A stretch of 64,000 bases of DNA from Chloroflexota bacterium (GTDB lineage: Bacteria; Chloroflexota; Dehalococcoidia; Lucifugimonadales; UBA3495), in assembly GCA_002721995.1 (NCBI GenBank), contig PBMF01000040.1, positions 8,382 through 72,381 of the forward strand, in the 5' to 3' direction. Numbering within the stretch: position 1 is the stretch's first letter; the number at the start of each line of letters is the position of its first letter. Below the pieces are notes generated by a model. The model was not told the origin of the DNA, ran no database searches, and saw nothing but the letters and a program-made list of their open reading frames with translations. The position numbers were made by a program, and so were the translations under genes. Shown piece after piece: positions 1 to 64,000 of the stretch.

Positions 1-91
1 TGTTGCGATAACCGTCGCCGATTATTATCGACGGTCTGCATCTATTGGCATGGGCTGTTAGGAGCCGTATCTTGTTGACCGAGCTGGTTGG

Positions 92-1741
92 GTGTTCTCA
101 ATGACGTCGATGACTGGTGGTGAAGCCGTCGTCTTGACACTCGAGTCGATTGGGGTCCGGCACGTATTCGGAATTGTGAGCGTCCATAACCTTCCAATCT
201 TCGATGCAGTCAGCCGATCCAAGACAGTGAAACTGATTCCGTGTAGACACGAACAAGGCGCAGTTCATGCTGCCGATGGTTATGCACGTTCTACAGGTGA
301 AATCGGAGTGGCAATAACCAGTACCGGACCTGGAGCGGCTAATGCGATGGGTGGAATGTTCGAGGCCTATACGGCCTCGTCACCGGTATTGATGATTACT
401 GGACAAGTTGGCTCTAGCTCGTACGGCAAGGGGCAGGGAGAACTCCACGAGGCTGAGTCACAAATGTCAATGTTGGAATGCGTCACTTGCTGTGTAGAGC
501 ACGTGTCGCGACACTCAGAAATTGTTCCGGCACTTGTCTCGGTCATATCAGAGATCCGAAATGGAAGGCCACGCCCAGGAGCAGTGGAAATCCCAATAGA
601 TCTCCAATACGCCGTCGGTGAGGTGCAGGATATCTCTGTCCCGATACCACCGCGGACCATGCCGCCGCAGTCCGATATTGACGATGCTGCGGTGATCTTA
701 GAAAGTGCCGTCCGCCCATTACTCGTAGCGGGCGGGGGAGTCGTCAATTCAGACGCCTCAGAGAATCTGGTCGCTCTCGCCGAACGAATTGGGGCGCCCG
801 TTCTGACCACTATTGAAGGACGGGGAAGTATTCCTGAGGATCACCCATTAGCTATGGGCCCCAACACTGATATGGTGGTTATGGACCCCTTGTTCTACGA
901 AGCTGACGTGGTTCTAGCAGTCGGAACTCGGTTTCAGCAAAGCAACAATACGCACAAGGGAATCGTTATCCCAGGTCGCCTTTTGCATCTTGATGTCGAT
1001 CCTGGCATGATCGGTCTCGTTCACGAAACTGAATTGGCCCTTGTCGGTGATGCGCGCTTGGGGCTCGCAGCACTCGTTGCTTCTCTGCGTACAGCAAATA
1101 CCGAAAATGACTGGCTACCTAGGGCACAATCTCTCCGAGAACATATTGTGAGTACCTCACGAAACGCGATTGGTCTCGATATATCCGAGATCATGGATGT
1201 GATCGCTAGGAGGCTTCCACGAAACGGAATAGTCGCAAAGGACGCAACCATTTCGGCTTACCTCTGGGCCAATCGCGTCCTCCCCGTCTACGAACCCCGT
1301 ACATCAATGCGTCCGGTTTCGATGGCAATTGGCCCTGGGGTTCCTATGGGAATAGGCGCCGCAATTGGGTCTGGCCAACCGACCGTCGTGGTCCAAGGTG
1401 ATGGGGGCCTGATGCTTAGTCTTGGCGAAATGGCGACGATTGTTCAGGAACAAATACCGCTGGTAATCTGCGTATTCAATGACAGAGGCTACGGAATCTT
1501 GAGGTTCATACAGAAGTCAGCCATCGGTGGCCGGCAAGTTGGCGTTGATCTCGAGACGCCTGCATTTTCTGAGATAGCAGAGGCCTTTGGGATGGATTCG
1601 GCTAAGGTTTGTAACCCACGAGAGTTTGAGAAATCGTTCGGCATGGCACTCGACTCCCAACGGCCGTTCATGATTGAAATAGACCTATCGTCTTTGGCAC
1701 CGATGCGAATCCAACCGCAAGGTACGCCGGTGAGAGACTAG
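92..1741 (+). CDS. Thiamine-diphosphate-dependent enzyme (acetolactate synthase large-subunit-like family)
   Basis: 549-aa ORF. N-terminal TPP-enzyme Pyr-domain signature (GGEAVVLTLESIGVRHVFG). C-terminal TPP/Mg motif GDGGLMLSLGEMATIVQEQIPLVICVFNDRGYG. Start is GTG 92 or ATG 101. Confidence 0.8.
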   Translation: MFSMTSMTGGEAVVLTLESIGVRHVFGIVSVHNLPIFDAVSRSKTVKLIPCRHEQGAVHAADGYARSTGEIGVAITSTGPGAANAMGGMFEAYTASSPVLMITGQVGSSSYGKGQGELHEAESQMSMLECVTCCVEHVSRHSEIVPALVSVISEIRNGRPRPGAVEIPIDLQYAVGEVQDISVPIPPRTMPPQSDIDDAAVILESAVRPLLVAGGGVVNSDASENLVALAERIGAPVLTTIEGRGSIPEDHPLAMGPNTDMVVMDPLFYEADVVLAVGTRFQQSNNTHKGIVIPGRLLHLDVDPGMIGLVHETELALVGDARLGLAALVASLRTANTENDWLPRAQSLREHIVSTSRNAIGLDISEIMDVIARRLPRNGIVAKDATISAYLWANRVLPVYEPRTSMRPVSMAIGPGVPMGIGAAIGSGQPTVVVQGDGGLMLSLGEMATIVQEQIPLVICVFNDRGYGILRFIQKSAIGGRQVGVDLETPAFSEIAEAFGMDSAKVCNPREFEKSFGMALDSQRPFMIEIDLSSLAPMRIQPQGTPVRD

Positions 1742-1790
1742 AGCCGAGTAAATCGATTCGGGTTGCGCAGATGGCATCGCTGGGGAAAAG

Positions 1791-2363
1791 TTATCCGATG
1801 TTATTGTCAAGTTGTTGATGGAAGACCTGAAGGCTGGGATCACTTGGATCAGGATCTATGGATAAGCTCTTCAAGGTGCGCGACACACAGGTATAAAATG
1901 CCGCAGTAAGAATTATTTCGATACAGCTTCCTGAATCGAAATGCCTATTAAGTTCCCGAACACAATCTTCTGATGCGCCTCCGTCTTGGACAATTTCATC
2001 GGTGCAACGTAGTGCTATCTGCTCTTCTGCGGAAAAGTATAAGGAACTCTCCCAGTTTCTGAGCGAAGTCAGTTGTTCATGAGTGACACCGTACTTCACT
2101 GCCGCAGGCCAATGAGCCTGCCATTCGAAACCTGAGGCCGAAAGAAGTGCAACTCTCATAATGAGGAGTTCTCTCAGACCTCGGTCGGACTTGGCATCAA
2201 ATCGTAGTGGCCAGGCCATAGCGGTCCAGGCATCTAGCATTGATGGGGCATTCCCCAATATTCGATAGAGGAGGGGAACCTCCCGTTCGCCGTGTGCGAA
2301 GCGGCCAAAGATTGCCTTGAGTGTTGGGTCTTCGGATTCGGCGTCGACTGGCGTAATCGTCAT
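1791..2363 (-). CDS. Carboxymuconolactone decarboxylase (AhpD-like) family protein
   Basis: 190-aa ORF. Segment LRELLIMRVALLSASGFEWQAHWPAAVKYGVTHEQL resembles the CMD-family core. Lies 5 nt downstream of the amidohydrolase gene on the same strand. Confidence 0.65.
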   Translation of the reverse strand: MTITPVDAESEDPTLKAIFGRFAHGEREVPLLYRILGNAPSMLDAWTAMAWPLRFDAKSDRGLRELLIMRVALLSASGFEWQAHWPAAVKYGVTHEQLTSLRNWESSLYFSAEEQIALRCTDEIVQDGGASEDCVRELNRHFDSGSCIEIILTAAFYTCVSRTLKSLSIDPDPSDPSLQVFHQQLDNNIG

Positions 2364-2368
2364 CTGGG

Positions 2369-3517
2369 TTAGCTCAGTCTCAAGAAGCGTTCAGCGTTCT
2401 CTGACATAAGTCTGCGCTTTGAACTGTCTGGAATGTCCCAGGAAAGAACTGTGTCCGCAGACGTGGGAAAAAACGATTGAGTATGTGGATAATCAGACGA
2501 GAACATTATTGCTCCATCGCCCATAGTGTGGATGATCCCTTGAAGAATCGTTTCGCCTTCAGCTAATTCCACGCCGATGAAGATCCGGTCATCTTGTGCG
2601 TACTCAATGGGTGTCTTCTTAAGGGTTGGAAGGGTCCCGGATAGGTATTCTGCTTGTGATTGCAGCCGATTTAGCCATGGAGGAAGCCACCCGGAACTGC
2701 ATTCAGAAAACCCGATCCTAAATCTCGGGAACCTATCGAGCAGTCCTGACAAAATGACGTAGGAGAGTAGGCGTTGTGCTCCCCAGACGTGAGCAGCGGC
2801 GCGAGCGACTGCAATGTGGCCCCAGACGTCGCGGTAGCCAGGGAAGTATGGCGGTTCGTAAAAGAAGGAATGGTGCAATAACGGTAAATCAGCGTCTCCC
2901 ATGGACGCCCAGACCGGGTACAGATCGGAATCGTCAATTGACATTCCTTCAGGTAGTGGGACAGAAACCGCGGCAACGCAACGTTCTGATGAGTATCTCG
3001 CAATCTCTGAGGCTGAGAAGTCAGGCGCGAATCCTGGAACTAGGAGAGTCGCCTTGAGACGGTCCGGGTCAATGCTGCAGTAATCCACTATGTACCGGTT
3101 ATACGCTGCATAGAGTTCGATAGCGAGTTCCGAGTCAATGGCGGTAATAGCGTTAGAGAAGGTTCCTGGGATAATCAGATCGATATCTCGTCCTTCCCTG
3201 TCCATATCACGCAGACGGCCCTCAGAATTCTTGACTTGAACTCCGTCTTCTGGTTCATCAACGAGGAGACTTACGACCTTTCCCTTAAGGGTAGGTGCAC
3301 CTCCGCGTTCTACTGATTCCTCACCCGCCTTCAGACCCATTTCCCGCTTGTAGGGGTACGGTCCAATACTCAAACCAAGACCGTCTCGGATCTCGGTCTC
3401 GTACTGCCGCATCTCATCACGTCGATTCCAGAACGCTTTGCTCGCGTAGGAGTAGAGAACATCGGCCGTCGGTCCTACGTGGGTGTCCGTGTCAATGACC
3501 TTGAAACCTTGGCGCAT
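2369..3517 (-). CDS. Amidohydrolase-2 family metal-dependent hydrolase/decarboxylase (ACMSD-like fold)
   Basis: ORF track gives 2369..3577. I prefer ATG 3517 (MRQGFKVIDTDTHVGP) because the paralog at 16044 begins MRNGYEIIDTDQHVGP. C-terminal SSDYPH motif. Long blocks are shared with the 16044 protein (HHSFFYEPPYFPGYRD). Confidence 0.8.
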   Translation of the reverse strand: MRQGFKVIDTDTHVGPTADVLYSYASKAFWNRRDEMRQYETEIRDGLGLSIGPYPYKREMGLKAGEESVERGGAPTLKGKVVSLLVDEPEDGVQVKNSEGRLRDMDREGRDIDLIIPGTFSNAITAIDSELAIELYAAYNRYIVDYCSIDPDRLKATLLVPGFAPDFSASEIARYSSERCVAAVSVPLPEGMSIDDSDLYPVWASMGDADLPLLHHSFFYEPPYFPGYRDVWGHIAVARAAAHVWGAQRLLSYVILSGLLDRFPRFRIGFSECSSGWLPPWLNRLQSQAEYLSGTLPTLKKTPIEYAQDDRIFIGVELAEGETILQGIIHTMGDGAIMFSSDYPHTQSFFPTSADTVLSWDIPDSSKRRLMSENAERFLRLS

Positions 3518-3651
3518 TTTGTAGATCCAATCGTTGTGACTTGCTTGATGACCCGATTGGTGAAGTGTGGCAGACAACTAGTCGAGTCAGCAATTCGAGA
3601 TGCTCTATAGTTCTTCTGTCGTGTAATCCTGCTCTGGAGGGCTTGGTCCAC

Positions 3652-4383
3652 ATGGTCGTCACGTCGGATTGCCTGTCTGGAAGGAGCGTGGTCATTCTCG
3701 GTGGTACTTCGGGCCTGGGATTGGCAACTGCCAAAGCCGCCAAGGAAGCGGGGGCTGATGTAGCAATTGCTGGAAGGGATCCTGAGAAGGCATCTGAAGC
3801 CGTGACGGAACTTGGAGGAGGTGTAGTCAGCGGCGCTTTCGATGCGACTTGTGAGACAGATCTCATGGCTTTTTTCAATGCGATTGAAAAGGTCGATCAT
3901 GTCGTCTCTTTCACGGGCGAACAGCCCAAATCTCCAGTACGTTCGACCGATCAGCGGCTGCTTCATCGTGCGATCGATGCTCGGGTGTCTGTGGCACGCC
4001 ACGCGTGCGTGCATGCATCACCGCGTATGCCAACAGAAGGTTCCTTTGTCTTCTGTTCGGGCGTGTCGTCGGCGCGCCCCCGCGCTAACCGATCGGCGGG
4101 TGCTGTTGCCACGGCAGCACTAGAGTCATTCGTGCGAGCGATGGCTGTGGAACTGGCGCCGGTGCGAGTCAATGCAGTGTGCCCTGGTGCATTTGATACT
4201 GACGTTCTTCGAAAGTCTTTGGAGGGCGATTACTCTGAAGCGTGCGAACGTTTGTCTGGAGGGATTCCAGTTGGTCGTGTTGGACGTCCTGAGGAACTGG
4301 CGCACGCGGTCCTATTCTTGTTGACGAATACCTACACCACCGGGACGGTCATCAGGGTCGATGGAGGTTTACTACTTATCTGA
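3652..4383 (+). CDS. SDR-fold (Rossmann) protein lacking the canonical YxxxK dyad
   Basis: ORF track starts at 3541, which overlaps the opposite-strand gene. ATG 3652 gives MVVTSDCLSGRSVVILGGTSGLGLATAKAAKEAGADV (TGxxxGxG). The C-terminal NAVCPG..DT block is typical of SDRs. The position where YxxxK is expected reads SAGAVATAALE. Confidence 0.7.
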   Translation: MVVTSDCLSGRSVVILGGTSGLGLATAKAAKEAGADVAIAGRDPEKASEAVTELGGGVVSGAFDATCETDLMAFFNAIEKVDHVVSFTGEQPKSPVRSTDQRLLHRAIDARVSVARHACVHASPRMPTEGSFVFCSGVSSARPRANRSAGAVATAALESFVRAMAVELAPVRVNAVCPGAFDTDVLRKSLEGDYSEACERLSGGIPVGRVGRPEELAHAVLFLLTNTYTTGTVIRVDGGLLLI

Positions 4384-4429
4384 GCCTTGGGTTTGTGCCT
4401 CAAGGGTCAGTCTGGTCGATTAGGAGGTC

Positions 4430-5914
4430 GTGGTCGTGGTCGTGCGTTCTGGTCCCAGCGAATTTGAGCTACCGAAGGGTGCCCTTCTTATCGGCGACAC
4501 GCGTGTTACGAATGCCGAGGGTGGCTATTACGAGCAGTTGGATCCTTCAACAGGCGGATTCCTCGCTTCTATATCGATGGCTGGAAACGCTGAAATTGAA
4601 TTTGCGGTTGAGACGGCCCGAGACGCCCAACAAGAGTGGCGTTCCCTTGCCCCAGCTCAACGACGAGATGTCTTGTTCGAACTCGCCGATCTACTGGATA
4701 GCCGTCATGAGGAGTTTTCCTTACTGCGTTCTCTCGAACTCGGCTCACCGCTGAAGAAGGAGAAGGGAGCGAACTTGGCAGTCGAGTACATTCGCTACTT
4801 CGCTGGTTGGGGGGACAAGATCGGAGGAGCGACAATTCCAGTGTTTCCAGGAAAGGTTCTGGATTATACGGTCCCTGAACCTTATGGAACGGTTGCGGCT
4901 CTAACACCTTGGAACGGCGGCGTTGTTTCGGTTGCGATGAAAGTTATACCAGCATTAGTTGCAGGCAATACCGTGGTGCTCAAGCCTTCCGAGTTAGCGC
5001 CTCTCGCACCATTGCGGTTTGGAGAACTCTGCTTAGAGGCAGGGATACCGCCTGGCGTGGTCAATGTTCTTCCCGGCGGCGTGGAAGCTGGCAGAGCATT
5101 GGTGAGTCATTCAGGTATTGACAAGATTAGTTTCACCGGGAGCGCCGCTACAGCTCGCCAGATTCTTTCTCAAGCCGCCACGAACCTTACTCCGGTCGTT
5201 TTGGAGTTGGGAGGGAAGTCCGGCAACTTGTTATTTGCCGATGGCGATCTTGATTCCGCGGTCTCGACCACAATTGGAACAGCATTGGCTGGTATGAGTG
5301 GCCAAGGATGCGTGTTGCCTACGCGGTTATTGATTGAGGACTCTGTATACGAAGCCGTTGAAGAACGGGTTGTCGAGGCAGTTTCCTCACTTGTCGTTGG
5401 AAATCCCTTCCAAGAAGGAGTGCAAGCAGGGCCCGTGATAACAGAGGAGGCGTGTCAAAGGATTCTGGCTGTGGTGGAATCAGCCGATCGCGAACATCAC
5501 GGGACTTTGCTCACTGGAGGTCAACGGATAGGTGGAAGTCTTTCGGGAGGTTTCTTTGTTGAACCAACGGTCTTTGGTGAGGTCGACAACTCCTCTGCCT
5601 TGGCTCAAGAGGAGATCTTTGGACCTGTATTGAGTTTGATTCGGTTCCGTGACGAAGAAGAAGCGATCGAACTCGCTAACGGAACCCGGTATGGTCTTGG
5701 CGGTCTACTATTTACGCGGGACTTAGCAAGGGCACACCGGGTCTCGCATAGACTTGATGCAGGTTCTATTGGAATCAACTCGTTTCCTCCGATGCCTCCG
5801 GCCGCCCCGTTTGGGGGCGTCAAGGAAAGTGGTTACGGCCGTGAGGGAGGATTAGCCGGAGTGGAAGAATTCATACGAATAAAGAACGTATATGTCGATA
5901 TTGATCGTTCCTAA
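4430..5914 (+). CDS. NAD(P)+-dependent aldehyde dehydrogenase
   Basis: 494-aa ORF with ELGGKSG and catalytic-Cys context GQGCVLPTR. AGGAGG at 4422-4427 suggests the real start is GTG 4436 rather than 4430. Confidence 0.9.
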   Translation: MVVVVRSGPSEFELPKGALLIGDTRVTNAEGGYYEQLDPSTGGFLASISMAGNAEIEFAVETARDAQQEWRSLAPAQRRDVLFELADLLDSRHEEFSLLRSLELGSPLKKEKGANLAVEYIRYFAGWGDKIGGATIPVFPGKVLDYTVPEPYGTVAALTPWNGGVVSVAMKVIPALVAGNTVVLKPSELAPLAPLRFGELCLEAGIPPGVVNVLPGGVEAGRALVSHSGIDKISFTGSAATARQILSQAATNLTPVVLELGGKSGNLLFADGDLDSAVSTTIGTALAGMSGQGCVLPTRLLIEDSVYEAVEERVVEAVSSLVVGNPFQEGVQAGPVITEEACQRILAVVESADREHHGTLLTGGQRIGGSLSGGFFVEPTVFGEVDNSSALAQEEIFGPVLSLIRFRDEEEAIELANGTRYGLGGLLFTRDLARAHRVSHRLDAGSIGINSFPPMPPAAPFGGVKESGYGREGGLAGVEEFIRIKNVYVDIDRS

Positions 5915-5968
5915 TCGCGCTCATCGTTTAGGCTTTCACTGTGCGCACTAACCGCTAGGTCATTTGAA

Positions 5969-7207
5969 ATGAGCGACCTTCTCTCTGGTATTCGGGTGTT
6001 GGAGTCCGCCGTACTGCTGAACGGTGGCTCCCTGGGAATGTATCTCGCGGATCTTGGGGCCGATGTGATAAAGATCGAGTCTCCCCAACGCGGTGATTAC
6101 ATTAGAAACATGTTGGGGCAGATTACACCTGGTAATAGCCCAGCCCACCTACAGGTAAACAAGAATAAGCGAAGTATCACACTTGACTTGAAGAGTGACG
6201 CTGGCCTCGATGTATTTTGGGATCTCTTGAGTTTAGCAGATGTATTTGTCGATGGATTTGTCGGAGGTAGCGCCGAAAAGTTAGGTATCGGGTACCTTGA
6301 ACAACGGAAACGTCAACCTAGGATAGTTTATTGTCATTACTCGGGTTACGGACGGACTGGCCCCTATTCCTCGATCCCGACTCATGGTCAGATGATGAAT
6401 GCAGAAGCTGCCGCAATTTCTCTTCGGAAAGATGCTGATGGGTTTGTTCAGTCTACGGAGAACCTGGAACTAATGAAGGGTACCTCGCTGGGTGGCGACG
6501 GAACGGCTGCAGGAGCAATACATGCTGCCTTCTATGTTGCTTCGGCGCTTTTCCGGAGAGAAATTTCAGGACAAGGCTGCTTTGTCGATGTATCAGCTGC
6601 CGACGCTGTGATTTCCCAAGGATGGATTGGTGCAGTTTATGGTCTGAATGAGAGTCGTATATCGGATCGAACGGGCCTTCGAGATACCAAATCAGCGCAT
6701 CAAACGGGTGCAAAGTACCAATACTATGAAACTTCTGATGAGAACTTCGTGCTCTTCTGCTGTATAGAACTGAAGTTTTGGCGTACATTCTGTGAGGCGG
6801 TTGACCGTGGTGATCTCGCCGATCATCAGATAGAGCCAGGCGTAGTTGACTTCGCTCGAGACGACCAGGAACTAAGGCATGAACTCCAGGCGATCTTCTC
6901 AACTCGTACTCAACGAGAATGGATCCAACTGGCCATCGAATATGGGATTCCGATTGGGCCGGCAAATCAGGGCGTAGCCAGCCTGAGAGGGGATCAGCAC
7001 TTGGCCGCCAGACAGATTCTCTTTGAGTCGAAGCATCCTAAAGCTGGAGCATTCACCTATGTCGGTGAACCTGCCTTAGTCGACGACCAAGAGTATGCCT
7101 TACGGATGCATGCTCCAGTTCTGGGGCAACAGACTGACGAATTGCTAAGAGAATTGGGATATAGCGATGATCGGATCCGAGAATTGCGAGACGATGGAGT
7201 GGTTTGA
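5969..7207 (+). CDS. Family III CoA-transferase (CaiB/BaiF-like)
   Basis: 412-aa ORF. The N-terminus LSGIRVLESAVLLNGGSLGMYLADLGADVIKIESPQRGDYIR is the typical CaiB/BaiF opening. Confidence 0.85.
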   Translation: MSDLLSGIRVLESAVLLNGGSLGMYLADLGADVIKIESPQRGDYIRNMLGQITPGNSPAHLQVNKNKRSITLDLKSDAGLDVFWDLLSLADVFVDGFVGGSAEKLGIGYLEQRKRQPRIVYCHYSGYGRTGPYSSIPTHGQMMNAEAAAISLRKDADGFVQSTENLELMKGTSLGGDGTAAGAIHAAFYVASALFRREISGQGCFVDVSAADAVISQGWIGAVYGLNESRISDRTGLRDTKSAHQTGAKYQYYETSDENFVLFCCIELKFWRTFCEAVDRGDLADHQIEPGVVDFARDDQELRHELQAIFSTRTQREWIQLAIEYGIPIGPANQGVASLRGDQHLAARQILFESKHPKAGAFTYVGEPALVDDQEYALRMHAPVLGQQTDELLRELGYSDDRIRELRDDGVV

Positions 7208-7226
7208 CTGTGTTTCCTTGAGGGTT

Positions 7227-8633
7227 TCAAGGCAGGACTCGTGAGGCCCCACCTCGTCTTCTGTCCGCTCCTGCGAATAACCGGCCATTGACTGATTGAA
7301 CGATCTGAGCGGCACCAAATCCTTCGGGACCTGCGGGCTGAGCCAGTGCGTCTGGTTGGTATTTAGCCAGTTCGTGTCCGTTCTCAATAGCGAGGGAACC
7401 ACCGAAACAGATCTTGAATCTTGGGGCATCAATCGCATCTTGTGGACCGAGTCCTTCTAGTAACATACGGATTAGCAGTTGGACCTGAGCTTGGGGTTGC
7501 ATTAGTCCTCCCGCTACGCCGAAAGCAATTTGGTTGCCTTCGTTGTCAAGTGCAAGACCGGGGATCGTGGTGTGTGGTGGCTTGCCGGGACGAGGTGGTT
7601 GTTGAAGCATGCGGAGGGTGGTCGCCCGGTTGTGAATTGGACCTCCGATAGCTGGTATTCCCAAATGCGACCCAAAATCACCGAAGATTGATGTGATGAG
7701 CGAAACGGCTGTTCGGTCCTCATCAATAACAGCCAGATAGGTCGTATCGCCCTTGGCATGGTTCCGGGAAGTAGATACGACAGCTCCTGGGTCAAATCCG
7801 GCGTCCTGCATACCTTGACGCACTGCCAGGAGTACGGAATTCCAATCCCATCTTTCGTGTTCCTTGATGTGCCGAAGGGCGTGTAACACCGCCGGTCCTT
7901 GCGTCGGAGCAGGAAGTTGCCATATCGAGTAACCGGAAAATTCCAAATTCTCCGCAGTGATCTCGAGCGTCCGATGGTGCTTGAGGTCAGTGTCACTCAA
8001 GTAGCCCCCATCAGCGCGGACGAAGTCAACGATCTGGTTCGCTATCGCGCCTTCTAGGACGACGTTTGAACCTAGGTCCGCAATCGTCTCAAGGCACTCG
8101 GATAAACCCGGGTTTGTGATAAGAACGCCTTCGTCAACTCCCTTTCCATCTGGAGAGTAGAGCGGGCCAAGTACAGGATCCGACGCTAGTTCTTTCGCCG
8201 CTCGCTGTGAAGCCGCCGCCAGGTCAGCATGAACCACGAACCCATTTCTCGCGACGCTCCTTGCCGGACTCACGGCGTCTCTAAGCGATATGGTTCCGAA
8301 TCTCGCAAGAGCTTCTTCAAGAAGTCGGGTCGCTCCTGGAGGTGTGGCAGTCTTGCCACCTCTTGCAGGAACAGCATCCAATCCGTCTTCTAAAAGACGC
8401 GATGAAGTGAGTTCAACTGGCAAAGCGCCAGACCCATCGAGCGCGATAGGCGTCTCGGAGTCTCGTCCAATCATGAGGAACGCATCACCACCGATTCCGC
8501 ATGACTGCGGTTCGACCACATATAGGAGGAAGGCGGCTGTGACAGCGGCGTCGACGGCATTTCCGCCGGACTTGAGGATCTCAACTCCAGCTTCGGTTGC
8601 CCGTGGATCAGAGGTGGCGATTGCCGCTTTCAA
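7227..8633 (-). CDS. Gamma-glutamyltransferase family protein (no signal peptide)
   Basis: 468-aa ORF. N-terminus AIATSDPRATEAGVEILKSGGNAVDAAV. Autoprocessing/nucleophile context GDTTYLAVID. No hydrophobic leader. Confidence 0.85.
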   Translation of the reverse strand: MKAAIATSDPRATEAGVEILKSGGNAVDAAVTAAFLLYVVEPQSCGIGGDAFLMIGRDSETPIALDGSGALPVELTSSRLLEDGLDAVPARGGKTATPPGATRLLEEALARFGTISLRDAVSPARSVARNGFVVHADLAAASQRAAKELASDPVLGPLYSPDGKGVDEGVLITNPGLSECLETIADLGSNVVLEGAIANQIVDFVRADGGYLSDTDLKHHRTLEITAENLEFSGYSIWQLPAPTQGPAVLHALRHIKEHERWDWNSVLLAVRQGMQDAGFDPGAVVSTSRNHAKGDTTYLAVIDEDRTAVSLITSIFGDFGSHLGIPAIGGPIHNRATTLRMLQQPPRPGKPPHTTIPGLALDNEGNQIAFGVAGGLMQPQAQVQLLIRMLLEGLGPQDAIDAPRFKICFGGSLAIENGHELAKYQPDALAQPAGPEGFGAAQIVQSVNGRLFAGADRRRGGASRVLP

Positions 8634-9054
8634 TGATCAGTTTCTCCCGAATCGAATCACAGTATGCACATTACTCAATCTGCTGAGACTCCGGTGTTCG
8701 GTCGGATACTGTTCACGCGAAGTGGTGAAGCGATGGTGCCCTGGTGGCAGACGGCTTATGAAGCCGTTTCGGTCGTGCAGATAGTCTAGGAAATAATGAG
8801 CCTCGTTGTCTTGAACGTCACCAGACCGAAAGCCGCATGTGTATCCGGGTATCGTTGGCCATGAAGAATTTGAACTAGAGTGCCGTGATGTTTCAACAAG
8901 ACTGTGATCAGTAAGACTATTTCGGGAAACTGTGTGAATGGCGAAAGTCGAATGTGATATACAGTAAGTAGTGGTTTATGAGGCGAGTCGTTCGGTTAAT
9001 TTATTAAACGGATCACTTGATTAAAAAACTTCTCTTGTCGAGAAAGGTTCTAAG

Positions 9055-9951
9055 GTGCGTTTCAGCGTCTGGCCGATCAACCAACAGCCGATATATGAGA
9101 TCCTTGAGGTAGCCAAGCACGCCGATAGCACTGGGTGGGATGGGATCTGGATGGCAGATCACCTTATGGGCACTCGGGAACGAACGGAGGTCCCGCTCGT
9201 TGAGTGCCTAACCGCTCTGAGTGCGATTGCTGTAAACATATCTCGGTTGCGCATTGGGTCGCTAGTGGTTAGCAATACCTTCAGACATCCAGCACTGCTG
9301 GCGAAGTGTTTCGCATCGATCGAAACAATTGCTCCGAGCCGTGTAGTCCTCGGTCTAGGTACAGGATGGCAGGAGAATGAACACCATGCTCTTGGGATAG
9401 GACTTCCTGATGCCCCGACGCGACTTGAAATGCTTGAAGAAGCCTGTCAAGTGATTCGTGATTTGTTGGATCGAGGTCGTTCTTCCTTTAGTGGAAAACA
9501 TTATCGACTGAACGAGGCAGTAACACTACCGAAACCCTCGTCCAGAGTCCCTCTATTGCTTGGGTTAAAGGGTGACTATTCCCTCCGGTTGGTTGCCAGA
9601 TTTGCCGACGCATGGAACCTCTGGGCAACTCCAGAAATTCTTTCTCGACGAGATGAAATCCTGTGCAAGTATTGTGAGAACGATGGGCGTGATAATCGTG
9701 AGATTTCCCGGACGGCACAAGCTCTAGTCGTATTTGATGAGCCGGAATCAGTTGATCCGCGATGGGCAGCGTCAGGCCTACCTCTTATTACTGGAGGGAA
9801 TGCCGAACTTCAAGATCACCTGGGAGCGTTTGCCGAGGTTGGCTTGGACGAGTTCATCGTTCCCGACTTTTCACTTGGATCGGGTGCGCAGAAGTTGGAA
9901 CTACTCGATCGCTTTTTTGAAGACGTCGCTCGACCATTCCAGAGAGACTAG
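9055..9951 (+). CDS. Luciferase-like monooxygenase (LLM) family oxidoreductase
   Basis: 298-aa ORF with GTG start. Opening MRFSVWPINQQ...GWDGIWMADHL and LGLGTGWQENEH are LLM-like. Confidence 0.8.
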   Translation: MRFSVWPINQQPIYEILEVAKHADSTGWDGIWMADHLMGTRERTEVPLVECLTALSAIAVNISRLRIGSLVVSNTFRHPALLAKCFASIETIAPSRVVLGLGTGWQENEHHALGIGLPDAPTRLEMLEEACQVIRDLLDRGRSSFSGKHYRLNEAVTLPKPSSRVPLLLGLKGDYSLRLVARFADAWNLWATPEILSRRDEILCKYCENDGRDNREISRTAQALVVFDEPESVDPRWAASGLPLITGGNAELQDHLGAFAEVGLDEFIVPDFSLGSGAQKLELLDRFFEDVARPFQRD

Positions 9952-10080
9952 GCATATGCCGCGGTGCCGTATAGTCTGCTGACTCTAGGAATGGATACTG
10001 TTTCTTGTTCTGTTGGCCTGGGGTTTGCATGGCAGTCCATAGAACCGGAGCCCGGGAGATGGTAGGAGGCTGGAAGTCGC

Positions 10081-10527
10081 ATGGAGGAAGTGGTCAGAGT
10101 CCAATCGCACGTCACTTATCGAGCTGCTTCTGATTCGCTTGAGGTTGGGGTCCACTGTGCGCAGGGACTCGGAATCCGAGCAGCCATTGTGGTCGTTGAC
10201 GCTTATGGTGAGATCGTTGCCGCAGCCAAGTTGGATGGGGCAAATCCTAAAGCGTGGCGTGGTGCACTAGGTAAGGCCCTTGTAGCTTCAGGTATGGGCA
10301 TCTCGACGGGAGATTTCATCGAGAAGCGTCTTAAGCAAGACGATGTTCTTTATCGAGCGCTGTCTTCGAATCCAGATACATTTATCGTACCAGGTGGATT
10401 TCCACTTCTTTATGATGGGAAACCTGTCGGTGGCGTTGGCGTGAGCGGTGGCCACTACGAAGATGATGCTCAAGTAGCCAAGGCCGTATCAGATAGATTT
10501 GTTGAACTTGTTGAGGGAAAAGGCTGA
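10081..10527 (+). CDS. GlcG/HbpS-like (DUF336) heme-binding family protein
   Basis: 148-aa ORF. The C-terminal GGFPLLYDGKPVGGVGVSGGHYEDDAQVAKA block is characteristic of the family. Confidence 0.7.
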   Translation: MEEVVRVQSHVTYRAASDSLEVGVHCAQGLGIRAAIVVVDAYGEIVAAAKLDGANPKAWRGALGKALVASGMGISTGDFIEKRLKQDDVLYRALSSNPDTFIVPGGFPLLYDGKPVGGVGVSGGHYEDDAQVAKAVSDRFVELVEGKG

Positions 10528-10609
10528 TTCGATTGAGGACGTTGTTTTTCTTATCGAATAAGATTAGATCCAGATCGAGAAATCAGACCGTGGGAAGAGA
10601 GATGCGTGT

Positions 10610-11086
10610 ATGAGAGAGACTTGGGACCAACGTATCGAACAAATTGGCTTGACAATTCCAGAACCGTTGCCGCAAGGGGGAAAATATTCGTCGGTAGTAT
10701 TTGATGGAAAGCTCGCGTATACATCTGGAATTGTCGCAGTAGAAGGACCACCCTGGAAGTTGGCTCACGCTGGATCAGTAGGAAATGAACTGGATCTCGA
10801 GACCGCATGTCGGTCGGCTGCTTTGGCGATGGTTTGCACGCTGGCAAACCTGAAAGGGGCTCTGGATGGGAGTCTCGATAGAATAGATCGCTTTGTGAGA
10901 CTGTCGGGATATGTGCGTTGCCTACCCGACTTTATGCAGCTGCCCAACGTCATGGATGGAGCATCAGAGGTTCTGGAAGAAATCTTCGGTGACGAACTAC
11001 TTCCCGCTCGCACTGCCATTGGGGTATCTGCTCTTCCGGGTGGCGCGAGTGTCGAACTCGACACAATTGTCCGTTTGAAGAGTTGA
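10610..11086 (+). CDS. RidA/YjgF-family protein
   Basis: 158-aa ORF. LAYTSGIVAV near the N-terminus and PARTAIGVSALPGGASVELD near the C-terminus match the RidA pattern. Confidence 0.7.
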   Translation: MRETWDQRIEQIGLTIPEPLPQGGKYSSVVFDGKLAYTSGIVAVEGPPWKLAHAGSVGNELDLETACRSAALAMVCTLANLKGALDGSLDRIDRFVRLSGYVRCLPDFMQLPNVMDGASEVLEEIFGDELLPARTAIGVSALPGGASVELDTIVRLKS

Positions 11087-11097
11087 TTCGATGGTGA

Positions 11098-11298
11098 CTA
11101 GTCGTCCTCCGACACAACGATTGCTCTTTCTGGGCAACCAAGTTGAGCGCGCCGGACTTTCTCTTCAAGTTCGGGGGAGACTATTTCGTTCTCCACGAAC
11201 GCATGTCCGTCAACTTCACGGAGGATAAAGACCTCCGGTGCGGAACCTGCGCAGAGCGTGTGCCCCTGGCAGGTATGTTCGAGAACCTTTACCTTCAT
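11098..11298 (-). CDS. Small ferredoxin (P450-partner type)
   Basis: 66-aa ORF. Cys pattern CQGHTLC...CP and an acidic C-terminus resemble the single-cluster ferredoxins encoded next to bacterial P450s. Confidence 0.7.
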   Translation of the reverse strand: MKVKVLEHTCQGHTLCAGSAPEVFILREVDGHAFVENEIVSPELEEKVRRAQLGCPERAIVVSEDD

Positions 11299-11485
11299 TC
11301 TCCTCTGTTCCCTTCCAAGTAAGTTTGGTACACTCTGTGAATCCTTTGTTGCTGAAACTCTACCCTACCTGCGCGGACGATAGGGGTTAGAGTATGGTAG
11401 AGAGCCAATAGCAGTTGCAGGAAGGGTTGAAATTGCAGCCGACGAACGTGTGCGCTCGGAGTGTGAATTCGGTGGAGGACCTCAA

Positions 11486-12649
11486 GTGACGCAAGTTGAG
11501 CATAAATTCGATCTAATTAGCGTTGATGACCACATCATTGAACCGGCCACGGTTTGGGTGGATCGTCTTCCTTCAAGATATGGGGACGAGGTACCTAAAG
11601 TGGTCGAGGCGGATGGACGAGAGTTTTGGGAGTATGAGGGTGAACGCCTTCCAACTATGGGCCTGAACGCCGTTGCTGGTAAGGAACACAAGGATTTTGC
11701 TATGGATCCTGTCCGGTACAGCGACATGATTGAAGGTTGTTACGACCCGGTTGCACGCGCTCGTGACCTCTTATCAGATGGTGTTCGAGGAAGCCTATGT
11801 TTCCCTACATTTCCTCGTTTTGCCGGTCAGAGGTTTCTGACCAGCAAGGACAAGGAACTCGCCAACCTGTGTGTACGTGCATATAACGACTGGGTAATCG
11901 AGGAATGGTGCGGTGCCGTCCCTGGTCTTTATATCCCAATGATGATAGGCCAACTGTGGGATCCATCTTTGATGGCTGCAGAAGTCCGCAGGTGTGCCGA
12001 TCTCGGCTTTCGAGCACTTACATTTCCAGAGAATACGGCTGTGTTTGATCAACCATCATTCAGTACAGAGCATTGGGATCCGGTTTGGGATGCAGTAACC
12101 GAAACAGATATCGCTGTATGCATTCATATCGGAACCAGTGGACGAACACATATGCCTGCAGATGATTCGTCTTTTAGCGTCGCAATAGCTCTCGGACCAC
12201 TGAATGCCCAAATAACCTTTATGGACTTGTTGCTGTGCGGGATACCGGAGAGATTCCCTTCCATCAAGTTCGCACTCTCTGAAGGTGGGATTGGATGGGT
12301 ACCCTTCGCTCTTGAGCGAATCGATCGGACATGGGAGCGACACCGGCATTGGGCAGATCTCAGCAACACACCACCTTCAGAACTCTTTCGACGAAATATG
12401 TGGGTGTGCTTTATTGACGAGATGGTAGGAATCGAGGATCGTCATCACATTGGTGTTGACAAAATAATGTGGGAATGTGACTACCCACACGCAGATACAC
12501 CTTGGCCTAATAGTCAGATCGATGTTTCAAGGTCGATGGAAGGCATTCCAGAAGTAGAAGTGGACGCGATGACTCATGGAAATGCGGAACGTCTTTTCCG
12601 CTGGGATATGCGACCCGACGTAGAGGCGATCGATTCCGAACCGACGTGA
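11486..12649 (+). CDS. Amidohydrolase-2 family metal-dependent hydrolase
   Basis: ORF track starts at 11450. GTG 11486 is preceded by GGAGGA (11474-11479, 6-nt spacing). DLISVDDHIIEP (HxH-like) and CDYPHADTPWP motifs. Confidence 0.8.
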   Translation: MTQVEHKFDLISVDDHIIEPATVWVDRLPSRYGDEVPKVVEADGREFWEYEGERLPTMGLNAVAGKEHKDFAMDPVRYSDMIEGCYDPVARARDLLSDGVRGSLCFPTFPRFAGQRFLTSKDKELANLCVRAYNDWVIEEWCGAVPGLYIPMMIGQLWDPSLMAAEVRRCADLGFRALTFPENTAVFDQPSFSTEHWDPVWDAVTETDIAVCIHIGTSGRTHMPADDSSFSVAIALGPLNAQITFMDLLLCGIPERFPSIKFALSEGGIGWVPFALERIDRTWERHRHWADLSNTPPSELFRRNMWVCFIDEMVGIEDRHHIGVDKIMWECDYPHADTPWPNSQIDVSRSMEGIPEVEVDAMTHGNAERLFRWDMRPDVEAIDSEPT

Positions 12650-12845
12650 AACTTGCTCGGTTCAGGTTTTCGAACAGCTAGTTATCAGACCAATCGTGAA
12701 ATTGGCTTAACGCAGGAAGTTGGCGCTGTTGGTAGGTGAATGGAATGTCACCTATGCGCCGCATCCAACCAAAGCTCTGCGCAAGCAGACCATGGTTATC
12801 TGTCTTCCTATCAGAGGGCTTAGTTAATCGTCCTCGCGGTTCCTA

Positions 12846-13751
12846 CTACTCGGTACTATCAGAAAGAGCCTCAATGCCTGGGAAGCGAGTATCTGCGAAC
12901 TGAGAGCAACTATCGCGTAGTCGCTCAATAGTCCAACGGTCGTTGATACTGATAGCATCGTGTAGCGCCCAAGGTTGCATTAACTGGACCGTGCCTCCGT
13001 GAATGAAATAGATATGACCGTGCAAGTCGCAGGAATCTGTCGCAAGATAAGCAACGAATGGCGCAATATTTGCTGGGTTCCCTGGGTCAAATCCCTCGTC
13101 CGGAACTTGCGACGATAAACCTTCTGTGAGTCGAGTTCGAGCGGCCGGAGCGATGGCGTTGGCCCGGACACCGTATCGACCGAGTTCTTTATCAGCGATT
13201 ATCGTCATTGACGCAATACCTGCCTTGGCCGCGCCATAGTTGGATTGGCCGACGTTTCCCAAAAGGCCTGATGTAGATGATGTATTGATAAGAGAGCGGT
13301 CCTCTCTATGGCCGGCCTTGTATTGGTCACGCCAATATGATGCTGCGAATCTGCTGGGACAAAAGTGACCCCGAAGATGTACCCGGATGACACTGTCCCA
13401 CTCTTCACAGCTCATGTTTGCGAGCATCCGATCGCGAAGTATCCCCGCATTGTTCACCAAGACGTGGAGATCGCCAAAGTGTTCAATGGCAGTATTAATT
13501 AGCGACCTTGCTCCGGTCCATTCAGCAACACTGTCGCTATGGGCTATGCACTCGCCCCCTAAGGCACGAATCTCAGAGGCTGTTTCATTAGCGGGTTGCG
13601 GATCAGACCCTTCGCCGGATGTGCTGCTACCGATGTCGTTGACTACTACGCGGGCACCTTCTTGAGCCATCAATAGTGCGTGCTCTCGGCCGAGGCCGCG
13701 CCCAGCTCCTGTGACAATGACTACGCGTCCTGCAAGCTCGTCCATTCTCAT
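12846..13751 (-). CDS. SDR family oxidoreductase (hydroxyacyl-CoA dehydrogenase-like)
   Basis: 301-aa ORF with VVIVTGAGRGLGREHAL, NNAGILRD and YGAAKAG (YxxxK). Clear homolog of the 25808..26755 product in the high-GC block. Confidence 0.85.
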   Translation of the reverse strand: MRMDELAGRVVIVTGAGRGLGREHALLMAQEGARVVVNDIGSSTSGEGSDPQPANETASEIRALGGECIAHSDSVAEWTGARSLINTAIEHFGDLHVLVNNAGILRDRMLANMSCEEWDSVIRVHLRGHFCPSRFAASYWRDQYKAGHREDRSLINTSSTSGLLGNVGQSNYGAAKAGIASMTIIADKELGRYGVRANAIAPAARTRLTEGLSSQVPDEGFDPGNPANIAPFVAYLATDSCDLHGHIYFIHGGTVQLMQPWALHDAISINDRWTIERLRDSCSQFADTRFPGIEALSDSTE

Positions 13752-13792
13752 CTCCTGTTAAACACCAGCACCCACGAAGACTAGTATGACAG

Positions 13793-14698
13793 ATGATGGA
13801 GGTTTCAAATACCGCCGACCGCGCACCGGATCGTTTCGAGTTTGTCGATCCCCATGTCCATTTTTGGGATCATGGAGTGTCTGGGCTCCGGTGGCCGTAT
13901 CTCGAGAAGGGATTTGAACATCCACGTCTGAAGAATATGCACCGCTTGCAGGCCCCTCAATTTACGATCACGGAATTGCGTGCCCAGGCGCCAAGTATCA
14001 ATATTATGAAGGTGGTTCATGTCCAATCTGCTCAGGAGAAGCGTTACGGGATTGAGACTAAATGGGTTGAGGGGATGGCCGAGCTTTGTGGCACGCCTCA
14101 TGCGATCGTCGCACGGGTCCCGATAGCGAGTCCCGACCTGAATCGAGCATTACGCGAGAACCATTCGTCTGGTCGTTTCCGTGGCGTCCGAGATATGACA
14201 GCTCAAGAATCAATCGGTACCGATGAATTTGCGGCAGGGTTTAAGAGGATCGTTACTCAAGATCTCAATGTTGAGTTGTTGGTCCCATATATCCATCACC
14301 CAGATGTAGCTGAACTTGCGATGAGCCGACCTGAGGCGACCGTAATAATTGGTCATGCGGGTCTTGCCGAAAGACGAGATTCGAAGTACTTCTCAGCATG
14401 GTCGAAGTCGATTGAGCGGCTAGCGAAGACTCCAAATATTGTAATTAAGATTTCTGCGCTTGCAAGTGGCGCCGACCCTGAATGGACCGTGGACAGTATT
14501 CGCCCCTGGGTTCTTCATTGCATTGAACACTTTGGTCCCAAGCGATCAATGTTTGCATCAAACTGGCCGGTGGACCGGCTCTACGGAACATACGAGCAAC
14601 TTCTCGAGGCCTATCTCGAGATAACCTCAGATTTGACTTGCCGGGACCGTCGGGATCTATTTGTGAACACAGCGACTACTGTCTATCGTATGCACTAG
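13793..14698 (+). CDS. Amidohydrolase family protein (TIM-barrel metal hydrolase)
   Basis: 301-aa ORF with FVDPHVHFWD (HxH) near the N-terminus and FASNWPVD near the C-terminus. Confidence 0.75.
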   Translation: MMEVSNTADRAPDRFEFVDPHVHFWDHGVSGLRWPYLEKGFEHPRLKNMHRLQAPQFTITELRAQAPSINIMKVVHVQSAQEKRYGIETKWVEGMAELCGTPHAIVARVPIASPDLNRALRENHSSGRFRGVRDMTAQESIGTDEFAAGFKRIVTQDLNVELLVPYIHHPDVAELAMSRPEATVIIGHAGLAERRDSKYFSAWSKSIERLAKTPNIVIKISALASGADPEWTVDSIRPWVLHCIEHFGPKRSMFASNWPVDRLYGTYEQLLEAYLEITSDLTCRDRRDLFVNTATTVYRMH

Positions 14699-14769
14699 TG
14701 ATAAGTATGATAGCTCCGAAGTACTAACGACTTTCTACAAGTGTGTCTGGACAAGGCTAAGTAGGACCG

Positions 14770-15990
14770 ATGACTAATGACGATGGTAGACCTATTGCAG
14801 ATGTGGACTTCGACCATCATTCTGACTCGTTTGCAGAGGACCCCTGGAGCCAATTGGCAGAGCTAAGAGAGCGTTGTCCGGTTGCTCGGACCGATGCGCA
14901 TGGAGGGTTTTGGGTCCTTTCCTCATATGAAACCATCAAGCAGGTAGCTAGTGATGATTTAACCTTTTCATCGGCTGAGAGTGTTGTGATCCCTCCGAAA
15001 AAAAATTCCAGCCAGAAGTCAATCCCCATTGAGATGGATCCACCTCATTTCCAGGCATACCGGCGGATTCTTCATCCGATGCTTTCGCCAACGGCTGTAG
15101 AACGCTTGGCACCGACAATTGAATTCTTTGTCCATCAGTGCATCGATAAAGTCATAGAGAAAGGATCGTGCGATTTCGTACACGACCTCGCAGACCCTTT
15201 GCCAGCAATGACAACTTTACTGAAGTTAGGCCTTCCTCTTGAACTCTGGGAGGCGTTTTCCGTCCCGCTCCATAAGGTCGTGTTCCTTCGACAAGACAAC
15301 CCCCTTCGGGCGAACATCGTCGAGGAACTTAACTTCATTGCTCAAACTATCAAAGAGACTATTGCATCGAGACGTAAGGACCCGAGAGATGACATGATCA
15401 CCTACCTAATCAACAGCGAAATTGATGGTAGGCCATTAACCGATCACGAGATAGAAGAGATGGTAACTCTTATCATTCAAGGCGGCTTTGATACGACCGG
15501 TTCGGCGATCAGCAATGCTCTTATACGGTTACAACAAGATCGAGATGCGCGACGAAAGATTATCGAGGACCCGGGACTTCTGACTTCCGCAGTTGAGGAG
15601 TTTCTTCGAGTCGATCCACCCCAGTTCGCCCTAGCAAGAACTGCGACCTCGGACGTGACGATTGAAGGTCGAAATATCAAGAAGGGAGACCGGGTCCTGA
15701 TGGTGTGGGCTTCGGGAAACCGTGATCCGATAGCGTTTGAAGATCCCGATCAGGTGGTGCTCGATCGCTTTCCCAATCGCCACATGACCTTTGGTTTAGG
15801 AGCTCATCGATGCCTAGGTTCGACGCTGGCTCGACGCCAGATCGTCTCTGCTCTTAGCGGTGTTCTACGTCGTATGCCGGAATATGAGATTGACTTTCAA
15901 AATGCACAGCGTCCTGAAACGATCGGGATCGCATATGGCATGTTCTCGTTGCCGGCGACATTTCCCTCTGCGCGAAGGTGGTTTCGATAA
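14770..15990 (+). CDS. Cytochrome P450
   Basis: 406-aa ORF with ExxR (EEFLR) and the heme-thiolate loop FGLGAHRCLGSTLA. Confidence 0.92.
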   Translation: MTNDDGRPIADVDFDHHSDSFAEDPWSQLAELRERCPVARTDAHGGFWVLSSYETIKQVASDDLTFSSAESVVIPPKKNSSQKSIPIEMDPPHFQAYRRILHPMLSPTAVERLAPTIEFFVHQCIDKVIEKGSCDFVHDLADPLPAMTTLLKLGLPLELWEAFSVPLHKVVFLRQDNPLRANIVEELNFIAQTIKETIASRRKDPRDDMITYLINSEIDGRPLTDHEIEEMVTLIIQGGFDTTGSAISNALIRLQQDRDARRKIIEDPGLLTSAVEEFLRVDPPQFALARTATSDVTIEGRNIKKGDRVLMVWASGNRDPIAFEDPDQVVLDRFPNRHMTFGLGAHRCLGSTLARRQIVSALSGVLRRMPEYEIDFQNAQRPETIGIAYGMFSLPATFPSARRWFR

Positions 15991-16043
15991 CGGACTTTAA
16001 GAGAATAATAGTTCGATTCTGATTACTGTCTCGAAAGAGGACA

Positions 16044-17204
16044 ATGCGAAACGGCTACGAAATCATTGACACTGACCAACATGTAGGTCCGAATATGGAG
16101 ACCTTGTACAAGTATGCAAGTTCTCGGCTACTTGAGCGTTGGGAAGAGTTGCTCCCATACTACGTCCCCGTTACTGAAGGCCATCACATCAGTATTGCTC
16201 CGATTCCGTACACTCGGGACCTCCACGATGCGACTTCGGATGAGCACCTGGAAGTGCAGGGCACTGGTTCCGAGAGTCCCCTCCGGAAAGCCATCAAACA
16301 GAACCTGTTGGAAAAACCCGCTCCGGATGTAAATAACCAGAATTGGCAAGGGCGCCTAGATGACATGGATAAGGAAGGTGTTGATATAGCCCTAATATTT
16401 CCTGCCACCTTCTCAACTGCCTCGACCGTCCTCGATGTTGAGTTGCAAAACGAACTGTATGAATCCTATCACCGATATCTCGATGATTATTGTGGAAGAA
16501 ATACAGATCGATTAAAGGCCGTGGGACTGGTGAACGCCCGTGACCCGAAACGCTCGGCTAACGAACTAGCAAAACTCAGTGATAAGCCATGGCTAGCTGC
16601 CGTACAGGTGATTCTTCCTGAAGGATTGCCCATCGATGATCCGAGCCTCGAACCGATCTGGGAGGTCCTGGATACAGCGGATCTACCGTTAGTGCACCAT
16701 TCCTTCTTTTACGAGCCACCATATTTTCCGGGTTATCGAGACATCTGGGGCAATCTTGCGATCGCGCGCATGGCATCGCACCCCTGGGGAGCGCAGCGCT
16801 TGTTGGCTTATGTAACACTCAGTGGTCTTTTCGATAGGTATTCCAACTTGCGAATCGGGTTCGCGGAATGTTCGGGTGGATGGGTTGGTGCATGGCTAAA
16901 TCGGATGACCTATCAAGCCGATCTATTGGCATCTCGACTACCTACGACGAGGCATACGCCGCTCGAGTACGCGCAAGATGGTCGTATCTTCTGTGGGATT
17001 GAACTGGACGAAGGTCCGGAGGTTGCGCTTGGTGTAGCAGAGGTGGTTGGGGACGGTGTCTTGATGTACTCCTCGGATTACCCACACGGTGGTTGTCGTT
17101 TCCCGTCTTCGGTCGACGTAGTATTGGATTGGCGCGAAAGCCTTGGCGATGAACATCTCCGCAAGTTGACCAGTGTGAACGCGCGGAAACTACTACGGAT
17201 GTGA
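16044..17204 (+). CDS. Amidohydrolase-2 family metal-dependent hydrolase (paralog of 2369..3517)
   Basis: 386-aa ORF. MRNGYEIIDTDQHVGP, HHSFFYEPPYFPGYRDIWGN and SSDYPHGG are collinear with the 2369 protein. Confidence 0.85.
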   Translation: MRNGYEIIDTDQHVGPNMETLYKYASSRLLERWEELLPYYVPVTEGHHISIAPIPYTRDLHDATSDEHLEVQGTGSESPLRKAIKQNLLEKPAPDVNNQNWQGRLDDMDKEGVDIALIFPATFSTASTVLDVELQNELYESYHRYLDDYCGRNTDRLKAVGLVNARDPKRSANELAKLSDKPWLAAVQVILPEGLPIDDPSLEPIWEVLDTADLPLVHHSFFYEPPYFPGYRDIWGNLAIARMASHPWGAQRLLAYVTLSGLFDRYSNLRIGFAECSGGWVGAWLNRMTYQADLLASRLPTTRHTPLEYAQDGRIFCGIELDEGPEVALGVAEVVGDGVLMYSSDYPHGGCRFPSSVDVVLDWRESLGDEHLRKLTSVNARKLLRM

Positions 17205-17219
17205 GTGGAGAGGGAATAA

Positions 17220-17522
17220 ATGCAAGCTGTCTATTTTCAGGCCACTCCAAATAGTGGTGATCTTGAAGAGATACATACGCAGATGTCAGCGGAAATGCGT
17301 GACTTGGCGAAGCAAACCGGTGGGTTCATCGAATGGAGAGACTGCACTGATGGATCCACGTATTGGGGGTTGATCCTTTTCGACTCCGAAGAGGCTGTTC
17401 TGGAGTGGAGGAATCATCCGAGACATGCAGAGATCCACCGGAGAGGCGAGGAGGATGTTTACTCCTCGTTTAGCACCAAGGTGTTCGAATTGGTTCGGGA
17501 GTCGGACTGGTCGAAGAAGTGA
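17220..17522 (+). CDS. ABM (antibiotic-biosynthesis-monooxygenase-like) domain protein
   Basis: 100-aa ORF starting 15 nt after the amidohydrolase stop. Size and the FDSEEAVLEWRNHPRHAE segment fit the ABM fold. Confidence 0.55.
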   Translation: MQAVYFQATPNSGDLEEIHTQMSAEMRDLAKQTGGFIEWRDCTDGSTYWGLILFDSEEAVLEWRNHPRHAEIHRRGEEDVYSSFSTKVFELVRESDWSKK

Positions 17523-17535
17523 GAGGTTTCTCATA

Positions 17536-17551
17536 GAGCCACAAGTGGCTC
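17536..17551 (+). terminator. Short hairpin after the ABM gene (possible terminator; sits at the GC junction)
   Basis: gagcca-caag-tggctc is a perfect 6-bp stem with a 4-nt loop, followed by atggctttcc. It lies 14 nt after the stop at 17522. Confidence 0.3.
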
Positions 17552-17577
17552 ATGGCTTTCCGACAAGAGCTTGAGGC

Positions 17578-17789
17578 ATGGCCTTCGACACCGCGATCCT
17601 TCTGGCCGAACTGGTGGCCCTCTTCTTCGGTGTCACCACCCTGCTGCACTTGGCCTAGCGGCGCTTCGGACCCGAGCGCATTCCGGACTGGATGGGGGGC
17701 CGACCGGCCGTTGCCGCCCTGAAGGGCATCACCGTCAGCTCAACTTGCGCCGTTCTGAGCGTTCTCGGCCATTTCGATGGTCATCTCGT
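17578..17789 (+). pseudogene. Membrane-permease-like 5' fragment interrupted by an in-frame TAG
   Basis: ATG 17578 gives MAFDTAILLAELVALFFGVTTLLHLA. TAG follows at 17656-17658. The same frame continues RRFGPERIPDWMGGRPAVAALKGITVSSTCAVLSVLGHF. The plausible coding signal then leaves this frame near 17785. Confidence 0.3.
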
Positions 17790-17990
17790 ATCGACCTGTT
17801 GGAGTCGGATCCGTACCTGCACAACCTGTTGGAGCAGATCCGTCCGTCGATCCTGGATATCTCGATCCTCCAGGTCGAGCAGTCCGCTGGTGGCGGTTCC
17901 GAGGCGCACGTCCAGCAGCTGGCTGCCGGATGGATGGACGCCAACGCCGACCTGGTCGCCGGCTGGGTAGCCGACGCCGCCAAGGGCTGA
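17790..17990 (+). pseudogene. proX: 3' remnant (~67 codons) of a ProX/OpuAC-type glycine-betaine-binding protein gene
   Basis: The 17571 ORF frame reads Arg-rich nonsense until ~17790. It then reads IDLLESDPYLHNLLEQIRPSILDISILQVEQSAGGGSEAHVQQLAAGWMDANADLVAGWVADAAKG*. From memory, this resembles the C-terminus of E. coli ProX (...[26 protein letters not shown]). Confidence 0.5.
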
Positions 17991-18026
17991 CCACCAGCCA
18001 GGTCGACAACGACCACCACGTGAGAC

Positions 18027-18054
18027 GGGGGCGGGGCCGCAAGGCCCCGCCCCC
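18027..18054 (+). terminator. Strong GC hairpin with GCAA tetraloop
   Basis: gggggcggggcc-gcaa-ggccccgccccc is a perfect 12-bp stem, 37 nt after the proX-remnant stop. There is no clear U-tract. Confidence 0.5.
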
Positions 18055-18179
18055 TCTCCGTGCCATCAGACGCATTCCCTCTCAGGTGCTACCGTTTTGC
18101 ACGCCGGGAGGTAACCGGCCACCGATCAGCGGTGGGCACCGAACTGGCTGCTGCGGTCAGGACCCAAGAGGGGGCAGGC

Positions 18180-19399
18180 ATGACGGAACAGGGGGAGACG
18201 ATCGTCTCACTCGAGGGCGTCTACAAGATCTTCGGACCGGATCCGCGGGGGCGTGCGTACGACCTCGCCCGGGCCGGAGTGAGCAAGGACGAGGTCCAGC
18301 GACTCTCCGGCCACGTGGTCGGCATGACGGACATCTCGTTCGACGTGAAGAAAGGCGAGATCTTCGTGGTGATGGGCCTGTCGGGCTCGGGCAAGTCCAC
18401 GGCGATCCGCACGGTCAACAAACTCCACGACATCACGGCCGGCTCCGTGACCGTCGAAGGCGTCGACGTCCAGTCCCTCACCGGCTCGGCGCTCCAGACG
18501 TTCCGCCGGGAGAAGATGGGCATGGTCTTCCAGCACTTCGCCCTCTTCCCGCACCGGAACGTCATCGACAACACCGGCTACGGGCTCAAGGTGCAGGGCG
18601 TGCCCAAGCAGGAACGTGACGCCGCCGCCCTCAAGGCCCTGGCCATGGTCGGCCTCGAGGCCTACGCGCACAACGCCACAAGCCAGTTGTCGGGTGGCAT
18701 GCAGCAGCGTGTCGGCCTAGCGAGGGCCCTGTGCAGCGACCCGCCCATCCTGTTGATGGACGAGGCCTTCAGCGCCCTCGACCCGCTCATCCGCCGCCAG
18801 ATGCAGGACGAGCTGATGGCCATCCAGGAGCAGTTGCACAAGACCATCCTGTTCATCACGCACGACCTGAACGAGGCGCTGCGGATCGGCAACCGGGTCT
18901 GCATCCTGCGGGACGGCTATGTGGTGCAGATCGGCACGCCGGAGGAGATCCTGACGGAGCCCGCCGACGCCTACGTCGCCGAGTTCACCCAGGACGTCGA
19001 CCAGGGCCGGGTCATCGACGTCGTGAACGTCATGAAGGACCCGGTCATCATCCAGGCCTCCGACACGCTCGTCGGGGCCGTCGACCGGTTGGGCGACCGT
19101 CGTGGCGGCTTCACGGTCGACGCCGACGGGCGGCCCACCGGCCTCCTGTCGGTGGCCGAGGCCGCCGGCGCATTGGCCCACGGGACCACTTCCCTTGCCG
19201 ACGTCCTGCGGACGGACTTCGGCACGACGTCGGCGGAGGCCCGGCTGAACGAGAACTACGCCGCCGCCGGTCGGGGCTTACCGATCGCTGTCTGCGACGA
19301 CACGGGACGCCTCATCGGAGAGCTCGAGCCCCGTGAGATCATGGAGGAGATGGGCCGGGTCGAGCAGCTCATAGACGGCTTCGAGCGGGAGGTGTTCCT

Positions 19400-19403
<4 letters not shown>
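18180..19403 (+). CDS. proV: Glycine betaine/proline betaine ABC transporter ATP-binding protein with C-terminal CBS domains
   Basis: ORF track starts at 18060. ATG 18180 gives MTEQGETIVSLEGVYKIFG. Walker A GLSGSGKST, signature LSGGMQQRVGLARAL, and a ~130-aa C-terminal CBS-like tail. Confidence 0.9.
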
Positions 19404-21520
<2,117 letters not shown>

Positions 21521-21590
21521 CGGCATCCTCGCCGCGACGACTCGTAGACGTCGCCCGGGTCGGCTCGTCCGGCTCGGGCGTTCGTCGCCT

Positions 21591-22424
21591 TCAGTCCGGG
21601 TCGGGGTCGGGTCCGCCCGTCGTCGGGTCTGGGGCATCGGCGGCAGTGCGCTTCACCTGCTCGGTGAGGTTGCCGAGGCGTTCCCTCACCTCGGGGACCT
21701 GCTGGGCCAGCGCCTGGAGGTCCGGGACCGAACGGATGGCGGTTCGTGCGCCCATGGCCTCCATGGCCCGGTGCACCCAGCGCTTGTTGACCTGCAGGAG
21801 CCCGGCGGGCACGCCGGCGATCCGCTCGGCGATGTCGAGGACCCGGTCCTCGATTTCGTCGGTGGGAAAGCAGCGGTTGGCGTAGCCCATCCGGACCGCT
21901 TCGGCAGCGTCGACCGGGTCGCCCGTCAGGACCATCTCCATGGCGTTGCGGAGGCCGACCAGCCACGGATGGACGGCGAAGTCGGGAGTGCCGGCGAGGC
22001 GGAGCACCGGATGTGAGACGGTGGCGTCGTCGGCCAGGTAGACGAGGTCGCAGGCCGCCGCCAGTTCGCTGCCGCCGGCCATGGCGTAGCCGTGGACCTG
22101 GGCGATCACGGGCTTGGCGAGGTCCCAGATCCAGAGCCAGCCCTGTGTCACGTGGTGGGCCCAGGCAGCGGGCCCGGCCGGGGTGTGGTAGGGCCGGTCG
22201 GAACCGAGGTCGGACTTGAGGTCGTAGCCCGACGAGAAGCACGGGCCGGCGCCGCGCAGGATCGTGACGTGGACGTCCTCGTCACGGTCGGCGGCCTTGA
22301 GGGCTGCGAAGAGCTCGCCGCGAAGGGCGTTGCTCAGGGCGTTGCGCTGGTCGGGCCGGTTGAGGGTGAGGCGTCGGACGCCGGGGCGGGGATCGTCGGT
22401 GAGGACGAGCGGTTCGCCGGTCAC
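21591..22424 (-). CDS. Enoyl-CoA hydratase/isomerase (crotonase) family protein
   Basis: ORF track starts at 22490. GTG 22424 (VTGEPLVLTDDPRPGVRRLTLNRPDQRNAL) avoids overlap with the upstream ACAD gene. Confidence 0.8.
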   Translation of the reverse strand: MTGEPLVLTDDPRPGVRRLTLNRPDQRNALSNALRGELFAALKAADRDEDVHVTILRGAGPCFSSGYDLKSDLGSDRPYHTPAGPAAWAHHVTQGWLWIWDLAKPVIAQVHGYAMAGGSELAAACDLVYLADDATVSHPVLRLAGTPDFAVHPWLVGLRNAMEMVLTGDPVDAAEAVRMGYANRCFPTDEIEDRVLDIAERIAGVPAGLLQVNKRWVHRAMEAMGARTAIRSVPDLQALAQQVPEVRERLGNLTEQVKRTAADAPDPTTGGPDPDPD

Positions 22425-22449
22425 GTCGCGTTCCCCGGCTCGGCCACGC

Positions 22450-23610
22450 TCATCGGGCCCGGGGCAGGCCCAGGTGACGTTCGGCCACATTGTTGCGGTT
22501 GATCTCGGAGGTTCCCCCGTAGATCGTGGTGACCGGCGAGTGTCGGGCGTCGTAGTCGATCCACCCGTGGGCGGCAGCGCCCTCGGTGTCGAACCCGAGC
22601 AGGCCGGCAGCGCCGGCCATCTGCTGGAACCAGCCCACGGCCTGCTGGTAGCGGTCGGTGGCGTACAGCTTGGCCATCGAGCCCTCGAGACCCGGGAGGC
22701 CGCCGGTGGCGGCGATCCAGGCTGCCCGGAGGGTCAGCAGCTGGCTGACCTGGTTGGCGATGGTGGTCCGGGCGATGCGCTCGCGCAGCAGCGGGTCGTC
22801 GAGCATGCGGCCGCCGTCGGGGGACGGTGCTCTGGCCGCCCAGTCGTGGACGTGGCGGACCAGGGGGACGCCGGGATTGGTGCCGCCCATCACGCCGCGC
22901 TCGAAGGCCAGTGCCACGCCCATCACGGACCAGCCGCCGTCGACGTCGCCGAGCCGCCACTCGTCGCCGACGCGGACGTCGTCGTAGAAGGTGGCGTTCG
23001 TGCGCTCGGTGGCCATGGTCGGCACCGGCTGGACCTCGATGCCCGGGGTGTCCATCGGCACCAGGAACATCGTGAGGCCCTTGTGCTTGGGGACGTCGGG
23101 GTTCGTTCGGGTCAGGAGGATCACCCAGTCGGCCTCGTGGGCCATCGTGGTCCACATCTTCTGGCCGTTGACCACCCACTCGTCGCCGTCGCGCACCGCC
23201 CGTGTGGTGATGGCGGCTACGTCCGACCCGTGGTCGGGCTCGCTGTAGCCGAGGCAGCAGTTGTGCCGGCCGGTGAGCAGTTTCGGGAGCACCTCCTCGC
23301 GGTGGAAGTCGGTGCCGACGGCGTTGACGATGCCCGCCACGAGCATGGTCACGGCCAGCCCGTCGTAGGGGGCGCCGGCCTTCTCGAGCTCGTTGAAGAG
23401 GACGTAGAGCTCGATGGGGTCGCGGTCGCCGTAGCCGGGCACGGCGCCGGCCAGCAGGCCGGCATCGGCGAGGGCGCCGTTGAGGTCCTTGTCGTTGAAG
23501 GTGCCGGTCCGGTGCATCGCGTCGACGACGTCGGCGGTGAGGTGCGCCTCGAGGAATGCCCGGACCTCGTCGCGGAAGGCGGCGGCACGGGAGGAGAGGG
23601 CGAAGTCCAT
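22450..23610 (-). CDS. Acyl-CoA dehydrogenase (large/catalytic subunit of a probable heteromeric pair)
   Basis: Within ORF 22450..24186, ATG 23610 gives MDFALSSRAAAFRDEVRAFLEAH. Also CLGYSEPDHGSD and the C-terminal IYGGTSEINRN. The upstream part of the ORF is Arg/Pro-rich nonsense. Confidence 0.9.
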   Translation of the reverse strand: MDFALSSRAAAFRDEVRAFLEAHLTADVVDAMHRTGTFNDKDLNGALADAGLLAGAVPGYGDRDPIELYVLFNELEKAGAPYDGLAVTMLVAGIVNAVGTDFHREEVLPKLLTGRHNCCLGYSEPDHGSDVAAITTRAVRDGDEWVVNGQKMWTTMAHEADWVILLTRTNPDVPKHKGLTMFLVPMDTPGIEVQPVPTMATERTNATFYDDVRVGDEWRLGDVDGGWSVMGVALAFERGVMGGTNPGVPLVRHVHDWAARAPSPDGGRMLDDPLLRERIARTTIANQVSQLLTLRAAWIAATGGLPGLEGSMAKLYATDRYQQAVGWFQQMAGAAGLLGFDTEGAAAHGWIDYDARHSPVTTIYGGTSEINRNNVAERHLGLPRAR

Positions 23611-24677
23611 CAGGCGGCGTCCCCGACCGCGGATTCGAGCAGGAGGTCGGCCAGGCGCCGGCACTCGCGGGCCGGGTCGTCGAGCACGAGGGCCCAGGCT
23701 CGGGCTCGGCGGTAGAAGAGCTGGATGTCGTACTCCTCGCTGAAGCCGTAGCCGCCGTGGACGTGCAGGGAGCGGTCGGTGGCGGTCGCGGCGGCCTCGC
23801 CGGCGGCGACCAGCGCCATGCTGGCGAGGGCGGGGAAGTCGGTGACGTCGTTGGTGCCGAGGTCGATCGTGCCGCCGTTGCCGTCGGGGTCGAGGTCGCC
23901 CGACCAGGCGGCCTTTGCGGCCAGCAGCCGGGCACCGTCGAGCAGGCCGGGGAGGTCGGCGAGGAGCTGCTGCACGGCCTGGAAGGCCCCGATGGGCCGT
24001 CCGAACTGGTGGCGTTCCTTGACGTACTCGACCGCCAGGTCGAGCGCGGTGCGGGCGTTGCCGACGAGCGCCGCGGCCGTGAGGGTGCGCCACTCGTCGA
24101 GGGCGCGGCCGTGGGCGGCGTGGGCGGCGTTGCCCTCGGCAACGACGATGGCTCCGTCCAGTGGTCGGTGGGCGAGGGGGAGGCAACCGTGGTTGGCGAG
24201 CGCCGTCATGGACGCCTCTCCCGAGGCCACGACGAGCCGGTCGTCGTCGAGGGCCACGACGTGGGTGGCGACCGCCGCGGCGGGGCAGGCCTCGGCGACG
24301 CCGTCGACCGCGGGCCGCAGGGCGAGCGTGGCGGCCTCGGTGCCCTCGACGACCCCCGCCAGCAGGCCGTCCGGACAGGCGTCGAGGCCGGCCAGCAGGC
24401 GGGCGGCCACGGCGTGCTCGACCAGGGGCAGTGGAGCGATGGCGGCGCCGTACTCCTCGGCCACGACGGCCAGGTCGGCCAGCGTGGCCCCGCCACCGCC
24501 CCGGGACTCGGCCACGCCCATGCCGGGGGCGCCGGTCTCGAGGAGCCGGCCCCAGGCGTCCGGGTCGAAGCCGAGGGGCTCGGCGGCCCGGGCCCGCTCA
24601 GGCCCGCCCTGTCCGGCAAACACGTCGGTGAAGACCTCGCGCAGGGTCTCCTGGTCGTTCGTGAGTGCGAGGTCCAC
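23610..24677 (-). CDS. Acyl-CoA dehydrogenase family protein (smaller partner subunit)
   Basis: 355-aa ORF starting MDLALTNDQETLREVF. Its TGA overlaps the downstream ATG (ATGA at 23608-23612). Confidence 0.8.
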   Translation of the reverse strand: MDLALTNDQETLREVFTDVFAGQGGPERARAAEPLGFDPDAWGRLLETGAPGMGVAESRGGGGATLADLAVVAEEYGAAIAPLPLVEHAVAARLLAGLDACPDGLLAGVVEGTEAATLALRPAVDGVAEACPAAAVATHVVALDDDRLVVASGEASMTALANHGCLPLAHRPLDGAIVVAEGNAAHAAHGRALDEWRTLTAAALVGNARTALDLAVEYVKERHQFGRPIGAFQAVQQLLADLPGLLDGARLLAAKAAWSGDLDPDGNGGTIDLGTNDVTDFPALASMALVAAGEAAATATDRSLHVHGGYGFSEEYDIQLFYRRARAWALVLDDPARECRRLADLLLESAVGDAA

Positions 24678-24774
24678 GTTCCGACCCTACCGGTGGGTCG
24701 TGGTGGGCCTTCGGTCCGCCGGTTCCGGGAGGCCGACTTCCGGCCCGATGGCCGCCCGTGACTATGGTCCGGCG

Positions 24775-25572
24775 ATGGGCGAGGGCTCGGAGGAACTGCA
24801 GGTCGCACGCGACGGCGGCGTGGTGACGGTGACGATCAACCGTCCCGAGGTCCTCAACGCCATGACCGGCGAGATGTTCGCGGACTTCGGGGCGATCTGC
24901 CGCAGCCTGAACGACGACGACTCGGTCCGCGCGGTGGTGGTCACCGGCGCCGACGGCAACTTCTGCTCCGGCGCCGACGTGGGCGGCCAGGCCTCCCGGG
25001 CGACGGGTGGCGAGCCGATGGTGCCGCTTCGCAACATGCGGCGCATCAAGGAGTCGGCGCAGGCGCTCCACGACCTGCAGCATCCGACGGTTGCCAAGGT
25101 GCGCGGCGTGGCGGCCGGGGCCGGCCTGAACCTGGCCCTCGGGTGCGACCTGGTCTACGCGGCCGACACCGCCCGCTTCTCGGAGATCTTCGCCCGACGG
25201 GGTCTGTCCCTCGACTTCGGCGGCTCCTGGGTGCTGCCGCGCCGGGTGGGCCTGCACCGGGCCAAGGAGTTGGTGCTGCTGGCCGAGGTCATCGACGCCG
25301 CCGAGGCCGACCGGATCGGCCTCGTCAACCGGATCCTTCCGGACGACGAGCTCGACGCCCACGTCGAAGACGTGGTGGCGCGGATAGTCGCCGGGCCGCC
25401 GCTGGCCCTGTCGATGTCGAAGGTGCTGTTGGACCACGGCGCCCAGACGTCGATGGCCCAGGCCCTCGAGGCGGAGGGCAACGCCCAGGCCACCAACTTC
25501 GGGTCACAGGACACCCAGGAGGCGGCCCGGGCCTGGATCCAGAAGCGCCCCGCCGAGTTCGAGGGCCGCTGA
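24775..25572 (+). CDS. Enoyl-CoA hydratase/isomerase family protein
   Basis: Within ORF 23779..25572, ATG 24775 gives MGEGSEELQVARDGGVVTVTINRPEVLNAM...GADGNFCSGADV. Confidence 0.85.
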   Translation: MGEGSEELQVARDGGVVTVTINRPEVLNAMTGEMFADFGAICRSLNDDDSVRAVVVTGADGNFCSGADVGGQASRATGGEPMVPLRNMRRIKESAQALHDLQHPTVAKVRGVAAGAGLNLALGCDLVYAADTARFSEIFARRGLSLDFGGSWVLPRRVGLHRAKELVLLAEVIDAAEADRIGLVNRILPDDELDAHVEDVVARIVAGPPLALSMSKVLLDHGAQTSMAQALEAEGNAQATNFGSQDTQEAARAWIQKRPAEFEGR

Positions 25573-25583
25573 GCGGGGGATCC

Positions 25584-25612
25584 GGAGGGAAGAGGCCCGT
25601 CCACTTCCCTCC
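25584..25612 (+). terminator. Hairpin after the crotonase gene (candidate terminator)
   Basis: ggagggaag-aggcccgtcca-cttccctcc has a 9-bp stem and 11-nt loop, 12 nt after the stop at 25572. No U-tract. Confidence 0.35.
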
Positions 25613-25807
25613 TGGTGGCCGACCTCCGCGTCCCCTCCAACTCCTCGACGACGCACGGCCGGCGGGGTGGAGGGTCCCTGACGTCACCGTGGGGACGACC
25701 CCCTGGTGAGTGGACCGGCCAGTGTCGGGTCTCCGGGCAAGTGAGCGTCCGGTGAGCCGTCGGAGGCCCGGCGATGGCCGCCCCCGGTGGAGAAGGAGGT
25801 GGTGTGG

Positions 25808-26755
25808 CTACAACCCTTGCGAGGGGAAGCCGGGACCTTCGTGGTCGCCGCCGGACATGTCGGCGTTGAGGCGAGCCTGCTGCATGAGCGACTCGACGAC
25901 CGGGCCCAGATCGGTGGGCTCGTCGGGCTGCTCGGCGGTGGGGCCGAGGTGCCAGCCCTCGGCGATGCCGAGGTGCCGGCCGCGTATGTCGAACACCCGT
26001 CCGGTCACGTTCTGCGCCTCGGCGCTGCACAACCAGGTGGTGATCAGGGCGATCCAGCGCGGCGACATGGCCTCCATGGCCGACTCGGAGAGGTTCTCCT
26101 CGCCGCCCATGAGCGGGATCGTGAGACGCGAGATGGCGGTCGGGGCCAGGCAGTTGACGGTCACGCCGTAGCGCACCAGCTCCTGGGCGGCGATCAGCGA
26201 GAACGAGGCGATGCCGGCCTTGGCGGCGCCGTAGTTGGTCTGGCCGACGTTGCCGTAGATGCCCGACGGGGACGCGGTGTTGATGATCCGGCCGAACGGC
26301 TCGCCGCCGCCCTTGACGTGGTTGCGCCAGTGCACGGCGGCGTGGTGTGACGGGGCGAAGGTGCCCTTGAGGTGCACGTTGATGACGGCGTCCCAGTCGT
26401 CCTCCGACATCGAGAAGACCATGCGGTCGCGAAGGATGCCGGCGTTGTTGACGAGGATGTCGAGCCGGCCCCAGGTGTCGAGGGCCTGCTGGACCATCTC
26501 GCCGGCGGCGGCGAAGTCGGCCACGTTGCCGCCGTTGACGACGGCCTCGCCGCCCATGGCCCCGATCTGGTCCACGACCTCCTGGGCGGGGGTGAGGTCG
26601 GCGCCGGCGCCGGCCTCGTCGCCGCCGAGGTCGTTGACGACGACCTTGGCGCCCTGCTCGGCCAGCATCAGGGCGTGTTCGCGGCCGATGCCGCGGCCGG
26701 CGCCCGTCACGATGGCGACGCGGCCGTCGCAGAGGCGGTTGGTGGGCTCGCTCAT
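25808..26755 (-). CDS. SDR family oxidoreductase (hydroxyacyl-CoA dehydrogenase-like)
   Basis: 315-aa ORF with VAIVTGAGRGIGREHAL, NNAGILRD and YGAAKAG. Homolog of the low-GC 12846..13751 product. Confidence 0.85.
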   Translation of the reverse strand: MSEPTNRLCDGRVAIVTGAGRGIGREHALMLAEQGAKVVVNDLGGDEAGAGADLTPAQEVVDQIGAMGGEAVVNGGNVADFAAAGEMVQQALDTWGRLDILVNNAGILRDRMVFSMSEDDWDAVINVHLKGTFAPSHHAAVHWRNHVKGGGEPFGRIINTASPSGIYGNVGQTNYGAAKAGIASFSLIAAQELVRYGVTVNCLAPTAISRLTIPLMGGEENLSESAMEAMSPRWIALITTWLCSAEAQNVTGRVFDIRGRHLGIAEGWHLGPTAEQPDEPTDLGPVVESLMQQARLNADMSGGDHEGPGFPSQGL

Positions 26756-26847
26756 GGTTGCTCCAGCGGATTCAGGTGGCGGCGGGGACCGCTGGAGGCT
26801 ACCGGCGGGTAGCCGCGAGGCCCGTGTCGGAGACGGTCACTCCCGGT

Positions 26848-28218
26848 TCAGCAGTCGTCGAAGTCGTCGGGCTCGAGTGACCAGGGGGAGAGGTTCTCGG
26901 GGCCGTCCTCGGTCACCAGCACCTGGTTCTCGAGCTTGACGCCCTGGCCGCCGGCGTATGCCCCCACGTAGGACTCGACGGTCAGGACCATGCCGGCTTC
27001 GAGCACGCCGTCGTAGCCGAACTCGTCCCACGACTCGGGGAACGTGATCGACGGCCACTCGTCGCACTGGCCTGCGCCGTGGAAGAGCACCGAGTAGTGC
27101 CGGTAGTCGTCGACGGAGGGCTTCTGGGAGTCGTGGCAGAGTTCGCGGAACGTGACCCCGGGACGGAGCAGGTGGATGTTGTCCTCGATCTGCCGGCGGG
27201 CCAGCTCGTACACCTGACGTTGGTCGTCGTCGAGGGGCCCGCCGCCGCAGATCCAGGTGCGGGAGATGTCGACCATCATCCCGTACGACCCGACCAGGTC
27301 GGTGTCGAAGGCGACCAGGTCGCCCTCCTGGATGACGTAGCTCGAGCACTCCTGGAACCACGGGTTGGTGCGTGGCCCGGCGGACAGCAGACGGCACTCC
27401 ATCCAGTCGCCGCCCCTCGCGAACATCTCGGCCCACAGCACCGCCCACAACTCCTGCTCGGAGATGCCGGGCCGGAGCGCCTCGAACATCCGCCGGCAGG
27501 CCACCCGGGCAGCCTCCAGCGAACAGCGCATGGCGAGGAGCTCGTCGGGTCCCTTGATGGCGCGAGCCCGTTCCATCACGGCCATGGCATCGACCAGTTC
27601 GAGGCCCTCGGACTGGAGCGCCTGGACGGCGTGGACCGGCATCGGGTCGGCGGCGATCCGGCCGCCCCCGGCCTCCCGGGCCAATTCGGCGATCTCACCG
27701 GCGAACAGGGCGGCCTTCTCGTCGCCCCGCTGGTCGGCGAGGAAGTAGGTGAAGCAGTTGGTGGGTCGGACCTCGGCGATGAGCGGGTTGTGGGCCGAGA
27801 GGAAGTCGCAGGCCGGATAGTCGAACAGGATGAGTGGACCCTCGGCGGGGACCCAGAGCCAGCGTGCCTCGTTGTGGGTGAACCACAGCTGCATGTTCGG
27901 CGCGTTCGTGGCGTACATGAGGTTCATGGGGTCGAACAGGAGGGCGCCGACGAGGTCGCATGCGACGAGTTCCTGCTGGATGCGGCCGACCCGGTACTCC
28001 TGCATGGCGTCCAGGTCGGGGAGTTGCAGGCCTGCGGCCGTCCACTCCGTGAATGCCGGCTCGCCCGGGCCGAGGACCACCCGGTTGCCCTCGGTGGCGG
28101 CCCGCTGGACGAGCGGGTCCTCAAAGGTCCGGCGGATCCTGGCGCTGGCACTTGTTGGTGCGCCCATGGGGCGCCTCCTCTCGTCGAATGGAAATTGGTT
28201 CGGTTGTGCGGTCCTCAA
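26848..28218 (-). CDS. M24-family metallohydrolase-fold protein, DddP-like (possible DMSP lyase family) or creatinase-like
   Basis: 456-aa ORF. A full M24 ligand set is visible (FDTDLVGSYGMMVDIS ... FHGAG ... TVESY ... KLENQ). The blocks FDPMNLMYATNAPNMQLW, KGPDELLAMRC and LLSAGPRTNPWFQEC match my memory of DddP sequences. Its start overlaps the upstream stop (28215-28218). Confidence 0.75.
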   Translation of the reverse strand: MRTAQPNQFPFDERRRPMGAPTSASARIRRTFEDPLVQRAATEGNRVVLGPGEPAFTEWTAAGLQLPDLDAMQEYRVGRIQQELVACDLVGALLFDPMNLMYATNAPNMQLWFTHNEARWLWVPAEGPLILFDYPACDFLSAHNPLIAEVRPTNCFTYFLADQRGDEKAALFAGEIAELAREAGGGRIAADPMPVHAVQALQSEGLELVDAMAVMERARAIKGPDELLAMRCSLEAARVACRRMFEALRPGISEQELWAVLWAEMFARGGDWMECRLLSAGPRTNPWFQECSSYVIQEGDLVAFDTDLVGSYGMMVDISRTWICGGGPLDDDQRQVYELARRQIEDNIHLLRPGVTFRELCHDSQKPSVDDYRHYSVLFHGAGQCDEWPSITFPESWDEFGYDGVLEAGMVLTVESYVGAYAGGQGVKLENQVLVTEDGPENLSPWSLEPDDFDDC

Positions 28219-30668
28219 CCCCGCATGCGCGACCCGTTGGGGTCCAACAGCGGCTGGTCCCGTCGGGTCGCCCTGCGGCGCACCCCCAGGACCTCGATCT
28301 CGAACTCGGTGGCGTCGGTGACGCCGACCGGCAGGTAGCCGAGGGCGCAGGAGGCCTGTGACCAGTGGGCGTAGCCGCCCGAGGTGGCCCAGCCGACGAC
28401 CTCGCCGTCGTGCCAGATGGGTTCGTCGCCGAGCACGTCGGCGGCGTCAGCGCCCTCGCCCGGCTCGAGTGTGAAGGCGCAGAGGCGACGTTGCGGTCCT
28501 GTCTCGCGTTCTGCCAGCACCGCGTCCCGGCCGATGAAGTCGCCCTTTTCCGGCTTGACGAAGCGGTCCATGCCGGCCTCGCCCGGCGTGTAGATGGGCC
28601 GGTATTCGGAGGCCCAGGCGCCGAAGTCCTTGTCGAAGCGCATGCTGTCGAGGGCTCGCAGGCCGAACGGCCGGATGCCGTGGGAGGCGCCGGCCCTCAT
28701 CAGGACGTCGAAGAGCCGGGCCTGGAGCGATGCGGGCACCCACAACTCGAAGCCCAGGTCGCCGGTGAAGGTGATTCGGCCAACGAGGGCGTCGACCATG
28801 CCGACGTCGAGTCGTCGGATGTCGAGGAAGCGGAACGCCTCGCCGGACACGTCGTCGTCGGTCAGGTCGCCGAGGACGTCCCGGGCGCGGGGCCCGGCGA
28901 TCGACAGGCCGGCCAGTTCGTGGCCGAGCGGCTGGTACGCCACGGAGCGGTCGTCGGCGAGGAGTGACCGGAACCAGCGTTCGTGGTAGCCCTCGGCGAC
29001 GCCCGAGCCCAGGACGAGGAACCGTTCGGTGCCGTCGAAGGGGTCGGCCAGCGTGGCCACGGTGAAGTCGCCGATGAGGCGGCCGTGATGGTTCAGCATC
29101 GGGGTCAGCGCCATCCGGCCGGCCGCGGGGATGCGGTTGGCCATGACCCGGTCGAGGAACGCCCGGGCGCCGGAGCCGGTGAACTCGTGCTTGGCGAAGC
29201 CCGTCGTCTCGATGAGGCCGACGCCCTCGCGCACGGCGGCGACCTCTTCGGCGACCACCGGGAAGGCGTTCGAGCGGTGGAACGTGACCTCCTCGACGGG
29301 CTCCTCGCCTCGGCGTTGGAACCAAAGCGCTGTCTCGAGTCCGTACGAGGCACCCCACACGGCGTTGGCCTCGGTGAGCGACCCGTGGATCGGTGAGGTG
29401 TGCAGCGGCCGGCCGACGGGGAGCTCCTCGTTCGGGAAGGTGATGCTGAAGCGCCGGCTGTAGTTCTCCATCACCTTGGCGCGGGTGTAGGAGGGGGTGG
29501 TCCAGTCGCCGAACCGGGCCACGTCCATGCCCCAGATGTCGAAGCCGGGGTCGCCGGTCGTGATCCAGTTGGCCATCGACAGCCCCACGCCGCCGCCCTG
29601 GGACAGTCCGGCCATGACGCCGCACGCCACCCAGTGGCCGCGCTGGCCGCGGACCGGGCCGATGACCGGGTTGCCGTCGGGGGCGAACGTGAACGGGCCG
29701 TTGACGACCGTCTGGATGCCGGCGTCGGCGTAGATCGGGAAGTGCTCGAAGCCCAGTTCCAGCGACGGGGCGATCCGGTCGAGGTCGGGGGTGAGCAGTT
29801 CGTCGGCGAACGTCCAGGGGGTCTCGCGGACCGACCAGGGAACACAGGCCTTCTCGTAGGTGCCGAGCAGCAGGCCCTCGCCCTCGGCCCGGAGGTAGAT
29901 CTCGCCGCCGAAGTCGATGGCGCCGCGGCCCTGGCCGCCGGTCTCGTCGAGCCAGGGCTTCAGTTCCGGGATCGGCTCGGTCAGGAGGTACATGTGCTCC
30001 ATGGCGAGGATCGGCAGTTCGAGTCCGCACATGCGACCGACCTCGCGGGCCCAGAGTCCACCACAGTTGACGAAGTGCTCGCAGGCGATCTCGCCCGTGT
30101 CGGTCTCGAGGATCCACGTGCCGTCGGGGCCCGGGCGGATGGCCCGGACCCACGTGTTCTGGTGGACCTCGGCGCCGGCCTGGCGGGCAGCGGCGGCGTA
30201 CGCCTTGGTGACGCCCGTGGGGTCGACGTGGCCGCCGACCGGGTCCCAGAGGGCGCCGACGAAGTGCTGCTCCTCCATGAACGGGATCAACGCCTTGGCC
30301 TCCGACGGTGTGATCATCTCGGTCTGCATGCCGAGGTAGCGGCCGCGGGCGTGCGACATCCGCAGCCAGTCGAGGCGGTCGACGTCGTCGGCCAGCATCA
30401 CCTCGCCGGTGAGGTGGATGCCGCACGACTCGCCGGAGCGGGCCTCGAGGTCCTTGTAGAGCTGGACGGTGTAGCGCTGGAGGGCGGCCACGTTGGGGTC
30501 GCCGTTGATGGTGTGCATGCCGCCGGCGGCGTGCCACGTGGAGCCGGCGGTGAGGTGCTTCCGCTCGAGCAGGACGGCGTCGGTCCAGCCGGCCTCGGTG
30601 AGGTGGTAGAGGACGCTGGCGCCGACGACGCCGCCGCCGATCACGACGACCTGTGCCTGGGATTTCAC
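28215..30668 (-). CDS. Dimethylglycine/sarcosine dehydrogenase-like flavoprotein (FAD oxidoreductase + GcvT folate-binding domain)
   Basis: 817-aa ORF. N-terminal VVVIGGGVVGASVLYHL. STWHAAG motif (position of the covalent-FAD histidine in this family, from memory). C-terminal aminomethyltransferase-like half. Confidence 0.88.
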   Translation of the reverse strand: MKSQAQVVVIGGGVVGASVLYHLTEAGWTDAVLLERKHLTAGSTWHAAGGMHTINGDPNVAALQRYTVQLYKDLEARSGESCGIHLTGEVMLADDVDRLDWLRMSHARGRYLGMQTEMITPSEAKALIPFMEEQHFVGALWDPVGGHVDPTGVTKAYAAAARQAGAEVHQNTWVRAIRPGPDGTWILETDTGEIACEHFVNCGGLWAREVGRMCGLELPILAMEHMYLLTEPIPELKPWLDETGGQGRGAIDFGGEIYLRAEGEGLLLGTYEKACVPWSVRETPWTFADELLTPDLDRIAPSLELGFEHFPIYADAGIQTVVNGPFTFAPDGNPVIGPVRGQRGHWVACGVMAGLSQGGGVGLSMANWITTGDPGFDIWGMDVARFGDWTTPSYTRAKVMENYSRRFSITFPNEELPVGRPLHTSPIHGSLTEANAVWGASYGLETALWFQRRGEEPVEEVTFHRSNAFPVVAEEVAAVREGVGLIETTGFAKHEFTGSGARAFLDRVMANRIPAAGRMALTPMLNHHGRLIGDFTVATLADPFDGTERFLVLGSGVAEGYHERWFRSLLADDRSVAYQPLGHELAGLSIAGPRARDVLGDLTDDDVSGEAFRFLDIRRLDVGMVDALVGRITFTGDLGFELWVPASLQARLFDVLMRAGASHGIRPFGLRALDSMRFDKDFGAWASEYRPIYTPGEAGMDRFVKPEKGDFIGRDAVLAERETGPQRRLCAFTLEPGEGADAADVLGDEPIWHDGEVVGWATSGGYAHWSQASCALGYLPVGVTDATEFEIEVLGVRRRATRRDQPLLDPNGSRMRG

Positions 30669-30721
30669 GGGTGGGGCGTTCCTGAGGTCACGGGGTGGGT
30701 GGGGGAGCCGGGGTTCCGCGG

Positions 30722-32251
30722 TCAGTAGTCGGTCTCGACGCCGCCTTCGGCGACGCGACGGGCAAGGAACTCGTCGAGTTCTTGGCGGCGGTCCTCGGGC
30801 ATCGGTGGCTCTTCATGGGCGGCGAGGACCTGGTGGGCCAGCTTCTCGGCGCGCTGGTGGGCCTCGAGGCGGCCCGTGTCGTCCCAGTTCTCGAAGTTGG
30901 TCCACGACGAGACCATCGGCTGGAAGTGCTCGGAGGTGTAGCGCTCCCGGGTGTGGGCGGTGCCGAAGAAGTGGCCGGCCGGACCGACCTCGGCGATGGC
31001 CTCGACGGCGAGCGTGGCGTCGTCGACCACGAGCGGCTTGAGCATCTCGGTGACGCCGTTGAGGAGGTCGGCGTCGATGATCATCTTCTCGTAGGAGGTG
31101 AGGAGGCCGCCCTCGAGCCAGCCGGCGCCGTGCAGCAGGAGGTTGACGCCGCCCATGACGGCGCCCCAGATGGCGATGACGCTCTCGTAGGCGGACTGGG
31201 CATCGACGCTGTTGGAGGCGTTGACGTTCGAGGAACGGAAGGGGAGCCGGTAGCGACGGGCCAACTGGCCGCTGACGAGGCAGGCCTTCCAGTACTCGGG
31301 GGTGCCGAAGGCGGGGCTGCCGGAGCGCATGTCGACGTTCGAGGTGAAGCCGCCGTAGCAGACGGGCGCGCCGGGTCGGACCACCTGGGTGTAGGCGATC
31401 CCGGCGAGGGCCTCGGCGTTCTGGAGAACGAGGGCGCCGGCGACGGTCACGGGGGCCATGGCGCCGGCCAGCGTGAACGGCGTGATGATGATCAGTTGGT
31501 TGCGGGCCGACATCTCCTGGATGCCGTGGAGCATCACGGTGTCGTAGCGCAGCGGTGTGCTGGCGTTGATCACCGAGTAGATCGAGGGCTGGTCGCAGAT
31601 GGTGACCTCGTCGACGCCGCGGGCGATGCGGGTCATCTCGATGGCGTCCAGGTTGCGCGGCCGACTGAGGCTGTAGACGAACGGGACCTTGTCCGAGAGC
31701 GTCAGCATGTCGTGGGTGGCCTCGAGGTGCCGGATGGACGGGTGCAGGTCCATGGGTTCGACGGGGTATCCCGCCACCGTGTGGATGGCGTTGAGGACCT
31801 GCCCCATCTTGATGAGGTTCCGGTAGTCGTCCCGGTTGCCGTCGCGCCGGTCGCGTCCCAGGCCGGTGACGAAGGGCGGGCTGGCAACCGACGTGTAGAT
31901 GATGTGGTCGCCGCCGAACACGAGGTCTCGGTGGGGGTCGCGGCCGTGCAGGGTGAACTGGTGTGGCGCCGTCGAGATCAGGCGTTCGACGAGGTCGGGG
32001 TCAAACCGGACCCGTTGGCCGTCGACGTCGGCGCCGGCGTCGGCCAACTGGCGGCAGGCGGTGTCGTCGAGGAAGTCGATGCCGGTCTCGGCGAGGACCC
32101 GCAGCGACGCCTGGTGGATGGCCTCGAGCTCGTCGTCGGACACGGCACGGATGGGGTCGAGCAGCATCCGGGGCTGCTCCCACGGTGGCTGTTCGGCGAT
32201 GACGTCGCGGACTTTGGGCCGGCTGCTGCGCTGCCCGCGGCGCGCACTCAT
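30722..32251 (-). CDS. MttB-superfamily (trimethylamine methyltransferase-like) protein, non-pyrrolysine type
   Basis: 509-aa uninterrupted ORF with no internal TAG. LSDDELEAIHQASLRVLAETGIDF near the N-terminus is typical of PF06253 members. Its ATG overlaps the iclR-type stop. Confidence 0.85.
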   Translation of the reverse strand: MSARRGQRSSRPKVRDVIAEQPPWEQPRMLLDPIRAVSDDELEAIHQASLRVLAETGIDFLDDTACRQLADAGADVDGQRVRFDPDLVERLISTAPHQFTLHGRDPHRDLVFGGDHIIYTSVASPPFVTGLGRDRRDGNRDDYRNLIKMGQVLNAIHTVAGYPVEPMDLHPSIRHLEATHDMLTLSDKVPFVYSLSRPRNLDAIEMTRIARGVDEVTICDQPSIYSVINASTPLRYDTVMLHGIQEMSARNQLIIITPFTLAGAMAPVTVAGALVLQNAEALAGIAYTQVVRPGAPVCYGGFTSNVDMRSGSPAFGTPEYWKACLVSGQLARRYRLPFRSSNVNASNSVDAQSAYESVIAIWGAVMGGVNLLLHGAGWLEGGLLTSYEKMIIDADLLNGVTEMLKPLVVDDATLAVEAIAEVGPAGHFFGTAHTRERYTSEHFQPMVSSWTNFENWDDTGRLEAHQRAEKLAHQVLAAHEEPPMPEDRRQELDEFLARRVAEGGVETDY

Positions 32252-33030
32252 CGTGTCTCCCCGGGGTTCGGCCGTTGCATCCCGGGCTGGTACCCGAGCT
32301 GCACCGAGACCTCGGCGGCGTGCCGTCGCACCAGTTGGGCGATGTCGTCGGCCCGGTCGTCGGGTGGGAAGCGGTAGGCGGGGCCGTATGCGTAGAGGGC
32401 GCCGACGGCGCGGCCGTCGGGCCCGACGATCGCCGAGGCGCAGCTGGTGAGACCGTCCACGTACTCGCCCTCCGACCAGGCGACGCGCTGCTCGACGGTG
32501 TCGGCGATCCGGGCCCGTAGGACGGCCGGGTCGGTGACGGTGCGGTCGGTGAACCGGGTGAGTTCGACGTCGAGGAAGGCGTCGAGCTCATCGACGGGCC
32601 AGGTCGCCAGGACGACGAGGCCGACCGAGCCGGCGTGGTGGGGGATCCGCTCGCCGGTCCAGTCCTCGACGCGGATGGGTTTGGGGCCGTCGACCTGGCG
32701 GATGGTCACGGTGTCGCGACCGACGACGATGGAGAGGCAGGCGGCTTCGTCGAGCTGCCGGGAGAGTTCCATGAGGTGGGGGTCGGCCATGGTCTGGAGG
32801 TCGACGACGGGGTCGGGCGTGCCGCGCATCTGACGGATCCGTCGGCCGATCCGGTAGGTGCCGTCGTCGTCGCGCTGGACGGCGTGTGCCTCCTCGAGGG
32901 TGGCGAGCAGCCGCGCCACCGTGCTGGTCGGCAGTTGGACGCGATCGGTGAGTTCGACGAGGCGCCCAGGTCGCCGGCCGATCTGGTCGAGGAGCGCGAG
33001 TGCGCGTTCGACGCTCTGCACGGTCTGCAT
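32248..33030 (-). CDS. IclR-family transcriptional regulator
   Basis: ORF track starts at TTG 33066. ATG 33030 gives MQTVQSVERALALLDQIG, the usual IclR HTH opening. C-terminal effector-domain length is appropriate. Confidence 0.85.
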   Translation of the reverse strand: MQTVQSVERALALLDQIGRRPGRLVELTDRVQLPTSTVARLLATLEEAHAVQRDDDGTYRIGRRIRQMRGTPDPVVDLQTMADPHLMELSRQLDEAACLSIVVGRDTVTIRQVDGPKPIRVEDWTGERIPHHAGSVGLVVLATWPVDELDAFLDVELTRFTDRTVTDPAVLRARIADTVEQRVAWSEGEYVDGLTSCASAIVGPDGRAVGALYAYGPAYRFPPDDRADDIAQLVRRHAAEVSVQLGYQPGMQRPNPGETR

Positions 33031-33038
33031 CGGCACAC

Positions 33039-33088
33039 AGAGTACCGATATACGGGAATCTGTCAATAAGTTTCCGCATAGCGGAAAC
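33039..33088 (-). promoter_or_regulatory. Candidate promoter plus palindrome upstream of the iclR-mttB operon
   Basis: Minus strand: palindrome gtttccgc-tat-gcggaaac (33070-33088), then TTGACA (33066-33061), a 16-nt spacer, TACTCT (33044-33039), and ATG at 33030 (near-leaderless). Locally AT-rich within ~70% GC DNA. The palindrome followed by ttatt could instead terminate the upstream operon. Confidence 0.35.
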
Positions 33089-33108
33089 CCAGGTGGAACA
33101 GCGCCGGG

Positions 33109-34335
33109 TCAGCCGTCGAGGCCCTCCGAGAACGGAATCGGATCGGGCTCGGGCATGAGGTGGAGGTCATCGCCCTCGTAGGGGTGTGCCCGGGCCACGT
33201 CCTCGTTCAGAACGACGCCGAGGCCGGGCTCCGACGAGGGGATGACGCGGCCGTCCTCCCAACGGATCGGTGTCTCCAACAGGTCGGCGTGGAAGCCGTC
33301 CCAGGTGCCGATGGATTCGAGGACCAGGAAGTTGGGCGTGCAGGTCGCCAGGGCGATGTTGGCGGCAGCCACCACCGGGCCGCAGTAGCAGTGGGGGGCG
33401 AGTACGGCATGGTGGACCTCGGCCACCGAGGCGATCTTCTTGCCCTGCAGGATCCCGCCGCTGCGGCCCAGGTCCGGTTGGAGGACCTGGGCGGCGCCGG
33501 CTCGCAGCACGGCGGCGAACTCCGAAAGTGTGGTCAGCCGCTCGCCCGTGGCGATCGGGATCGTGGTGCCGCGGGCCACGGCGGCCATGCCCTCGACGTC
33601 GTCGGGAGGTATGGGCTCCTCGAACCAGAGCGGGTCGTAGGGCTCGAGCCGCCGGGCCAGCCGCAGTGCCCCCGAGGGCGTGAACTGGCCGTGGGTGCCG
33701 AACAACAGGTCGGCCCGGTCGCCCACCGCCTCGCGGATCGCCGCCGTGTAGCGCTCGGAGAGGTCGAGGCGTTCGAGCGACGGCTGACGCCCGTCGTACA
33801 CCGTGTAGGGGCCGGCCGGGTCGAACTTGACGGCCGTGAAGCCCTGCTCGACGGCGGCGACCGCAGCGGCGGCGGCCAGGTCGGGGTCGGTGTAGAGGTT
33901 GGGGCCGTCCTTGGGGGCGTAGGCGTCGTCGCCGTCCGGATAGAGATAGGTGTACGAGCGCAGGCCCTCGTGGACCCGGCCACCCAGCAGGTCGTACACG
34001 GGCCGGCCGGTCTCCTTGCCGATGAGGTCCCAACAGGCCATCTCGAGGGCGCTCATCACGCCGCACAGGGTCGGGTCCGGCCGGGAGGCGTAGCCGCTCC
34101 CGTAGGCGCGCCGCCAGAAGGACTCGACGTCGAAGGGGCTCTGCCCGACCAGCCAGCGGTCGGCCACGTCCTCGATCATCCTGGCCACGAGGTGGGGGTC
34201 GAAGGTGGCGACGTAGGCCTCGCCGACGCCCTTCCCGCCGCTGTCGGTGGTGAGCGTCACGAAGATGAAGTAGCGGCCGCCGTGGCGCGGTGGCGGGTTG
34301 GCGACGACGAACGTCTCGACGTGGTCGATCCTCAT
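33109..34335 (-). CDS. Enolase-superfamily enzyme (mandelate racemase/muconate lactonizing enzyme family)
   Basis: Within ORF 33109..35166, ATG 34335 gives MRIDHVETFVVANPPP...SALEMACWDLIGKETGRPVYDLLGG. The ATG overlaps the upstream TGA (ATGA). Confidence 0.85.
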   Translation of the reverse strand: MRIDHVETFVVANPPPRHGGRYFIFVTLTTDSGGKGVGEAYVATFDPHLVARMIEDVADRWLVGQSPFDVESFWRRAYGSGYASRPDPTLCGVMSALEMACWDLIGKETGRPVYDLLGGRVHEGLRSYTYLYPDGDDAYAPKDGPNLYTDPDLAAAAAVAAVEQGFTAVKFDPAGPYTVYDGRQPSLERLDLSERYTAAIREAVGDRADLLFGTHGQFTPSGALRLARRLEPYDPLWFEEPIPPDDVEGMAAVARGTTIPIATGERLTTLSEFAAVLRAGAAQVLQPDLGRSGGILQGKKIASVAEVHHAVLAPHCYCGPVVAAANIALATCTPNFLVLESIGTWDGFHADLLETPIRWEDGRVIPSSEPGLGVVLNEDVARAHPYEGDDLHLMPEPDPIPFSEGLDG

Positions 34336-35456
34336 GGGCTGGCTCCCGGGTCGGTTCCGTTGGGCAGGACCACCGTCCGGAGCACCTCGCCACGGCGGAC
34401 CTCGTCGAAGGCGGCGTCGATGTCCTCGAGGGGATGCGTGGACGACACGAGGGCGTCGAGCTCGAGGTCGCCCGAGCGGTAGTGGCCGAGCAGGCGGGGG
34501 ACGTCCTCGGCCAGCCGGACGGTGCCCATCTTGGAGCCGAGGATTCGCTTGTTCGCCGCGGCCAGGAGCGAGGGGTCGACGTCGAAGGCGACGCCGTCCG
34601 GGGGCATGCCGACCAGTACGAGCGCTCCCATGGGCTCGAGCAGGTCGACGGCCCCGTCGAGGGCGGCGGGGTTGGCCGTGGTGACGAACACGTGGTCGGC
34701 CAGTCGGCCGCCGGTCGCCTGGCAGAGGGTTCCGGCCACGTCGCCGGCGACCGGGTCGACGGCGTGGGTGGCGCCGAATGCCAGCGCCGATGTGCGCTTG
34801 TCGGCCAGTGGGTCGACGGCCACGATCGGGTCGGCGCCGGCCAGGCGTGCCCCCTGGAGGGCACCGATGCCGACGCCTCCGCAGCCGACGACGACCACGG
34901 CGTCCCCGGCGGCCACACGTGCCGTGTTGTGGACCGAACCGGCACCGGTGAGCACACCGCAGGCCAGCAGCGATGCCGAGACGGCCGGAACGTCCTCCGG
35001 ATGGGCGACCAGTTGGGTGCGGTGGACGACGACCTGCTCGGCGAAGGCGCCGGTGTTGAGCCCCTGGGCGACTGGTTCGCCGACGGCGTCGGTGAGCAGC
35101 GGCCGCTCGTCGAGGGAGAAGTCGCCCGCGCAGGCCACGTGGTGGCCGCGGCGACAGGCCGGGCACTCGCCGCAGGTCCGGACGAGCGAGACCACCACCG
35201 GGTCACCGACGGCCAGGTCGTCGACGCCGGCACCGAGTTCGAGCACCCGGCCGGCGGCCTCGTGGCCCATCACCAGCGGGAAGTCCGTGGTCCAGCCACC
35301 GTCCACGTACATCAGGTCCGAGTGGCAGACGGCGCAGGCGTCGACGCGGACCCGCACCTCGCCGGGGCCGGGCGCGGCCAGGACCAGTTCCTCGATCGAC
35401 TGCGGTCCGCCCACGCCCCGGCAGACGGCCGCACGGATCGTGGTCCCCTCCGGCAC
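34332..35456 (-). CDS. Zinc-dependent alcohol dehydrogenase family (class III / formaldehyde-dehydrogenase-like)
   Basis: Within ORF 34332..36386, GTG 35456 gives (M)PEGTTIRAAVCRG. Zn motifs CAVCHSD, GHEAAG and CGECPACRRG. GxGxxG as VVGCGGVG. Confidence 0.85.
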   Translation of the reverse strand: MPEGTTIRAAVCRGVGGPQSIEELVLAAPGPGEVRVRVDACAVCHSDLMYVDGGWTTDFPLVMGHEAAGRVLELGAGVDDLAVGDPVVVSLVRTCGECPACRRGHHVACAGDFSLDERPLLTDAVGEPVAQGLNTGAFAEQVVVHRTQLVAHPEDVPAVSASLLACGVLTGAGSVHNTARVAAGDAVVVVGCGGVGIGALQGARLAGADPIVAVDPLADKRTSALAFGATHAVDPVAGDVAGTLCQATGGRLADHVFVTTANPAALDGAVDLLEPMGALVLVGMPPDGVAFDVDPSLLAAANKRILGSKMGTVRLAEDVPRLLGHYRSGDLELDALVSSTHPLEDIDAAFDEVRRGEVLRTVVLPNGTDPGASP

Positions 35457-35488
35457 GGCGCGGAACCTAGCCCAGGTGGGGCGCGGGC

Positions 35489-36499
35489 TCAGCCGAGGAC
35501 GAGTTCGGCGGCCTGGCGCAGCTGCTCGGGGGAGCGGGCTGCCACGTTGAGCATCGTGACCGGGCTGTCCTCCCAGGCGGCGAGGCGTTCCCGGATCCGG
35601 GCGGGTGGGCCGACGAGGCTGATCTCGTCGGCGAAGTCGGCGGGCACCGCCTCGATGGCCTCGTCGCGTCGACCTTCGAGGAAGAGCTCCTGGATGCGCA
35701 GGGCCTCCTCCTCGAAGCCCATCCGGGCCATGAGCTTGGTGTGGTAGTTCTGGCCCTTGGCGCCCATGCCGCCGATGTAGAAGCCCAGGCTGGCCCGGAC
35801 GGAAAACAGTCCGGCCTCGACGTCGTCGGTGACGTTGAAGGAGACGTTCACGGCGATCTCGAAGCCCTCCCGGCGACCGGCGATCTGGTCGGCGTAGACC
35901 TCCTGGCGCCAGGGGGAGTAGTAGAGCGGCAGCCAGCCGTCGGCGATTTCGGCGGTCTGGGTGACGTTCCTCGGTCCCTCGGCGCCGAGGAAGATCGGCA
36001 CATCGGTTCGCAGCGGGTGGGTCATCACCTTCAGCGGCTTGCCGAGCCCCGTCGAGCCTTCGCCGGTGTACGGCAGGGGCCAGAACTCGCCGTCGTTGCG
36101 GAGGTGCTCCTCTCGGGCGAAGGCCCGGCGCAGGATGTCGACGTACTCGCGGGTGCGGGCCAGAGGCCGGTTGGAGGGCTGCCCGTACCAACCCTCCACG
36201 ACCTGGGGGCCGGACACGCCGAGTCCGAGGATGAGGCGGCCGTTCGAGAGGTGGTCGAGGGTGACGGCGTGCATGGCGGTCGCCGTGGGCGTGCGGGCCG
36301 ACATCTGGACGATGCCGGTGCCGAGTCGGATTCGCTCGGTCTGGGAGGCCAGCCAGGCGAGTGGCGTGAAGGCGTCGGACCCCCACGACTCGGCGGTCCA
36401 GACGGCGTCGAACCCGAGCCGCTCTCCCTCCTGGACGAGGGGGACGAGGTCGGTCGGGGGCTGTGCCCCCCAGTAGCCGAGGGTCAGGCCGAGTTGCAT
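35489..36499 (-). CDS. LLM-class (F420-dependent-type) oxidoreductase
   Basis: ATG 36499 gives MQLGLTLGYWGAQPP...FDAVWTAESWGSDAFTPLAWLA...LGLGVSGPQVVEGWYG. Confidence 0.85.
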   Translation of the reverse strand: MQLGLTLGYWGAQPPTDLVPLVQEGERLGFDAVWTAESWGSDAFTPLAWLASQTERIRLGTGIVQMSARTPTATAMHAVTLDHLSNGRLILGLGVSGPQVVEGWYGQPSNRPLARTREYVDILRRAFAREEHLRNDGEFWPLPYTGEGSTGLGKPLKVMTHPLRTDVPIFLGAEGPRNVTQTAEIADGWLPLYYSPWRQEVYADQIAGRREGFEIAVNVSFNVTDDVEAGLFSVRASLGFYIGGMGAKGQNYHTKLMARMGFEEEALRIQELFLEGRRDEAIEAVPADFADEISLVGPPARIRERLAAWEDSPVTMLNVAARSPEQLRQAAELVLG

Positions 36500-36573
36500 G
36501 CCGTCATCGTCGCAGCGGACGGCGGGGTGGGCCAAGCCACCGGCGCTCCGGGCGCTGGCCTAGCCTCCCGGCG

Positions 36574-38640
36574 ATGGAGGGGTATCCCCGGCAGCAGGCC
36601 CGGACCCGGCGCTTCACCTGCGGGGCGCCCCGCACGGTGTCGGTGTCCGACGACGGGTCCCGGGTGCTGTTCCTGCGGTCGGCGGGGGGCGACAACCCGG
36701 TGAACGCCCTCTGGCGCCTCGATCCGGCGACGGGCGACGAGCACTTGGTCGCCGACCCGGACACCCTCCTCGCCGACGGCGGGCCGGAGACCGACCGTGA
36801 GCGGGCCCGCCGGGAGCGTGCCCGGGAGGTGGGCGGCGGGATCACCGCCTACGACGGCCTGCCCGACCTGTCCCGGGTGTGCTTCGTGCTGGCCGGGCGG
36901 GTGTTCCTCGCCGACGTCGACGAGGGTCGCGTGGTCGAGCTGGCCTCTAGCGGCGACGCCTTCGACCCCCGGCTGTCCCCCGACGGGGCGACCGTCGCCT
37001 ACGTGTCGGGCCGCGGCCTCTGGGCCACCGGCGCGGGCGGCGACCATCGGCTGATCGGCGGGACCACCGCGACGGTCTCGTGGGGGTCCGCCGAGTTCGT
37101 GGCCGGCGAGGAGATGGGTCGGATGCGCGGCCACTGGTGGGCGCCCGACGGCGGCAGCCTGCTGGTCGTCCGGGTGGACGAGGAGCCGGTCGCCGAGTGG
37201 TGGATCTCGGCGCCGGTCGACCCGGATGCGGCGCCGCGGGCGATCCGCTACCCGGCGGCCGGGACCGCGAACGCGGTGGTGGGCCTGGGCGTCGTGGCCC
37301 TCGATGGCTCGGTCGTGGACGTGGATTGGAGTCGGGACGGCGTTTTCGAGTACCTGGCCGGCGCCCAGTGGTGCGCCGACGGTCCACCGTTGCTGGTGGT
37401 GCAGTCACGCAACCAGCGCACCCTGGTCGTGCTGGAGGTCGAGGTCTCGGACGGTTCCACCAGCGAGGTGTACCGGGTGGAGGACGAGGCCTGGGTCGAA
37501 CTGGTCCCGGGGTCGCCGTGCCGGTGGGACGGGTCGCTCGCCACCGTCGAAGACCGGGACGGGGCCCGTCGGCTCGTGGTCGACGGCGAGGCGGTCACCC
37601 CCGACGGACTGCAGGTGCGGCGCATCGTCGGCGTGGACGGCGACCGGCTCGTGGTGTGTGCATCGTCGGATCCGCTGGACATAGATGTCGTGGCGTTCGG
37701 TCGCGACGGGACGGTCGACGTGTTGTCGTCGGGTGGTGGCGTGCGCAGCGCCGTGGTCGGCGGCGGCGTGTTGGCCGTGTCGGTGGCGGACCTCGAGCGC
37801 CCACGCCTCGAGATCGCGGGGCACGTCGTGGCCTCCCACGCCGAGGAGCCGGTCGTGTCGGCGATGCCGACGTTCCACGTGGTCGGGGAGCGGGACCTGC
37901 GAGCCGCGGTGCTCCTCCCCACGGACTGGTCGATCGAGGAAGGGTCGCCCCTGCCGGTGCTGCTCGACCCCTACGGCGGGCCGCACGCCCAGCGGGTGCA
38001 GCGGACCCGGGGGCAGTTTCTCACGTCGCAGTGGTTCGCCGACCGGGGGTTCGCGGTGGTCGTCACCGACGGCCGCGGCACGCCGGGTCGTGGCCCCGCT
38101 TGGGAGCGGGCGGTGCGGGGTGACCTGGCCGGCCCGGTGCTCGACGACCAGGTCGACGCCCTCCACGCACTAGCCGAGGCCGACGACCGCCTCGACCTGT
38201 CCCGGGTGGCGATCCGGGGCTGGTCGTTTGGCGGCTACCTCGCCGCCCTGGCCGTGCTCGCCCGCCCCGACGTGTTCCACGCCGCCGTGGCGGGGGCGCC
38301 GGTCACCGACTGGCGGCTCTACGACACGCACTACACCGAGCGCTACCTCGGCCACCCCGACGAGGAGCCGGACAACTATGGGTGCACCGACCTGTGTGCC
38401 CTGGCGGGGTCGCTGGGCGACGACGTGCCGGTGCGGCCGTTGCTGCTGGTGCACGGCCTGGCCGACGACAACGTGGTCGCCGCCCACACGCTGCAACTGT
38501 CACGGGCGCTGCTCGAGGCGGGCCGTCCCCACCGGGTGCTGCCACTCTCGGGCGTGACGCACATGACGCCCCAGGAGGACGTCGCCGAGAACCTCCTGCT
38601 GCTGCAGTTGGACTTTCTCAACGAGGCGCTGGGTCGCTGA
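36574..38640 (+). CDS. S9-family serine peptidase (dipeptidyl-peptidase IV-like: beta-propeller + alpha/beta hydrolase)
   Basis: ATG 36574 (MEGYPRQQART). C-terminal catalytic triad contexts GWSFGG, HGLADDNV and GVTHM. Confidence 0.85.
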   Translation: MEGYPRQQARTRRFTCGAPRTVSVSDDGSRVLFLRSAGGDNPVNALWRLDPATGDEHLVADPDTLLADGGPETDRERARRERAREVGGGITAYDGLPDLSRVCFVLAGRVFLADVDEGRVVELASSGDAFDPRLSPDGATVAYVSGRGLWATGAGGDHRLIGGTTATVSWGSAEFVAGEEMGRMRGHWWAPDGGSLLVVRVDEEPVAEWWISAPVDPDAAPRAIRYPAAGTANAVVGLGVVALDGSVVDVDWSRDGVFEYLAGAQWCADGPPLLVVQSRNQRTLVVLEVEVSDGSTSEVYRVEDEAWVELVPGSPCRWDGSLATVEDRDGARRLVVDGEAVTPDGLQVRRIVGVDGDRLVVCASSDPLDIDVVAFGRDGTVDVLSSGGGVRSAVVGGGVLAVSVADLERPRLEIAGHVVASHAEEPVVSAMPTFHVVGERDLRAAVLLPTDWSIEEGSPLPVLLDPYGGPHAQRVQRTRGQFLTSQWFADRGFAVVVTDGRGTPGRGPAWERAVRGDLAGPVLDDQVDALHALAEADDRLDLSRVAIRGWSFGGYLAALAVLARPDVFHAAVAGAPVTDWRLYDTHYTERYLGHPDEEPDNYGCTDLCALAGSLGDDVPVRPLLLVHGLADDNVVAAHTLQLSRALLEAGRPHRVLPLSGVTHMTPQEDVAENLLLLQLDFLNEALGR

Positions 38641-38685
38641 CCCTGTTCTCTCCCCGGGACCGCCACCAGCGGGGTGGGTCCAGAT

Positions 38686-39495
38686 TCACACCGCCGTCCA
38701 GCCGCCGTCGACGAGGAGGACGTGGCCGGTGAGGTAGGAGCCGGCATCGGAGGCCAGGAGCAGCAGGGCGCCGTCGAGTTCGTGTTCCCGGCCGCCGCGG
38801 CCCATGAGGGCGCCGGACTCGACATAGGCCCGCCCGGCGTCGTCATGGAACATGGCGTCGCTGTTCATCTCGGTCTCGAACCAGCCGGGGGCGAGCGCGT
38901 TGACGCGGATGCCCTTGCGGGCCCACTGGGCGGCGAGTTCCCGGGTGAGGTTGTGGATGCCACCCTTGGCGGTGGCGTAGCCGGCCAGGCGCAGCCGTCC
39001 ACCGGAGACCTCGCCCAGCACGGAGCCGATGTTGACGACCACGCCGGGGTAGTGGTTGGCGATCCACCAGCGGGCCGCCCGCCGGGCCAACTCGTAGGGG
39101 GCGATGAGGTCGACCTCGAGCTCGCGGCGGAACTCCTCGAGGTCGTCTTCGACGGCCGGCAGCACCCGCGAGAAGCCGGCGTTGTTCACGAGGACGTCCA
39201 GTCGGCCGTACCGGTCGACGGCGGCGTCCAGCAGCGACTGGGGACCGTCGGGGGCGGCCACGTCGCACTCGACGGCGAGGGCGTCGGGCAGGTCGGCGGC
39301 CAGGGCCTCGAGCCGGTCGATCCGCCGGGCGGCCAGCACGACCTTGGCTCCGACGCCGGCCAGCACCCGGGCGAAGCGTTCCCCGAGGCCGCTACTGGCC
39401 CCGGTGACGACGACGACCCGCCCGTCCAGCCGGAACCGGTCGAGCGCGCCCGAGGGAGAGGTGTCAGCGGGGGGAAGGTCAGGGGGGGAGCCCAT
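38686..39495 (-). CDS. SDR family oxidoreductase
   Basis: ATG 39495. VVVVTGASSGLGERFA, NNAG and YATAKGG (YxxxK). Confidence 0.85.
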   Translation of the reverse strand: MGSPPDLPPADTSPSGALDRFRLDGRVVVVTGASSGLGERFARVLAGVGAKVVLAARRIDRLEALAADLPDALAVECDVAAPDGPQSLLDAAVDRYGRLDVLVNNAGFSRVLPAVEDDLEEFRRELEVDLIAPYELARRAARWWIANHYPGVVVNIGSVLGEVSGGRLRLAGYATAKGGIHNLTRELAAQWARKGIRVNALAPGWFETEMNSDAMFHDDAGRAYVESGALMGRGGREHELDGALLLLASDAGSYLTGHVLLVDGGWTAV

Positions 39496-39506
39496 GCGGG
39501 CCGAGC

Positions 39507-40543
<1,037 letters not shown>

Positions 40544-40547
<4 letters not shown>

Positions 40548-41335
40548 CGTCGGAAATCCCGCCCCGGCAGCCAGCGGTCGCGGAGGGGGAGCAGGACGGC
40601 CAGGGCCACGACCAGCATCACGAGGCTCAGGGCCAGGGCCCGCTCGGGTTGGGCCTCGAGGGCCAGGAAGGTGGCGAGGGGCAGCGTCTGGGTGCGGCCG
40701 GGCAGGTTGCCGGCGAACGTGATGGTGGCGCCGAACTCGCCGATGGCCCGGGCCCAGGCCAGGGCCAGCCCGGCGCCCATGGCTGGCAGTAGCCGGGGGC
40801 GGGTCACCCGCCAGAGCACCAGGCGGGGCGGGGCGCCCAGCGTGGCGGCCACGCCCTCGAGGTCGTCGAGTTCCCGGCGGGAGGCCTGCAGTGCCCCCTC
40901 CACGGCGAGCACGTAGAAGGGGAGTGCCACGAAGGTGGCGGCGACGATGGCGCCGCCGAGCGTGAACGGCAGGGTGAGGCCGAACCAGCGGTCCAGCCAC
41001 TGGCCGACGAGGCCCCGCCGCCCGAGGGCGAACAACAGGGCGGTGCCGCCCACGACGGGCGGGAGCACCATGGGCAGCACGACCAGGGCCCGGACGAGGC
41101 GCCGGCCCGGCAGGTCGACCCGGGCGAGCGCCCAGGCCAGCGGCGTGCCCAGGAGGAGGACGACCGCGGCGGCGACCAGGCTGACGACCAGCGAGACGCG
41201 CAGCGCGTCGAGGACGACTGCGTCGCCCAGAAGGTCGGGGAGTGCCGTCCACGGCATCCGCTGGAGGAGGCCCAGCACCGGCAGGCCGAGCACCAGCACG
41301 GCGACACCGGCCAGCGCCAGCAGGAGGCGCTTCAC
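40544..41335 (-). CDS. modB: Molybdate ABC transporter permease
   Basis: GTG 41335 overlaps the modA TGA (GTGA). The EAA-type loop region ASRRELDDLEGVAATLGA and the motif IGEFGATITFAGN are typical of ModB/CysT-type permeases. Confidence 0.85.
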
Positions 41336-41997
41336 CGGTCGAACCCGTGTGCGTCGAGGATGCCCGCCGCGACGTCCGACGCCAGGAACCCGACGAACCG
41401 CTCGCCGGCCGGGGTGAGTGCGGCGGCCACGTAGCCGACGGAGGCCGGCAGGTCGGCGATCGCTTCGACGCCGTCGCTGGACAGGACGTCCGTGGCGTAG
41501 ACCACGCCGACGTCGGCCTCGCCGAGTGCCAGCCGTGAGACGACGGCACGGACCGACGCCTCCTCGGTGTCCTGGGCGAGGGGGAGGCCCAGCCGGCGGG
41601 TGGCCGCACCGCAGGGGACGGGCTCGGCGCACACGGCCACCCGGAGGTCCGGGACGGCGAGGGCGTCGGGGCCGGTGACGCCGGCGGGGTTGCCAGCCGG
41701 GACGGCGAGGACGAGGCGGTTCGTCGCGAACGGGACGGCCTCGACGCCGGCGGGAAGCAGGTCCGGGTCGGCGGTGAGGAACACGTCGGCCGGGACGCCG
41801 TCGCGGACCTGCGCGGCCAGGTGGCTCGACCCGCCGAACACGAGGGTGCCGGCCTCGCCGCCCCGCTGCTCGTGGGCGCTCGCCAACTCGGGCAGCACGT
41901 CGGTCAGCGACGAGGCGGCGAGGATCGTGGGGCCGGCCGCCGTGCTGCCGCAGGCGGATAGGAGGGTGAGCAGCGTGAGCGCGACGAGGGTCCGCAT
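41332..41997 (-). CDS. modA: Molybdate-binding lipoprotein
   Basis: 221-aa ORF with lipobox LLSAC. ILAASSLTDVL and VFLTAD blocks are typical of ModA. Confidence 0.85.
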   Translation of the reverse strand: MRTLVALTLLTLLSACGSTAAGPTILAASSLTDVLPELASAHEQRGGEAGTLVFGGSSHLAAQVRDGVPADVFLTADPDLLPAGVEAVPFATNRLVLAVPAGNPAGVTGPDALAVPDLRVAVCAEPVPCGAATRRLGLPLAQDTEEASVRAVVSRLALGEADVGVVYATDVLSSDGVEAIADLPASVGYVAAALTPAGERFVGFLASDVAAGILDAHGFDR

Positions 41998-42010
41998 CCC
42001 GGGACCGTGT

Positions 42011-42403
42011 TCAGCGTGGCCGCTCGATGACGACGTTGGTGGCCTTGACCGTCGCGACGGCGAGGACGCCCGGTTCGAGGCCCAGGTCGTCGACGGCCTC
42101 GGCGGAGATCAGCGAGACGATCCGGTGGGGGCCGGCCTGCACCTCGACCTGGGCCATCACTCCGTCGCGCAGGACCCGGGTGACGAGTCCGGTGAGCCGG
42201 TTGCGGGCCGAGAGGGCCGTGCCGGCCGCGTCGGGCGACTCGGCCAGGTCCTGGGCCAGCGCGGCCAGGTCGGTACCGGCCACGAGGCGGTGGCCGCCCT
42301 CGGTGCGGCGGGCGGGAAGCCGCCCGGCGTCCACCCAGCGCCGGACCGTGTCGGTGCTCACCCCCAGCAGGTGCGCCGATTCTCCGATCTTGAACTCGCT
42401 CAT
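42011..42403 (-). CDS. HTH (MerR/excisionase-type) + TOBE/Mop domain molybdate-responsive regulator-like protein
   Basis: 130-aa ORF. N-terminal IGESAHLLGVSTDTVRRWVDAGRL. C-terminal SARNRLTGLVTRVLRDGVMAQVEV...TVKATNVVIE (TOBE). Lies directly upstream of modA. Confidence 0.75.
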   Translation of the reverse strand: MSEFKIGESAHLLGVSTDTVRRWVDAGRLPARRTEGGHRLVAGTDLAALAQDLAESPDAAGTALSARNRLTGLVTRVLRDGVMAQVEVQAGPHRIVSLISAEAVDDLGLEPGVLAVATVKATNVVIERPR

Positions 42404-42455
42404 CTAAGGAAAACTAGAGGAAAAACGTGCACTCGCCAAGAGCTAGGGTCTCGCC

Positions 42456-42806
42456 ATGAGCATTCCGGTGACGACCGACGACCTCGCCACGAACCTCGAG
42501 GAGTACGGCGCTGCCTGCTTCCTGCTGAGCGTCCCGCCGGGGGGTGGCCACCCGAAGGTCGCGCACGTGCCCGTGGTGTGGGACGGGGAGGTGCTGCGCT
42601 GCACCCCGGGCGGCGGTACCCTGCGCAACCTGGGCGAGGGCGCACCCGTCACGCTGGTCTTCCCCGGACCCACGCGCGACTCGCATTCGATGCTCCTGGA
42701 CGGAACGGGCCGGGCGGTCGATGAAGAGACCGCCGAGATCGAGGTGACCGGCGGCGTCCTCCACCGCCCTGCCCCGGACAGCCCCGGCGACGAGGCGCAC
42801 TGCTAG
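42456..42806 (+). CDS. Hypothetical protein (possibly split-barrel/PPOX-like)
   Basis: 116-aa ORF with codon bias consistent with the block, divergent from the mod regulator. No motif I can name. Confidence 0.35.
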   Translation: MSIPVTTDDLATNLEEYGAACFLLSVPPGGGHPKVAHVPVVWDGEVLRCTPGGGTLRNLGEGAPVTLVFPGPTRDSHSMLLDGTGRAVDEETAEIEVTGGVLHRPAPDSPGDEAHC

Positions 42807-42833
42807 CCGGGGATCGACAGGAGGTTCCCGCGC

Positions 42834-43802
42834 CTACTCGTCGGCGACGATGTGGCCGGGCTCGACTTCGGAGTGGACGACGATCTCGGGACCGGTGCCG
42901 GCCGGCCAGACCGGACTTGGGATCTCACCGGTCAGCAGCGGCCGCTCGTTGCGCTGCCTCGGATCGGCGATCGGAACGGCGTCGAGGAGGCGCTTGGTGT
43001 AGGAGTGCGTCGGGTTGCGGAACACCTGCTCGCGGGTGCCGAGTTCGACGACCTGGCCGAGGTACATGACCGCCACCCGGTGGGCGATGCGCTCCACGAC
43101 GGCGAGGTCGTGGCTGATGAACAGGTAGGAGAGGCCGAGTTCCTGCTGGAGTTGGAGCATCAGGTTCATGACTTGGGCCTGCACGGACACGTCGAGGGCC
43201 GAGACGGCCTCGTCGGCGATCACCAGCTTTGGGTTCAGGGAGAGTGCCCTCGCGATGCAGATGCGCTGCCGCTGGCCGCCGGAGAACTGGTGGGGGTAGT
43301 TCTGGATGTGGCGGCGTTCGAGGCCGACCAGCTCGAAGAGTCGGGCCACCCGCTCCTTCAGGTCGTCCCCCTTGGCCAGGCCCTGGATGCGCAGCGGCTC
43401 GCCGACGGCGTCGCCGACGCGGACTCTGGGGTCGAGGCTGGCGAACGGGTCCTGGAAGATGATCTGCATCTTCTGGCGCAACGGGCGCATCGCCCGTGGT
43501 CCCAGGTGCGTGATGTCGGTGCCCTCAAGAAGGATCTGTCCCGAGTCGGCCTCGTGGAGCCGGATGATCAGGTTGGCGAGGGTCGACTTGCCGCAGCCGC
43601 TCTCGCCGACGACCGCCAGCGTCTCGCCCCCGCCGATGTCGAGTGACACGTCGACGACGGCGTGGACCCTGGCGTGGTGGTCGGCCGGGAATGTCTTGGT
43701 GACGTTGCGGACCTCGACGAGCGGGTCGTCGACGGTCGCGATGGCGTCCTCGTGTTCGGCCTGGTTCCGGTCGACGGCGCTGGTGGTCGGCGCACCGCTC
43801 AC
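42834..43802 (-). CDS. Peptide/nickel (Dpp/Opp-type) ABC transporter ATP-binding protein
   Basis: 322-aa ORF with GESGCGKST, FSGGQRQRICIARAL and an oligopeptide-type C-terminal extension. GTG overlaps the upstream TGA. Confidence 0.9.
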   Translation of the reverse strand: MSGAPTTSAVDRNQAEHEDAIATVDDPLVEVRNVTKTFPADHHARVHAVVDVSLDIGGGETLAVVGESGCGKSTLANLIIRLHEADSGQILLEGTDITHLGPRAMRPLRQKMQIIFQDPFASLDPRVRVGDAVGEPLRIQGLAKGDDLKERVARLFELVGLERRHIQNYPHQFSGGQRQRICIARALSLNPKLVIADEAVSALDVSVQAQVMNLMLQLQQELGLSYLFISHDLAVVERIAHRVAVMYLGQVVELGTREQVFRNPTHSYTKRLLDAVPIADPRQRNERPLLTGEIPSPVWPAGTGPEIVVHSEVEPGHIVADE

Positions 43803-44647
43803 GTCAGGCTCCCGGCGAGGTGGAAGGGCTCGGGGGCGTCCTTGCCGGCCATGCTGCCGAGGCGGGGCACGGCGCTGATGAGGGCCTGCGTGTAGGGGTC
43901 CCGGGGCGAGTGGAAGATCTGCTCGGCGTCACCCTGCTCGACCACCCTGGACCGGTTCATGACGACGACTCGGTCGGCGACCTCGGCAACGACGCCCATG
44001 TCGTGGGTGATGAGCATGACGGCGGTGCCGGTCTCGACCTGAAGCTGCTTGATGAGGCCGAGGATCTGTGCCTGGATGGTGACGTCGAGGGCGGTGGTGG
44101 GCTCGTCGGCGATCAGGAGGCGTGGGCCGCAGCACAGGGCGATGGCGATCATGATGCGCTGGCGCATGCCGCCCGACATCTCGTGGGGGTACTGGCCGAT
44201 GCGCTTGTCGGCCTCGGGGATGCGGACCAGGTCGAACATCTCGCGGGCACGGGCGAGCGAGGCCTTCTTGTCGAGGCCCTCGTGGATGCGGAGCGCCTCG
44301 GCGATCTGCTCGCCCACCGGGTAGACGGGGTTGAGGCTGGTCAGCGGCTCCTGGAAGATCATCGAGATGTGGTTGCCGCGGATGCCGCGCATGGCGGCCT
44401 CCTTCTGGCGGCGCAGGTCCAGTACGGAGCCGTCGGCCATCTGGAAGTCGATGGTGCCGCTCTTGATTTCGGCCCGGGTGCCGAGTTCGACGAGGCGCAT
44501 GATGGAGAGCGCCGTGACCGACTTGCCCGAACCGGACTCGCCGACCACGGCCAGCGTCTCGCCGGCGTCGATGTCGAAGCCCACGGTGTCGACGGCGGTG
44601 AAGTCGTCGAACGTGACGGTGAGGTCTCGGACGGAGAGCAGTGCCAT
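43799..44647 (-). CDS. Peptide/nickel (Dpp/Opp-type) ABC transporter ATP-binding protein
   Basis: 282-aa ORF with GESGSGKS and [15 protein letters not shown]. Confidence 0.9.
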
Positions 44648-44663
44648 GGCGTTCCTGTCCTCC

Positions 44664-45539
44664 CTACCGGCCCCGGAGCTTCGGGTTGAAGGCGTCCTGG
44701 AGGCCGTCGCCGATCAGGCTGATCGACAGCACGGTGAAGAAGATGGCGAAGCCGGGGAACGTCACGGTCCACCAGGCCTCGAGGATGTATCCCCGGTTGT
44801 TGCCGATCATCGAACCCCAGCTGATGGCCGACGAGTCGCCGAGGCCGAGGAAGGAGAGGCCCGCCTCGAACAGGATGGCGACGCCGACGGTGAGGGTGGT
44901 CGCAACCAGCAGCGGTGGCATGGCGTTCGGGAGGATGGTGCGCAGCATGAGGCGGAGGTCTCCGGCGCCGACCGAACGGGCGGCCTTCACGAACTCCATC
45001 TCGCGCAGTCTGAGGAACTCCGCTCGGCTGAGGCGGGCGGTCGTCGGCCACGACACCAGGCCGATGGCCAGCGCCACGGTGCGCGATGACGGCTCGAGCA
45101 TGGTGACCAGAACCATGGCGAACAGCAGCGTCGGGAGCGTCTGGAAGAGTTCGGTGAGCCGCATCAGGGCAGCATCGATCCACCGGCCGTAGTAGCCGGC
45201 CAGGCTGCCGATAACGATGCCGATGACCACGCTCATGGCAGCCGCCACGGCGGCGACGGCCAGCGTCGTCCGACCGCCGCCGATGAATCCGGCGAAGACG
45301 TCCCGACCGAGGTAGTCGGAGCCCATTATGGGGCCGTCCGCCTCGCTGGGGCCGAGGAAGGGTCGCACGACCATCTTCTTGGCATTCACCCCGTAGATGG
45401 AGGGTCCGAAGATTGTCATGAAGGTGATGCCGAGGAAAATGACCGCCCCGACCACGGCAGCCTTGTTCCGGAGGAACATCCGGAAGGCGCCGCGCCCTGG
45501 GCTGGCGGACACGTCGATGGCCAGGCCGGTGTCGGTCAT
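44664..45539 (-). CDS. Dpp/Opp-type ABC transporter permease (DppC-like)
   Basis: 291-aa ORF, multi-TM, with EAA-loop context EFVKAARSVGAGDLRLM. Confidence 0.9.
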   Translation of the reverse strand: MTDTGLAIDVSASPGRGAFRMFLRNKAAVVGAVIFLGITFMTIFGPSIYGVNAKKMVVRPFLGPSEADGPIMGSDYLGRDVFAGFIGGGRTTLAVAAVAAAMSVVIGIVIGSLAGYYGRWIDAALMRLTELFQTLPTLLFAMVLVTMLEPSSRTVALAIGLVSWPTTARLSRAEFLRLREMEFVKAARSVGAGDLRLMLRTILPNAMPPLLVATTLTVGVAILFEAGLSFLGLGDSSAISWGSMIGNNRGYILEAWWTVTFPGFAIFFTVLSISLIGDGLQDAFNPKLRGR

Positions 45540-45573
45540 CGGGCGAACCCCCCTTCCGCCTCAGTGGGCGCGC

Positions 45574-46560
45574 TCATCGGGAGCCCCCCACCCGGATGCG
45601 CGGGTCGATGAGGCGGTAGACGAGGTCGGTGATCAGGTTGGCGACGATGACCATCGCCGCCGAGACGAGGAGTAGGCCCAGCATGAGCGGGGTGTCGCGC
45701 CGCAGGATCGACTCGAAGGCCATGCGGCCCAGGCCGGGCCAGTTGAAGACGGTCTCGACGAGGACAGCGCCGGAGAAGAGGGCGCCGAACTGCAGGCCGG
45801 CGAAGGTGACGATGGGGATGAGTGCGTTGCGGAGTGCGTGCTTGTAGACGACCGTGCGCTCGTTGGCGCCCTTGGCCCGTGCGGTGCGGATGTAGTCGGA
45901 CTCGAGCACCTCGAGCATCGAGGCGCGGGCCAGCCGGGAGTAGTAGGCGAGGTAGATGATGGCCAGGGTCACGGCGGGCAGTACGAGGTGCTCGAGGTTG
46001 TCGAGCCGTTCCCCGAACCAGCCGCCCTTGTAGCGCAGGTCCTCCATGCCCGAGACGGGGAGGATCTGGAACTTGGAGGCGAAGAGGATGATGAGCATGA
46101 TCCCGGTCCAGAAGACGGGGAGGGCGTAGCCGACGAGGCTCATGATCGTCACGCCGTGCGAGAAGGGGCTCTCGGGGCGCCGGGCGGTGTAGACGCCGAG
46201 CAGGACGCCGACGGTGAGGGCTAGGGCGAGGGCGCTGCCGGCCAGCAGCAGCGTGGGCCACATGCGGCCCAGGATCACGTCGAGAACCGGCCGCTGGTAG
46301 TGGAAGGACTCGCCCAGGTCCAGTTGGACCACGTTCCAGATGTAGGTGAGGAGCTGGACGACGAGGGGTCGGTCCAGCCCGTAGTCGGCCCGCAGGCGGG
46401 CCAGGTATTCGGGGTCGCCGGAGCCGGTCTGGCTGGCGAGGACGAGGGCGGCGTCGCCCGGGGCCATCTGGATCAGGATGAAGTTCAGGATCACGACTGC
46501 CAGCAGCAGTCCGAATACCTGAACCAGCCTGAGTCCGATGCCCCGGGCGAGCGCCGTCAC
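45574..46560 (-). CDS. Dpp/Opp-type ABC transporter permease (DppB-like)
   Basis: 328-aa ORF. The N-terminal RLVQVFGLLLAVVILNFILIQMAPGD and DYIRTARAKGANE are typical of DppB/OppB. Confidence 0.9.
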   Translation of the reverse strand: MTALARGIGLRLVQVFGLLLAVVILNFILIQMAPGDAALVLASQTGSGDPEYLARLRADYGLDRPLVVQLLTYIWNVVQLDLGESFHYQRPVLDVILGRMWPTLLLAGSALALALTVGVLLGVYTARRPESPFSHGVTIMSLVGYALPVFWTGIMLIILFASKFQILPVSGMEDLRYKGGWFGERLDNLEHLVLPAVTLAIIYLAYYSRLARASMLEVLESDYIRTARAKGANERTVVYKHALRNALIPIVTFAGLQFGALFSGAVLVETVFNWPGLGRMAFESILRRDTPLMLGLLLVSAAMVIVANLITDLVYRLIDPRIRVGGSR

Positions 46561-46595
46561 CTCGTCTTCTCTGGCGGTTCGCTAACCGTGCCGGT

Positions 46596-49544
46596 CTACC
46601 GGTCTAGCCAGGTGTCCATCATGCTCGTCATGAAGCCCCAGGGGCCGTCGGGCACGTTGATCACGTCAGGGTGGCGGCCGAGGTAGATCGGCAGCGTGTT
46701 GATGTAGTACAGCGGGACCTCCTCGGAGGTGATCTCTTGGAACTCGTCGTAGGCGGCCTTGCGCTCGTCGAAGTCGTTCGACTGGGCGGCAGACAGCAGG
46801 AGTTCGTCGACCCGCTCGTTGCAGTACTCCGAGTTGTTGACGAAGTGGCCCTTGATGGCGTTGTCGCACATGTAGATGCGGTGCACGCCGATCACCGGGT
46901 CGCCCCAGTTGAAGTAGGCGTTCATCGTCATGTCCCACGGCTCCGGATCCGGTGCGTAGAACATCCCGGCCCACGACCCGATGTCGGCCGGCTGGTTGAC
47001 GGTCACGGTGATGCCGATCTCGTCCACCGCCTGGGCGATGTACTCGGCCACGTTCTTCTGGTGGGCGTCCGGGCCCGGGATGTAGGTGATCGACAGCTCC
47101 AGCCCGTCGGCGTGGCCGGCCTCGGCCAGCAGCTCGCGTGCCCGATCCAAGTCGACGTCGTATCGCTCGACGTCGGCGTTGTACCACGGGCTGTCGGGGT
47201 GGATGCTCGTCAACTGCTCGCGGGTCTGGCCCATGTGCAGCGTGCCGGTCACGAAGTCCCTGTCGATCGCCAGGGCGATGGCCTGGCGCACCCGCAGGTC
47301 GCTGAGCGCCTCGCTGTTCAGGTTGAACTGCAGCTCGTTGGTCGGGCCGACGCCGAAGGCGTGGTCGTTGTCGAGCACGAGGTCGGCGTTCTCGGCGATG
47401 CGCTGGGCGTTGAGCGGGTTGGCGAAGCCGTAGGCGTCGATCTCGCCGTTCTCCAGCCCCAGGATCGCCGAGTTCTCGTCGGCGACGACGTTGATGATGA
47501 TCTCGTCCAGGTACGGACGGCCCGGGATGAAGAAGTCCTCGTTCTTGGTGAGGTGGATCCGCTCGCCCGAGACGAACTCGGTCAAGGTGAACGGTCCCGA
47601 GCCCACCACGTCGGTGTGGTTCCGCGGGTGCTCCCTGAGCTCCTCGATCGGCGTGCCGTCGTCGAAAATGTGCTTCGGCATGATCGGCAGCAGCACGTCG
47701 GACACCGCCGCGACCAGTGCCGGGTGCGGGTGGTCGAGAGTCAGCACGATGGTGTGCGGGTCCGACGTGTCGAAGCCCGTGATCGGGGCCAGCATCGGCT
47801 TGAACGGGTGGTTGGCTTGGACCGCCTGGATTGAGAAGGCCACGTCCTCGGAGGTGATGGGCTCACCGTCGTGGAAGGTGGCGCCCTCGACCAGGTTGAA
47901 CGTGGCCGTCAGGCCGTCGCCGGAGATGTTCCAGTCGGTGGCCAGGTAAGGATGCGGCGTCCAAGTCGAGTCGAGCGTCACCAGGGAGGCGAACACCTTC
48001 GAGCTCGGGAGGCCGATGCCCACACCCGACTGCATGCCGTGGTTGACGTGGGCGCCGCCCTGCGTGGTCGCGAGGATGAACGTGCCACCCGACTTGGGCT
48101 GCACGATCGCCTCGATGTCGCCGACCTGCTCGCCACCGGCCAGCGGGGCGTACTCGTAGACCACGTTGGCGGTGGAGGCCGCGTAGTCGGTCGAGTCGGT
48201 GTTCTGGATCACGGTGATCTTCGCCGACGAGCAGTCGCCGAAGTCGTCGCACGACATGGAGCCGATGAGGCCCGAGTAGTTCGACACCGAGTGGAGGTGC
48301 TCGCGCACCCCGGCCCGGTCGATCACCAGCGTGCCGTCCTGGTCGTAGGAGGCGGCGTCGATGGCGTCGAGCAGCAGCACGGCGGCGTCGTACGAGTGCG
48401 CCCAGAACGGGGCGGCCGGGGCCTCACCGAACTCGGCCTCGTAGTCGGCCAGCACGTCGGCGGCGGTCGCACCGGTGGACTGGTTGAAGTTCTCGCCGTA
48501 GCGCACGTCGGGACCCGAGAAGTACATGCCCTCGGTCTCGGCCAGCGCCAGGTAGTTGCTGTTGAGCAGGCCGTCGGCTGCCATCATCACGGTGCCTTCG
48601 AGGCCGGCGACGGTCTCGGACTGCTGGATGATGAAGTCGCCTTCGGGCTGGAAGATCGGGAAGAACAGCAACTCGGGGCCGCCGGCGGCGACCTCGGTCA
48701 GGACCGGCACCATGTCGGTGTCGCCCTTGTTGACGGCGGTGAAGCCGGTGAGGGTGCCACCGCCCGCCTCGAAGGCGTCGGCGAAGGCGCGGGCGAGGCC
48801 CTCGGTGTAGGGGTCGCCGTCGTGGATCGCCGCAGCCGACGACACGCCGAGCACCTGCAGGGCGAAGTTGGCCGCGGCCTGGCCCTGGTAGAGGTCGTTG
48901 TGGGCGGTGCGGAAGTAGCCCGCGTGGTAGTTCGGGCCAGCCGTTCCGGCCAGGTCGGAGGTGAGCGCCGGCGACGTGTTCGAGCCCGAGACCATCACCA
49001 TGCCGGCCTCGGAGATCAGCGGGCTGGCAGCGGTCGCCGCGCCGGAGCACGACGTGCCGATCACGCCGATGACGTCCTCGTCGGCGACGATGATCTGCGC
49101 AGCCGCCTGGCCGCCGTCGGCCGAACACAGGTCGTCCATGCCGGTACCGACCTCGACGTCGTGGCCGTCGATCTGACCGTAGTCCTCGACGGCCATGCGG
49201 ATGCCGTTCTCGTTCGGGATGCCCAGGAACGCGACGTCGCCCGAGATCGCGTTCAGCGAGCGGATCTGAATCGCCTCGCCCGGACCGACTTCGACGGTTC
49301 CGAGCGAACCGTCGCCCAGATACTCGCCGGGTGCCATGGTCGTCGTGGTCTCCGGCGCAGCGGTGGTCGTGGTGGTGCTGGCCGGGGCCTGGACGGCCTT
49401 GGTCGTGGTCGGTGCGGCGGTGGTGGTGCTCGCCGCCTTGGTTGTCTCGGGGGCGCTGTCGCTTCCCCCGTCGGAGCCACAGGCACCGGCGATCATCGTG
49501 AGCGCTAGTCCCAGGGCCATCAGTACACGTCGATGTCGACGCAT
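46596..49544 (-). CDS. Lipoprotein fusing a LivJ-like (type I, Peripla_BP_6) domain to a family-5 (SBP_bac_5, DppA/OppA-like) substrate-binding domain
   Basis: 982-aa uninterrupted ORF. Signal and lipobox (IAGAC), then a Thr/Ala/Pro-rich linker. Residues ~75-465 look like a branched-chain-amino-acid binding protein (IRSLNAISGDVAFLGIPNENGIRMAVEDY, VIGVIGTSCSGAA). Residues ~485-982 look like a peptide/nickel SBP (GGTFILATT, ATDWNISGDGLTATFNLVEGATFHDGEPITSEDVAFS). Confidence 0.85.
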   Translation of the reverse strand: MRRHRRVLMALGLALTMIAGACGSDGGSDSAPETTKAASTTTAAPTTTKAVQAPASTTTTTAAPETTTTMAPGEYLGDGSLGTVEVGPGEAIQIRSLNAISGDVAFLGIPNENGIRMAVEDYGQIDGHDVEVGTGMDDLCSADGGQAAAQIIVADEDVIGVIGTSCSGAATAASPLISEAGMVMVSGSNTSPALTSDLAGTAGPNYHAGYFRTAHNDLYQGQAAANFALQVLGVSSAAAIHDGDPYTEGLARAFADAFEAGGGTLTGFTAVNKGDTDMVPVLTEVAAGGPELLFFPIFQPEGDFIIQQSETVAGLEGTVMMAADGLLNSNYLALAETEGMYFSGPDVRYGENFNQSTGATAADVLADYEAEFGEAPAAPFWAHSYDAAVLLLDAIDAASYDQDGTLVIDRAGVREHLHSVSNYSGLIGSMSCDDFGDCSSAKITVIQNTDSTDYAASTANVVYEYAPLAGGEQVGDIEAIVQPKSGGTFILATTQGGAHVNHGMQSGVGIGLPSSKVFASLVTLDSTWTPHPYLATDWNISGDGLTATFNLVEGATFHDGEPITSEDVAFSIQAVQANHPFKPMLAPITGFDTSDPHTIVLTLDHPHPALVAAVSDVLLPIMPKHIFDDGTPIEELREHPRNHTDVVGSGPFTLTEFVSGERIHLTKNEDFFIPGRPYLDEIIINVVADENSAILGLENGEIDAYGFANPLNAQRIAENADLVLDNDHAFGVGPTNELQFNLNSEALSDLRVRQAIALAIDRDFVTGTLHMGQTREQLTSIHPDSPWYNADVERYDVDLDRARELLAEAGHADGLELSITYIPGPDAHQKNVAEYIAQAVDEIGITVTVNQPADIGSWAGMFYAPDPEPWDMTMNAYFNWGDPVIGVHRIYMCDNAIKGHFVNNSEYCNERVDELLLSAAQSNDFDERKAAYDEFQEITSEEVPLYYINTLPIYLGRHPDVINVPDGPWGFMTSMMDTWLDR

Positions 49545-49625
49545 TGATCCCCTCCAAAGTGGTGGTCAGTGGGTTGAGTGATCAGGTTCCGACGGAGCGG
49601 GTGCCCTTCACGGTGGTGTCGAGCC

Positions 49626-49666
49626 GTGACCGGGGTCACGACTTGACAGTACGGTACGGTACCGTA
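49626..49666. promoter_or_regulatory. Two palindromes in the divergent SBP / tetR control region (candidate TetR operators)
   Basis: gtgacc-gg-ggtcac at 49626-49639 and the perfect 12-bp palindrome tacggtaccgta at 49655-49666 (with an adjacent tacgg direct repeat). They lie between the SBP start (49544) and the tetR start (49725). Confidence 0.4.
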
Positions 49667-49724
49667 TTCACTCTGCGTCCACAAGGCCGGGTCCCCTGCC
49701 GGCGAGCCGTTCCGAACCGAGACG

Positions 49725-50336
49725 ATGACCGACTCCCCGACCGAGAACAAGTCGAGCAACGCCGGCCCACCTGAGTCCGATCCGGCCACTGCGGCCATCC
49801 TCGACGCCGCAGCCCTCCTGCTCGCTGAACGGGGCGTCTCCGGCTTCACCTCCGACGCCCTCGCCAAGGCCGCAAGCGTCTCCAAGAGCAGCATCTACTC
49901 GCGGTGGCGCAGCAAGGACGAGATCTTCGTTTCCCTCACCGGGCACGTGGCCGGAGCGGCAACCGTCGCGGACGTTGGCGACCTCGCCGCCGAGCTTCGA
50001 GCCTGGTTCGTCGACCGGCAGAAGGTGTACAACCAGCCGGGCTTCCGACAGGTGATCACGAGCCTGGTCGAGGTCGCCTCCCACGACCCTGTGGTGGACT
50101 CGGAGATGGCCGTCTACCTGCACAACCAGCACACCACGTTCAAGCAGATCGTGCGGCGGGCCCAGGAGCGCGGCGAGGTCGACTCCGGCTGGGACCCCGC
50201 ACTCCTCGAGGAGTACGTCATCGGACCGGTCATGTACCGGGTGCTGCTCGACGACGAACCGCTCGACGACGAGACACTCGACGCCTTCCGGCGGCTGGCC
50301 ATGACCGCACTGCTCGGCACACCGCCTCCTGCGTGA
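49725..50336 (+). CDS. TetR-family transcriptional regulator
   Basis: 203-aa ORF with HTH LDAAALLLAERGVSGFTSDALAKAASVSKSSIYSRWRSKDEIF. Confidence 0.88.
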   Translation: MTDSPTENKSSNAGPPESDPATAAILDAAALLLAERGVSGFTSDALAKAASVSKSSIYSRWRSKDEIFVSLTGHVAGAATVADVGDLAAELRAWFVDRQKVYNQPGFRQVITSLVEVASHDPVVDSEMAVYLHNQHTTFKQIVRRAQERGEVDSGWDPALLEEYVIGPVMYRVLLDDEPLDDETLDAFRRLAMTALLGTPPPA

Positions 50337-51961
50337 TCACCGTCTTCACCGCACGGCGGGTCCGGACCATGGATCAGTCGCTACCCGAGGCGACGGCCGT
50401 GGCGGTGCGGGACGGGCGCATCGTCGAGGTCGGCACGCTCGAGACCCTCCAGCCGTGGCTGACCCGCCACGAGCACGTCGTCGACGACCGTTTCGCCGAC
50501 GACGTGCTCCTGCCGGGCCTGATCGACCCGCACATGCACCCCGGGCTCATCGCCCTGCTCCTGGCCTGTGAGTGGGTCACCCCCGAGGCCTGGGACCTCC
50601 CCGGCCGGCAGGTGCCGGCGACGCATGGGCGAGACGCGTTTCTCGCCAGGCTCGGTGAGCTCGAAGCCGCCCAACCCGCCGGTGAGCCCCTCGTCGTGTT
50701 CGGGTTCCACGCCCAGTTCCACGAGGAGGTCTGGCGAGCCGACCTCGACGCCATCTCCACCGGGCGCCCGATCGTGCTCTGGCAGCGGTCGTTCCATGAA
50801 CTGCGGTGCAACACCCCCGCCCTCGAGTGGCTGTACGCCTCCGAGGCGGCCGCCTGGGACCCCTACATCGACCTCGAGTCCGGCCGCATGTGGGAATCGG
50901 GCATGGCGTTCGGCCTCCGCGCCCTCAGCCCCCACCTGGTCGGTGGCGAGAAGCTCGGTGGCCGCCTCGCCGAGGTGGTCGGGATGGTCCACCGGGGTGG
51001 CGTCACCACGATCGGCGACCCCGGCTACGGCGTGCTCGACCTGGACCACTACCTCGAGACGCTGCTCAGCGTGCACGAGGGTTCCGACGTGCCGTTCCGC
51101 CAGTACCTGATCCCGGCCATCGGCCGCTACCGCATGGCGTACGGACCCGGCTTCGCCGACACGCTGGCCGACCACGAGTCGCGGGGCACGGACCGGATCC
51201 GGTTCCTGCACGCCGGCAAGTTCTTCGCCGACGGGGCGTTTATCGCCCAACTCATGCAGGTCGGCCCGCCCGGTTACATCGACGGCCACGAGGGGGCCTG
51301 GATGGCGAACCCCGACCGGATCGCCGACCACCTCCGACCCTCCTGGGAGGAGGGGCGCCGCATCGACGTCCACGTCAACGGCGACCGCGGCCTCGATGCG
51401 GCCCTGGACGCCATCGACATGCTCCTGCACGAGACGCCCCGCTTCGACCACCGCACCGTCATCCACCACTTCGGGGTCTCGACCCAGGCCCAGGTGCGAC
51501 GCATGGCGGCGCTGGGCGTCTCGGCGCAGGCCAACGGCTACTACCTGCGGTTCTTCGGCGACGCCTTCGTGGATCGCTGGCTGGGCCACGAGCGGGCTTC
51601 CCAGATGACCCGCGTGGGATCGGCCCGACGACACGGCATCAGCGTGGCCCTCCACTCCGACCTGCCGATGGGGCCCCTGCAGCCGCTGTTGGCGGCGTCG
51701 ATCATGGCGACCCGGACGTCGATGTCGGGTGAGGTGCTCGCCCCCGAGGAGCGGCTGTCGCCGGAGGACGCCCTGGGCGCCGTCACCATCGAGGCCGCCT
51801 GGCAGTTGCGCCTCGACCACGAGGTCGGCTCGCTGGCCGCCGGAAAGCAGGCCGACCTGGTCGCCCTGGCTGACGACCCGCTGGACCTCGACCCCGCCGA
51901 CTGGCCCGACATCCCCATCCGGGCCACCGTCCTCGGCGGCGAGGTGTACACGGTTGGCTGA
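50333..51961 (+). CDS. Amidohydro_3-type metal-dependent amidohydrolase
   Basis: Frame of ORF 49904..51961. GTG 50333 overlaps the tetR TGA (GTGA). VITVFTARRVRTMD...AVAVRDGRIVEVG and LLPGLIDPHMHP (HxH). The C-terminal ADLVALADDPL is typical of PF07969. Confidence 0.8.
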   Translation: MITVFTARRVRTMDQSLPEATAVAVRDGRIVEVGTLETLQPWLTRHEHVVDDRFADDVLLPGLIDPHMHPGLIALLLACEWVTPEAWDLPGRQVPATHGRDAFLARLGELEAAQPAGEPLVVFGFHAQFHEEVWRADLDAISTGRPIVLWQRSFHELRCNTPALEWLYASEAAAWDPYIDLESGRMWESGMAFGLRALSPHLVGGEKLGGRLAEVVGMVHRGGVTTIGDPGYGVLDLDHYLETLLSVHEGSDVPFRQYLIPAIGRYRMAYGPGFADTLADHESRGTDRIRFLHAGKFFADGAFIAQLMQVGPPGYIDGHEGAWMANPDRIADHLRPSWEEGRRIDVHVNGDRGLDAALDAIDMLLHETPRFDHRTVIHHFGVSTQAQVRRMAALGVSAQANGYYLRFFGDAFVDRWLGHERASQMTRVGSARRHGISVALHSDLPMGPLQPLLAASIMATRTSMSGEVLAPEERLSPEDALGAVTIEAAWQLRLDHEVGSLAAGKQADLVALADDPLDLDPADWPDIPIRATVLGGEVYTVG

Positions 51962-51980
51962 GTCGCCCGCGGCCCCCGAC

Positions 51981-52910
51981 ATGCGCATCCCGATGCTGGT
52001 CCTGGGCGGCTGGCTGGGGTCCGGCAAGACCACGCTGGTCAACCGGCTGCTGGCCGAGGCGCCCGGCGACGAGCGCATCGTCGTGCTGGTCAACGACATC
52101 GGCGAAGTCGACGTGGACGCGGCGCTCATCGCCTCCCGGACGGGCGACACCGTCGAACTGACGAACGGTTGCGCCTGCTGCACGATCGGCGGCTCGCTGG
52201 GGCTCGCCCTGCGCGACCAGGTGGTTGGCCCGAACCCACCCGACCGCCTCGTCGTCGAGGCCAGCGGCGTCGCCGAGCCCGACCGCGTCGCCGCCTACGG
52301 CGACAGGCGCCGGATCCGCCCCGACGGCGTCGTCGTGTGCGTCGACGCGTGCGAGACACCGTCGCGCGCCGACGACATCCGGTGCGGGGAGTTGTTCCGA
52401 CGGCAGGTGGCGGCGGCCGACCTGCTGGTCGTGACCAAGGCGGACCTGCTGGTCGGGGACGGCGACGGAGGCGATGCCGCGCGCAGGTGGCTGGCCGACA
52501 AGGCGACGGCCCCGGTCATGACCGCCTCGCCGGCCACCGGCTGGGTGGCCTCGCTGCTGTGTGGCGCGGGTGGCGCCGAGGAGCCGGACCGCCAGATTCC
52601 TGTTGGCCCGCTCGACTTCCCCGTCCGGACGGCCACCTGGACCAGCCCGACGTCCCGTGCCGCCGACGTGGCGGCCGTGCTCGGGCAGGCCGCCGGGGAC
52701 CGCGGCCTGCTCCGGGCCAAGGGCATCTTCGCCGACGGCGTGGTGCACCTGGCCGCAGGCCGGGCCGCCGTCGACGAACGAATCCCCGGCAGCGCCGCAC
52801 CCGGCCACCTCGTGCTGATCGGCCTCCCGGACTGGGAGCCCGGTGCGCTGCTCGCACAACTCGACGAGATCCCGAACCAGGAACCCGCCCGATGCGCACC
52901 CCCGAACTGA
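51981..52910 (+). CDS. CobW/COG0523-family G3E GTPase (putative metallochaperone)
   Basis: ATG 51981 gives MRIPMLVLGGWLGSGKTTLVNRLL (P-loop). CXCC motif as NGCACCT. About 309 aa, with no His-rich tail. Confidence 0.85.
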   Translation: MRIPMLVLGGWLGSGKTTLVNRLLAEAPGDERIVVLVNDIGEVDVDAALIASRTGDTVELTNGCACCTIGGSLGLALRDQVVGPNPPDRLVVEASGVAEPDRVAAYGDRRRIRPDGVVVCVDACETPSRADDIRCGELFRRQVAAADLLVVTKADLLVGDGDGGDAARRWLADKATAPVMTASPATGWVASLLCGAGGAEEPDRQIPVGPLDFPVRTATWTSPTSRAADVAAVLGQAAGDRGLLRAKGIFADGVVHLAAGRAAVDERIPGSAAPGHLVLIGLPDWEPGALLAQLDEIPNQEPARCAPPN

Positions 52911-54187
52911 TCGTCCAGCAGTCCGACCCCGAGACCGGCCGCGGCCGCCCGGTTCGCGTCGATGCGCTGCCGGAGCCCACGACCGCCGCCGAGGCGGGCC
53001 TCATGGTGGGATGTCCTCCGGCGCCGCACCTCCGGGTGAGCCGCCAGAACTGGATGGCCTACCCGCAGTCGCTCTGGTCGTTTCGGCACATGGAGGAGCT
53101 CGGCCCGGCGGCGAGGATTGACCGGGGCAGCGGACCCGTCGACGAGTTCGTCCGGGGCGAGGACACGCTCGGCCTCGCCGACCTGAACTTGGAGGGGGAT
53201 TCCGGAGGGAACTGGGACCTCGCCGAGTTCCTGCGCCGAACCTACACCGACGCCCTGCTTGTCGCCCACCGGGGCCGTCTGGTGCACGAGTGGTACGCCG
53301 ACGGCATGGGGCCGACCACCCGGCACGCCATGTTCTCGACGACTAAGACCTTCAGCGGGCTGGTCGCCCTGCTGGCGATCCACGACGGCGAACTCGCGCT
53401 CGACGACCTCCTGGTCGACCACGTCCCGGAGCTGGCCGGCACCGGCTGGGAGCCGGTCACCGTCGAGCAGGCCCTCGACATGACCGACGGCATCAGCTTC
53501 GAGGAGGACTACGGCAGCCGCGACTCGTCGATCATGCGCTACGGGTTCGCCATGGGCTTCACGCCCATGCCGAGCCGGTGGGAGGGGCCGGTCGGCATCC
53601 GCGAGGCGCTGCGTACGTTGGTCGAGCGGTCGACGCCGCCGGGCGAGTCGTTCCTCTACACGTCGGCCACGACGGACGCCCTGGCCTGGGCGGTGGCCAG
53701 GGTCACCGGCCGACGCTGGTCGGAGGAGGTGTCGGCGAGGATCTGGCAGCCGTTGGGGGCGGCGTGCGACGCCGGGATCTCGATCGACCCCACCGGCCTC
53801 GAGATCGCCTCGGGCGGCATGTTCGCCACGGCCCCCGACCTGCTGCGCTTCGGAATGATGCTGGCACGGGGCGGGACCAACGGCGCCGGCGAGCAGGTCC
53901 TCCCGGGAGCGGTGGTGAGCGACCTCGTCGAGGGCGGTGAGCCCGACCCGGACGGCTGCGGCGGCTACGCCACCCGGGCCGGCTGGAGCTTCCACCGCCA
54001 GTGCTGGAACCAGTACCGGTCCTGGGGGTCGCTCATCCCGATGGGCGTCCACGGCCAGCGGCTCTTCATCCATCCCGGGGCCGAGCTGGTCGTGATGAAG
54101 TTCGGCTGCCACCCGGTCACCGGCAACGTCTTCACCGACGAGGTCCACCAGCGCTTCTACGAGGAGCTGCTCTCCCGAGCGGGCTAG
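52892..54187 (+). CDS. Serine hydrolase of the beta-lactamase/transpeptidase-like family
   Basis: ATG 52892 (MRTPELIV) overlaps the cobW-like 3' end by 19 nt. SxxK as FSTTKTF. About 431 aa. Confidence 0.8.
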   Translation: MRTPELIVQQSDPETGRGRPVRVDALPEPTTAAEAGLMVGCPPAPHLRVSRQNWMAYPQSLWSFRHMEELGPAARIDRGSGPVDEFVRGEDTLGLADLNLEGDSGGNWDLAEFLRRTYTDALLVAHRGRLVHEWYADGMGPTTRHAMFSTTKTFSGLVALLAIHDGELALDDLLVDHVPELAGTGWEPVTVEQALDMTDGISFEEDYGSRDSSIMRYGFAMGFTPMPSRWEGPVGIREALRTLVERSTPPGESFLYTSATTDALAWAVARVTGRRWSEEVSARIWQPLGAACDAGISIDPTGLEIASGGMFATAPDLLRFGMMLARGGTNGAGEQVLPGAVVSDLVEGGEPDPDGCGGYATRAGWSFHRQCWNQYRSWGSLIPMGVHGQRLFIHPGAELVVMKFGCHPVTGNVFTDEVHQRFYEELLSRAG

Positions 54188-54245
54188 CCCCTGCCACCTG
54201 ACATGGGGACGGGCCTCATGTCACGTGCCTGGAGCCTGCCCGCGC

Positions 54246-55082
54246 CTATCCACCCCGGCCGGTGCCCTTCGATGCGCGCACGCGCTCGAGGTAGGCCTCA
54301 CGAGCGGCCCGGCCCTCGTCGTCGCGGAGCCCGGCGGCCAGTCCCTCGGCGTCGCCCCAGGAGCGGGACAGGCCGACCATCTGGCTGGTCACGGCGTTGG
54401 TGTGGGCCTTGGTCGCCAGCACGGCGAAGCGGGGTCGTGCCGCCACGGCCTCGGCCAGCTCGTCGACGGCAGCGTCGAGTTCGGCGACCGGCACCACCCG
54501 GTTGAGGAAGCCCGCCGCCTGTGCCTCGGCGGCGCCGAACGGCCGGCACGTCATCACGAGTTCCTTGGTGAGCGCCGGGCCGATCTCGCGCACCAGGCGG
54601 GGGATGCCGCCCCACGCCAGGGGGATGCCGAGGTCCACCTCCGGGATCGAGAACCGGACGTCGTCGGCGGCGACCCGCAGGTCGCAGGCGGCCGCCAGCA
54701 CGAGCCCGCCGCCGACCACGTGTCCGTGGAGGCGGGCGATGGCGACCGGTGCCATCCGCTCGAGGGCGTCGGCCATGAGCCGCCCCGTGTCGCCGGGGAC
54801 GCGGCCGCCTGCTGGCGATGGGGTGTCGCCCGTGGCAGGCAGGAACGCGCTCAGGTCGGCGCCGGCGGAGAAGGCCCGGCCGGCGCCGGAGACCACGACC
54901 ACCCGCACGTCGGGTTGGTGGTCGAACCAGCCGCAGGCGGCGATCACCTCGGCCATGACCTCGTTGGACAGGGCGTTGAGCGCCTCCGGCCGGTTCAGCG
55001 TGAGCGTGCCGCGGGGTCCGTCGGCGCTGACCAGCAGGTGCGCGAAGTCGGGGGGAGGTGAGGCGTGCGCGGTGGTTCCCAT
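54246..55082 (-). CDS. Enoyl-CoA hydratase/isomerase family protein
   Basis: ATG 55082 gives MGTTAHASPPPDFAHLLVSADGPRGTLTLNRPEALNAL...GAGRAFSAGADL. Confidence 0.85.
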   Translation of the reverse strand: MGTTAHASPPPDFAHLLVSADGPRGTLTLNRPEALNALSNEVMAEVIAACGWFDHQPDVRVVVVSGAGRAFSAGADLSAFLPATGDTPSPAGGRVPGDTGRLMADALERMAPVAIARLHGHVVGGGLVLAAACDLRVAADDVRFSIPEVDLGIPLAWGGIPRLVREIGPALTKELVMTCRPFGAAEAQAAGFLNRVVPVAELDAAVDELAEAVAARPRFAVLATKAHTNAVTSQMVGLSRSWGDAEGLAAGLRDDEGRAAREAYLERVRASKGTGRGG

Positions 55083-55117
55083 GGGCGCGAGTCTCGCCCG
55101 AGAACGCGGCTCGCCCG

Positions 55118-57787
55118 CTACCCGGCGGCGGGTGGGGGTTCCTCGAGTTCGACTCGGGCGGACAGGCCCGCACCCTCGTCGCCGGCAACGAGTTCGATGT
55201 GTTCCGCCCGGGCGGCGGCGGCGACGTCGCCGAGTGCGGCGCGCAGGTGCCCGATCCGGTCGGCGGGGCACGTCAGCGTGCAGGCCACGACGGGCGTGGC
55301 CAGTGAGCGCTTCTCGGCGGTCTTGTGGCGACGGATCTCGGCCAGCGCCTCGGCGGCCACGCCGGCCACCCCGGGGTCGCCGGCATCGCCGTCGTGGACG
55401 GCCGCGGCGCGGAGCTCGTCTGCGTCGGGCCAGGTGGCCCGGTGCACCGAGCCGGCCTGCCACCAGGACCAGACCTCCTCGGTGACGAACGGCAGGAACG
55501 GGGCGAACAGTCGCAGCAGCGTCGAGACCGCCAGGCGCAGTGCGTGGCGGGCCGACTCGGCGTCGGCCGGATCGCCCTCATAGGCCCGGGCCTTGACCAG
55601 TTCGACGTGGTCGTCGGTGAACGTCCAGAACCAGGATTCGGTTCGCTCGAGGGCCCGGGCGTAGTCGAAGGCCTCGAAGGCGTCGGTGGCCTCGTCGACC
55701 AGCCGGGCGAGCCGGAATAGCATCGCCCGGTCGAGCGGATGCGTGATGTGGGACAAGTCGATGTCGAGGGGAAGCGGGTCGCCGTCGGGGGAGTTGCCGA
55801 CGCCCAGGGCGAAGCGGCTGGCGTTGAGCAACTTGATGGCGAGGCGTCGGCCGATCTTCATCTGGCCGTCGTCGAAGGCGGTGTCGGTGCCGGGCCGGCC
55901 GTTGGCCGCCCAGTAGCGGACGGCGTCGGAGCCGTACTGCTCGAGCAGGCCCATCGGAGTGACGACGTTGCCCTTGGACTTGGACATCTTCTTGCGGTCG
56001 GGGTCGAGCACCCATCCGCTGAGTGCGGCGTGCCGCCACGGCGCCGAGTCCTCCTCGAAGTGCGAGCGCACGACCGTGGAGAACAGCCACGTCCGGATGA
56101 TGTCGTGGGCCTGGGGCCGCACGTCCATGGGGTAGGTGCGGGCGAACAGGTCCCCGTCCTCGCCCCAGCCGCAGGCGATCTGTGGCGTGAGGGACGAGGT
56201 CGCCCACGTGTCCATGACGTCGGGGTCGCCGGCGAACCCGCCGGGTTGACCGCGCTGCGCCTCGTCGAAGCCGGGAGCGGCGTGGGAGGTCGGGTCGACG
56301 GGGAGGTCGGCCTCGTCGGGCGTGATCGGGTCGTCCCAGACCGGCTCACCGTCCTCGTCCAGCCGGTACCAGAGCGGCAGCGGCACACCGAAGAATCGCT
56401 GCCGGCTTATCAGCCAGTCGCCGTTGAGGCCGTCGATCCAGTTCGTGAACCTGGCCTGCATGTAGGCGGGGTGCCACGCCATCTGGTCGCCGCGGGCGAC
56501 CAGCGCCGCCCCGAGGTCGGCGTCGCGGCCGCCGTTGCGGATGTACCACTGGCGGCTGGTCACGATCTCGAGCGGCTTGTCCCCCTTCTCGAAGAACTTG
56601 ACCGGGTGGGTGATTGCCTCGGGCTCGCCGACCAGGTCGCCGGACTCGCGGAGGATCTCGACCATCTCCTGCTGTGCCGAGAACACGGTCTTGCCGGCCA
56701 GCCGGGCGTAGGCGGCGCGCGCCCCGTCGGATTCGACGCCCGTCGGTGGGTCGTGCTGGAAGCGGCCCTCCCGGTTGACGACCGCCCGGACCGGCAGGTC
56801 GAGTTCGCGCCACCAGGTCACGTCGGTGGTGTCGCCGAACGTGCAGATCATGGCGATGCCGGTGCCCTTCTCGGGGTCCGCCAGGTGGTGGGCCCGGATC
56901 GGCACCTCGACGCCGAACACGGGCGTCGTCACGGTGGTGCCGAACAGCGGCTGGTAGCGCTCGTCGTCCGGGTGGGCCACGAGGGCGACGCAAGAGACCA
57001 CGAGTTCGGGACGGGTAGTGGCGATGAGGAGGTGCGGTTCGCCGAGGTGCGAGGTGGCGTCGACGGTGAGCCCGAACTTCAGTTGGTGGTACGCACCGGG
57101 GCGTTCGCGGTCCTCGAGTTCGGCCTGGGCGACGGCGGTGCGGAAGGTGACGTCCCAGAGTGACGGGGCCTCGACCTGGTAGGCCTCGCCCCGCTCGAGG
57201 TTCCGCAGGAACGCCCGCTGGGCGACCCGCTGGCAGCGGTCGTCGATCGTGGCGTAGGTCTGGGTCCAGTCGATGGACAGGCCCAGGTGCCTCCACAGGG
57301 CCTCGAAGGCCTTCTCGTCCTCGAGCGTCAACTCGTGGCAGAGGGCGATGAAGTTGCGGCGGCTGATGTCGAGGTCGCCACGCTTCTTGATGGCCTTGGG
57401 GTCGCCCGCGTCTGCGGGCGCCTCGAAGTCGGGGTCGTAGGGCAGGCTCGGGTCGCAGCGCACCCCGTAGTAGTTCTGGACCCGGCGTTCGGTGGGTAGG
57501 CCGTTGTCGTCCCACCCCATCGGGTAGAAGACCTCCTTGCCGGCCATGCGCTGGTAGCGGGCGACGGTGTCGGTGTGGGTGTACGAGAACACGTGCCCGA
57601 CGTGGAGCGAGCCGCTCACCGTCGGGGGCGGCGTGTCGATCGAGAACACCTCGTCGCGGGGCTTCGTCCGGTCGAACCGGAACGTGTCGGCCTCCTCCCA
57701 GGCGGCGTCCCAGCGCGTCTCGAGCCCCTCGAGCGAGGGCTTGTCGGGAATGCGCGGGGCGGGGAGGGGTCCTGGTTCGGAGAGCAT
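55118..57787 (-). CDS. valS: Valine--tRNA ligase
   Basis: 889-aa ORF. HIGH-region SGSLHVGHVFSY and KMSKS (KKMSKSKGN). Size and N-terminal layout match the actinobacterial-type ValRS. Confidence 0.88.
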   Translation of the reverse strand: MLSEPGPLPAPRIPDKPSLEGLETRWDAAWEEADTFRFDRTKPRDEVFSIDTPPPTVSGSLHVGHVFSYTHTDTVARYQRMAGKEVFYPMGWDDNGLPTERRVQNYYGVRCDPSLPYDPDFEAPADAGDPKAIKKRGDLDISRRNFIALCHELTLEDEKAFEALWRHLGLSIDWTQTYATIDDRCQRVAQRAFLRNLERGEAYQVEAPSLWDVTFRTAVAQAELEDRERPGAYHQLKFGLTVDATSHLGEPHLLIATTRPELVVSCVALVAHPDDERYQPLFGTTVTTPVFGVEVPIRAHHLADPEKGTGIAMICTFGDTTDVTWWRELDLPVRAVVNREGRFQHDPPTGVESDGARAAYARLAGKTVFSAQQEMVEILRESGDLVGEPEAITHPVKFFEKGDKPLEIVTSRQWYIRNGGRDADLGAALVARGDQMAWHPAYMQARFTNWIDGLNGDWLISRQRFFGVPLPLWYRLDEDGEPVWDDPITPDEADLPVDPTSHAAPGFDEAQRGQPGGFAGDPDVMDTWATSSLTPQIACGWGEDGDLFARTYPMDVRPQAHDIIRTWLFSTVVRSHFEEDSAPWRHAALSGWVLDPDRKKMSKSKGNVVTPMGLLEQYGSDAVRYWAANGRPGTDTAFDDGQMKIGRRLAIKLLNASRFALGVGNSPDGDPLPLDIDLSHITHPLDRAMLFRLARLVDEATDAFEAFDYARALERTESWFWTFTDDHVELVKARAYEGDPADAESARHALRLAVSTLLRLFAPFLPFVTEEVWSWWQAGSVHRATWPDADELRAAAVHDGDAGDPGVAGVAAEALAEIRRHKTAEKRSLATPVVACTLTCPADRIGHLRAALGDVAAAARAEHIELVAGDEGAGLSARVELEEPPPAAG

Positions 57788-57843
57788 CGCCAGCCGAGGT
57801 TACCCGTGCGAGGTCGAGGCTGGCCCTGCCGTAGGTTTGGGGA

Positions 57844-59205
57844 ATGGACGCTGCCACGGGCCAGACCCTCGAGTTGCTCCAGGTGCTGATCCGGAACGCC
57901 TGCGTCAACGACGGCACACCCGAGTCCGGCCAGGAGGTCCGCAACGCGGACACCCTCGAGGGGTTCTTGTCCGAGGCTCGGCGGCCCGGCCTCCGGGGCA
58001 CGGGCTACGACCTCGAGCGGTTCGAGCCCTCACCGGGCCGGGTGTCGTTGGTGGCCAAGATCGAGGGTTCCGACCCGGAGGCGCCGTCGCTGTGCCTGAT
58101 GGGCCACACCGACGTGGTGCCGGTCAACCCGGAAGGTTGGACCCGCGACCCGTTCGGTGGCGAGCTCGTGGACGGCGAGGTGTGGGGCCGTGGCGCCGTC
58201 GACATGTTGAACCTGACGGCGGCGCAGGCGGTGGCGTTCCGGCGCCTCGCCGAGTCCGGCTTCACCCCGCGGGGCGACCTGGTCTTCTTCGCCGTCGCCG
58301 ACGAGGAGCACGGCAGCCTCCACGGCGCCCACTGGATGGCCGAAAACGAGATCGACGCCATCCGGGCCGACTACGTGCTGACCGAGAACGGCGGGCTCCA
58401 CACCGGTCCGCCCGGTGCGCCGGCGGTCGCCATGAACGTGGGCGAGAAGGGCATCGCCTGGCGACGCCTGACGGTTCGGGGCACGCCGGGGCACGGGTCG
58501 ATGCCGTTCCGAAAGGACAACGCCCTCGTCAAGGCGGCGGCGGTGGCCCAGCGGATCGCCGACTACCGGCCGCCGCCCCGGTTCCACGAGCTCTGGTACT
58601 CGCAGGTCGCCGGCATGGGCCTGCCCGACGAGATGAAGGAGCAGCTCCTGGACCCAGGCCGTATCGACGAGTTCCTCGAGTCGTTTCCGAGCCTCGGGGC
58701 GGCCGGCCACCTGCACGCCTGCACGCACACCACGTTCTCGGTGAACAACGTGGAGATGGACGGCAAGACCAACGTGATCCCCGACCGGGTGGTGCTCGAC
58801 GTCGACATCCGGACGCTGCCGGGCGAGGACGACGCCTCGGTGCAGGCGCACCTGGATGCGGCCCTGGGCGACCTGACGGGCGAGGTCGAGGTTTCGCCGG
58901 TCATCACGGGCCCGGCGACCATGAGCCGGATCGACACCCCGTTGTGGGACTCGCTGCAGCGGGCGACGAACCGCCACTTCCCCGACGCCCGGCTGACCGC
59001 CCAGTTCATCGTGGGGGCCACCGACGCCAAGGTGTTTCGGGAACTCGGGGCCGTCGCCTACGGCGCGGGCCTCCTCAGTCCCGACATCAGTTCGGGCGAC
59101 TTCGCCAGCCGCTTCCACGGCAACGACGAGCGCATCGACCTCGAGTCGCTGCGGCTCACGGGTTCGCTCTACGAGGACGTGGCCCGGGACCTGTTGGGAC
59201 GCTGA
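57844..59205 (+). CDS. M20-family metallopeptidase (dipeptidase/deacylase-like)
   Basis: 453-aa ORF with GHTDVVP and ADEE motifs. Divergent from valS across a 56-nt spacer. Confidence 0.85.
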   Translation: MDAATGQTLELLQVLIRNACVNDGTPESGQEVRNADTLEGFLSEARRPGLRGTGYDLERFEPSPGRVSLVAKIEGSDPEAPSLCLMGHTDVVPVNPEGWTRDPFGGELVDGEVWGRGAVDMLNLTAAQAVAFRRLAESGFTPRGDLVFFAVADEEHGSLHGAHWMAENEIDAIRADYVLTENGGLHTGPPGAPAVAMNVGEKGIAWRRLTVRGTPGHGSMPFRKDNALVKAAAVAQRIADYRPPPRFHELWYSQVAGMGLPDEMKEQLLDPGRIDEFLESFPSLGAAGHLHACTHTTFSVNNVEMDGKTNVIPDRVVLDVDIRTLPGEDDASVQAHLDAALGDLTGEVEVSPVITGPATMSRIDTPLWDSLQRATNRHFPDARLTAQFIVGATDAKVFRELGAVAYGAGLLSPDISSGDFASRFHGNDERIDLESLRLTGSLYEDVARDLLGR

Positions 59206-59291
59206 GGGGGACCGGCCGACTCCGCCATTGTTGTTACCCTCCGGTAACCTCCGGTCCGTAACCGCAGCACACGACGCGCGAGGCTCCCCCC

Positions 59292-60506
59292 ATGGACGAC
59301 TTCTCCCTCCAGCTGAACGACGAACAGATCCAGCTCCGCGACTGGGTCCACGGCTTCGCCGAGGACGTGGTCCGGCCGGCCGCCGAGGAGTGGGACGAGC
59401 GGGAGGAGTTCCCGTACCCGATCGTCGAGCAGGCCGCCCAGATCGGCCTCTACGGCTGGGAGTTCCTGGCCAACGCCACCATGAACGACAAGAGCGGCCT
59501 CACGCTGCCCCTGGCCATCGAGGAGCTCTTCTGGGGCGACGCCGGGATCGGGATGGCGATCATGGGCTCGGGCCTGGCCGCCGCCGGGATCATGGCCTCC
59601 GGCACCGACGAGCAGGTGATGGAGTGGGTGCCCCAGTGCTACGGCTCGGCGGACGACCTCCAGCTGGGTGCCTTCTGCGGCAGCGAGCCCGACGCCGGCT
59701 CCGACGTGGCCGGCTACCGCACCCGAGCCGTGTACGACGAGGCGACCGACGAGTGGGTGCTCGACGGCACCAAGGCCTGGATCACCAACGGTGGCATCGC
59801 CGACGTCCACGTCGTCGTCGGCGTGGTCGACCCCGAGTTGCGGGCCAAGGGCCACGCCTCGTTCGTCGTCCCGCCCGGCACCCCCGGCCTCTCCCAGGGC
59901 CAGAAGTACAAGAAGCACGGCATCCGGGCCAGTCACACCGCCGAGGTGGTGCTCGACGGCGTGCGGGTCCCGGGCCGCTGCCTGCTCGGCGGCAAGGAGA
60001 AGCTCGACGAGCGCCTCGCCCGCGTGAGGGAGGGCAAGCCCGGCAACGCCCAGGCCGCCATGCAGACGTTCGAGGCGACCCGCCCCGCTGTGGGTGCGCA
60101 GGCGATCGGCATCGCCCGGGCGGCCTACGAGTACTCGCTGGAGTACGCCAAGGAGCGGCACGCCTTCGGCCGGCCGATCATCATGAACCAGGGGATCGCC
60201 TTCATGCTGGCCGACATGGCGACCGAGATCGAGGCCACGCGTGCCCTGATCTGGCGGGCGGCCTGGCTCGGCAAGCAGCGGGCGTTCGTGAACGCCGAGG
60301 GGTCGATGGCGAAGCTCAAGGCGGGTCGGGTGGCGACGTGGGTGACCGAGCGGGCCATCCAGATCCTCGGTGGCTACGGCTACACCCGGGAGTACCCCGT
60401 CGAGCGGTGGCACCGTGACGCCAAGATCCACGACATCTTCGAGGGCACCGAACAGATCCAGCAGCTGGTCGTGAGCCGGGCGATCTCGGGCCTGCGGATC
60501 GAGTAG
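59292..60506 (+). CDS. Acyl-CoA dehydrogenase
   Basis: 404-aa ORF with GSEPDAGSD, the C-terminal IFEGTEQIQ, and canonical length. Its TAG stop (60504-60506) is the last high-GC feature. Confidence 0.9.
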   Translation: MDDFSLQLNDEQIQLRDWVHGFAEDVVRPAAEEWDEREEFPYPIVEQAAQIGLYGWEFLANATMNDKSGLTLPLAIEELFWGDAGIGMAIMGSGLAAAGIMASGTDEQVMEWVPQCYGSADDLQLGAFCGSEPDAGSDVAGYRTRAVYDEATDEWVLDGTKAWITNGGIADVHVVVGVVDPELRAKGHASFVVPPGTPGLSQGQKYKKHGIRASHTAEVVLDGVRVPGRCLLGGKEKLDERLARVREGKPGNAQAAMQTFEATRPAVGAQAIGIARAAYEYSLEYAKERHAFGRPIIMNQGIAFMLADMATEIEATRALIWRAAWLGKQRAFVNAEGSMAKLKAGRVATWVTERAIQILGGYGYTREYPVERWHRDAKIHDIFEGTEQIQQLVVSRAISGLRIE

Positions 60507-60771
60507 GGAGCGTAGCGATTTTGAATGGACAGCACAGGCCCTTTTTGCGTCAAGAGTGGACTAGTGATGAATCCCTAAGGGGGCGAGGGGCAACAAATGT
60601 CCGCGCGATGTGAACTCCCTACCCAGTTCATACCTTCGTCCAGAATTGAGGGAGCGAAGCGAGCTCACCATGGCGTTCTTTACCGTGATTGCTAATGAGA
60701 TGTATGCGATGCGGTGATACTGGCATGTTGTTCGAAGTCGCTCTGCGGCGAACAGGAACTGGGAGCACGGG

Positions 60772-61350
60772 ATGAGAAACGCGAATAAACGAAGAATACT
60801 TCTCGGTCTAACGGGTGCCAGTGGCATCTGCTACGGAATACGGGCGTTGGAGTTGATGTCCGAAGTGACCGATATCGAGACACACCTGATGATCACGCCA
60901 TCGGCACGCAGGACTCTTGAGTTAGAAACCGAAAGGTCCCTCAAGGACGTTAAACAATTAGCGGATGTAGTCTATTCGACTCGAGATATCGCGGCAGCGC
61001 CAGCGAGCGGATCGTTTCAAACAGATGGGATGCTAGTTGCACCATGCTCAATTCGAGCGTTATCAGGTATTGCCAATTCGTATTCCGCAGACCTTCTCAC
61101 CCGCTCTGCAGACGTCACACTCAAGGAACGAAGGCCACTTGTTCTGATGGTAAGAGAAGCTCCACTTCACCTGGGCCATTTGCGGCTCATGACAGATGTG
61201 ACGGAAATGGGTGCAACGATTTTCCCACCTGTACCCTCGTTCTATACCGAGCCAATGGACCTAGACGCCGTAGTCTCCCAAACAGCCTCTCGCGCACTTG
61301 AGCAGTTGGAAATTGAAATTCCCGAAATGAAAAGGTGGCGTGGAGTGTAA
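60772..61350 (+). CDS. ubiX: UbiX/Pad1-family flavin prenyltransferase
   Basis: 192-aa ORF. RILLGLTGASGICYGIRALELM and MLVAPCSIRALSGIANSYSADLLTRSADVTLKERRPLVLMVREAP match the UbiX family. Confidence 0.85.
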   Translation: MRNANKRRILLGLTGASGICYGIRALELMSEVTDIETHLMITPSARRTLELETERSLKDVKQLADVVYSTRDIAAAPASGSFQTDGMLVAPCSIRALSGIANSYSADLLTRSADVTLKERRPLVLMVREAPLHLGHLRLMTDVTEMGATIFPPVPSFYTEPMDLDAVVSQTASRALEQLEIEIPEMKRWRGV

Positions 61351-61424
61351 AAGTCGCGAATACTGGCGGCATCGTGTTGGTGAGTGAGTGTTTGCCGTGT
61401 GACCCAGTTTGAATGTGCGAGTTG

Positions 61425-62675
61425 CTAGATGGCCTCAGGGTCGCTGTCCTCAATAGCGGGGGAAACGTCAATTCGAGAGGAATTCGTGGTTATAGCGAAT
61501 ATTGACAGGACCATGGCAGCATTACAGAGCGCGCTAATGCGCAGCGCTGAGGATGCGCCGAAGTGCTCAACGAAGAATCCCATGAGTATGTTTCCAAGAG
61601 ACCTCATTCCGACAAAGATCATCGCGTAGATCGCAACTATCCGTCCGTGAAAGGAAGCCTCCACCACTGATTGCACGTGAGCGTTGGCGCGTCCAAGAAA
61701 TGCCCCACTGGTCAATCCGACGAGGATTAGGGACAGGATGACGAGAGGTGTAGTAGGAGCCCAGGCAAGCAGGATCGTCACGACCGACTGAACCGCAAGT
61801 AGCCAAGGAAAACTAGGTGAATTCGACCGACGTTCGGCAGCGCCCAACGAACCTAGAAGGCTGCCGACACTGAGAAAGACGAGCAGTGCGCTTAGTGTCG
61901 CGGATCCACCGCCCAAACGAACTTCAGTCACTATCGGAAGAATGACTTCGATATTCAGTACGGTCAGGCATGCAACGGCCAAGTAGGCCAGTGTGATCCG
62001 CAATTCCTTAGTCCGCCAGGCATATGAGACTGCCGAACGAAACGTCTTTGTCAACGATTCCCTGGAATGGACGATCGCAGTAGTCTTTATTATGGAGAGG
62101 ATGAAGAAACCAAGTATTGCGCATATTGAGTTGGCCAGGAACGAAGATGGAGTGCCAAAGAGTCCGATCAAAAGACCGCCAACAGCAGGCCCGATGATTC
62201 GACCAACTGAAATTACTGCGGTGTGCAGACTGGCCGCATCCTGAAGAAGTTCACTGGGGACGATGACGCGAACAAAACCTCTCCTAATCGGAGCGTCAAA
62301 GGTCGTTATCAGACCCAACAATAGGATCAGGCCGTAGAGGCTCGCGATGCCCGGATCCGAATATGTGGCGACCGCCCAGAAAATTGTAGTAATCAGGGCC
62401 TTCAGGAGGTGACTGACCCGCAGGAGCGTCTTGCGTTCGTACCGATCGGCTAAGACTCCAGCCAGTGGACTCATTAGGAGGGAGGGGACCGTCCGCAAAG
62501 CGGTCGCTAGACCCAATGAAAATCCACTTCCCGTCACCTGGTAGACGAGCCAGAGCTCGCCCACCCGTTGGGACCACAGCCCTACGCTGTGCAGGACTTG
62601 GATGACGGCGTAGTTGCGAAAGTTGCGATTTCGAAGTGCTTTTCGCGTAGCGCCAAGGAAGACTCCGCGGTCCAC
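61425..62675 (-). CDS. MFS transporter (EntS/MFS_3-like)
   Basis: 416-aa ORF with about 12 predicted TM segments and N-terminal FRNYAVIQVLHSVGLW, typical of this subfamily. Confidence 0.8.
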   Translation of the reverse strand: MDRGVFLGATRKALRNRNFRNYAVIQVLHSVGLWSQRVGELWLVYQVTGSGFSLGLATALRTVPSLLMSPLAGVLADRYERKTLLRVSHLLKALITTIFWAVATYSDPGIASLYGLILLLGLITTFDAPIRRGFVRVIVPSELLQDAASLHTAVISVGRIIGPAVGGLLIGLFGTPSSFLANSICAILGFFILSIIKTTAIVHSRESLTKTFRSAVSYAWRTKELRITLAYLAVACLTVLNIEVILPIVTEVRLGGGSATLSALLVFLSVGSLLGSLGAAERRSNSPSFPWLLAVQSVVTILLAWAPTTPLVILSLILVGLTSGAFLGRANAHVQSVVEASFHGRIVAIYAMIFVGMRSLGNILMGFFVEHFGASSALRISALCNAAMVLSIFAITTNSSRIDVSPAIEDSDPEAI

Positions 62676-62718
62676 TTGCTTCGGTGGTGTGATGGTCCCT
62701 ACACCTCACAGATCCCGT

Positions 62719-62751
62719 TGTCTGACAGACAGCCTGACTATTGTCAGACAA
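62719..62751. promoter_or_regulatory. Paired palindromes in the MFS / hpaB-like divergent intergenic region
   Basis: tgtctg-a-cagaca at 62719-62731 and ttgtc-a-gacaa at 62741-62751. They share the TGTC..GACA half-sites, with centres about 21 bp apart. Confidence 0.35.
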
Positions 62752-62834
62752 CCTACACCCTGCTAGGTTCCGCCTCGGCAGTTGAATCGGATGGTCAGGC
62801 GGTCTCCGAGGAGGACAGGACAGGAAGTCGGTCG

Positions 62835-64000
62835 ATGACCAGACCTGGTGAAGACTACATAGCAAGCCTCGATGACGGCCGGACCGTCATTGTCGATGGT
62901 GAGCGTGTTGGAGATTTGGCAAAGCATCCGATCTTCGCGCCTTCCGTAGCTTCTGTCGCCCGTCTGTACGACGTGTCACATGATCCGGCCAATCGCGATC
63001 TTATGACCTACGAATCTCCCTCGAATGGACAGCCGGCCAACCTCGCGTGGCTTGTCCCAACTTCTCGCGAGGACCTGAAGGCGCGACGCCTCGCGATCGA
63101 GCATTGGGCAAAGCAATCATTCGGCCTCTTTGGTCGCTCGCCTGACCACGTGGCGTCCTTCTTTGCCGGCTTCGTCGGCGCTAGTGAGTGGTTCTCTAAG
63201 GGGGGAAAGAAATATGAGGACAACCTCCTCCGCTATTACGAGCGTGCACGAGATGAGGACCTCTACCTCAGCTACGCGATCATTCATCCCCAGGTCGACC
63301 GAACGAAAGCTCCACACGAACAACCCGAGGAGCATCTCTACGCCAGCATTGTCGACGAGACCGACAACGGCGTCGTCTTACGCGGTGCACAAATGTTGGG
63401 CACTGGGAGCGCAATCTCCAATCACATATTCGTAAGCTGCATTCTTCCACTCCCAAAGGGTTCCGAGGACTACGCGATTTCTGTTTCGGTTCCGTGCGGC
63501 ACACCGGGACTGAGGATTTATCCGAGACGCCTTTATGCAGGTGGTGCGACGAGCCGCTTTGACTACCCGCTTTCCACTCAGTTTGACGAAACCGACTCGT
63601 TGATCGTCTTCGATGACGTCCACGTTCCGTGGGAGAACGTCTTCGTCAACCGGGATATTGATATTACGGCCGCACAATTCCACGAGACTGCAGCACACAA
63701 TCTGGGCAACACACAGGCTCAGATCCGGTTCTTCGTGAAGTTGAAATTCATTCTCGGCTTAGCGAGAAAACTCTCTGAATGCTCAGGAGTCATCCAGTCG
63801 CGCCCGAACCAATTGGACTTGGGCGAGTTGGCAGCTCGAGTCGCTATCCCGGAAGGGATGGTGCTGGGTGCGGAAGGCTCCTCAACGGTTGATTCCAATG
63901 GCGTAGCTAGACCAAATCCTAAAATGCTTTACGCGGCAATGACGCTTCAGCCGCGTCTTTACCAAGAAATCATCTTTGCTCTCCGGGAAATGACCGGTGG
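62835..64000 (+). CDS. HpaB-family flavin-dependent monooxygenase oxygenase component (4-hydroxyphenylacetate 3-hydroxylase-like), 3' end off-window
   Basis: Not in the ORF track because no stop is reached. My translation from ATG 62835 reads MTRPGEDYIASLDDGRTVIVDGERVGDLAKHPIFAPSVASVARLYD...FDYPLSTQFDETDSLIVFDDVHVPWENVFVNRD, collinear with E. coli HpaB as I remember it. Confidence 0.8.
   Translation, partial: MTRPGEDYIASLDDGRTVIVDGERVGDLAKHPIFAPSVASVARLYDVSHDPANRDLMTYESPSNGQPANLAWLVPTSREDLKARRLAIEHWAKQSFGLFGRSPDHVASFFAGFVGASEWFSKGGKKYEDNLLRYYERARDEDLYLSYAIIHPQVDRTKAPHEQPEEHLYASIVDETDNGVVLRGAQMLGTGSAISNHIFVSCILPLPKGSEDYAISVSVPCGTPGLRIYPRRLYAGGATSRFDYPLSTQFDETDSLIVFDDVHVPWENVFVNRDIDITAAQFHETAAHNLGNTQAQIRFFVKLKFILGLARKLSECSGVIQSRPNQLDLGELAARVAIPEGMVLGAEGSSTVDSNGVARPNPKMLYAAMTLQPRLYQEIIFALREMTG

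What the first reader, a model, noticed from the sequence alone, without database searches (positions are those of the whole stretch)
17523..60560. 43-kb high-GC block embedded in ~50% GC DNA with knife-sharp boundaries and no mobility genes
Hand-counted lines give about 48% G+C at the start of the window and similar values up to ~17.57 kb. Values are about 63-72% from ~17.58 to 60.51 kb, then about 45-50% again to 64 kb. In the central block, third codon positions are almost all G/C and spurious Arg/Pro-rich ORFs fill every frame. The flanks use many A/T-ending codons, and the two flanks resemble each other. Each transition is complete within tens of nucleotides: ~50 nt after the ABM stop on the left, and immediately after an ACAD stop codon on the right.

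The block carries only metabolic, transport and housekeeping genes, including valS. It has no integrase, transposase, tRNA, att-like direct repeats or conjugation genes. I see two readings:
- An assembly, scaffolding or binning chimera that joins a high-GC actinobacterium-like chromosome fragment into a ~50% GC genome.
- A very recent, un-ameliorated acquisition of a large chromosomal segment across a wide phylogenetic distance.

Either reading matters for everything else inferred from this window.
Basis: partly seen in the sequence, partly recalled or inferred. Interest (0 to 1): 0.8.

Follow-up and report, generated by a model that had tools for sequence, protein, structure and literature searches.

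The report
Freshly transferred 43-kb high-GC chromosome piece
A 42.7-kb stretch of the chromosome of a high-GC marine actinobacterium (class Acidimicrobiia) sits, real and unaltered, inside the ~53% GC genome of another uncultured ocean bacterium; it is a very recent gene transfer without any mobile-element genes, not an assembly error.

Summary
The GC step is real. The flanks are 0.49-0.55 GC (GC3 0.50) and the block is 0.66-0.77 GC (GC3 0.93).

The chimera reading is rejected on four grounds:
- Both junctions recur, base for base, in at least 8 assemblies of different sequencing runs made with different assemblers.
- Coverage inside and outside the block is about equal (~18.5x against ~16.9x).
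- There are no Ns.
- There is no shared repeat at either junction.

The block (17787-60507) is colinear with, and 93-99.6% identical to, a contiguous chromosome segment of a marine high-GC Acidimicrobiia species. That segment appears in other metagenomes in an all-high-GC, natively syntenic context. Homology starts inside the 3' end of a substrate-binding-protein gene and ends 1 nt after an ACAD stop codon. A 264-nt stretch of other DNA lies at the left joint.

The block shows no amelioration. It has no integrase, transposase, tRNA or att repeats, and its 28 ORFs are intact, valS included.

Low-GC DNA continues for at least 31 kb to the left and at least 22 kb to the right, so the low-GC genome is the recipient. 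Its taxonomy is unresolved: homology leans to Actinomycetota, while MAG labels say Chloroflexi, Acidimicrobiaceae or Myxococcales. "Wide phylogenetic distance" is therefore not shown.

The most likely mechanism is end-joining insertion of a linear chromosomal fragment. This is a clean new instance of a known phenomenon.

The parts
1..17522 (.). Left flank of the recipient genome (~52% GC). It carries catabolic genes: TPP enzyme, CMD, four Amidohydro_2, SDRs, aldehyde dehydrogenase, CoA-transferase III, gamma-glutamyltranspeptidase, luciferase-like, HbpS-like, YjgF, P450 and ABM.
   Evidence: GC and GC3; Pfam. Low GC continues a further 14 kb to the left (L194).
17220..17522 (+). Last recipient gene on the left: a 100-aa ABM-like protein with a weak Pfam match.
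   Evidence: PF03992, E=0.0014, below the curated cut-off. A homologue sits next to the Amidohydro_2 orthologue in Acidimicrobiia loci.
17523..17577 (.). 55-nt spacer with flank-like composition (GC 0.53).
17578..17786 (+). 209-nt stretch of unknown origin at the left joint (GC 0.64). It opens with an ATG and a hydrophobic 26-codon reading frame closed by an in-frame TAG. It looks like the 5' stub of a membrane-protein gene. It matches neither the flank nor the donor-type contigs.
   Evidence: Sequence. No match in any fetched locus apart from copies of the window itself. No Pfam hit. The membrane-protein reading is my inference.
17787..60507 (.). The transferred block, 42,721 nt. It is colinear with a contiguous chromosome segment of a marine high-GC Acidimicrobiia species ('context B').
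   Evidence: blastn against L185-L190 starts at 17787 and against L173-L178 ends at 60507. In contig Ga0117920_1000065 the distance from the ABC_tran start to the ACAD stop is 42,320 nt, against 42,326 in the window. Tetranucleotide r with B flanks is 0.98-0.99.
17787..17990 (+). 3' remnant (last 68 codons) of the donor's 970-1307-aa SBP_bac_3/OpuAC substrate-binding-protein gene. The rest of the gene is missing.
   Evidence: L185 9607-9810 is the end of gene 6898-9810.
18180..21520 (+). Betaine/proline/choline-type ABC ATPase (407 aa) and permease (706 aa), now without their binding-protein gene.
   Evidence: (names given by sources).
21591..26755 (.). ECH, ACAD, ACAD, ECH and SDR genes.
   Evidence: Gene tables; intact ORFs.
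26848..33066 (-). Methylated-amine module: M24/creatinase-like, DAO-FAO_M-GCV_T oxidase (817 aa), MttB-family methyltransferase (509 aa) and an IclR regulator.
33109..42403 (.). Enolase-superfamily enzyme, luciferase-like oxidoreductase, S9 peptidase, SDR, molybdate-type ABC transporter (ATPase/TOBE, permease, SBP_bac_11) and MerR. Gene limits within 33.1-35.5 and 38.7-41.3 kb are approximate.
   Evidence: Same order in the Acidimicrobiaceae loci L088 and L090.
42834..49544 (-). Opp/Dpp-type ABC transporter: two ATPases, two permeases and a 982-aa binding protein.
49725..55082 (.). TetR, Amidohydro_3, CobW, beta-lactamase-fold protein and ECH.
55118..57787 (-). valS (889 aa) of Acidimicrobiia type.
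   Evidence: Nearest other homologues are 84-85% identical; the named ones are Acidimicrobiaceae, Actinomycetota or Acidimicrobiales MAGs. Context B carries an 889-aa copy with 6 aa differences.
57844..60506 (+). M20 peptidase and the last block gene, an ACAD of 404 aa. The ACAD protein is identical in the window and in context B.
60508..64000 (.). Right flank of the recipient genome (~54% GC): UbiX-like flavoprotein (60772-61350), MFS transporter (61425-62675, minus strand) and the start of HpaB.
   Evidence: Low GC continues to about window +82.3 kb (L191).

Best explanation
The block is a real, very recent horizontal acquisition.

What happened: a linear 42.7-kb piece of the ordinary chromosome of a marine high-GC Acidimicrobiia species was inserted into the chromosome of a different uncultured marine bacterium with ~53-55% GC. 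The piece is not a mobile element. The recipient lineage is found in Tara Oceans runs; one gene name reads TARA_125_SRF.

What is shown:
- The donor-type chromosome exists elsewhere with the same genes in the same order. It continues in high-GC, natively syntenic DNA on both sides.
- The two breakpoints ignore functional units. The left one cuts a transporter operon inside its binding-protein gene. The right one falls 1 nt after a stop codon.
- The left joint carries 209 nt of unrelated DNA.
- The block has the donor's composition unchanged, and all 28 ORFs are intact.

What is inferred:
- Integration was by illegitimate (end-joining or microhomology type) recombination at a double-strand break, with capture of filler DNA. 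It was not site-specific or homologous recombination.
- Delivery could have been by transformation or by a generalized-transducing particle, since 42.7 kb is a typical headful size.
- The methylated-amine and peptide-uptake genes may explain why the block is retained.
- A donor-type genome lives in the same water sample as the recipient.
For: The join is real:
- The left junction appears in scaffold_215 (146 kb), JGI Ga0211585_10000535, scaffold_911, CEUZ01074831 and a Logan contig.
- The right junction appears in scaffold_215, scaffold_1684, NODE_538, k127_11680, CEVA01241381, k127_468505 and k119_92250.
- All are 99.98-100% identical to the window.
- In assembly ERZ8580415, NODE_588 (window -8.4 to 54.7 kb) has 17.8x and NODE_538 (54.7 to 121 kb) has 17.0x. 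Solving for the two parts gives about 18.5x for the block and about 16.9x for the flank.

The donor is identified:
- The exact ACAD protein also lies in a second context: ACAD, 395-aa gene, 110-aa gene, HD, glyoxalase, CMD, DAO. That context has GC 0.72-0.74 and occurs in LUMW01000051, the SUTE22-1 scaffolds and Ga0117920_1000065.
- It is syntenic with other Acidimicrobiaceae MAGs.
- The left end of the same contig runs PPDK, beta-lactamase, OpuAC binding protein, ABC_tran and onward.
- Identity is 97.2% over 11.6 kb on the left and 99.1% over 7.2 kb on the right. The spacing is 42,320 nt against 42,326 nt.

The direction of transfer:
- Low GC continues from -14 kb to 17.5 kb and from 60.5 to 82.3 kb.
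- The flanks share one tetranucleotide signature.

The transfer is recent:
- GC is 0.704 against 0.705 on the left and 0.713 against 0.715 on the right.
- Window-versus-donor differences are 157 AT-in-window against 130 GC-in-window (p=0.12).
- Divergence between the window block and B on the right (0.9-1.1%) equals the diversity between B strains (L173 against L174, 0.6-1.3%).

No mobile-element features were found.

The donor co-occurs with the recipient:
- Logan contigs of run ERR594323 end at 17816 and start at 60478.
- Each point is exactly k-1=30 nt inside the block from 17787 and 60507 (k=31 from PMC12424806).
- The assembly graph therefore branches at both block ends.
Against: - No read mapping or long read was available; the coverage argument rests on two contig averages.
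- No 'empty site' was found. Across 5.8 billion proteins, the nearest relative of the junction-adjacent flank gene is only 76% identical. So insertion versus replacement, and microhomology at the target, cannot be judged.
- Only 53 kb of low-GC flank was seen, out of about 103 kb of flank in the longest scaffold.
- The recipient's taxonomy, its own valS, and whether it has Ku/LigD are all unknown.
- The left 4 kb of the block is 93-97% identical to the sampled donor population, so the true donor strain was not sampled directly.
- The end-joining and transduction steps are inference only.
Confidence: 0.8

Rival explanations
1. Reversed polarity. The organism is a strain of the high-GC Acidimicrobiia species, and the two low-GC stretches are large foreign islands inserted 42.7 kb apart.
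For: - The block is core-like chromosome with valS and native synteny.
- The flank genes have no close relatives anywhere: 76% or less and 69% or less.
- Only 53 kb of low-GC DNA was actually read.
Against: - It needs two separate insertions of at least 31 kb and at least 22 kb with the same tetranucleotide signature.
- One of them would have to delete most of the binding-protein gene and displace everything upstream.
- No return to high GC is seen over -14 to 17.5 kb or 60.5 to 82.3 kb, and contigs run on to -25 kb and +121 kb.
- One insertion is more parsimonious than two.
Confidence: 0.07
2. Assembly chimera. The block belongs only to the high-GC genome and was wrongly joined to a low-GC genome.
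For: - A near-identical high-GC genome exists and seems to co-occur in at least one run (contig ends).
- Several short-read assemblies break within about 30-200 nt inside the block ends.
- MAG labels for these contigs are inconsistent.
Against: - Identical junctions come from different runs and from assemblers with k from 31 to 127.
- The block and the flanks share no repeat that could mislead a de Bruijn graph.
- The joined block differs by 1-7% from every high-GC-context copy retrieved, and no copy of the window's own block allele was found in a high-GC context.
- Coverage is equal.
- There are no Ns.
Confidence: 0.04
3. Homologous replacement. The block replaced an orthologous segment of a related recipient, by distributive conjugal transfer or large-fragment recombination, rather than being inserted.
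For: - Flank genes are Acidimicrobiia-like at 55-76% aa identity with local synteny, so recipient and donor may belong to the same class.
- valS is a core gene whose native copy would be redundant.
Against: - Homology to the donor stops abruptly at both ends, with no graded or shared sequence.
- The neighbours in the donor (OpuAC binding protein, PPDK; 395-aa gene, HD) have no counterparts in the flanks.
- The left joint holds filler DNA and a truncated gene.
- An 18-20 point GC difference makes homologous pairing unlikely (inference).
Confidence: 0.07

Closest known systems
Recently acquired, un-ameliorated genomic islands (the amelioration framework of Lawrence and Ochman; from my own knowledge)
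   Same: - Sharp compositional discontinuity, strongest at third codon positions.
- The foreign segment keeps the donor's signature.
- Its cargo is metabolic and transport genes.
   Different: - Classical islands sit at tRNA genes, carry integrases, direct repeats or IS elements, and their donor is unknown.
- Here all of those were tested and are absent.
- The donor-type chromosome is identified at 93-99.6% identity, and the cargo is plain core chromosome including valS.
Illegitimate / end-joining (NHEJ-type) integration of foreign linear DNA at double-strand breaks, as described in actinobacteria such as Streptomyces and Mycobacterium (from my own knowledge). The distribution of NHEJ among bacteria is reviewed in PMC7719229.
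   Same: - Breakpoints are unrelated to gene boundaries.
- There is one truncated gene, and unrelated filler DNA at one joint.
- There is no recombinase and there are no repeats.
   Different: - The presence of Ku/LigD in the recipient is unknown.
- No pre-insertion site is available, so microhomology and target deletion cannot be scored.
- This is a natural event of 42.7 kb, not a laboratory construct.
Large chromosomal replacements and distributive conjugal transfer (for example Mycobacterium smegmatis, Streptococcus agalactiae, Klebsiella ST258; from my own knowledge)
   Same: Tens of kilobases of ordinary chromosome move between cells without a mobile element being left behind.
   Different: - Those events act within a species by homologous recombination and leave no GC step.
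- Here the flanks are not homologous to the donor, and the GC difference is about 18 points.
Chimeric or contaminated metagenomic contigs and bins
   Same: - Same symptom: a contig with two compositions and two taxonomic signals.
- Public MAGs label pieces of this locus as Chloroflexi, Acidimicrobiaceae and Myxococcales.
   Different: The junctions are reproducible across runs and assemblers, and coverage is even, so the mixed signal is biological.

Membership tests
Classical integrative island (tRNA/att-site island, ICE, prophage) | Integrase, recombinase or transposase gene within or beside the element | tested here: not met
   Pfam on all block ORFs, plus the gene tables for -14 to 82 kb, show none.
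Classical integrative island (tRNA/att-site island, ICE, prophage) | Insertion at a tRNA/tmRNA gene with flanking direct repeats | tested here: not met
   ARAGORN finds 0 genes and Rfam 0 families. The longest match between the two junction regions is 12 nt, and it lies inside the block.
Classical integrative island (tRNA/att-site island, ICE, prophage) | Conjugation or phage structural genes | tested here: not met
   Only metabolic, transport, regulatory and housekeeping domains were found.
Horizontally transferred chromosomal fragment | The same segment exists in another lineage in its native, syntenic context | tested here: met
   Context B contigs are colinear and 93-99.6% identical. They continue in high-GC DNA that is syntenic with other Acidimicrobiaceae MAGs.
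Horizontally transferred chromosomal fragment | Composition matches the donor and not the resident genome | tested here: met
   GC, GC3 and tetranucleotide comparisons.
Horizontally transferred chromosomal fragment | Absent from close relatives of the recipient (empty site) | tested here: inconclusive
   No relative closer than 76% or 74% was found. Contigs of >=90% variants of right-flank genes exist but could not be fetched.
End-joining / illegitimate integration | Breakpoints not at recombination sites; truncated gene and filler DNA at a joint; no extended homology | tested here: met
   The left breakpoint keeps only the last 68 codons of the binding-protein gene. A 209-nt unrelated stretch lies at the joint. 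Homology ends abruptly at 17787 and 60507.
End-joining / illegitimate integration | The recipient encodes Ku and LigD, or shows microhomology at the target | not testable with these tools
   The recipient genome and the pre-insertion allele are not available.
Assembly chimera | The junction is confined to one assembly or supported by a shared repeat | tested here: not met
   At least 8 assemblies of several runs carry the junctions; there is no shared repeat.
Assembly chimera | Coverage step at the junctions | tested here: not met
   SPAdes contig coverages of 17.8x and 17.0x imply about 18.5x against 16.9x. This is indirect; no read mapping was done.
Homologous large-fragment replacement / distributive conjugal transfer | Donor and recipient are homologous across the crossover points | tested here: not met
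   Donor neighbours on both sides are unrelated to the window's flanks.

The most novel reading that the evidence does not exclude
The recipient is not an actinobacterium. The NCBI MAG that holds the window's contig and another contig from the far-left flank is labelled Chloroflexi, and the flank gene content is SAR202-like. The window would then record an inter-phylum capture of a phage-headful-sized (42.7 kb) piece of core chromosome, including an essential aminoacyl-tRNA synthetase gene. It would have been caught before any amelioration, with donor and recipient populations co-occurring in the same seawater sample. That would make it a natural system for measuring how a foreign valS and 27 other genes with 93% GC3 fare in a 50% GC3 host, and how fast amelioration proceeds in the wild.
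Probability: 0.25. Interest if true: 0.65.

Novelty: new member of a known kind. Interest (0 to 1): 0.45.

Why it matters
- **A clean natural case of a GC barrier being crossed.** Transfers between genomes that differ by about 18 GC points are thought to be rare and short-lived. Here both partners are identified, the breakpoints are mapped to the base, and there has been no amelioration. The case gives a time-zero point for amelioration and codon-adaptation studies. It is also an example of mobile-element-free insertion of about 43 kb of core chromosome carrying a second (or replacement) valS.
- **A practical warning for genome-resolved metagenomics.** The contig is biologically mosaic. Composition-based binning and contamination or chimerism filters will misjudge it. 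Public MAGs already label pieces of this locus as Chloroflexi, Acidimicrobiaceae and Myxococcales. Any taxonomic or metabolic inference from this window must treat 17787-60507 as Acidimicrobiia-derived and the rest as the recipient.

Tried and rejected
- **SAR202 guess.** From the gene content I first guessed that the flanks were SAR202 (Chloroflexota). The GTDB scan and two protein searches instead gave Acidimicrobiia or Actinomycetota as nearest relatives. MAG labels are contradictory. I left the question unresolved.
- **Empty-site search.** The genome-contig scan found nothing closer than 74%. The right-flank cluster is not next to left-flank homologues in any fetched relative.
- **tblastx of the junction against all loci.** It gave only high-GC low-complexity noise.
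- **Origin of the 209-nt filler.** No match in any fetched locus and no Pfam hit. My recollection that it resembles a permease N-terminus is untested.
- **Amelioration test.** The AT excess in the window's copy is 157 against 130, which is not significant.
- **One look-up failed.** The 725-aa S9 peptidase ORF is not on record, probably because my start codon differs from the called gene.
- **A coordinate error of mine.** In one search the ECH gene was off by one base. The correct coordinates are 54246-55082. Its amino-acid difference count should be ignored.
- **Literature searches.** The one search aimed at this locus or lineage pair (SAR202 / Acidimicrobiia) found no description of it; the other two were general.

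Full report
**1.

In 1-kb windows, G+C is 0.49-0.55 from 1 to 17 kb, 0.656-0.766 from 18 to 60 kb, and 0.53-0.55 from 61 to 64 kb. Profiles in 100-nt windows and a likelihood change-point put the steps at about 17574 and about 60497.

The contrast is mostly at third codon positions. Eighteen flank ORFs have GC3 0.41-0.59 (mean 0.50). Twenty-eight block ORFs have GC3 0.88-0.97 (mean 0.93). GC1 and GC2 differ far less.

Tetranucleotide frequencies correlate at r = 0.86-0.89 among flank pieces, but only 0.33-0.64 between flank and block.

There is no tRNA or tmRNA and no Rfam family. The window contains no N. The only sequence shared by the two junction regions is a single 12-nt match, which is a chance level. 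Pfam scans and the gene tables of the public contigs show only metabolic, transport, regulatory and housekeeping domains.

**2. It is not an assembly artefact.**

Exact-protein look-ups of the genes next to each junction returned many public contigs. By blastn these are 99.98-100% identical to the window straight across the junctions.

- The left junction is in TARA_SAMEA2622837 scaffold_215 (146 kb), JGI Ga0211585_10000535 (62 kb), TARA_SAMEA2622823 scaffold_911, CEUZ01074831 and a Logan contig of ERR594323.
- The right junction is in scaffold_215, TARA_SAMEA2622822 scaffold_1684, ERZ8580415 NODE_538, ERR594339 k127_11680, CEVA01241381, ERR594323 k127_468505 and ERZ27286493 k119_92250.

These come from several sequencing runs and from assemblers with k between 31 and 127.

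Coverage is even. In one SPAdes assembly, NODE_588 covers window -8.4 to 54.7 kb (59% block) at 17.8x. NODE_538 covers 54.7 to 121 kb (9% block) at 17.0x. Solving the two averages gives about 18.5x for the block and about 16.9x for the flank. This is my arithmetic on contig averages, not a read mapping.

No repeat is shared between the block ends and the flanks that could mislead a de Bruijn graph.

**3. Where the block comes from.**

*valS.* Apart from its own 99% cluster, the block's valS is 84-85% identical to its nearest homologues. The named ones come from MAGs labelled Acidimicrobiaceae, Actinomycetota or Acidimicrobiales. An Acidimicrobiaceae MAG contig (PACE01000050, GC 0.69) and a second contig show the same order ACAD, M20, valS, ECH, and further block genes at 61-90% amino-acid identity.

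*The second context.* The decisive result is that the block's last protein, the 404-aa ACAD, occurs with an identical sequence in two contexts.
- One is the window's own context.
- The other ('context B') is found in LUMW01000051, several SUTE22-1 scaffolds, JGI Ga0117920_1000065 (112 kb) and Ga0115656_1002365. It continues after the ACAD with a 395-aa gene, a 110-aa gene, HD, glyoxalase, CMD and DAO. This is the order seen in the other Acidimicrobiaceae MAGs, at GC 0.72-0.74.

*The right boundary.* Context B is 99.1% identical to the window from 53292 up to 60507, which is 1 nt past the TAG stop at 60504-60506. After that point there is no similarity at all.

*The left boundary.* A cluster listing gave the context-B variant of the first block gene, and its look-up gave the left side. 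In context B the ABC ATPase is preceded by a 970-1307-aa SBP_bac_3/OpuAC binding-protein gene, a beta-lactamase-fold gene, PPDK, a nitroreductase and a PD-(D/E)XK gene, all at GC of about 0.70. Similarity to the window begins at 17787, inside the last 68 codons of the binding-protein gene. It runs at 97.2% (93-99.6% in 500-nt windows) for the 11.6 kb fetched.

*Colinearity.* In the single contig Ga0117920_1000065, the distance from the ATPase start to the ACAD stop is 42,320 nt, against 42,326 nt in the window. The whole block is therefore colinear with one donor-type chromosome segment. The block's tetranucleotide signature matches the DNA outside the block in context B (r = 0.98-0.99).

**4. 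Junction anatomy.**

*Left side.* The ABM-like gene stops at 17522. Next come 55 nt of flank-like spacer (GC 0.53). Then come 209 nt (17578-17786, GC 0.64) that match neither the flanks nor any donor-type or other locus fetched. This stretch opens with an ATG and a hydrophobic 26-codon frame closed by an in-frame TAG, and has no Pfam hit. I read it as captured filler, perhaps the 5' stub of a membrane-protein gene; that reading is inference. The block then starts at 17787 with the 3' remnant of the OpuAC binding-protein gene.

The betaine/proline/choline-type ABC ATPase and permease that follow have thus lost their binding-protein gene. The 706-aa permease shows only a BPD_transp_1 domain.

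*Right side.* The block ends 1 nt after a stop codon, and 264 nt of flank-composition spacer precede the UbiX-like gene.

The breakpoints therefore do not respect functional units or recombination sites.

**5. Which side is the resident genome?**

Walking outwards on the public contigs, GC stays at 0.47-0.56 for a further 14 kb to the left and at 0.52-0.60 for a further 18 kb to the right. At least 53 kb of low-GC DNA with one shared signature therefore surrounds the 42.7-kb block. The contigs themselves extend to about -25 kb and +121 kb. One insertion into a low-GC chromosome is more parsimonious than two large low-GC insertions into the high-GC chromosome. I rate the reversed polarity at about 7%.

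**6. How recent is it?**

- The block's GC equals that of context B (0.704 against 0.705 on the left; 0.713 against 0.715 on the right).
- Among 377 differences, the window has A/T where B has G/C 157 times, and the reverse 130 times (p = 0.12). No drift towards the host's composition is detectable.
- On the right-hand 7 kb, divergence between the window and B (0.9-1.1%) is no larger than that between two context-B strains (0.6-1.3%).
- All 28 ORFs are intact and have the same lengths as in context B, apart from start-codon choices.
- Logan contigs are built with k = 31 and end at graph branches (PMC12424806). In run ERR594323 the flank contigs end at 17816 and begin at 60478. Each point is exactly 30 nt inside the block measured from 17787 and 60507.
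- I infer that the same sample holds a second genome that shares the block's ends and diverges exactly where context B does. That would be a donor-type strain, closer to the block than the B contigs I could fetch, because those differ at 17799.

**7. Who is the recipient?**

This is unresolved.

- *Left flank.* The Amidohydro_2 gene next to the left junction has no relative above 76% among 5.8 billion proteins. Its best GTDB hits (68-74%) are all high-GC Acidimicrobiia MAGs. Neighbouring flank genes are present there at 50-76%, partly in the same order.
- *Right flank.* A xanthine-dehydrogenase-family gene 20 kb into the right flank has unnamed relatives at 66-69%, and then Actinomycetota at 50% or less.
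- *Labels.* NCBI labels of identical or >=90% identical flank proteins are 'Chloroflexi bacterium' (locus tags CL759_*; this MAG holds the window's own contig), 'Acidimicrobiaceae bacterium' (CL459_*) and 'Myxococcales bacterium' (CMH54_*). Bin labels are therefore unreliable here, as expected for a mosaic contig.

My estimate is roughly 55% for a divergent low-GC Actinomycetota/Acidimicrobiia lineage, 30% for Chloroflexota (SAR202-like), and the rest for other groups. 'Wide phylogenetic distance' is therefore not shown. The compositional distance of about 18 GC points is.

**8. Mechanism.**

*Shown:* a colinear excerpt of ordinary donor chromosome; abrupt loss of homology at both ends; a truncated gene and unrelated filler at one joint; no recombinase, repeats, tRNA, IS or transfer genes.

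*Inferred:*
- A linear double-stranded fragment was joined into a chromosomal break by illegitimate, end-joining-type recombination. Homologous replacement is unlikely, because the donor's neighbours have no counterparts in the flanks.
- How the fragment arrived is open. 42.7 kb is a typical headful for a generalized-transducing particle, and transformation is equally possible. I give any single delivery route no more than about 30%.
- Retention may be helped by the cargo. It includes a methylated-amine module (M24/creatinase-like, DAO-FAO_M-GCV_T oxidase, MttB-family methyltransferase, IclR), an Opp-type peptide transporter, fatty-acyl-CoA enzymes and valS. The event may also simply be too recent for decay.

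**9. Comparison with what is known.**

It behaves like a recently acquired, un-ameliorated island. It fails every defining test for tRNA/integrase islands, ICEs and prophages. It also fails the test for homologous large-fragment replacement. It fits insertion of a chromosomal fragment by illegitimate recombination. That is a known kind of event, but one rarely documented in nature with the donor context, both breakpoints and a time-zero composition all in hand.

The one literature search aimed at this locus or lineage pair (SAR202 / Acidimicrobiia) found no description of it; the other two searches were general.

**10. Verdict.**

The chimera reading is rejected (about 4%). The recent-transfer reading is supported and refined. 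Phylogenetic distance and the fate of the host's own valS remain open.

This is a new, unusually clean member of a known kind. Interest is moderate (0.45). It would rise to about 0.65 if the recipient proves to belong to another phylum.

Noticed in passing
window 56855-56938 (inside valS), compared with L089: Contig k119_92250 (ERZ27286493) is identical to the window over 18.9 kb except for 15 substitutions packed into 84 nt of valS (5 aa changes). 14 of the 15 differ from both the window and context B. This is either a short conversion tract from a third, high-GC valS allele or a local assembly mix of strains.
   Followed up: partly
L185-L190 (context B), gene upstream of the ABC ATPase; window 17787-17982: The donor's OpuAC/SBP_bac_3 binding-protein gene varies from 970 to 1307 aa between strains. 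It contains an internal repeat: a second copy is 87.8% identical to window 17787-17982.
   Followed up: partly
window 20320-20430; L186 12035-12309, L187: Some context-B strains carry an indel or duplication of about 100-150 nt in the middle of the 704-706-aa permease gene, which splits the gene call. Identity between the window and B also dips to 93% here.
   Followed up: no
window 17800-18035 and 60320-60535: Contig ends of several assemblies cluster just inside the block: 17816, 17982, 18007, 18032, 18032 on the left and 60320, 60478, 60532 on the right. The two Logan ends (17816 and 60478) fit k-1 = 30 nt from the homology boundaries exactly. The CEUZ contigs stop about 190 nt inside the block at both ends.
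   Followed up: partly
Flank proteins outside the window (L006, L009, L091, L191, L194): Identical or >=90% identical proteins of the recipient lineage are deposited in NCBI MAGs labelled Chloroflexi (CL759_*), Acidimicrobiaceae (CL459_*) and Myxococcales (CMH54_*). The same lineage has therefore been binned three ways.
   Followed up: partly
window 9055-17522 compared with L014 (VFJJ01000017, GC 0.69): The low-GC left-flank cluster (HbpS-like, YjgF, Amidohydro_2, P450, Amidohydro_2, ABM) is matched at 55-76% aa identity, largely in the same order, in a high-GC Actinomycetota MAG. Either the recipient is a GC-shifted relative, or this cluster is an older, fully ameliorated import.
   Followed up: partly
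Right flank beyond the window, about window +67 to +70 kb (L006-L010, L191-L193): The SBP_bac_5 gene is called at 525, 609, 940 or 1021 aa, and the adjacent HbpS-like gene at 88 or 136 aa, in different assemblies. This suggests a variable or repetitive stretch just upstream of the Opp-like operon.
   Followed up: no
window 42834-54187 compared with L088 and L090: The Opp-type transporter, TetR, Amidohydro_3, CobW and beta-lactamase segment of the block (~11 kb, slightly lower GC of 0.66-0.70) is absent from the 84%-valS Acidimicrobiaceae relatives. Those have BioY or other genes there instead. The segment is therefore itself an indel within the donor family.
   Followed up: no
L172 and L192 (ERR594323 k127_468505), window 60772-61350: In this contig no UbiX-like gene is called, although the DNA differs from the window by only 2 nt over 10.7 kb. 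This may be a disabling variant in UbiX in one sample.
   Followed up: no

Follow-up and report, generated by a model that had tools for sequence, protein, structure and literature searches.

The Rieske-type betaine clusters, GbcAB/DgcAB of Pseudomonas and the Stc2/StcD stachydrine genes of Sinorhizobium, carry out two-step betaine N-demethylation by oxygenase chemistry, whereas methyltransferases of the MttB superfamily, to which the Rieske demethylases are not homologous, act by corrinoid methyl transfer. In MtgB of Desulfitobacterium hafniense (2qne/9yce; PMC13080624) the carboxylate is held by R312 and H348, and Y97 and F356 form a cation-pi pair for glycine betaine; when Y97 is changed to A or F356 to L, Km goes up several hundred-fold. 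The aerobic marine heterotroph Ruegeria pomeroyi also has a non-pyrrolysine PF06253 methyltransferase, in its MtgB/MtgC/MtgD system (Mausz et al. 2025, PMC12478193). MttB genes beside DMGDH-type genes have been described in aerobic marine bacteria since that work; the genes for the corrinoid and pterin partners may lie elsewhere, and in the R. pomeroyi system it is normal for corrinoid partners to be encoded in trans. Among the proteins induced in that organism is DddP (SPO2299), which with DMSP absent rises by a factor of 12 to 33 on glycine betaine, choline or carnitine (Dataset S1: log2 3.6 on carnitine, 4.1 on choline, 5.0 on GBT and 4.9 on succinate plus GBT), together with MtgB1/2, MtgC and three aminomethyltransferase-family proteins. 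Close relatives of classical DddP are DMSP and DMSOP lyases by experiment (PMC10686828); the kinetics of DddP on DMSP are poor (Km 13.8 mM), and the identity of validated DddPs to RdDddP extends down to 50% and 32% (PMC4108388).

The locus described here lies in a 64,000-nucleotide stretch of Chloroflexota DNA (the window), in which iclR, mttB, a DMGDH-like gene and an M24 gene are four consecutive minus-strand ORFs (within 26848-33088) with a GC3 of 0.89-0.94, a high-GC coding signature (Table 1). A preliminary description, made from the sequence, had named the four families as IclR, MttB, DMGDH-like and DddP-like M24. These names hold: Pfam domains were found in all four proteins, and PF06253, PF01266 with PF01571, and PF00557 were each matched where expected.

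Table 1. Features of the locus and its surroundings, in window coordinates
Feature	Position	Strand	Basis or remark
ProV ATPase	18060-19403	+	TIGR01186, 354 bits (cutoff 326.6)
ProW-like permease, 400-aa C-terminal extension	19400-21520	+	5.3 kb from M24 stop
SDR oxidoreductase, 315 aa	25808..26755	-	probable last operon gene
DddP-family M24 metalloenzyme, 439 aa	26848..28167	-	PF00557+PF01321
DMGDH-like flavoprotein, folate-binding GcvT half, 817 aa	28215..30668	-	PF01266+PF16350+PF01571+PF08669 (DAO + FAO_M + GCV_T + GCV_T_C)
mttB, non-pyrrolysine MttB-superfamily methyltransferase, 509 aa	30722..32251	-	PF06253, 625.6 bits, full length
iclR, IclR-family regulator, 260 aa	32248..33030	-	PF09339+PF01614 (HTH_IclR + IclR_C)
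Promoter-like element	33039..33066	-	TTGACA (33066-33061), 16 nt, TACTCT (33044-33039); read from sequence
8+3+8 perfect palindrome GTTTCCGC-ATA-GCGGAAAC	33070..33088	.	candidate operator for IclR, 3 nt before the -35
MR_MLE, enolase superfamily	33109-34335	-	upstream gene
Zn-ADH	34332-35456	-	upstream gene
F420-dependent LLM oxidoreductase	35489-36535	-	upstream gene

Translational coupling had been claimed at two junctions, and one of the two is real. The iclR stop and the mttB start overlap at 32248-32251 as ATGA, with a GGGGAG SD sequence 5 nt upstream, and the 53 nt given between mttB and the DMGDH-like gene was measured as such. The overlap of the DMGDH-like and M24 genes at 28215-28218, however, depends on the TTG start of the longest ORF. 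The most likely start of the M24 gene is ATG 28167, which has a GAGGAGG SD sequence (28174-28180) 6 nt ahead, is the gene callers' choice on six independent contigs, and aligns with the start codons of relatives. The two genes are therefore separated by 47 nt, with no overlap. A TTG start for iclR at 33066 was rejected because this TTG forms the first bases of the consensus -35 TTGACA; the gene begins at ATG 33030, as called on public contigs.

A promoter-like AT-rich patch and a palindrome had been proposed upstream of iclR. The palindrome was confirmed, occurs only once in the window at 0 mismatches, and has a degenerate counterpart at the matching place before iclR in a related locus (L008). 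The promoter, by contrast, was absent from a formal scan, since a search for the sigma-70 consensus upstream of iclR gave no promoter at threshold; the -10 candidate has 3/6 consensus matches, and L008 shows the same arrangement (TTGACC-16 nt-TAATCT-9 nt-ATG). As the iclR ATG is only 8 nt downstream of the -10 candidate, the iclR mRNA probably has little or no leader. Every NCBIfam match of the IclR protein is under its cutoff, the best being BhcR (121 bits, cutoff 350).

It is clear from a survey of related loci that the conserved unit is the MttB-DMGDH-M24 trio rather than the four-gene set. The trio occurs in that order at 21 loci from 9 lineage groups, including Acidimicrobiia, Roseibium, Mesorhizobium and Propylenella, and is the sole gene set common to all of them; identity to the window proteins is 48-86% for MttB, 54-84% for DMGDH and 47-79% for M24. 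In 16 measured loci from two phyla the three genes lie on one strand in constant order, a recurrence that is more than chance. The co-occurrence proposed for four families thus stands for the three enzymes and not for IclR, which occurs at 2/8 loci in the clade of the window and at 0/13 of the remaining trio loci. Likewise, the claim that the four genes form one unit is upheld for the three enzymes, linked by synteny, but IclR falls outside the conserved set and the operon is longer. In four relatives (L007, L011, L017, L020) the MR_MLE stop and the mttB start share 4 nt, so the operon extends upstream (LLM-ADH-MR_MLE); it probably also extends downstream to the SDR gene, which lies 3' of the M24 gene in 5/8 loci of the window's clade. 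The 92-nt M24-SDR gap contains a hairpin, GGCTACC-CGCC-GGTAGCC (26797-26814). Neighbours in the clade are LLM, ADH, MR_MLE, SDR, ECH and ACAD. The operon proper has seven genes (F420-LLM, ADH, enolase-family, MttB, DMGDH, M24, SDR), and iclR is an insertion into it that is specific to the lineage.

The window MttB has 4yyc, 2qne and 9yce as its best PDB matches and scores 304 against TIGR02369, under the 525 cutoff. At the MtgB positions Y97/R312/H348/F356 it has A/R/H/G, so that the carboxylate holders are kept and the aromatic pair is lost; because of this loss, glycine betaine may not be its substrate. A motif scan of the window, and of 10 kb around every trio locus, found no corrinoid-protein gene; there is no mtgC, mtgD or ramA within the 64-kb window, and no methyl-THF methyltransferase partner at the locus. 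The module is incomplete on its own.

The DMGDH-like protein scores 540 bits against rat DMGDH (4p9s) and 299 against Arthrobacter DMGO (1pj5), and its LTAGSTWHAAG stretch aligns to an identical stretch in rat DMGDH; we take STWHAAG to be the covalent-FAD histidine motif. At least one further DMGDH-like paralogue (824 aa, L094/L095) is present in the same population.

The DddP-like assignment of the M24 protein was borne out, with 376 bits to RdDddP (4rzy) against <=60 bits to prolidases, and no creatinase chain among the matches listed at E<=1e-5. Because it groups with DddP, the objection that it belongs with creatinases or Xaa-Pro peptidases does not apply. Its score against the NCBIfam DddP model NF043017 is 435 bits, under the equivalog cutoff of 600, and a simple NJ tree places it in an actinobacterial clade, outside the validated clade that bears RdDddP. 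The nine DddP catalytic residues are all kept, namely the six metal ligands (D295, D297, D307, H371, E406, E421) and W95, Y366 and D377. These residues are identical across the whole family and hence of no use for separating substrates.

Both the conserved synteny and the co-induction of the corresponding proteins in R. pomeroyi support a functional link between the three enzymes. The reading we prefer, with about an even chance of being correct, is that the block is an operon under IclR control through which a marine, high-GC bacterium would break down zwitterionic methyl-onium osmolytes. The osmolyte would be taken up through the nearby ProVW-type importer. A betaine-type importer had been noted about 5 kb away, and the ProV and ProW-like permease stand, also near the cluster in L007, L008, L011, L017 and L020, but an OpuAC-type binding domain was looked for in this transporter and none was found. 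Starting from an acidic quaternary amine, either glycine betaine or a carboxy- or phospho-betaine of somewhat greater size, the MttB-family enzyme would take off the first methyl and pass it to a corrinoid protein encoded elsewhere, as with MtgB/MtgC/MtgD. The DMGDH-like flavoenzyme would then oxidise the next N-methyl, the C1 unit going to tetrahydrofolate via the GcvT half. As a parallel branch of the same regulon, the DddP-family di-metal enzyme would cleave a 3-onium-propionate, DMSP for example, by beta-elimination, or alternatively a close analogue imported by the same uptake system. IclR, on the palindrome beside its own -35, may set expression of iclR-mttB-DMGDH-M24(-SDR), with read-through from the upstream LLM-ADH-MR_MLE genes possible.

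Alternatively, the three enzymes could form one linear nitrogen-betaine pathway in which the DddP-family enzyme acts on a nitrogen compound and not on DMSP, whose cleavage would be a family side activity; this we consider rather unlikely. For example, beta-alanine betaine could be converted by MttB to N,N-dimethyl-beta-alanine, the protonated form of which is isosteric with DMSP, and this could lose a further methyl through the DMGDH-like enzyme and/or be split to amine and acrylate by M24. The tight operons with fixed gene order and gaps of 1-92 nt at many loci argue for such a pathway, as do the poor kinetics on DMSP, the induction of R. pomeroyi DddP by N-osmolytes, and the three-gene operons of Rieske, reductase and M24 genes in soil and insect-gut bacteria, where a non-homologous demethylase replaces MttB. 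Furthermore, every MttB adjoining a DddP-family gene has small residues at 97 and 356 and keeps R312/H348, implying a more spacious pocket that would take an acidic onium compound. Soil Mesorhizobium, in which no DMSP would be expected, carries the trio as well, and this fits a single N-compound pathway better than a DMSP branch. Against this, the route from beta-alanine betaine is argued from chemistry only, and a literature search found no paper that connects alanine betaine with DMSP lyase and acrylate. It would also be redundant for a lyase and a second demethylase to share one intermediate, and close relatives of classical DddP are lyases by experiment; the invariant catalytic residues do not decide.

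A route for choline or phosphocholine on the model of Eubacterium limosum MthB/MthK, in which MttB would demethylate phosphocholine, the DMGDH-like enzyme strip further methyls and the di-metal M24 enzyme act on the phospho-ester, is improbable. MthB uses phosphocholine and keeps the Arg (PMC12155760, PMC13080624), and suggestive genes adjoin the alphaproteobacterial trio loci: an APH-family kinase in Roseibium, a PLD-like protein in Mesorhizobium and a PF12974 phosphonate-binding-type protein in both (with homologues in all three alpha genera); Parasedimentitalea has a glycerophosphodiesterase. All of these are absent from the window's clade, however, the APH match is weak (32.5 bits), and no earlier example of a phosphatase in the DddP family came to light. 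More improbable still is that an ordinary betaine demethylation pair has an M24 peptidase or creatinase as a chance neighbour. Many relatives do bear the name 'Xaa-Pro peptidase family protein' in source records and NCBI PGAP, and the score below the equivalog cutoff would agree with this, but the adjacency is seen again and again, in two phyla and with two kinds of demethylase that are not homologous, and both the bit scores and the DddP-specific Y366 and D377 set the protein apart from peptidases. The DddP of Roseovarius nubinhibens is reportedly without peptidase activity.

The association is not limited to the trio. An N-demethylation gene (MttB, DMGDH-like, GbcA/Stc2-like Rieske, StcD-like or SoxB) lies within 10 kb in 38/81 DddP-family loci. 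Annotated plasmids carry a DMGDH-like, M24 and MttB gene with soxBDAG in Parasedimentitalea, DddP adjoining Rieske, reductase and flavin oxidoreductase genes in Loktanella, and Rieske, reductase and M24 genes with ProVWX in Rhizobium and with a GlxA-type regulator in Paraburkholderia; a Rieske-type betaine cluster of Pseudomonas MPC6 also has a DddP-family M24 gene. The recurrence of the trio in distant bacteria points to a tie between DddP-type enzymes and the breakdown of nitrogen osmolytes, a link that appears undescribed in the literature searched. It is the DddP-like member that is the uncharacterised part of the arrangement.

Among known systems, the locus resembles the Mtg system of R. 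pomeroyi, where DMGDH-type follow-on demethylase genes also lie nearby, but here MttB, DMGDH-like and DddP-like genes are joined in one operon with an IclR regulator. The window MttB shares the TIM-barrel superfamily with D. hafniense MtgB (307 bits), but differs in having no adjoining corrinoid-protein gene and in a Trp four residues past the His (GAGW), as in S. meliloti 4yyc. The DMGDH-like protein has the four-domain architecture of mammalian DMGDH (rat 4p9s, human 5l46) and Arthrobacter DMGO. The M24 protein has the M24 fold and creatinase-like N-domain of the DddPs of Roseobacter denitrificans (4rzy), Ruegeria lacuscaerulensis (4b28) and Roseovarius nubinhibens, and its identity to RdDddP (44.6%) falls inside the span of validated DddPs; unlike classical DddP, it is operonic with N-demethylases, and its lyase activity is predicted. 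The two-step N-demethylation proposed here is that of the Rieske clusters, reached by different chemistry.

The four genes of the cluster were assigned by Pfam to the families given in the table, and in each case the family named in the preliminary description was borne out. The ATGA overlap of iclR with mttB and the 53 nt between mttB and the DMGDH-like gene were also as described there. The overlap proposed between the DMGDH-like and M24 genes arises only when the longest ORF is read as the gene; the M24 start is ATG 28167, which has a Shine-Dalgarno sequence (GAGGAGG) 6 nt upstream, was also the start chosen in six public contigs and agrees with the M24 starts of the orthologues, none of which overlap the DMGDH stop. 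Similarly, the TTG proposed as the iclR start belongs to a perfect TTGACA -35 hexamer. Given the spacing from palindrome to -35, -10 and ATG, the iclR mRNA would have little or no leader, and in the related locus L008 iclR is preceded by the same layout with diverged sequence. A consensus promoter and terminator scan gave no promoters and no relevant terminators; the candidate iclR promoter was missed by this generic scan because its -10 matches at only three of six positions. The IclR protein contains an N-terminal HTH_IclR domain (40.8 bits) and a C-terminal IclR effector domain (102.2 bits), and reached no named NCBIfam equivalog.

Coordinates of features in the window and, where indicated, in the loci compared with it
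Feature	Position	Strand	Remarks
Left low-GC piece	1-17570		Amidohydro_2 x3, P450, SDR, ferredoxin
ProW-like permease, 706 aa	19400-21520		400-aa C-terminal extension
M24 protein, 439 aa	26848-28167	-	Pfam
DMGDH-like protein, 817 aa	28215-30668	-	Pfam
MttB-superfamily protein, 509 aa	30722-32251	-	Pfam
IclR regulator	32248-33030	-	Pfam
Palindrome GTTTCCGC-ATA-GCGGAAAC	33070-33088		upstream of iclR; then 3 nt, TTGACA, 16 nt, TACTCT, 8 nt, ATG
ADH	34332-35456	-	class III / mycothiol-formaldehyde-dehydrogenase-like
LLM	35489-36535	-	F420-dependent oxidoreductase, Rv3520c family, related to methylene-H4MPT reductases; starts extended operon
S9/S15 peptidase	36574-38640	+	divergent from LLM gene; kept in 6 clade loci
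ModABC molybdate transporter and ModE-like MerR/TOBE regulator	39507-42403	-	upstream of cluster
Opp/Dpp-type ABC transporter	42834-46560		
Fusion of Peripla_BP_6/ANF_receptor and SBP_bac_5, 982 aa	46596-49544	-	unusual double binding protein, upstream of Opp/Dpp-type transporter
Right low-GC piece	60507-64000		UbiX-like flavoprotein, MFS, HpaB, UbiD, GntR
RidA (L-PSP) gene	L070 5050-5433; L081 6783-7163		between mttB and DMGDH-like gene
Alternative high-GC context after the ACAD gene, with second DMGDH-like gene (824 aa)	L094/L095 13026-13215		same population as window
B12-binding motif (DIHDIGKN...)	L076 ~10481		Limnocylindria locus

Relatives of M24 were surveyed with one genome per species, and the 80 loci were compared with all neighbouring window proteins. 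Only the MttB, DMGDH-like and M24 genes are common to all 21 loci with this trio, which represent nine lineage groups including Ilumatobacter, Microthrix-like MAGs, Roseibium, Propylenella and Mesorhizobium. The order of the trio never varies and all three genes lie on one strand, with gaps from 1 nt (L032) up to around 3.6 kb with other genes between. In the window's own clade the longer order LLM-ADH-MR_MLE-MttB-DMGDH-M24 is common to eight loci, where an SDR gene mostly comes next after M24, then ECH/ACAD genes and ProVW. Because iclR is present in this cluster only in the window lineage and L008, and in four loci (L007, L011, L017 and L020) the end of MR_MLE and the start of mttB share 4 nt, iclR with its own promoter is predicted to be an insertion into a longer operon. 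The four-gene unit originally proposed is thus retained for the MttB, DMGDH-like and M24 genes, with iclR removed from its core.

The LLM and ADH products might handle C1 units from the demethylases. The identification of MR_MLE as an HpbD-type hydroxyproline betaine epimerase was unsupported, the top NCBIfam matches being galactonate/gluconate dehydratases, all below cutoffs. Orthology of the window ADH and MR_MLE with those flanking DddP of Paracoccus yeei was also rejected, since 24-27% identity shows a relationship at superfamily level only; the P. yeei plasmid (L097) carries hydantoinase A/B genes near DddP. In Propylenella and one Mesorhizobium a RidA gene lies within the trio, and DddP also has RidA genes nearby in Oceanisphaera (L100) and Loktanella (L098), which may point to an intermediate of reactive imine or enamine type. 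A PF12974 'phosphonate-binding'-type protein (~265 aa) is encoded just 3' of M24 in all eight alphaproteobacterial trio loci (L030, L050, L070, L072, L074, L080, L081 and L085), and in six of these an FA_desaturase-family protein (~305 aa) forms a pair with it; in L074 and L085 clustering gave no call. On an Alisedimentitalea plasmid (L102) FA_desaturase and Rieske-type ferredoxin genes are immediately 5' of M24.

The M24 protein scored 376 bits against RdDddP, the DddP of Roseobacter denitrificans (PDB 4rzy), versus at most 60 bits against prolidases, and no creatinase chain was among the matches listed for it at E<=1e-5. It keeps all six di-metal ligands (D295, D297, D307, H371, E406 and E421) and the proposed catalytic Asp377, Tyr366, plus Trp95; the D377 position is the residue altered in mutant structure 4s01. 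A creatinase or prolidase is ruled out by these scores and residues, and at the level of sequence the match to solved DddP structures is unambiguous. The metal ligands, W95, Y366 and D377 are invariant in 82 family members, while distant members encoded beside Rieske oxygenases show one change only, W95 to Met in one sequence. Therefore, these residues define the DddP family and cannot separate substrates. Identity to RdDddP is 44.6%; validated fungal DddPs have 50% and 32% (PMC4108388). On the NCBIfam DddP equivalog NF043017 M24 reaches 435.1 bits against a cutoff of 600, and the trio-type proteins 448-508 bits, all below it, on a scale where Loktanella scores 870, L055 631, Oceanisphaera 626 and Roseovarius 605. 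In a neighbour-joining BLOSUM62 tree built without bootstraps or fungal ratified sequences, M24 was separated from the classical group and fell among actinobacterial proteins in a clade of their own. The resemblance to a DMSP lyase noted earlier holds for the label 'DddP-like', and the role of DMSP lyase is a prediction.

The MttB protein matched PF06253 at full length (625.6 bits, residues 4-504 on profile 1-500). It was rejected as a trimethylamine methyltransferase proper, as its ORF of 509 codons has no pyrrolysine codon (in-frame UAG); its TIGR02369 score was 304 bits, with a cutoff of 525. The best solved relatives are a S. meliloti protein (4yyc) and MtgB, the glycine betaine methyltransferase of Desulfitobacterium hafniense. 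In a 2026 active-site study of MtgB, Y97 and F356 touch the trimethylammonium group as a cation-pi pair, and R312 and H348 touch the carboxylate (PMC13080624). At Y97/R312/H348/F356 the window protein has A, R, H and G, so that in comparison with D. hafniense MtgB it retains only the Arg/His, with small residues in place of the aromatic pair; a D. hafniense-type MtgB was rejected on the absence of this pair. All DddP-adjacent MttBs of at least 35% identity to the window protein, which form three identity tiers, read A/S/T-R-H-G, with two exceptions, the Parasedimentitalea protein and a distal second copy in L015, that read G/D-R-Q-G. The pocket pattern resembles that of paralogues for larger betaines (PMC13080624). 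Glycine betaine is still a possible substrate, as a Trp that lies four residues beyond the His could stand in for the cation-pi contact.

A B12-binding motif scan gave a corrinoid partner neither in the window nor at any of the trio loci; across the window and all loci its matches were out-of-frame or antisense save one real motif, in an ORF neighbouring the DddP-family gene of the non-trio Limnocylindria locus L076. A three-component corrinoid methyltransferase system at the locus was rejected, the cognate corrinoid and methyl-corrinoid:THF methyltransferase genes being absent from the window. In Ruegeria pomeroyi the corrinoid protein MtgC and pterin methyltransferase MtgD serve methionine synthesis too and are encoded apart from the mtgB genes (PMC12478193); since this is so, it is plausible by analogy that the partners are encoded in trans.

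The DMGDH-like protein is closer to mammalian DMGDH (540 bits) than to Arthrobacter DMGO (299 bits), has DAO, FAO_M, GCV_T and GCV_T_C domains, and reached no NCBIfam equivalog. Its LTAGSTWHAAG aligns to rat DMGDH; the STWHAAG stretch is, we presume, the covalent-FAD His motif. Other contigs of the same population (L093-L095) carry, in an alternative high-GC context beyond the ACAD gene, a second DMGDH-like gene and a DAO-family gene, and therefore the organism has several N-methyl oxidase paralogues. The proposed betaine importer proV-proW was supported for ProV, which scored above cutoff, and less so for the ProW-like permease, whose scores of 231-240 bits are below the equivalog cutoffs. 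Residues ~300-706 of the permease gave no Pfam match and hence contain no OpuAC binding domain, and no binding-protein gene for the transporter was seen.

The GC content of the window falls into three parts, ~52% (1-17,570), ~71% (17,570-60,506) and ~55% thereafter, and the four-gene cluster lies within the high-GC block. Genes of this block have identical copies on contigs from marine metagenomes, Tara Oceans among them, and the closest relatives of its proteins carry Acidimicrobiia or Actinomycetota MAG labels. The switches are abrupt (~52% to ~71%), directly after stop codons (17520-22 and 60504-06). An assembly chimera was excluded, as both junctions are seen again in independent metagenome assemblies (L087-L096), and an E. 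coli source for the low-GC flanks was dropped when megablast gave no match. Other contigs of the population stay high-GC (L093-L095) or link the low-GC piece with different genes (L090). The low-GC pieces look like variable catabolic islands within a high-GC genome; tRNA or integration marks were looked for and none were found.

Across 81 DddP-family loci, a sample biased towards relatives of the window M24, an N-demethylation-type gene lay within 10 kb in 38 (MttB in 26, DMGDH-like in 23, GbcA/Stc2-like Rieske in 6, SoxB in 4 and StcD-like in 2). Proteins above the DddP equivalog cutoff are encoded beside an MttB gene in Roseovarius L078 (605 bits) and in L055 (631 bits). The annotated Parasedimentitalea plasmid pW43C carries DMGDH-like, M24, MttB, LysR and soxBDAG genes. 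On other annotated plasmids, DddP of Loktanella (82% to RdDddP) is beside a Rieske oxygenase, a reductase and an NADH:flavin oxidoreductase, and Rieske, reductase and M24 genes occur together in Rhizobium acidisoli, with ProVWX and hydroxyproline epimerase, and in Paraburkholderia, with a GlxA-type regulator. In Pseudomonas MPC6 M24 adjoins a BCCT transporter, and a gene for a Rieske alpha subunit lies upstream together with FAD oxidoreductases. From the MttB-type and Rieske-type neighbourhoods it follows that one M24 family occurs with two types of betaine demethylase that are not homologous to each other.

The best-supported reading is an osmolyte regulon: an acidic betaine would be demethylated by MttB, whose corrinoid partners would be encoded in trans, and by the DMGDH-like enzyme, and the DddP-family enzyme would cleave a DMSP-type compound. 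Its main rival is a single nitrogen pathway, with the M24 enzyme acting on a demethylation intermediate or analogue. In its favour are the tightness and conservation of the operon, carriers that live in soil, the operons of Rieske, reductase and M24 genes and the pocket signature common to DddP-associated MttBs; its proposed chemistry, in which 3-ammonio-propionates are isosteres of DMSP, is purely inferred. Alternatively, a phosphocholine route is hinted at by the kinase, PLD, GDPD and phosphonate-binding-type neighbours in Alphaproteobacteria, but the window's clade is without these.

A wider claim, which we consider rather unlikely and put forward tentatively, is that the physiological role of the DddP family is N-methylated osmolyte catabolism, with DMSP cleavage secondary, the trio being the core of an undescribed betaine pathway in marine Acidimicrobiia and Alphaproteobacteria in which DddP enzymes act on a betaine demethylation intermediate or analogue. 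This would cover genes that are routinely scored as DMSP lyases when ocean metagenomes are surveyed; the copies in Acidimicrobiia count towards DMS-producing potential (PMC7494906, PMC13280387). Should these copies be members of betaine-catabolic operons, some of the inferred DMS potential may have been wrongly assigned, and sulfur- and nitrogen-osmolyte breakdown may be co-regulated in marine bacteria much more tightly than assumed. The trio would also carry the recently found cobalamin-dependent betaine demethylation route in aerobes over to marine actinobacteria, and it draws attention to MttB paralogues whose pocket is not of the glycine betaine type. Culturable carriers (Roseibium denhamense JCM 10543, Mesorhizobium muleiense, M. 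tamadayense and Parasedimentitalea marina W43) allow a direct test. MttB and DMGDH-type genes in aerobic marine bacteria are already known. Nothing relevant on a DddP-MttB link was found in the literature searched; neither an operonic DddP-family member beside MttB/DMGDH, nor a family-wide link of DddP to betaine demethylation, nor a shared pocket signature of DddP-associated MttBs was found in those papers.

The closest known system is that of R. pomeroyi, where SPO2299 is presumably dddP. Dataset S1 of the study of its MtgB/MtgC/MtgD glycine betaine demethylation system lists SPO2299, annotated 'DMSP lyase', among the proteins most strongly induced on carnitine, choline and glycine betaine, and its main text makes no mention of this induction (PMC12478193). 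The increases were significant (log2 3.6 on carnitine, 4.1 on choline, 5.0 on glycine betaine and 4.9 on succinate plus glycine betaine), with 14-21 peptides in the four conditions versus 1-4 in the control, and DMSP was not added (PMC12478193). The co-induced set comprised MtgB1, MtgB2, MtgC, RamA and three aminomethyltransferase-family proteins (PMC12478193). Thus three types of protein are co-induced in R. pomeroyi, and in the window the same three types form one predicted operon.

What the first reader, a model, noticed from the sequence alone, without database searches (positions are those of the whole stretch)
46596..49544. Single 982-aa lipoprotein fusing two unrelated substrate-binding protein classes (LivJ-like + DppA/OppA-like)
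One uninterrupted ORF encodes:
- A signal peptide with lipobox (IAGAC).
- A Thr/Ala/Pro-rich linker.
- A ~390-aa domain that reads like a branched-chain-amino-acid/urea-type (type I, Peripla_BP_6) binding protein.
- From about residue 485, with no second signal peptide, a ~500-aa family-5 peptide/nickel binding domain.

The junction (…VVYEYAPLAGGEQVGDIEAIVQPKSGGTF…, about nt 48100-48150) has no stop or frame change. The gene heads a Dpp-type permease and ATPase operon, which normally partners only with family-5 proteins. No LivHMGF-type permease is nearby. Tandem fusions of two identical-class binding domains are known, but I do not know of a fusion of these two structurally distinct classes. 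It could deliver two ligands, capture a composite ligand such as an amino-acid-conjugated peptide, or use the LivJ-like domain as a sensor or lid.
Basis: partly seen in the sequence, partly recalled or inferred. Interest (0 to 1): 0.75.

Follow-up and report, generated by a model that had tools for sequence, protein, structure and literature searches.

The report
Two-in-one nutrient-binding lipoprotein, LivJ cassette family
One real gene in a marine Acidimicrobiia genome joins a complete amino-acid-type binding protein to a complete peptide-type binding protein on a single lipid anchor, and it belongs to a larger, apparently undescribed family in which the same LivJ-like module is grafted onto many unrelated transporter binding proteins.

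Summary
A 982-aa ORF on the minus strand (46596-49544) encodes a lipobox signal peptide, a Thr/Ala/Pro linker, a complete LivJ/LivK-type module (PF13458) and a complete family-5 module (PF00496). It heads dppBCDF.

It is not an artefact. The identical protein occurs on 13 contigs from several separate public assemblies. Diverged orthologues keep the fusion.

The new point is that the LivJ half is a recurrent cassette in marine Acidimicrobiia:
- At 78-92% identity it is fused to SBP5, OpuAC, Bmp, SBP3, NMT1-type and other PBP6 domains, with up to four binding domains in one 1526-aa protein, and to a Ser/Thr kinase.
- In relatives at 57-71% identity the same module is usually standalone or tandem, directly upstream of livHM(GF).
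- Eleven pocket-equivalent positions are nearly invariant in 64 modules, fused or not.
- The module evolves more slowly than its SBP5 partner.
- In four of the five fused loci whose downstream genes were read, the last domain matches the downstream permease; in one locus the fused gene lies between livHM and dppBCDF.

Best reading: a poly-binding-protein lipoprotein serving two importers, the adjacent Dpp system and a Liv-type system encoded elsewhere. This is a new variant of tethered or tandem binding domains. No description was found in the literature searched. Ligands are untested.

The parts
46596..49544 (-). Whole gene: 982-aa fused binding-protein lipoprotein (stop codon at 46596-46598)
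   Evidence: ORF list and translation. The identical product is on 13 contigs from several separate public assemblies.
49549..49555 (-). Ribosome-binding site GGAGGGG, 5 nt upstream of the ATG
   Evidence: Read directly from the sequence.
49479..49544 (-). Lipoprotein signal peptide, residues 1-22, with lipobox IAGAC (Cys22)
   Evidence: Sequence inspection. Relatives have the same type of N-terminus. No signal-peptide predictor was run.
49323..49478 (-). Thr/Ala/Pro-rich tether predicted to be disordered, residues 23-74
   Evidence: Composition. pLDDT is 21-27 in the full-length model. Weak Pfam mucin/glue-like low-complexity hits.
48111..49322 (-). LivJ/LivK-type (type I, Peripla_BP_6) binding module, residues 75-478
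   Evidence: PF13458 E 1e-32. E. coli LivK/LivJ are the best solved relatives. AF2 pLDDT 91. Foldseek target-normalised TM 0.90 to T. maritima LivK 3td9 and 0.86 to the Leu-bound 4n0q. Pocket-equivalent residues are nearly invariant across 64 modules.
48087..48110 (-). Short inter-module linker, residues about 479-486. The conserved tail LAGGEQVGD... starts at residue 469, inside the preceding part as delimited
   Evidence: The linker tail is conserved within a LivJ subclade whatever the partner. Standalone and tandem forms end right after NVVY. Confidence is low at the end of the module model.
46599..48086 (-). Family-5 (Dpp/Opp/Nik-type, SBP_bac_5) binding module, residues 487-982
   Evidence: PF00496 E 5e-73. 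pLDDT is about 85-95. Foldseek target-normalised TM 0.80-0.87 to DppA 6ofq, CtaP 5isu, NikZ 4oeu and AapF 7kz8. It is 47-51% identical over its full length to standalone 518-aa proteins of marine Rhodobacterales.
45574..46560 (-). DppB-like permease
   Evidence: PF00528 + PF19300.
44664..45539 (-). DppC-like permease
   Evidence: PF00528 + PF12911 OppC_N.
43799..44647 (-). DppD-like ATPase
   Evidence: PF00005 + PF08352 oligo_HPY.
42834..43802 (-). DppF-like ATPase
   Evidence: PF00005 + PF08352.
49725..50336 (+). Divergent TetR-family regulator, the candidate regulator of the operon
   Evidence: PF00440 + PF16859. This position is conserved in all four assemblies shown.
49610..49655 (.). Imperfect inverted repeat in the TetR/transporter intergenic region, a candidate operator
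   Evidence: 22-nt arms, 77% complementary. It contains the perfect palindrome TACGGTACCGTA. Function is not tested.

Best explanation
**Shown**
- The gene encodes one membrane-tethered lipoprotein that carries two complete, independently folding binding proteins in series. The order is lipid anchor, a disordered T/A/P tether of about 52 residues, a LivJ-type module, a linker of about 10-18 residues, and a family-5 module.

**Inferred**
- The C-terminal family-5 module captures a peptide-like or related ligand and docks on the DppBCDF importer encoded immediately downstream.
- The N-terminal LivJ-type module binds an alpha-amino-acid-type ligand. It delivers that ligand to a LivHM(GF)-type importer encoded elsewhere in the genome.
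- One polypeptide therefore serves two importers from one anchor.
- The gene is one member of a paralogous set in marine planktonic Acidimicrobiia. In that set a conserved 'LivJ cassette' (signal peptide, tether, LivJ module, short tail) replaces the signal peptide of other binding proteins. The result is chains of two to four binding domains.
- The likely benefit is speculation: a high, co-expressed dose of the amino-acid binding protein and more capture sites per unit of membrane in a small, single-membrane oligotroph.
For: - **Both halves are complete binding-protein folds.** Pfam, solved relatives, AF2 plus Foldseek.
- **The fusion is real and maintained.** The identical protein is on 13 contigs. 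Orthologues with saturated synonymous divergence keep one ORF.
- **The LivJ module is a genuine transporter binding protein in relatives.** At 57-71% identity it is standalone or tandem directly upstream of livH-livM in most of the loci recovered at that identity. In L005 the full livHMGF set follows it.
- **Its pocket is preserved.** The positions equivalent to LivK 77-79, 101, 102, 150 and 202 are identical in all 64 modules, fused or liv-linked (S-C-S, N-T, Y, F). Positions 18 and 100 vary only L/F and S/G. Positions 226 and 276 are D and F in all but four distant standalone modules.
- **It is under strong constraint.** dN is 0.065-0.19 with dS about 1. In the same gene pair (window against L012) LivJ is 82% identical, against 60% for SBP5 and 69% for DppB.
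- **The last domain matches the downstream permease in four of the five fused loci whose downstream genes were read.** These are the window, L007 and L008 and L015, where LivJ-Bmp is followed by a Bmp-type permease set. The fifth, L011, is unresolved.
- **L017 places the fused gene between both permease sets.** The order is AMP-binding | livH | livM | [LivJ~SBP5] | dppB | dppC | dppD | dppF.
- **Two further loci lack a separate binding-protein gene.** L078 and the single-cell genome locus L014 show livHM or livHMGF followed by a LivJ gene that is cut at the contig end. No separate LivJ-type binding-protein gene lies nearby.
- **The fusion point is exact.** A standalone orthologue of the SBP5 half (P0122) has its own lipobox and linker exactly where the LivJ cassette sits here.
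- **There is precedent for tethered domains working independently.** In GlnPQ two binding domains joined by a 14-residue linker bind ligand largely independently (PMC8025302).
Against: - No ligand binding or transport has been measured.
- No Liv-type permease is in this 64-kb window. The rest of this genome was not available, so the partner importer is assumed.
- Several paralogues carry the same LivJ pocket. That looks redundant for a pure transport role.
- The module also occurs in proteins that are not transporter binding proteins. Examples are the Ser/Thr kinase P0236 and the zinc-ribbon/TM protein P0111. It could therefore act as a sensor or a generic extracellular module.
- L009 (LivJ-Bmp-PBP6) has no transporter downstream.
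- L017 and L078 lack LivG/F-type ATPases next to livHM.
- It has not been shown that a module in mid-chain can dock on a permease.
Confidence: 0.55

Rival explanations
1. The LivJ module is a sensor or regulator rather than a transport binding protein. Binding of an amino acid to the N-terminal module would modulate the neighbouring binding domain or the Dpp importer, for example coupling peptide uptake to amino-acid availability.
For: - A 78%-identical copy is the extracellular domain of a Ser/Thr kinase (P0236).
- More distant PBP6 modules sit with Bmp or SBP5 domains in receptor kinases (P0341, P0343).
- The pocket is conserved, which a sensor also needs.
Against: - The window protein has no signalling domain.
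- The same module is joined to at least six unrelated partner classes, so a specific allosteric interface with each is unlikely.
- The linker is flexible and of low confidence.
- In relatives the module is the only binding protein of livHMGF operons.
Confidence: 0.15
2. The LivJ module has been co-opted as a structural stalk, spacer or carrier. It would hold the functional C-terminal binding protein away from the membrane or help its export and anchoring, with no ligand role of its own.
For: - It is almost always the N-terminal globular module.
- It travels with the signal peptide, tether and a conserved tail as one cassette.
- It occurs in front of non-transporter domains (P0111).
Against: - A spacer would not need eleven near-invariant pocket positions shared with liv-linked homologues at 57% identity.
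- A spacer would not need dN/dS of about 0.05-0.15, tighter than the partner domain.
- In P0003/L008 an OpuAC module precedes it, so it is not obligatorily first.
Confidence: 0.1
3. The protein is a polyprotein precursor that is cleaved at the conserved junction into separate binding proteins after export.
For: - The tail after NVVYEYAP is conserved within subclades.
- Some downstream modules keep a remnant lipobox-like Cys at their start: P0118 ...EGAC, P0109 ...LAAVC, P0105 ...AGAC.
Against: - In a single-membrane cell a released C-terminal domain would have no anchor and would be lost.
- The window junction has no Cys and no hydrophobic segment.
- No protease motif was identified.
Confidence: 0.05
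4. The two halves cooperate on one composite ligand, for example an amino-acid-conjugated peptide, which is delivered to DppBCDF.
For: The two halves are close together, about 10-18 residues apart.
Against: - The same LivJ module with the same pocket is paired with glycine-betaine-type, nucleoside-type, NMT1-type and polar-amino-acid-type domains.
- The SBP5 orthologue also exists standalone (P0122) and with other N-terminal passengers (P0121 OpuAC-Bmp-SBP5).
Confidence: 0.04
5. Artefact: two adjacent genes were merged by a sequencing or assembly error, or by a chimeric join.
For: Many metagenomic contigs break inside the LivJ module (L018, L035, L065, L071, L073, L078). Some N-terminus/C-terminus combinations in other database proteins could therefore be chimeric.
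Against: - The identical ORF is on 13 contigs from different assemblers and samples.
- Orthologues at 60-82% identity keep the fusion.
- There is no signal peptide for the second half.
- A chimera within the repeat cannot create a LivJ-X junction that lies outside the repeat.
Confidence: 0.02

Closest known systems
GlnPQ of Lactococcus lactis (tandem substrate-binding domains SBD1-SBD2) and OpuA-type importers
   Same: Several binding domains lie in one polypeptide, joined by short flexible linkers (14 residues between SBD1 and SBD2). They are tethered at the outer face of a single-membrane cell, and each domain binds its ligand largely independently (PMC8025302).
   Different: - In GlnPQ the domains are of one structural class, are fused to the permease itself, and feed that one permease.
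- Here the domains belong to different classes (PF13458 and PF00496), hang from a lipid anchor rather than the permease, and by inference feed two different importers.
LivJ/LivK with LivHMGF (E. coli branched-chain amino acid importer, HAAT family)
   Same: - The N-terminal module is the same fold and the closest solved relative by sequence.
- Ser79, Thr102 and Tyr150 equivalents are kept, and Glu226 becomes Asp.
- Homologues at 57-71% identity head livHM(GF) operons.
   Different: - Identity to LivJ/K is about 25%.
- Tyr202 becomes Phe.
- The module is not free-standing, is lipid-tethered, and no liv permease is adjacent in this window.
- The ligand is unknown.
DppA/OppA/NikA-type family-5 binding proteins with DppBCDF
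   Same: The C-terminal module has the full fold (target-normalised TM 0.80-0.87). It is followed by two PF00528 permeases and two oligo_HPY ATPases.
   Different: - Every NCBIfam equivalog (DppA, OppA, NikA, Opp4A, GsiB, SapA) scores far below its cut-off, so the substrate cannot be assigned.
- The module lacks its own signal peptide.
- Its nearest non-Acidimicrobiia relatives are uncharacterised Rhodobacterales proteins.
Tandem LivJ-LivJ lipoproteins (and a triple form) of sponge-associated and other Acidimicrobiia, found here
   Same: They carry the same module at 60-71% identity, the same lipoprotein N-terminus, and more than one binding domain per chain.
   Different: They are same-class repeats placed directly upstream of livHMGF. 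They carry no foreign binding-protein class.
Receptor Ser/Thr kinases with extracellular periplasmic-binding-protein domains
   Same: PBP6 modules, alone or next to Bmp or SBP5 domains, form the extracellular part (P0236, P0341, P0343).
   Different: Those proteins have a transmembrane helix and a cytoplasmic kinase. The window protein has neither.

Membership tests
Peripla_BP_6 / LivJ-type (HAAT-family, type I) substrate-binding proteins | Sequence match above Pfam's curated threshold | tested here: met
   PF13458 scores 114.6 bits against a 31.7 cut-off, residues 92-429.
Peripla_BP_6 / LivJ-type (HAAT-family, type I) substrate-binding proteins | Complete two-lobe type I binding-protein fold | tested here: met
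   AF2 pLDDT 91, pTM 0.90. Foldseek target-normalised TM 0.90 to 3td9 and 0.86 to 4n0q.
Peripla_BP_6 / LivJ-type (HAAT-family, type I) substrate-binding proteins | Residues that hold the alpha-amino and alpha-carboxylate groups in LivJ/LivK. I take these from memory of the LivJ/LivK structures as Ser79, Thr102, Tyr202 and Glu226, plus Tyr150 and an aromatic at position 18. | tested here: inconclusive
   Ser79, Thr102 and Tyr150 are kept. Glu226 becomes Asp, Tyr202 becomes Phe, and Trp/Tyr18 becomes Phe or Leu depending on the alignment. This is compatible with an amino-acid-type ligand but is not proof.
Peripla_BP_6 / LivJ-type (HAAT-family, type I) substrate-binding proteins | Encoded with LivH/LivM-type (PF02653) permeases | tested here: not met
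   None in the 64-kb window. The feature is met for homologues: L005, L017, L014, L078 and most of the loci recovered at 57-71% identity.
SBP_bac_5 (Dpp/Opp/Nik-type, cluster C) substrate-binding proteins | Sequence match above Pfam's curated threshold, and the full fold | tested here: met
   PF00496 scores 246.7 bits against 32.4. pLDDT is about 85-95. Target-normalised TM is 0.80-0.87 to DppA, CtaP, NikZ and AapF.
SBP_bac_5 (Dpp/Opp/Nik-type, cluster C) substrate-binding proteins | Encoded with two PF00528 permeases and two ATPases carrying the oligo_HPY C-terminal region | tested here: met
   the same arrangement is seen in four assemblies.
Specific equivalogs DppA / OppA / NikA / Opp4A / GsiB / SapA | Score at or above the NCBIfam curated cut-off | tested here: not met
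   The best hit is Opp4A at 148.5 bits against a 650 cut-off. DppA scores 102.6 against 1005. The substrate is left unassigned.
Bacterial lipoproteins (Lgt/Lsp substrates) | Basic n-region, hydrophobic h-region and a lipobox [LVI][ASTVI][GAS]C | tested here: met
   MRRHRRVLMALGLALTMIAGAC, by inspection. No predictor was run, and lipidation cannot be tested here.
Tandem-SBD ABC importers (GlnPQ type) | Binding domains covalently fused to the transmembrane domain, and of one structural class | tested here: not met
   The permeases are separate genes. The two domains belong to different Pfam families.

The most novel reading that the evidence does not exclude
- Marine planktonic Acidimicrobiia carry an exchangeable 'LivJ cassette': lipoprotein signal peptide, T/A/P tether, LivJ-type module and a conserved tail.
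- The cassette is grafted onto the front of many unrelated binding proteins, and even onto a kinase. This builds chains of two to four different binding proteins on one anchor.
- Each chain would feed several ABC importers at once. In this lineage the Liv-type importer may get its binding protein only in fused form.
- That would be an undescribed way of organising binding-protein-dependent uptake in membrane-limited, single-membrane oligotrophs.
Probability: 0.4. Interest if true: 0.75.

Novelty: new variant of a known kind. Interest (0 to 1): 0.6.

Why it matters
- **A textbook assumption may not hold here.** Binding proteins set what an ABC importer can take up, and they are among the most abundant proteins of ocean bacteria. 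The usual picture is one binding protein (or same-class tandem domains) per importer. A lipoprotein that strings together binding proteins of different structural classes would serve importers of different permease families.
- **Annotation.** One gene should no longer be read as one substrate or one transporter in these genomes. This affects metabolic inference from marine Acidimicrobiia MAGs and from metaproteomes.
- **Mechanism.** It raises the testable question of how a mid-chain or distal tethered binding domain docks on its permease.
- **Ecology.** It suggests a strategy for packing more capture sites onto a small cell without a periplasm.
- **Engineering.** It offers natural scaffolds for multi-ligand biosensors.
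- **Domain evolution.** The cassette-like behaviour of the LivJ module is a tidy case of domain shuffling among extracytoplasmic proteins.

Tried and rejected
- **Frameshift or assembly artefact:** rejected.
- **Concerted evolution or recent duplication as the cause of LivJ conservation:** rejected for the loci tested. Paralogues in one MAG are only 77-85% identical at the DNA level (L012/L035 83.6%, L010/L018 77%). Orthologues across MAGs reach 91-99%. Conservation is therefore at the protein level.
- **dN/dS:** synonymous sites are saturated (dS about 1 or undefined). Only the relative dN of LivJ, SBP5 and DppB within the same gene pair is used.
- **First full-length AF2 model:** it gave pLDDT below 50 for most of the LivJ half because only about 10 sequences covered it. 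I re-ran the module alone with 55 sequences. No inter-domain geometry is claimed.
- **Substrate of the SBP5 half:** NCBIfam equivalogs are all below cut-off. Solved relatives bind peptides, Ni-His, opines and other ligands. No call was made.
- **Rfam and tRNA scans of the window:** nothing found.
- **Promoter and terminator scan of the operon:** uninformative for this high-GC actinobacterial DNA.
- **Literature:** five full-text searches for fused, tandem or multi-domain binding proteins and for marine Acidimicrobiia found only GlnPQ/OpuA-type work. None described hetero-class fusions. Absence from this library is not proof of absence.
- **Window ORF 19400-21520:** checked as a possible permease-binding-protein fusion. 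It is a ProW-like permease with a long extra membrane-spanning C-terminus, not a binding domain.
- **Module tree against partner tree:** LivJ modules fall into two subclades with partners intermixed. I could not decide between cassette exchange and lineage effects, because the genome of origin of most metagenomic proteins is unknown.


Full report
**1. What is in the sequence**

The ORF is on the minus strand: 46596..49544, 982 aa, ATG start. A GGAGGGG ribosome-binding site lies 5 nt upstream. The plus-strand ORFs over the same DNA are the usual high-GC shadows; local GC is about 65-70%.

The product has these parts, in order:
- A lipoprotein-type signal peptide, MRRHRRVLMALGLALTMIAGAC|G.
- About 52 residues rich in Thr/Ala/Pro.
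- PF13458 Peripla_BP_6 at residues 92-429, E 1e-32.
- PF00496 SBP_bac_5 at residues 529-854, E 5e-73.

The junction (...NVVYEYAPLAGGEQVGDIEAIVQPKSGGTF...) has no stop, no frameshift, no hydrophobic segment and no second lipobox. Downstream on the same strand are two PF00528 permeases and two ATPases with the oligo_HPY region, that is dppBCDF. A TetR gene is divergent, with an imperfect inverted repeat in the intergenic region. tblastn with LivH and LivM from a relative finds no Liv-type permease in the whole 64 kb.

**2. It is not an artefact**

The identical 982-aa protein is recorded on 13 contigs. The four shown come from a TARA Oceans assembly, a JGI metagenome, NCBI MAG GCA_002433135.1 and a Logan assembly. 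All four have the same neighbours. Orthologues at 60-82% identity keep one ORF (P0002, P0005, P0006, L012, L016, and P0003/L008 with an extra OpuAC module in front). Their synonymous sites are saturated.

**3. Both halves are complete binding proteins**

*LivJ half*
- The closest solved relatives by sequence are E. coli LivK and LivJ.
- Modelled alone with 55 homologues, it gives pLDDT 91 and pTM 0.90.
- It superposes on T. maritima LivK (3td9, target-normalised TM 0.90), on a Leu-bound Brucella protein (4n0q, 0.86) and on Atu2422.

*SBP5 half*
- It is modelled at pLDDT about 85-95.
- It matches H. pylori DppA, Listeria CtaP, NikZ and AapF at target-normalised TM 0.80-0.87.
- It is 47-51% identical over its full length to ordinary 518-aa binding proteins of marine Rhodobacterales.
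- All NCBIfam equivalogs fall well below cut-off, so I do not name its substrate.

**4. The unexpected part: the LivJ half is a recurrent cassette**

A homologue search with the whole protein and Pfam checks show the same LivJ-like module at 78-92% identity in many architectures:

| Architecture | Examples |
|---|---|
| LivJ-SBP5, three further SBP5 subfamilies | P0104, P0117, P0106, P0105 |
| LivJ-OpuAC | P0107, P0108, P0112, P0233 |
| LivJ-OpuAC-OpuAC | P0115 |
| LivJ-Bmp | P0234, L015 |
| LivJ-Bmp-PBP6 | P0118, L009 |
| LivJ-NMT1 | P0237 |
| LivJ-(unassigned, NMT1-like)-Bmp | P0109 |
| LivJ-PBP6-like | P0110 |
| LivJ-SBP3-Bmp-SBP5, 1526 aa | P0105 |
| LivJ-OpuAC-Bmp-SBP5 | P0243 |
| OpuAC-LivJ-SBP5 | P0003 |
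| Ser/Thr kinase-TM-LivJ | P0236 |
| Zinc-ribbon/coiled-coil-TM-LivJ-repeats | P0111 |

Other observations on the family:
- In the library clustered at 50% identity, 58 of the 150 best representatives are at least 600 aa. Every representative with a complete module at 62% identity or more is at least 697 aa.
- The SBP5 half's own orthologues occur in several forms. One is standalone with its own lipobox (P0122). Others carry different passengers (P0121 OpuAC-Bmp-SBP5; P0127, a truncated gene call that retains the tail of an SBP3-like module; this is by sequence comparison, Pfam finds only SBP5 in it). In each the N-terminal boundary is where the LivJ cassette joins here.
- More distant PBP6 modules (40-45% identity) are combined with SBP5 or Bmp in giant surface proteins and receptor kinases of other lineages.
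- NCBI record titles place the close relatives in marine Acidimicrobiia. They include single-cell genomes AG-410-B14 and AG-410-I20 and 'Candidatus Microthrix sp. UBA2983'.

**5. What the LivJ module normally does**

I scanned one genome per species with the module and mapped modules with my own phmmer profiles. Most of the loci recovered at 57-71% identity show a standalone (about 450 aa) or tandem LivJ directly upstream of livH-livM; a minority carry LivJ-NMT1like fusions or show no liv permease nearby. These are sponge-associated and other Acidimicrobiia. L005 has the full livHMGF set.

In the planktonic clade:
- L017 reads AMP-binding | livH | livM | [LivJ~SBP5] | dppB | dppC | dppD | dppF.
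- L078 reads AMP-binding | livH | livM | LivJ..., cut at the contig end.
- The single-cell locus L014 reads livH | livM | livG | livF | SDR on the opposite strand | LivJ..., cut at the contig end.
- L015 shows LivJ-Bmp followed by a Bmp-type permease set. Its module DNA is 93% identical to that of L013, which is the same contig as L014 in the opposite orientation.

In four of the five fused loci whose downstream genes were read, the last domain matches the downstream permease. In several cases the Liv permeases lie just upstream of a LivJ gene that is fused or cut at a contig end, with no separate LivJ-type gene nearby. L011 is unresolved, and L009, which is followed by an integrase, is an exception.

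**6. Is the fused LivJ still a working binding module?**

*Pocket residues.* I examined eleven positions equivalent to the LivK ligand shell (18, 77-79, 100-102, 150, 202, 226, 276). Their identity as ligand contacts is from my memory of the LivJ/LivK structures. In the 64 modules they read L/F, S/T, C, S, S/G, N, T, Y, F, D and F, whether the module is fused or liv-linked and down to 57% identity. The only other departure is four distant standalone modules with A and Y at positions 226 and 276. Relative to LivK:
- Ser79, Thr102 and Tyr150 are kept.
- Glu226 becomes Asp.
- Tyr202 becomes Phe.

*Constraint.*
- Between paralogues and orthologues, DNA identity is 70-87% while protein identity is 78-92%.
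- dN is 0.065-0.19 with dS about 1.
- Within one gene pair (window against L012), LivJ has dN 0.137, DppB 0.235 and SBP5 0.333.

This pattern fits a ligand-binding, partner-docking protein. It does not fit a decaying spacer.

**7. Evolutionary notes**

- Standalone and tandem forms end immediately after NVVY. Fused forms read through into a tail of about 10-20 residues that is conserved within a LivJ subclade whatever the partner. The tails are LGGxQVGD[IV] in one subclade and AGSSEGSGDLVAPVIP or GGSSLGEGHLVVP in the other.
- Some downstream modules retain a remnant lipobox Cys.
- In NJ trees the LivJ modules form two subclades with partners intermixed. The window's LivJ lies in one subclade, while the LivJ modules of its SBP5 orthologues lie in the other.
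- Several proteins share identical N-termini and modules but different C-terminal domains (P0107/P0110/P0115; P0109/P0113).
- Many contigs break inside the module.

This points to cassette exchange among paralogues. Lineage effects and some assembly chimeras cannot be excluded from metagenomic data. A chimera inside the repeat still cannot invent a LivJ-X junction.

**8. Mechanism I commit to (confidence about 0.55)**

The protein is a poly-binding-protein lipoprotein.
- The SBP5 half serves the adjacent DppBCDF importer.
- The LivJ half binds an amino-acid-type ligand and serves a LivHM-type importer encoded elsewhere.
- The long disordered tether and a short inter-domain linker let each domain reach the membrane.

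GlnPQ gives the precedent. Its two tethered domains are joined by 14 residues and work largely independently (PMC8025302).

What is shown: architecture, completeness, conservation, genomic associations and reality of the fusion. What is inferred: the ligands, dual delivery, and the selective advantage.

Rivals: sensor or regulator (0.15), structural stalk (0.10), cleaved polyprotein (0.05), composite ligand (0.04), artefact (0.02).

**9. Comparison with the known, and verdict**

It works like tethered or tandem binding domains (GlnPQ/OpuA) but fails their defining features. The domains are not fused to the permease and are not of one class. Each half is a member of its Pfam family. The LivJ half fails the 'adjacent liv permease' criterion in this window only.

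Five full-text literature searches found no description of hetero-class binding-protein fusions. Public databases hold many such proteins under generic names.

I rate it a new variant of a known kind, with interest 0.6. It is a real, recurrent and apparently unrecognised architecture with a testable mechanism. It is not a new kind of machine, and its function is so far only inferred.

Noticed in passing
window 49725-54187 (+): TetR 49725-50336, Amidohydro_3 about 50369-51961, CobW-family GTPase about 51981-52910, beta-lactamase-fold protein about 52892-54187; M20 peptidase at 57844-59205: A conserved cluster is transcribed divergently from the fused-SBP/dpp operon: TetR, a large amidohydrolase, a CobW metallochaperone-type GTPase and a PF00144 serine hydrolase. 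An M20 peptidase and an S9 peptidase lie nearby. This suggests the transporter feeds a peptide or amide catabolic route. The coordinates are mapped from L001 gene calls.
   Followed up: partly
window 39507-42403 (-): A molybdate-type ABC system (SBP_bac_11 ModA 41332-41997, permease, ATPase with a TOBE domain) is preceded by a small MerR-HTH+TOBE regulator at about 42011-42403. It lies directly downstream of dppF, and this position is conserved in the orthologous locus L008.
   Followed up: partly
window 18060-21520 (+): An ABC ATPase (18060-19403) is followed by a 706-aa ProW-like permease. After the PF00528 core and an acidic (DA)n stretch, this permease carries about 350 extra residues with several predicted membrane-spanning segments and no Pfam match.
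   Followed up: partly
L024, L029, L038, L039, L049, L068 (sponge-associated 'Ca. Aldehydirespirator' and relatives), locus coordinates about 6.7-12.3 kb: A tandem NMT1like-NMT1like binding-protein gene (about 870 aa) sits immediately upstream of a LivJ-NMT1like fusion gene; in L039 only a LivJ module is seen on the ORF at that position. Binding-protein fusion is therefore common beyond the planktonic clade. The downstream permeases were not identified.
   Followed up: partly
P0111 (847 aa) and P0120 (915 aa), database proteins: The close LivJ module also occurs behind a cytoplasmic zinc-ribbon/coiled-coil or SHOCT-like region and a transmembrane helix. In P0111 it is followed by two copies of a Cys-rich repeat of about 75 residues with no Pfam match.
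   Followed up: no
L017 1-3261 and L078 5676-9803: The livH-livM pair that precedes the LivJ~SBP5 fusion is itself preceded by an AMP-binding (acyl-CoA synthetase-like) gene. It has no LivG/F-type ATPase genes next to it; the only ATPases in the cluster are the Dpp-type pair.
   Followed up: partly
L009 3533-4591: A phage-type integrase gene lies directly downstream of the orphan LivJ-Bmp-PBP6 gene in 'Ca. Microthrix sp. UBA2983'. This hints that some poly-SBP genes sit next to mobile DNA.
   Followed up: no
L013/L014 (contig CACFCV010000019.1 of single-cell genome AG-410-B14): The same 21.4-kb contig was returned in both orientations with a LivJ match at each end. This looks like an inverted-duplication chimera, plausibly from single-cell amplification. 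I used it only for gene order.
   Followed up: no
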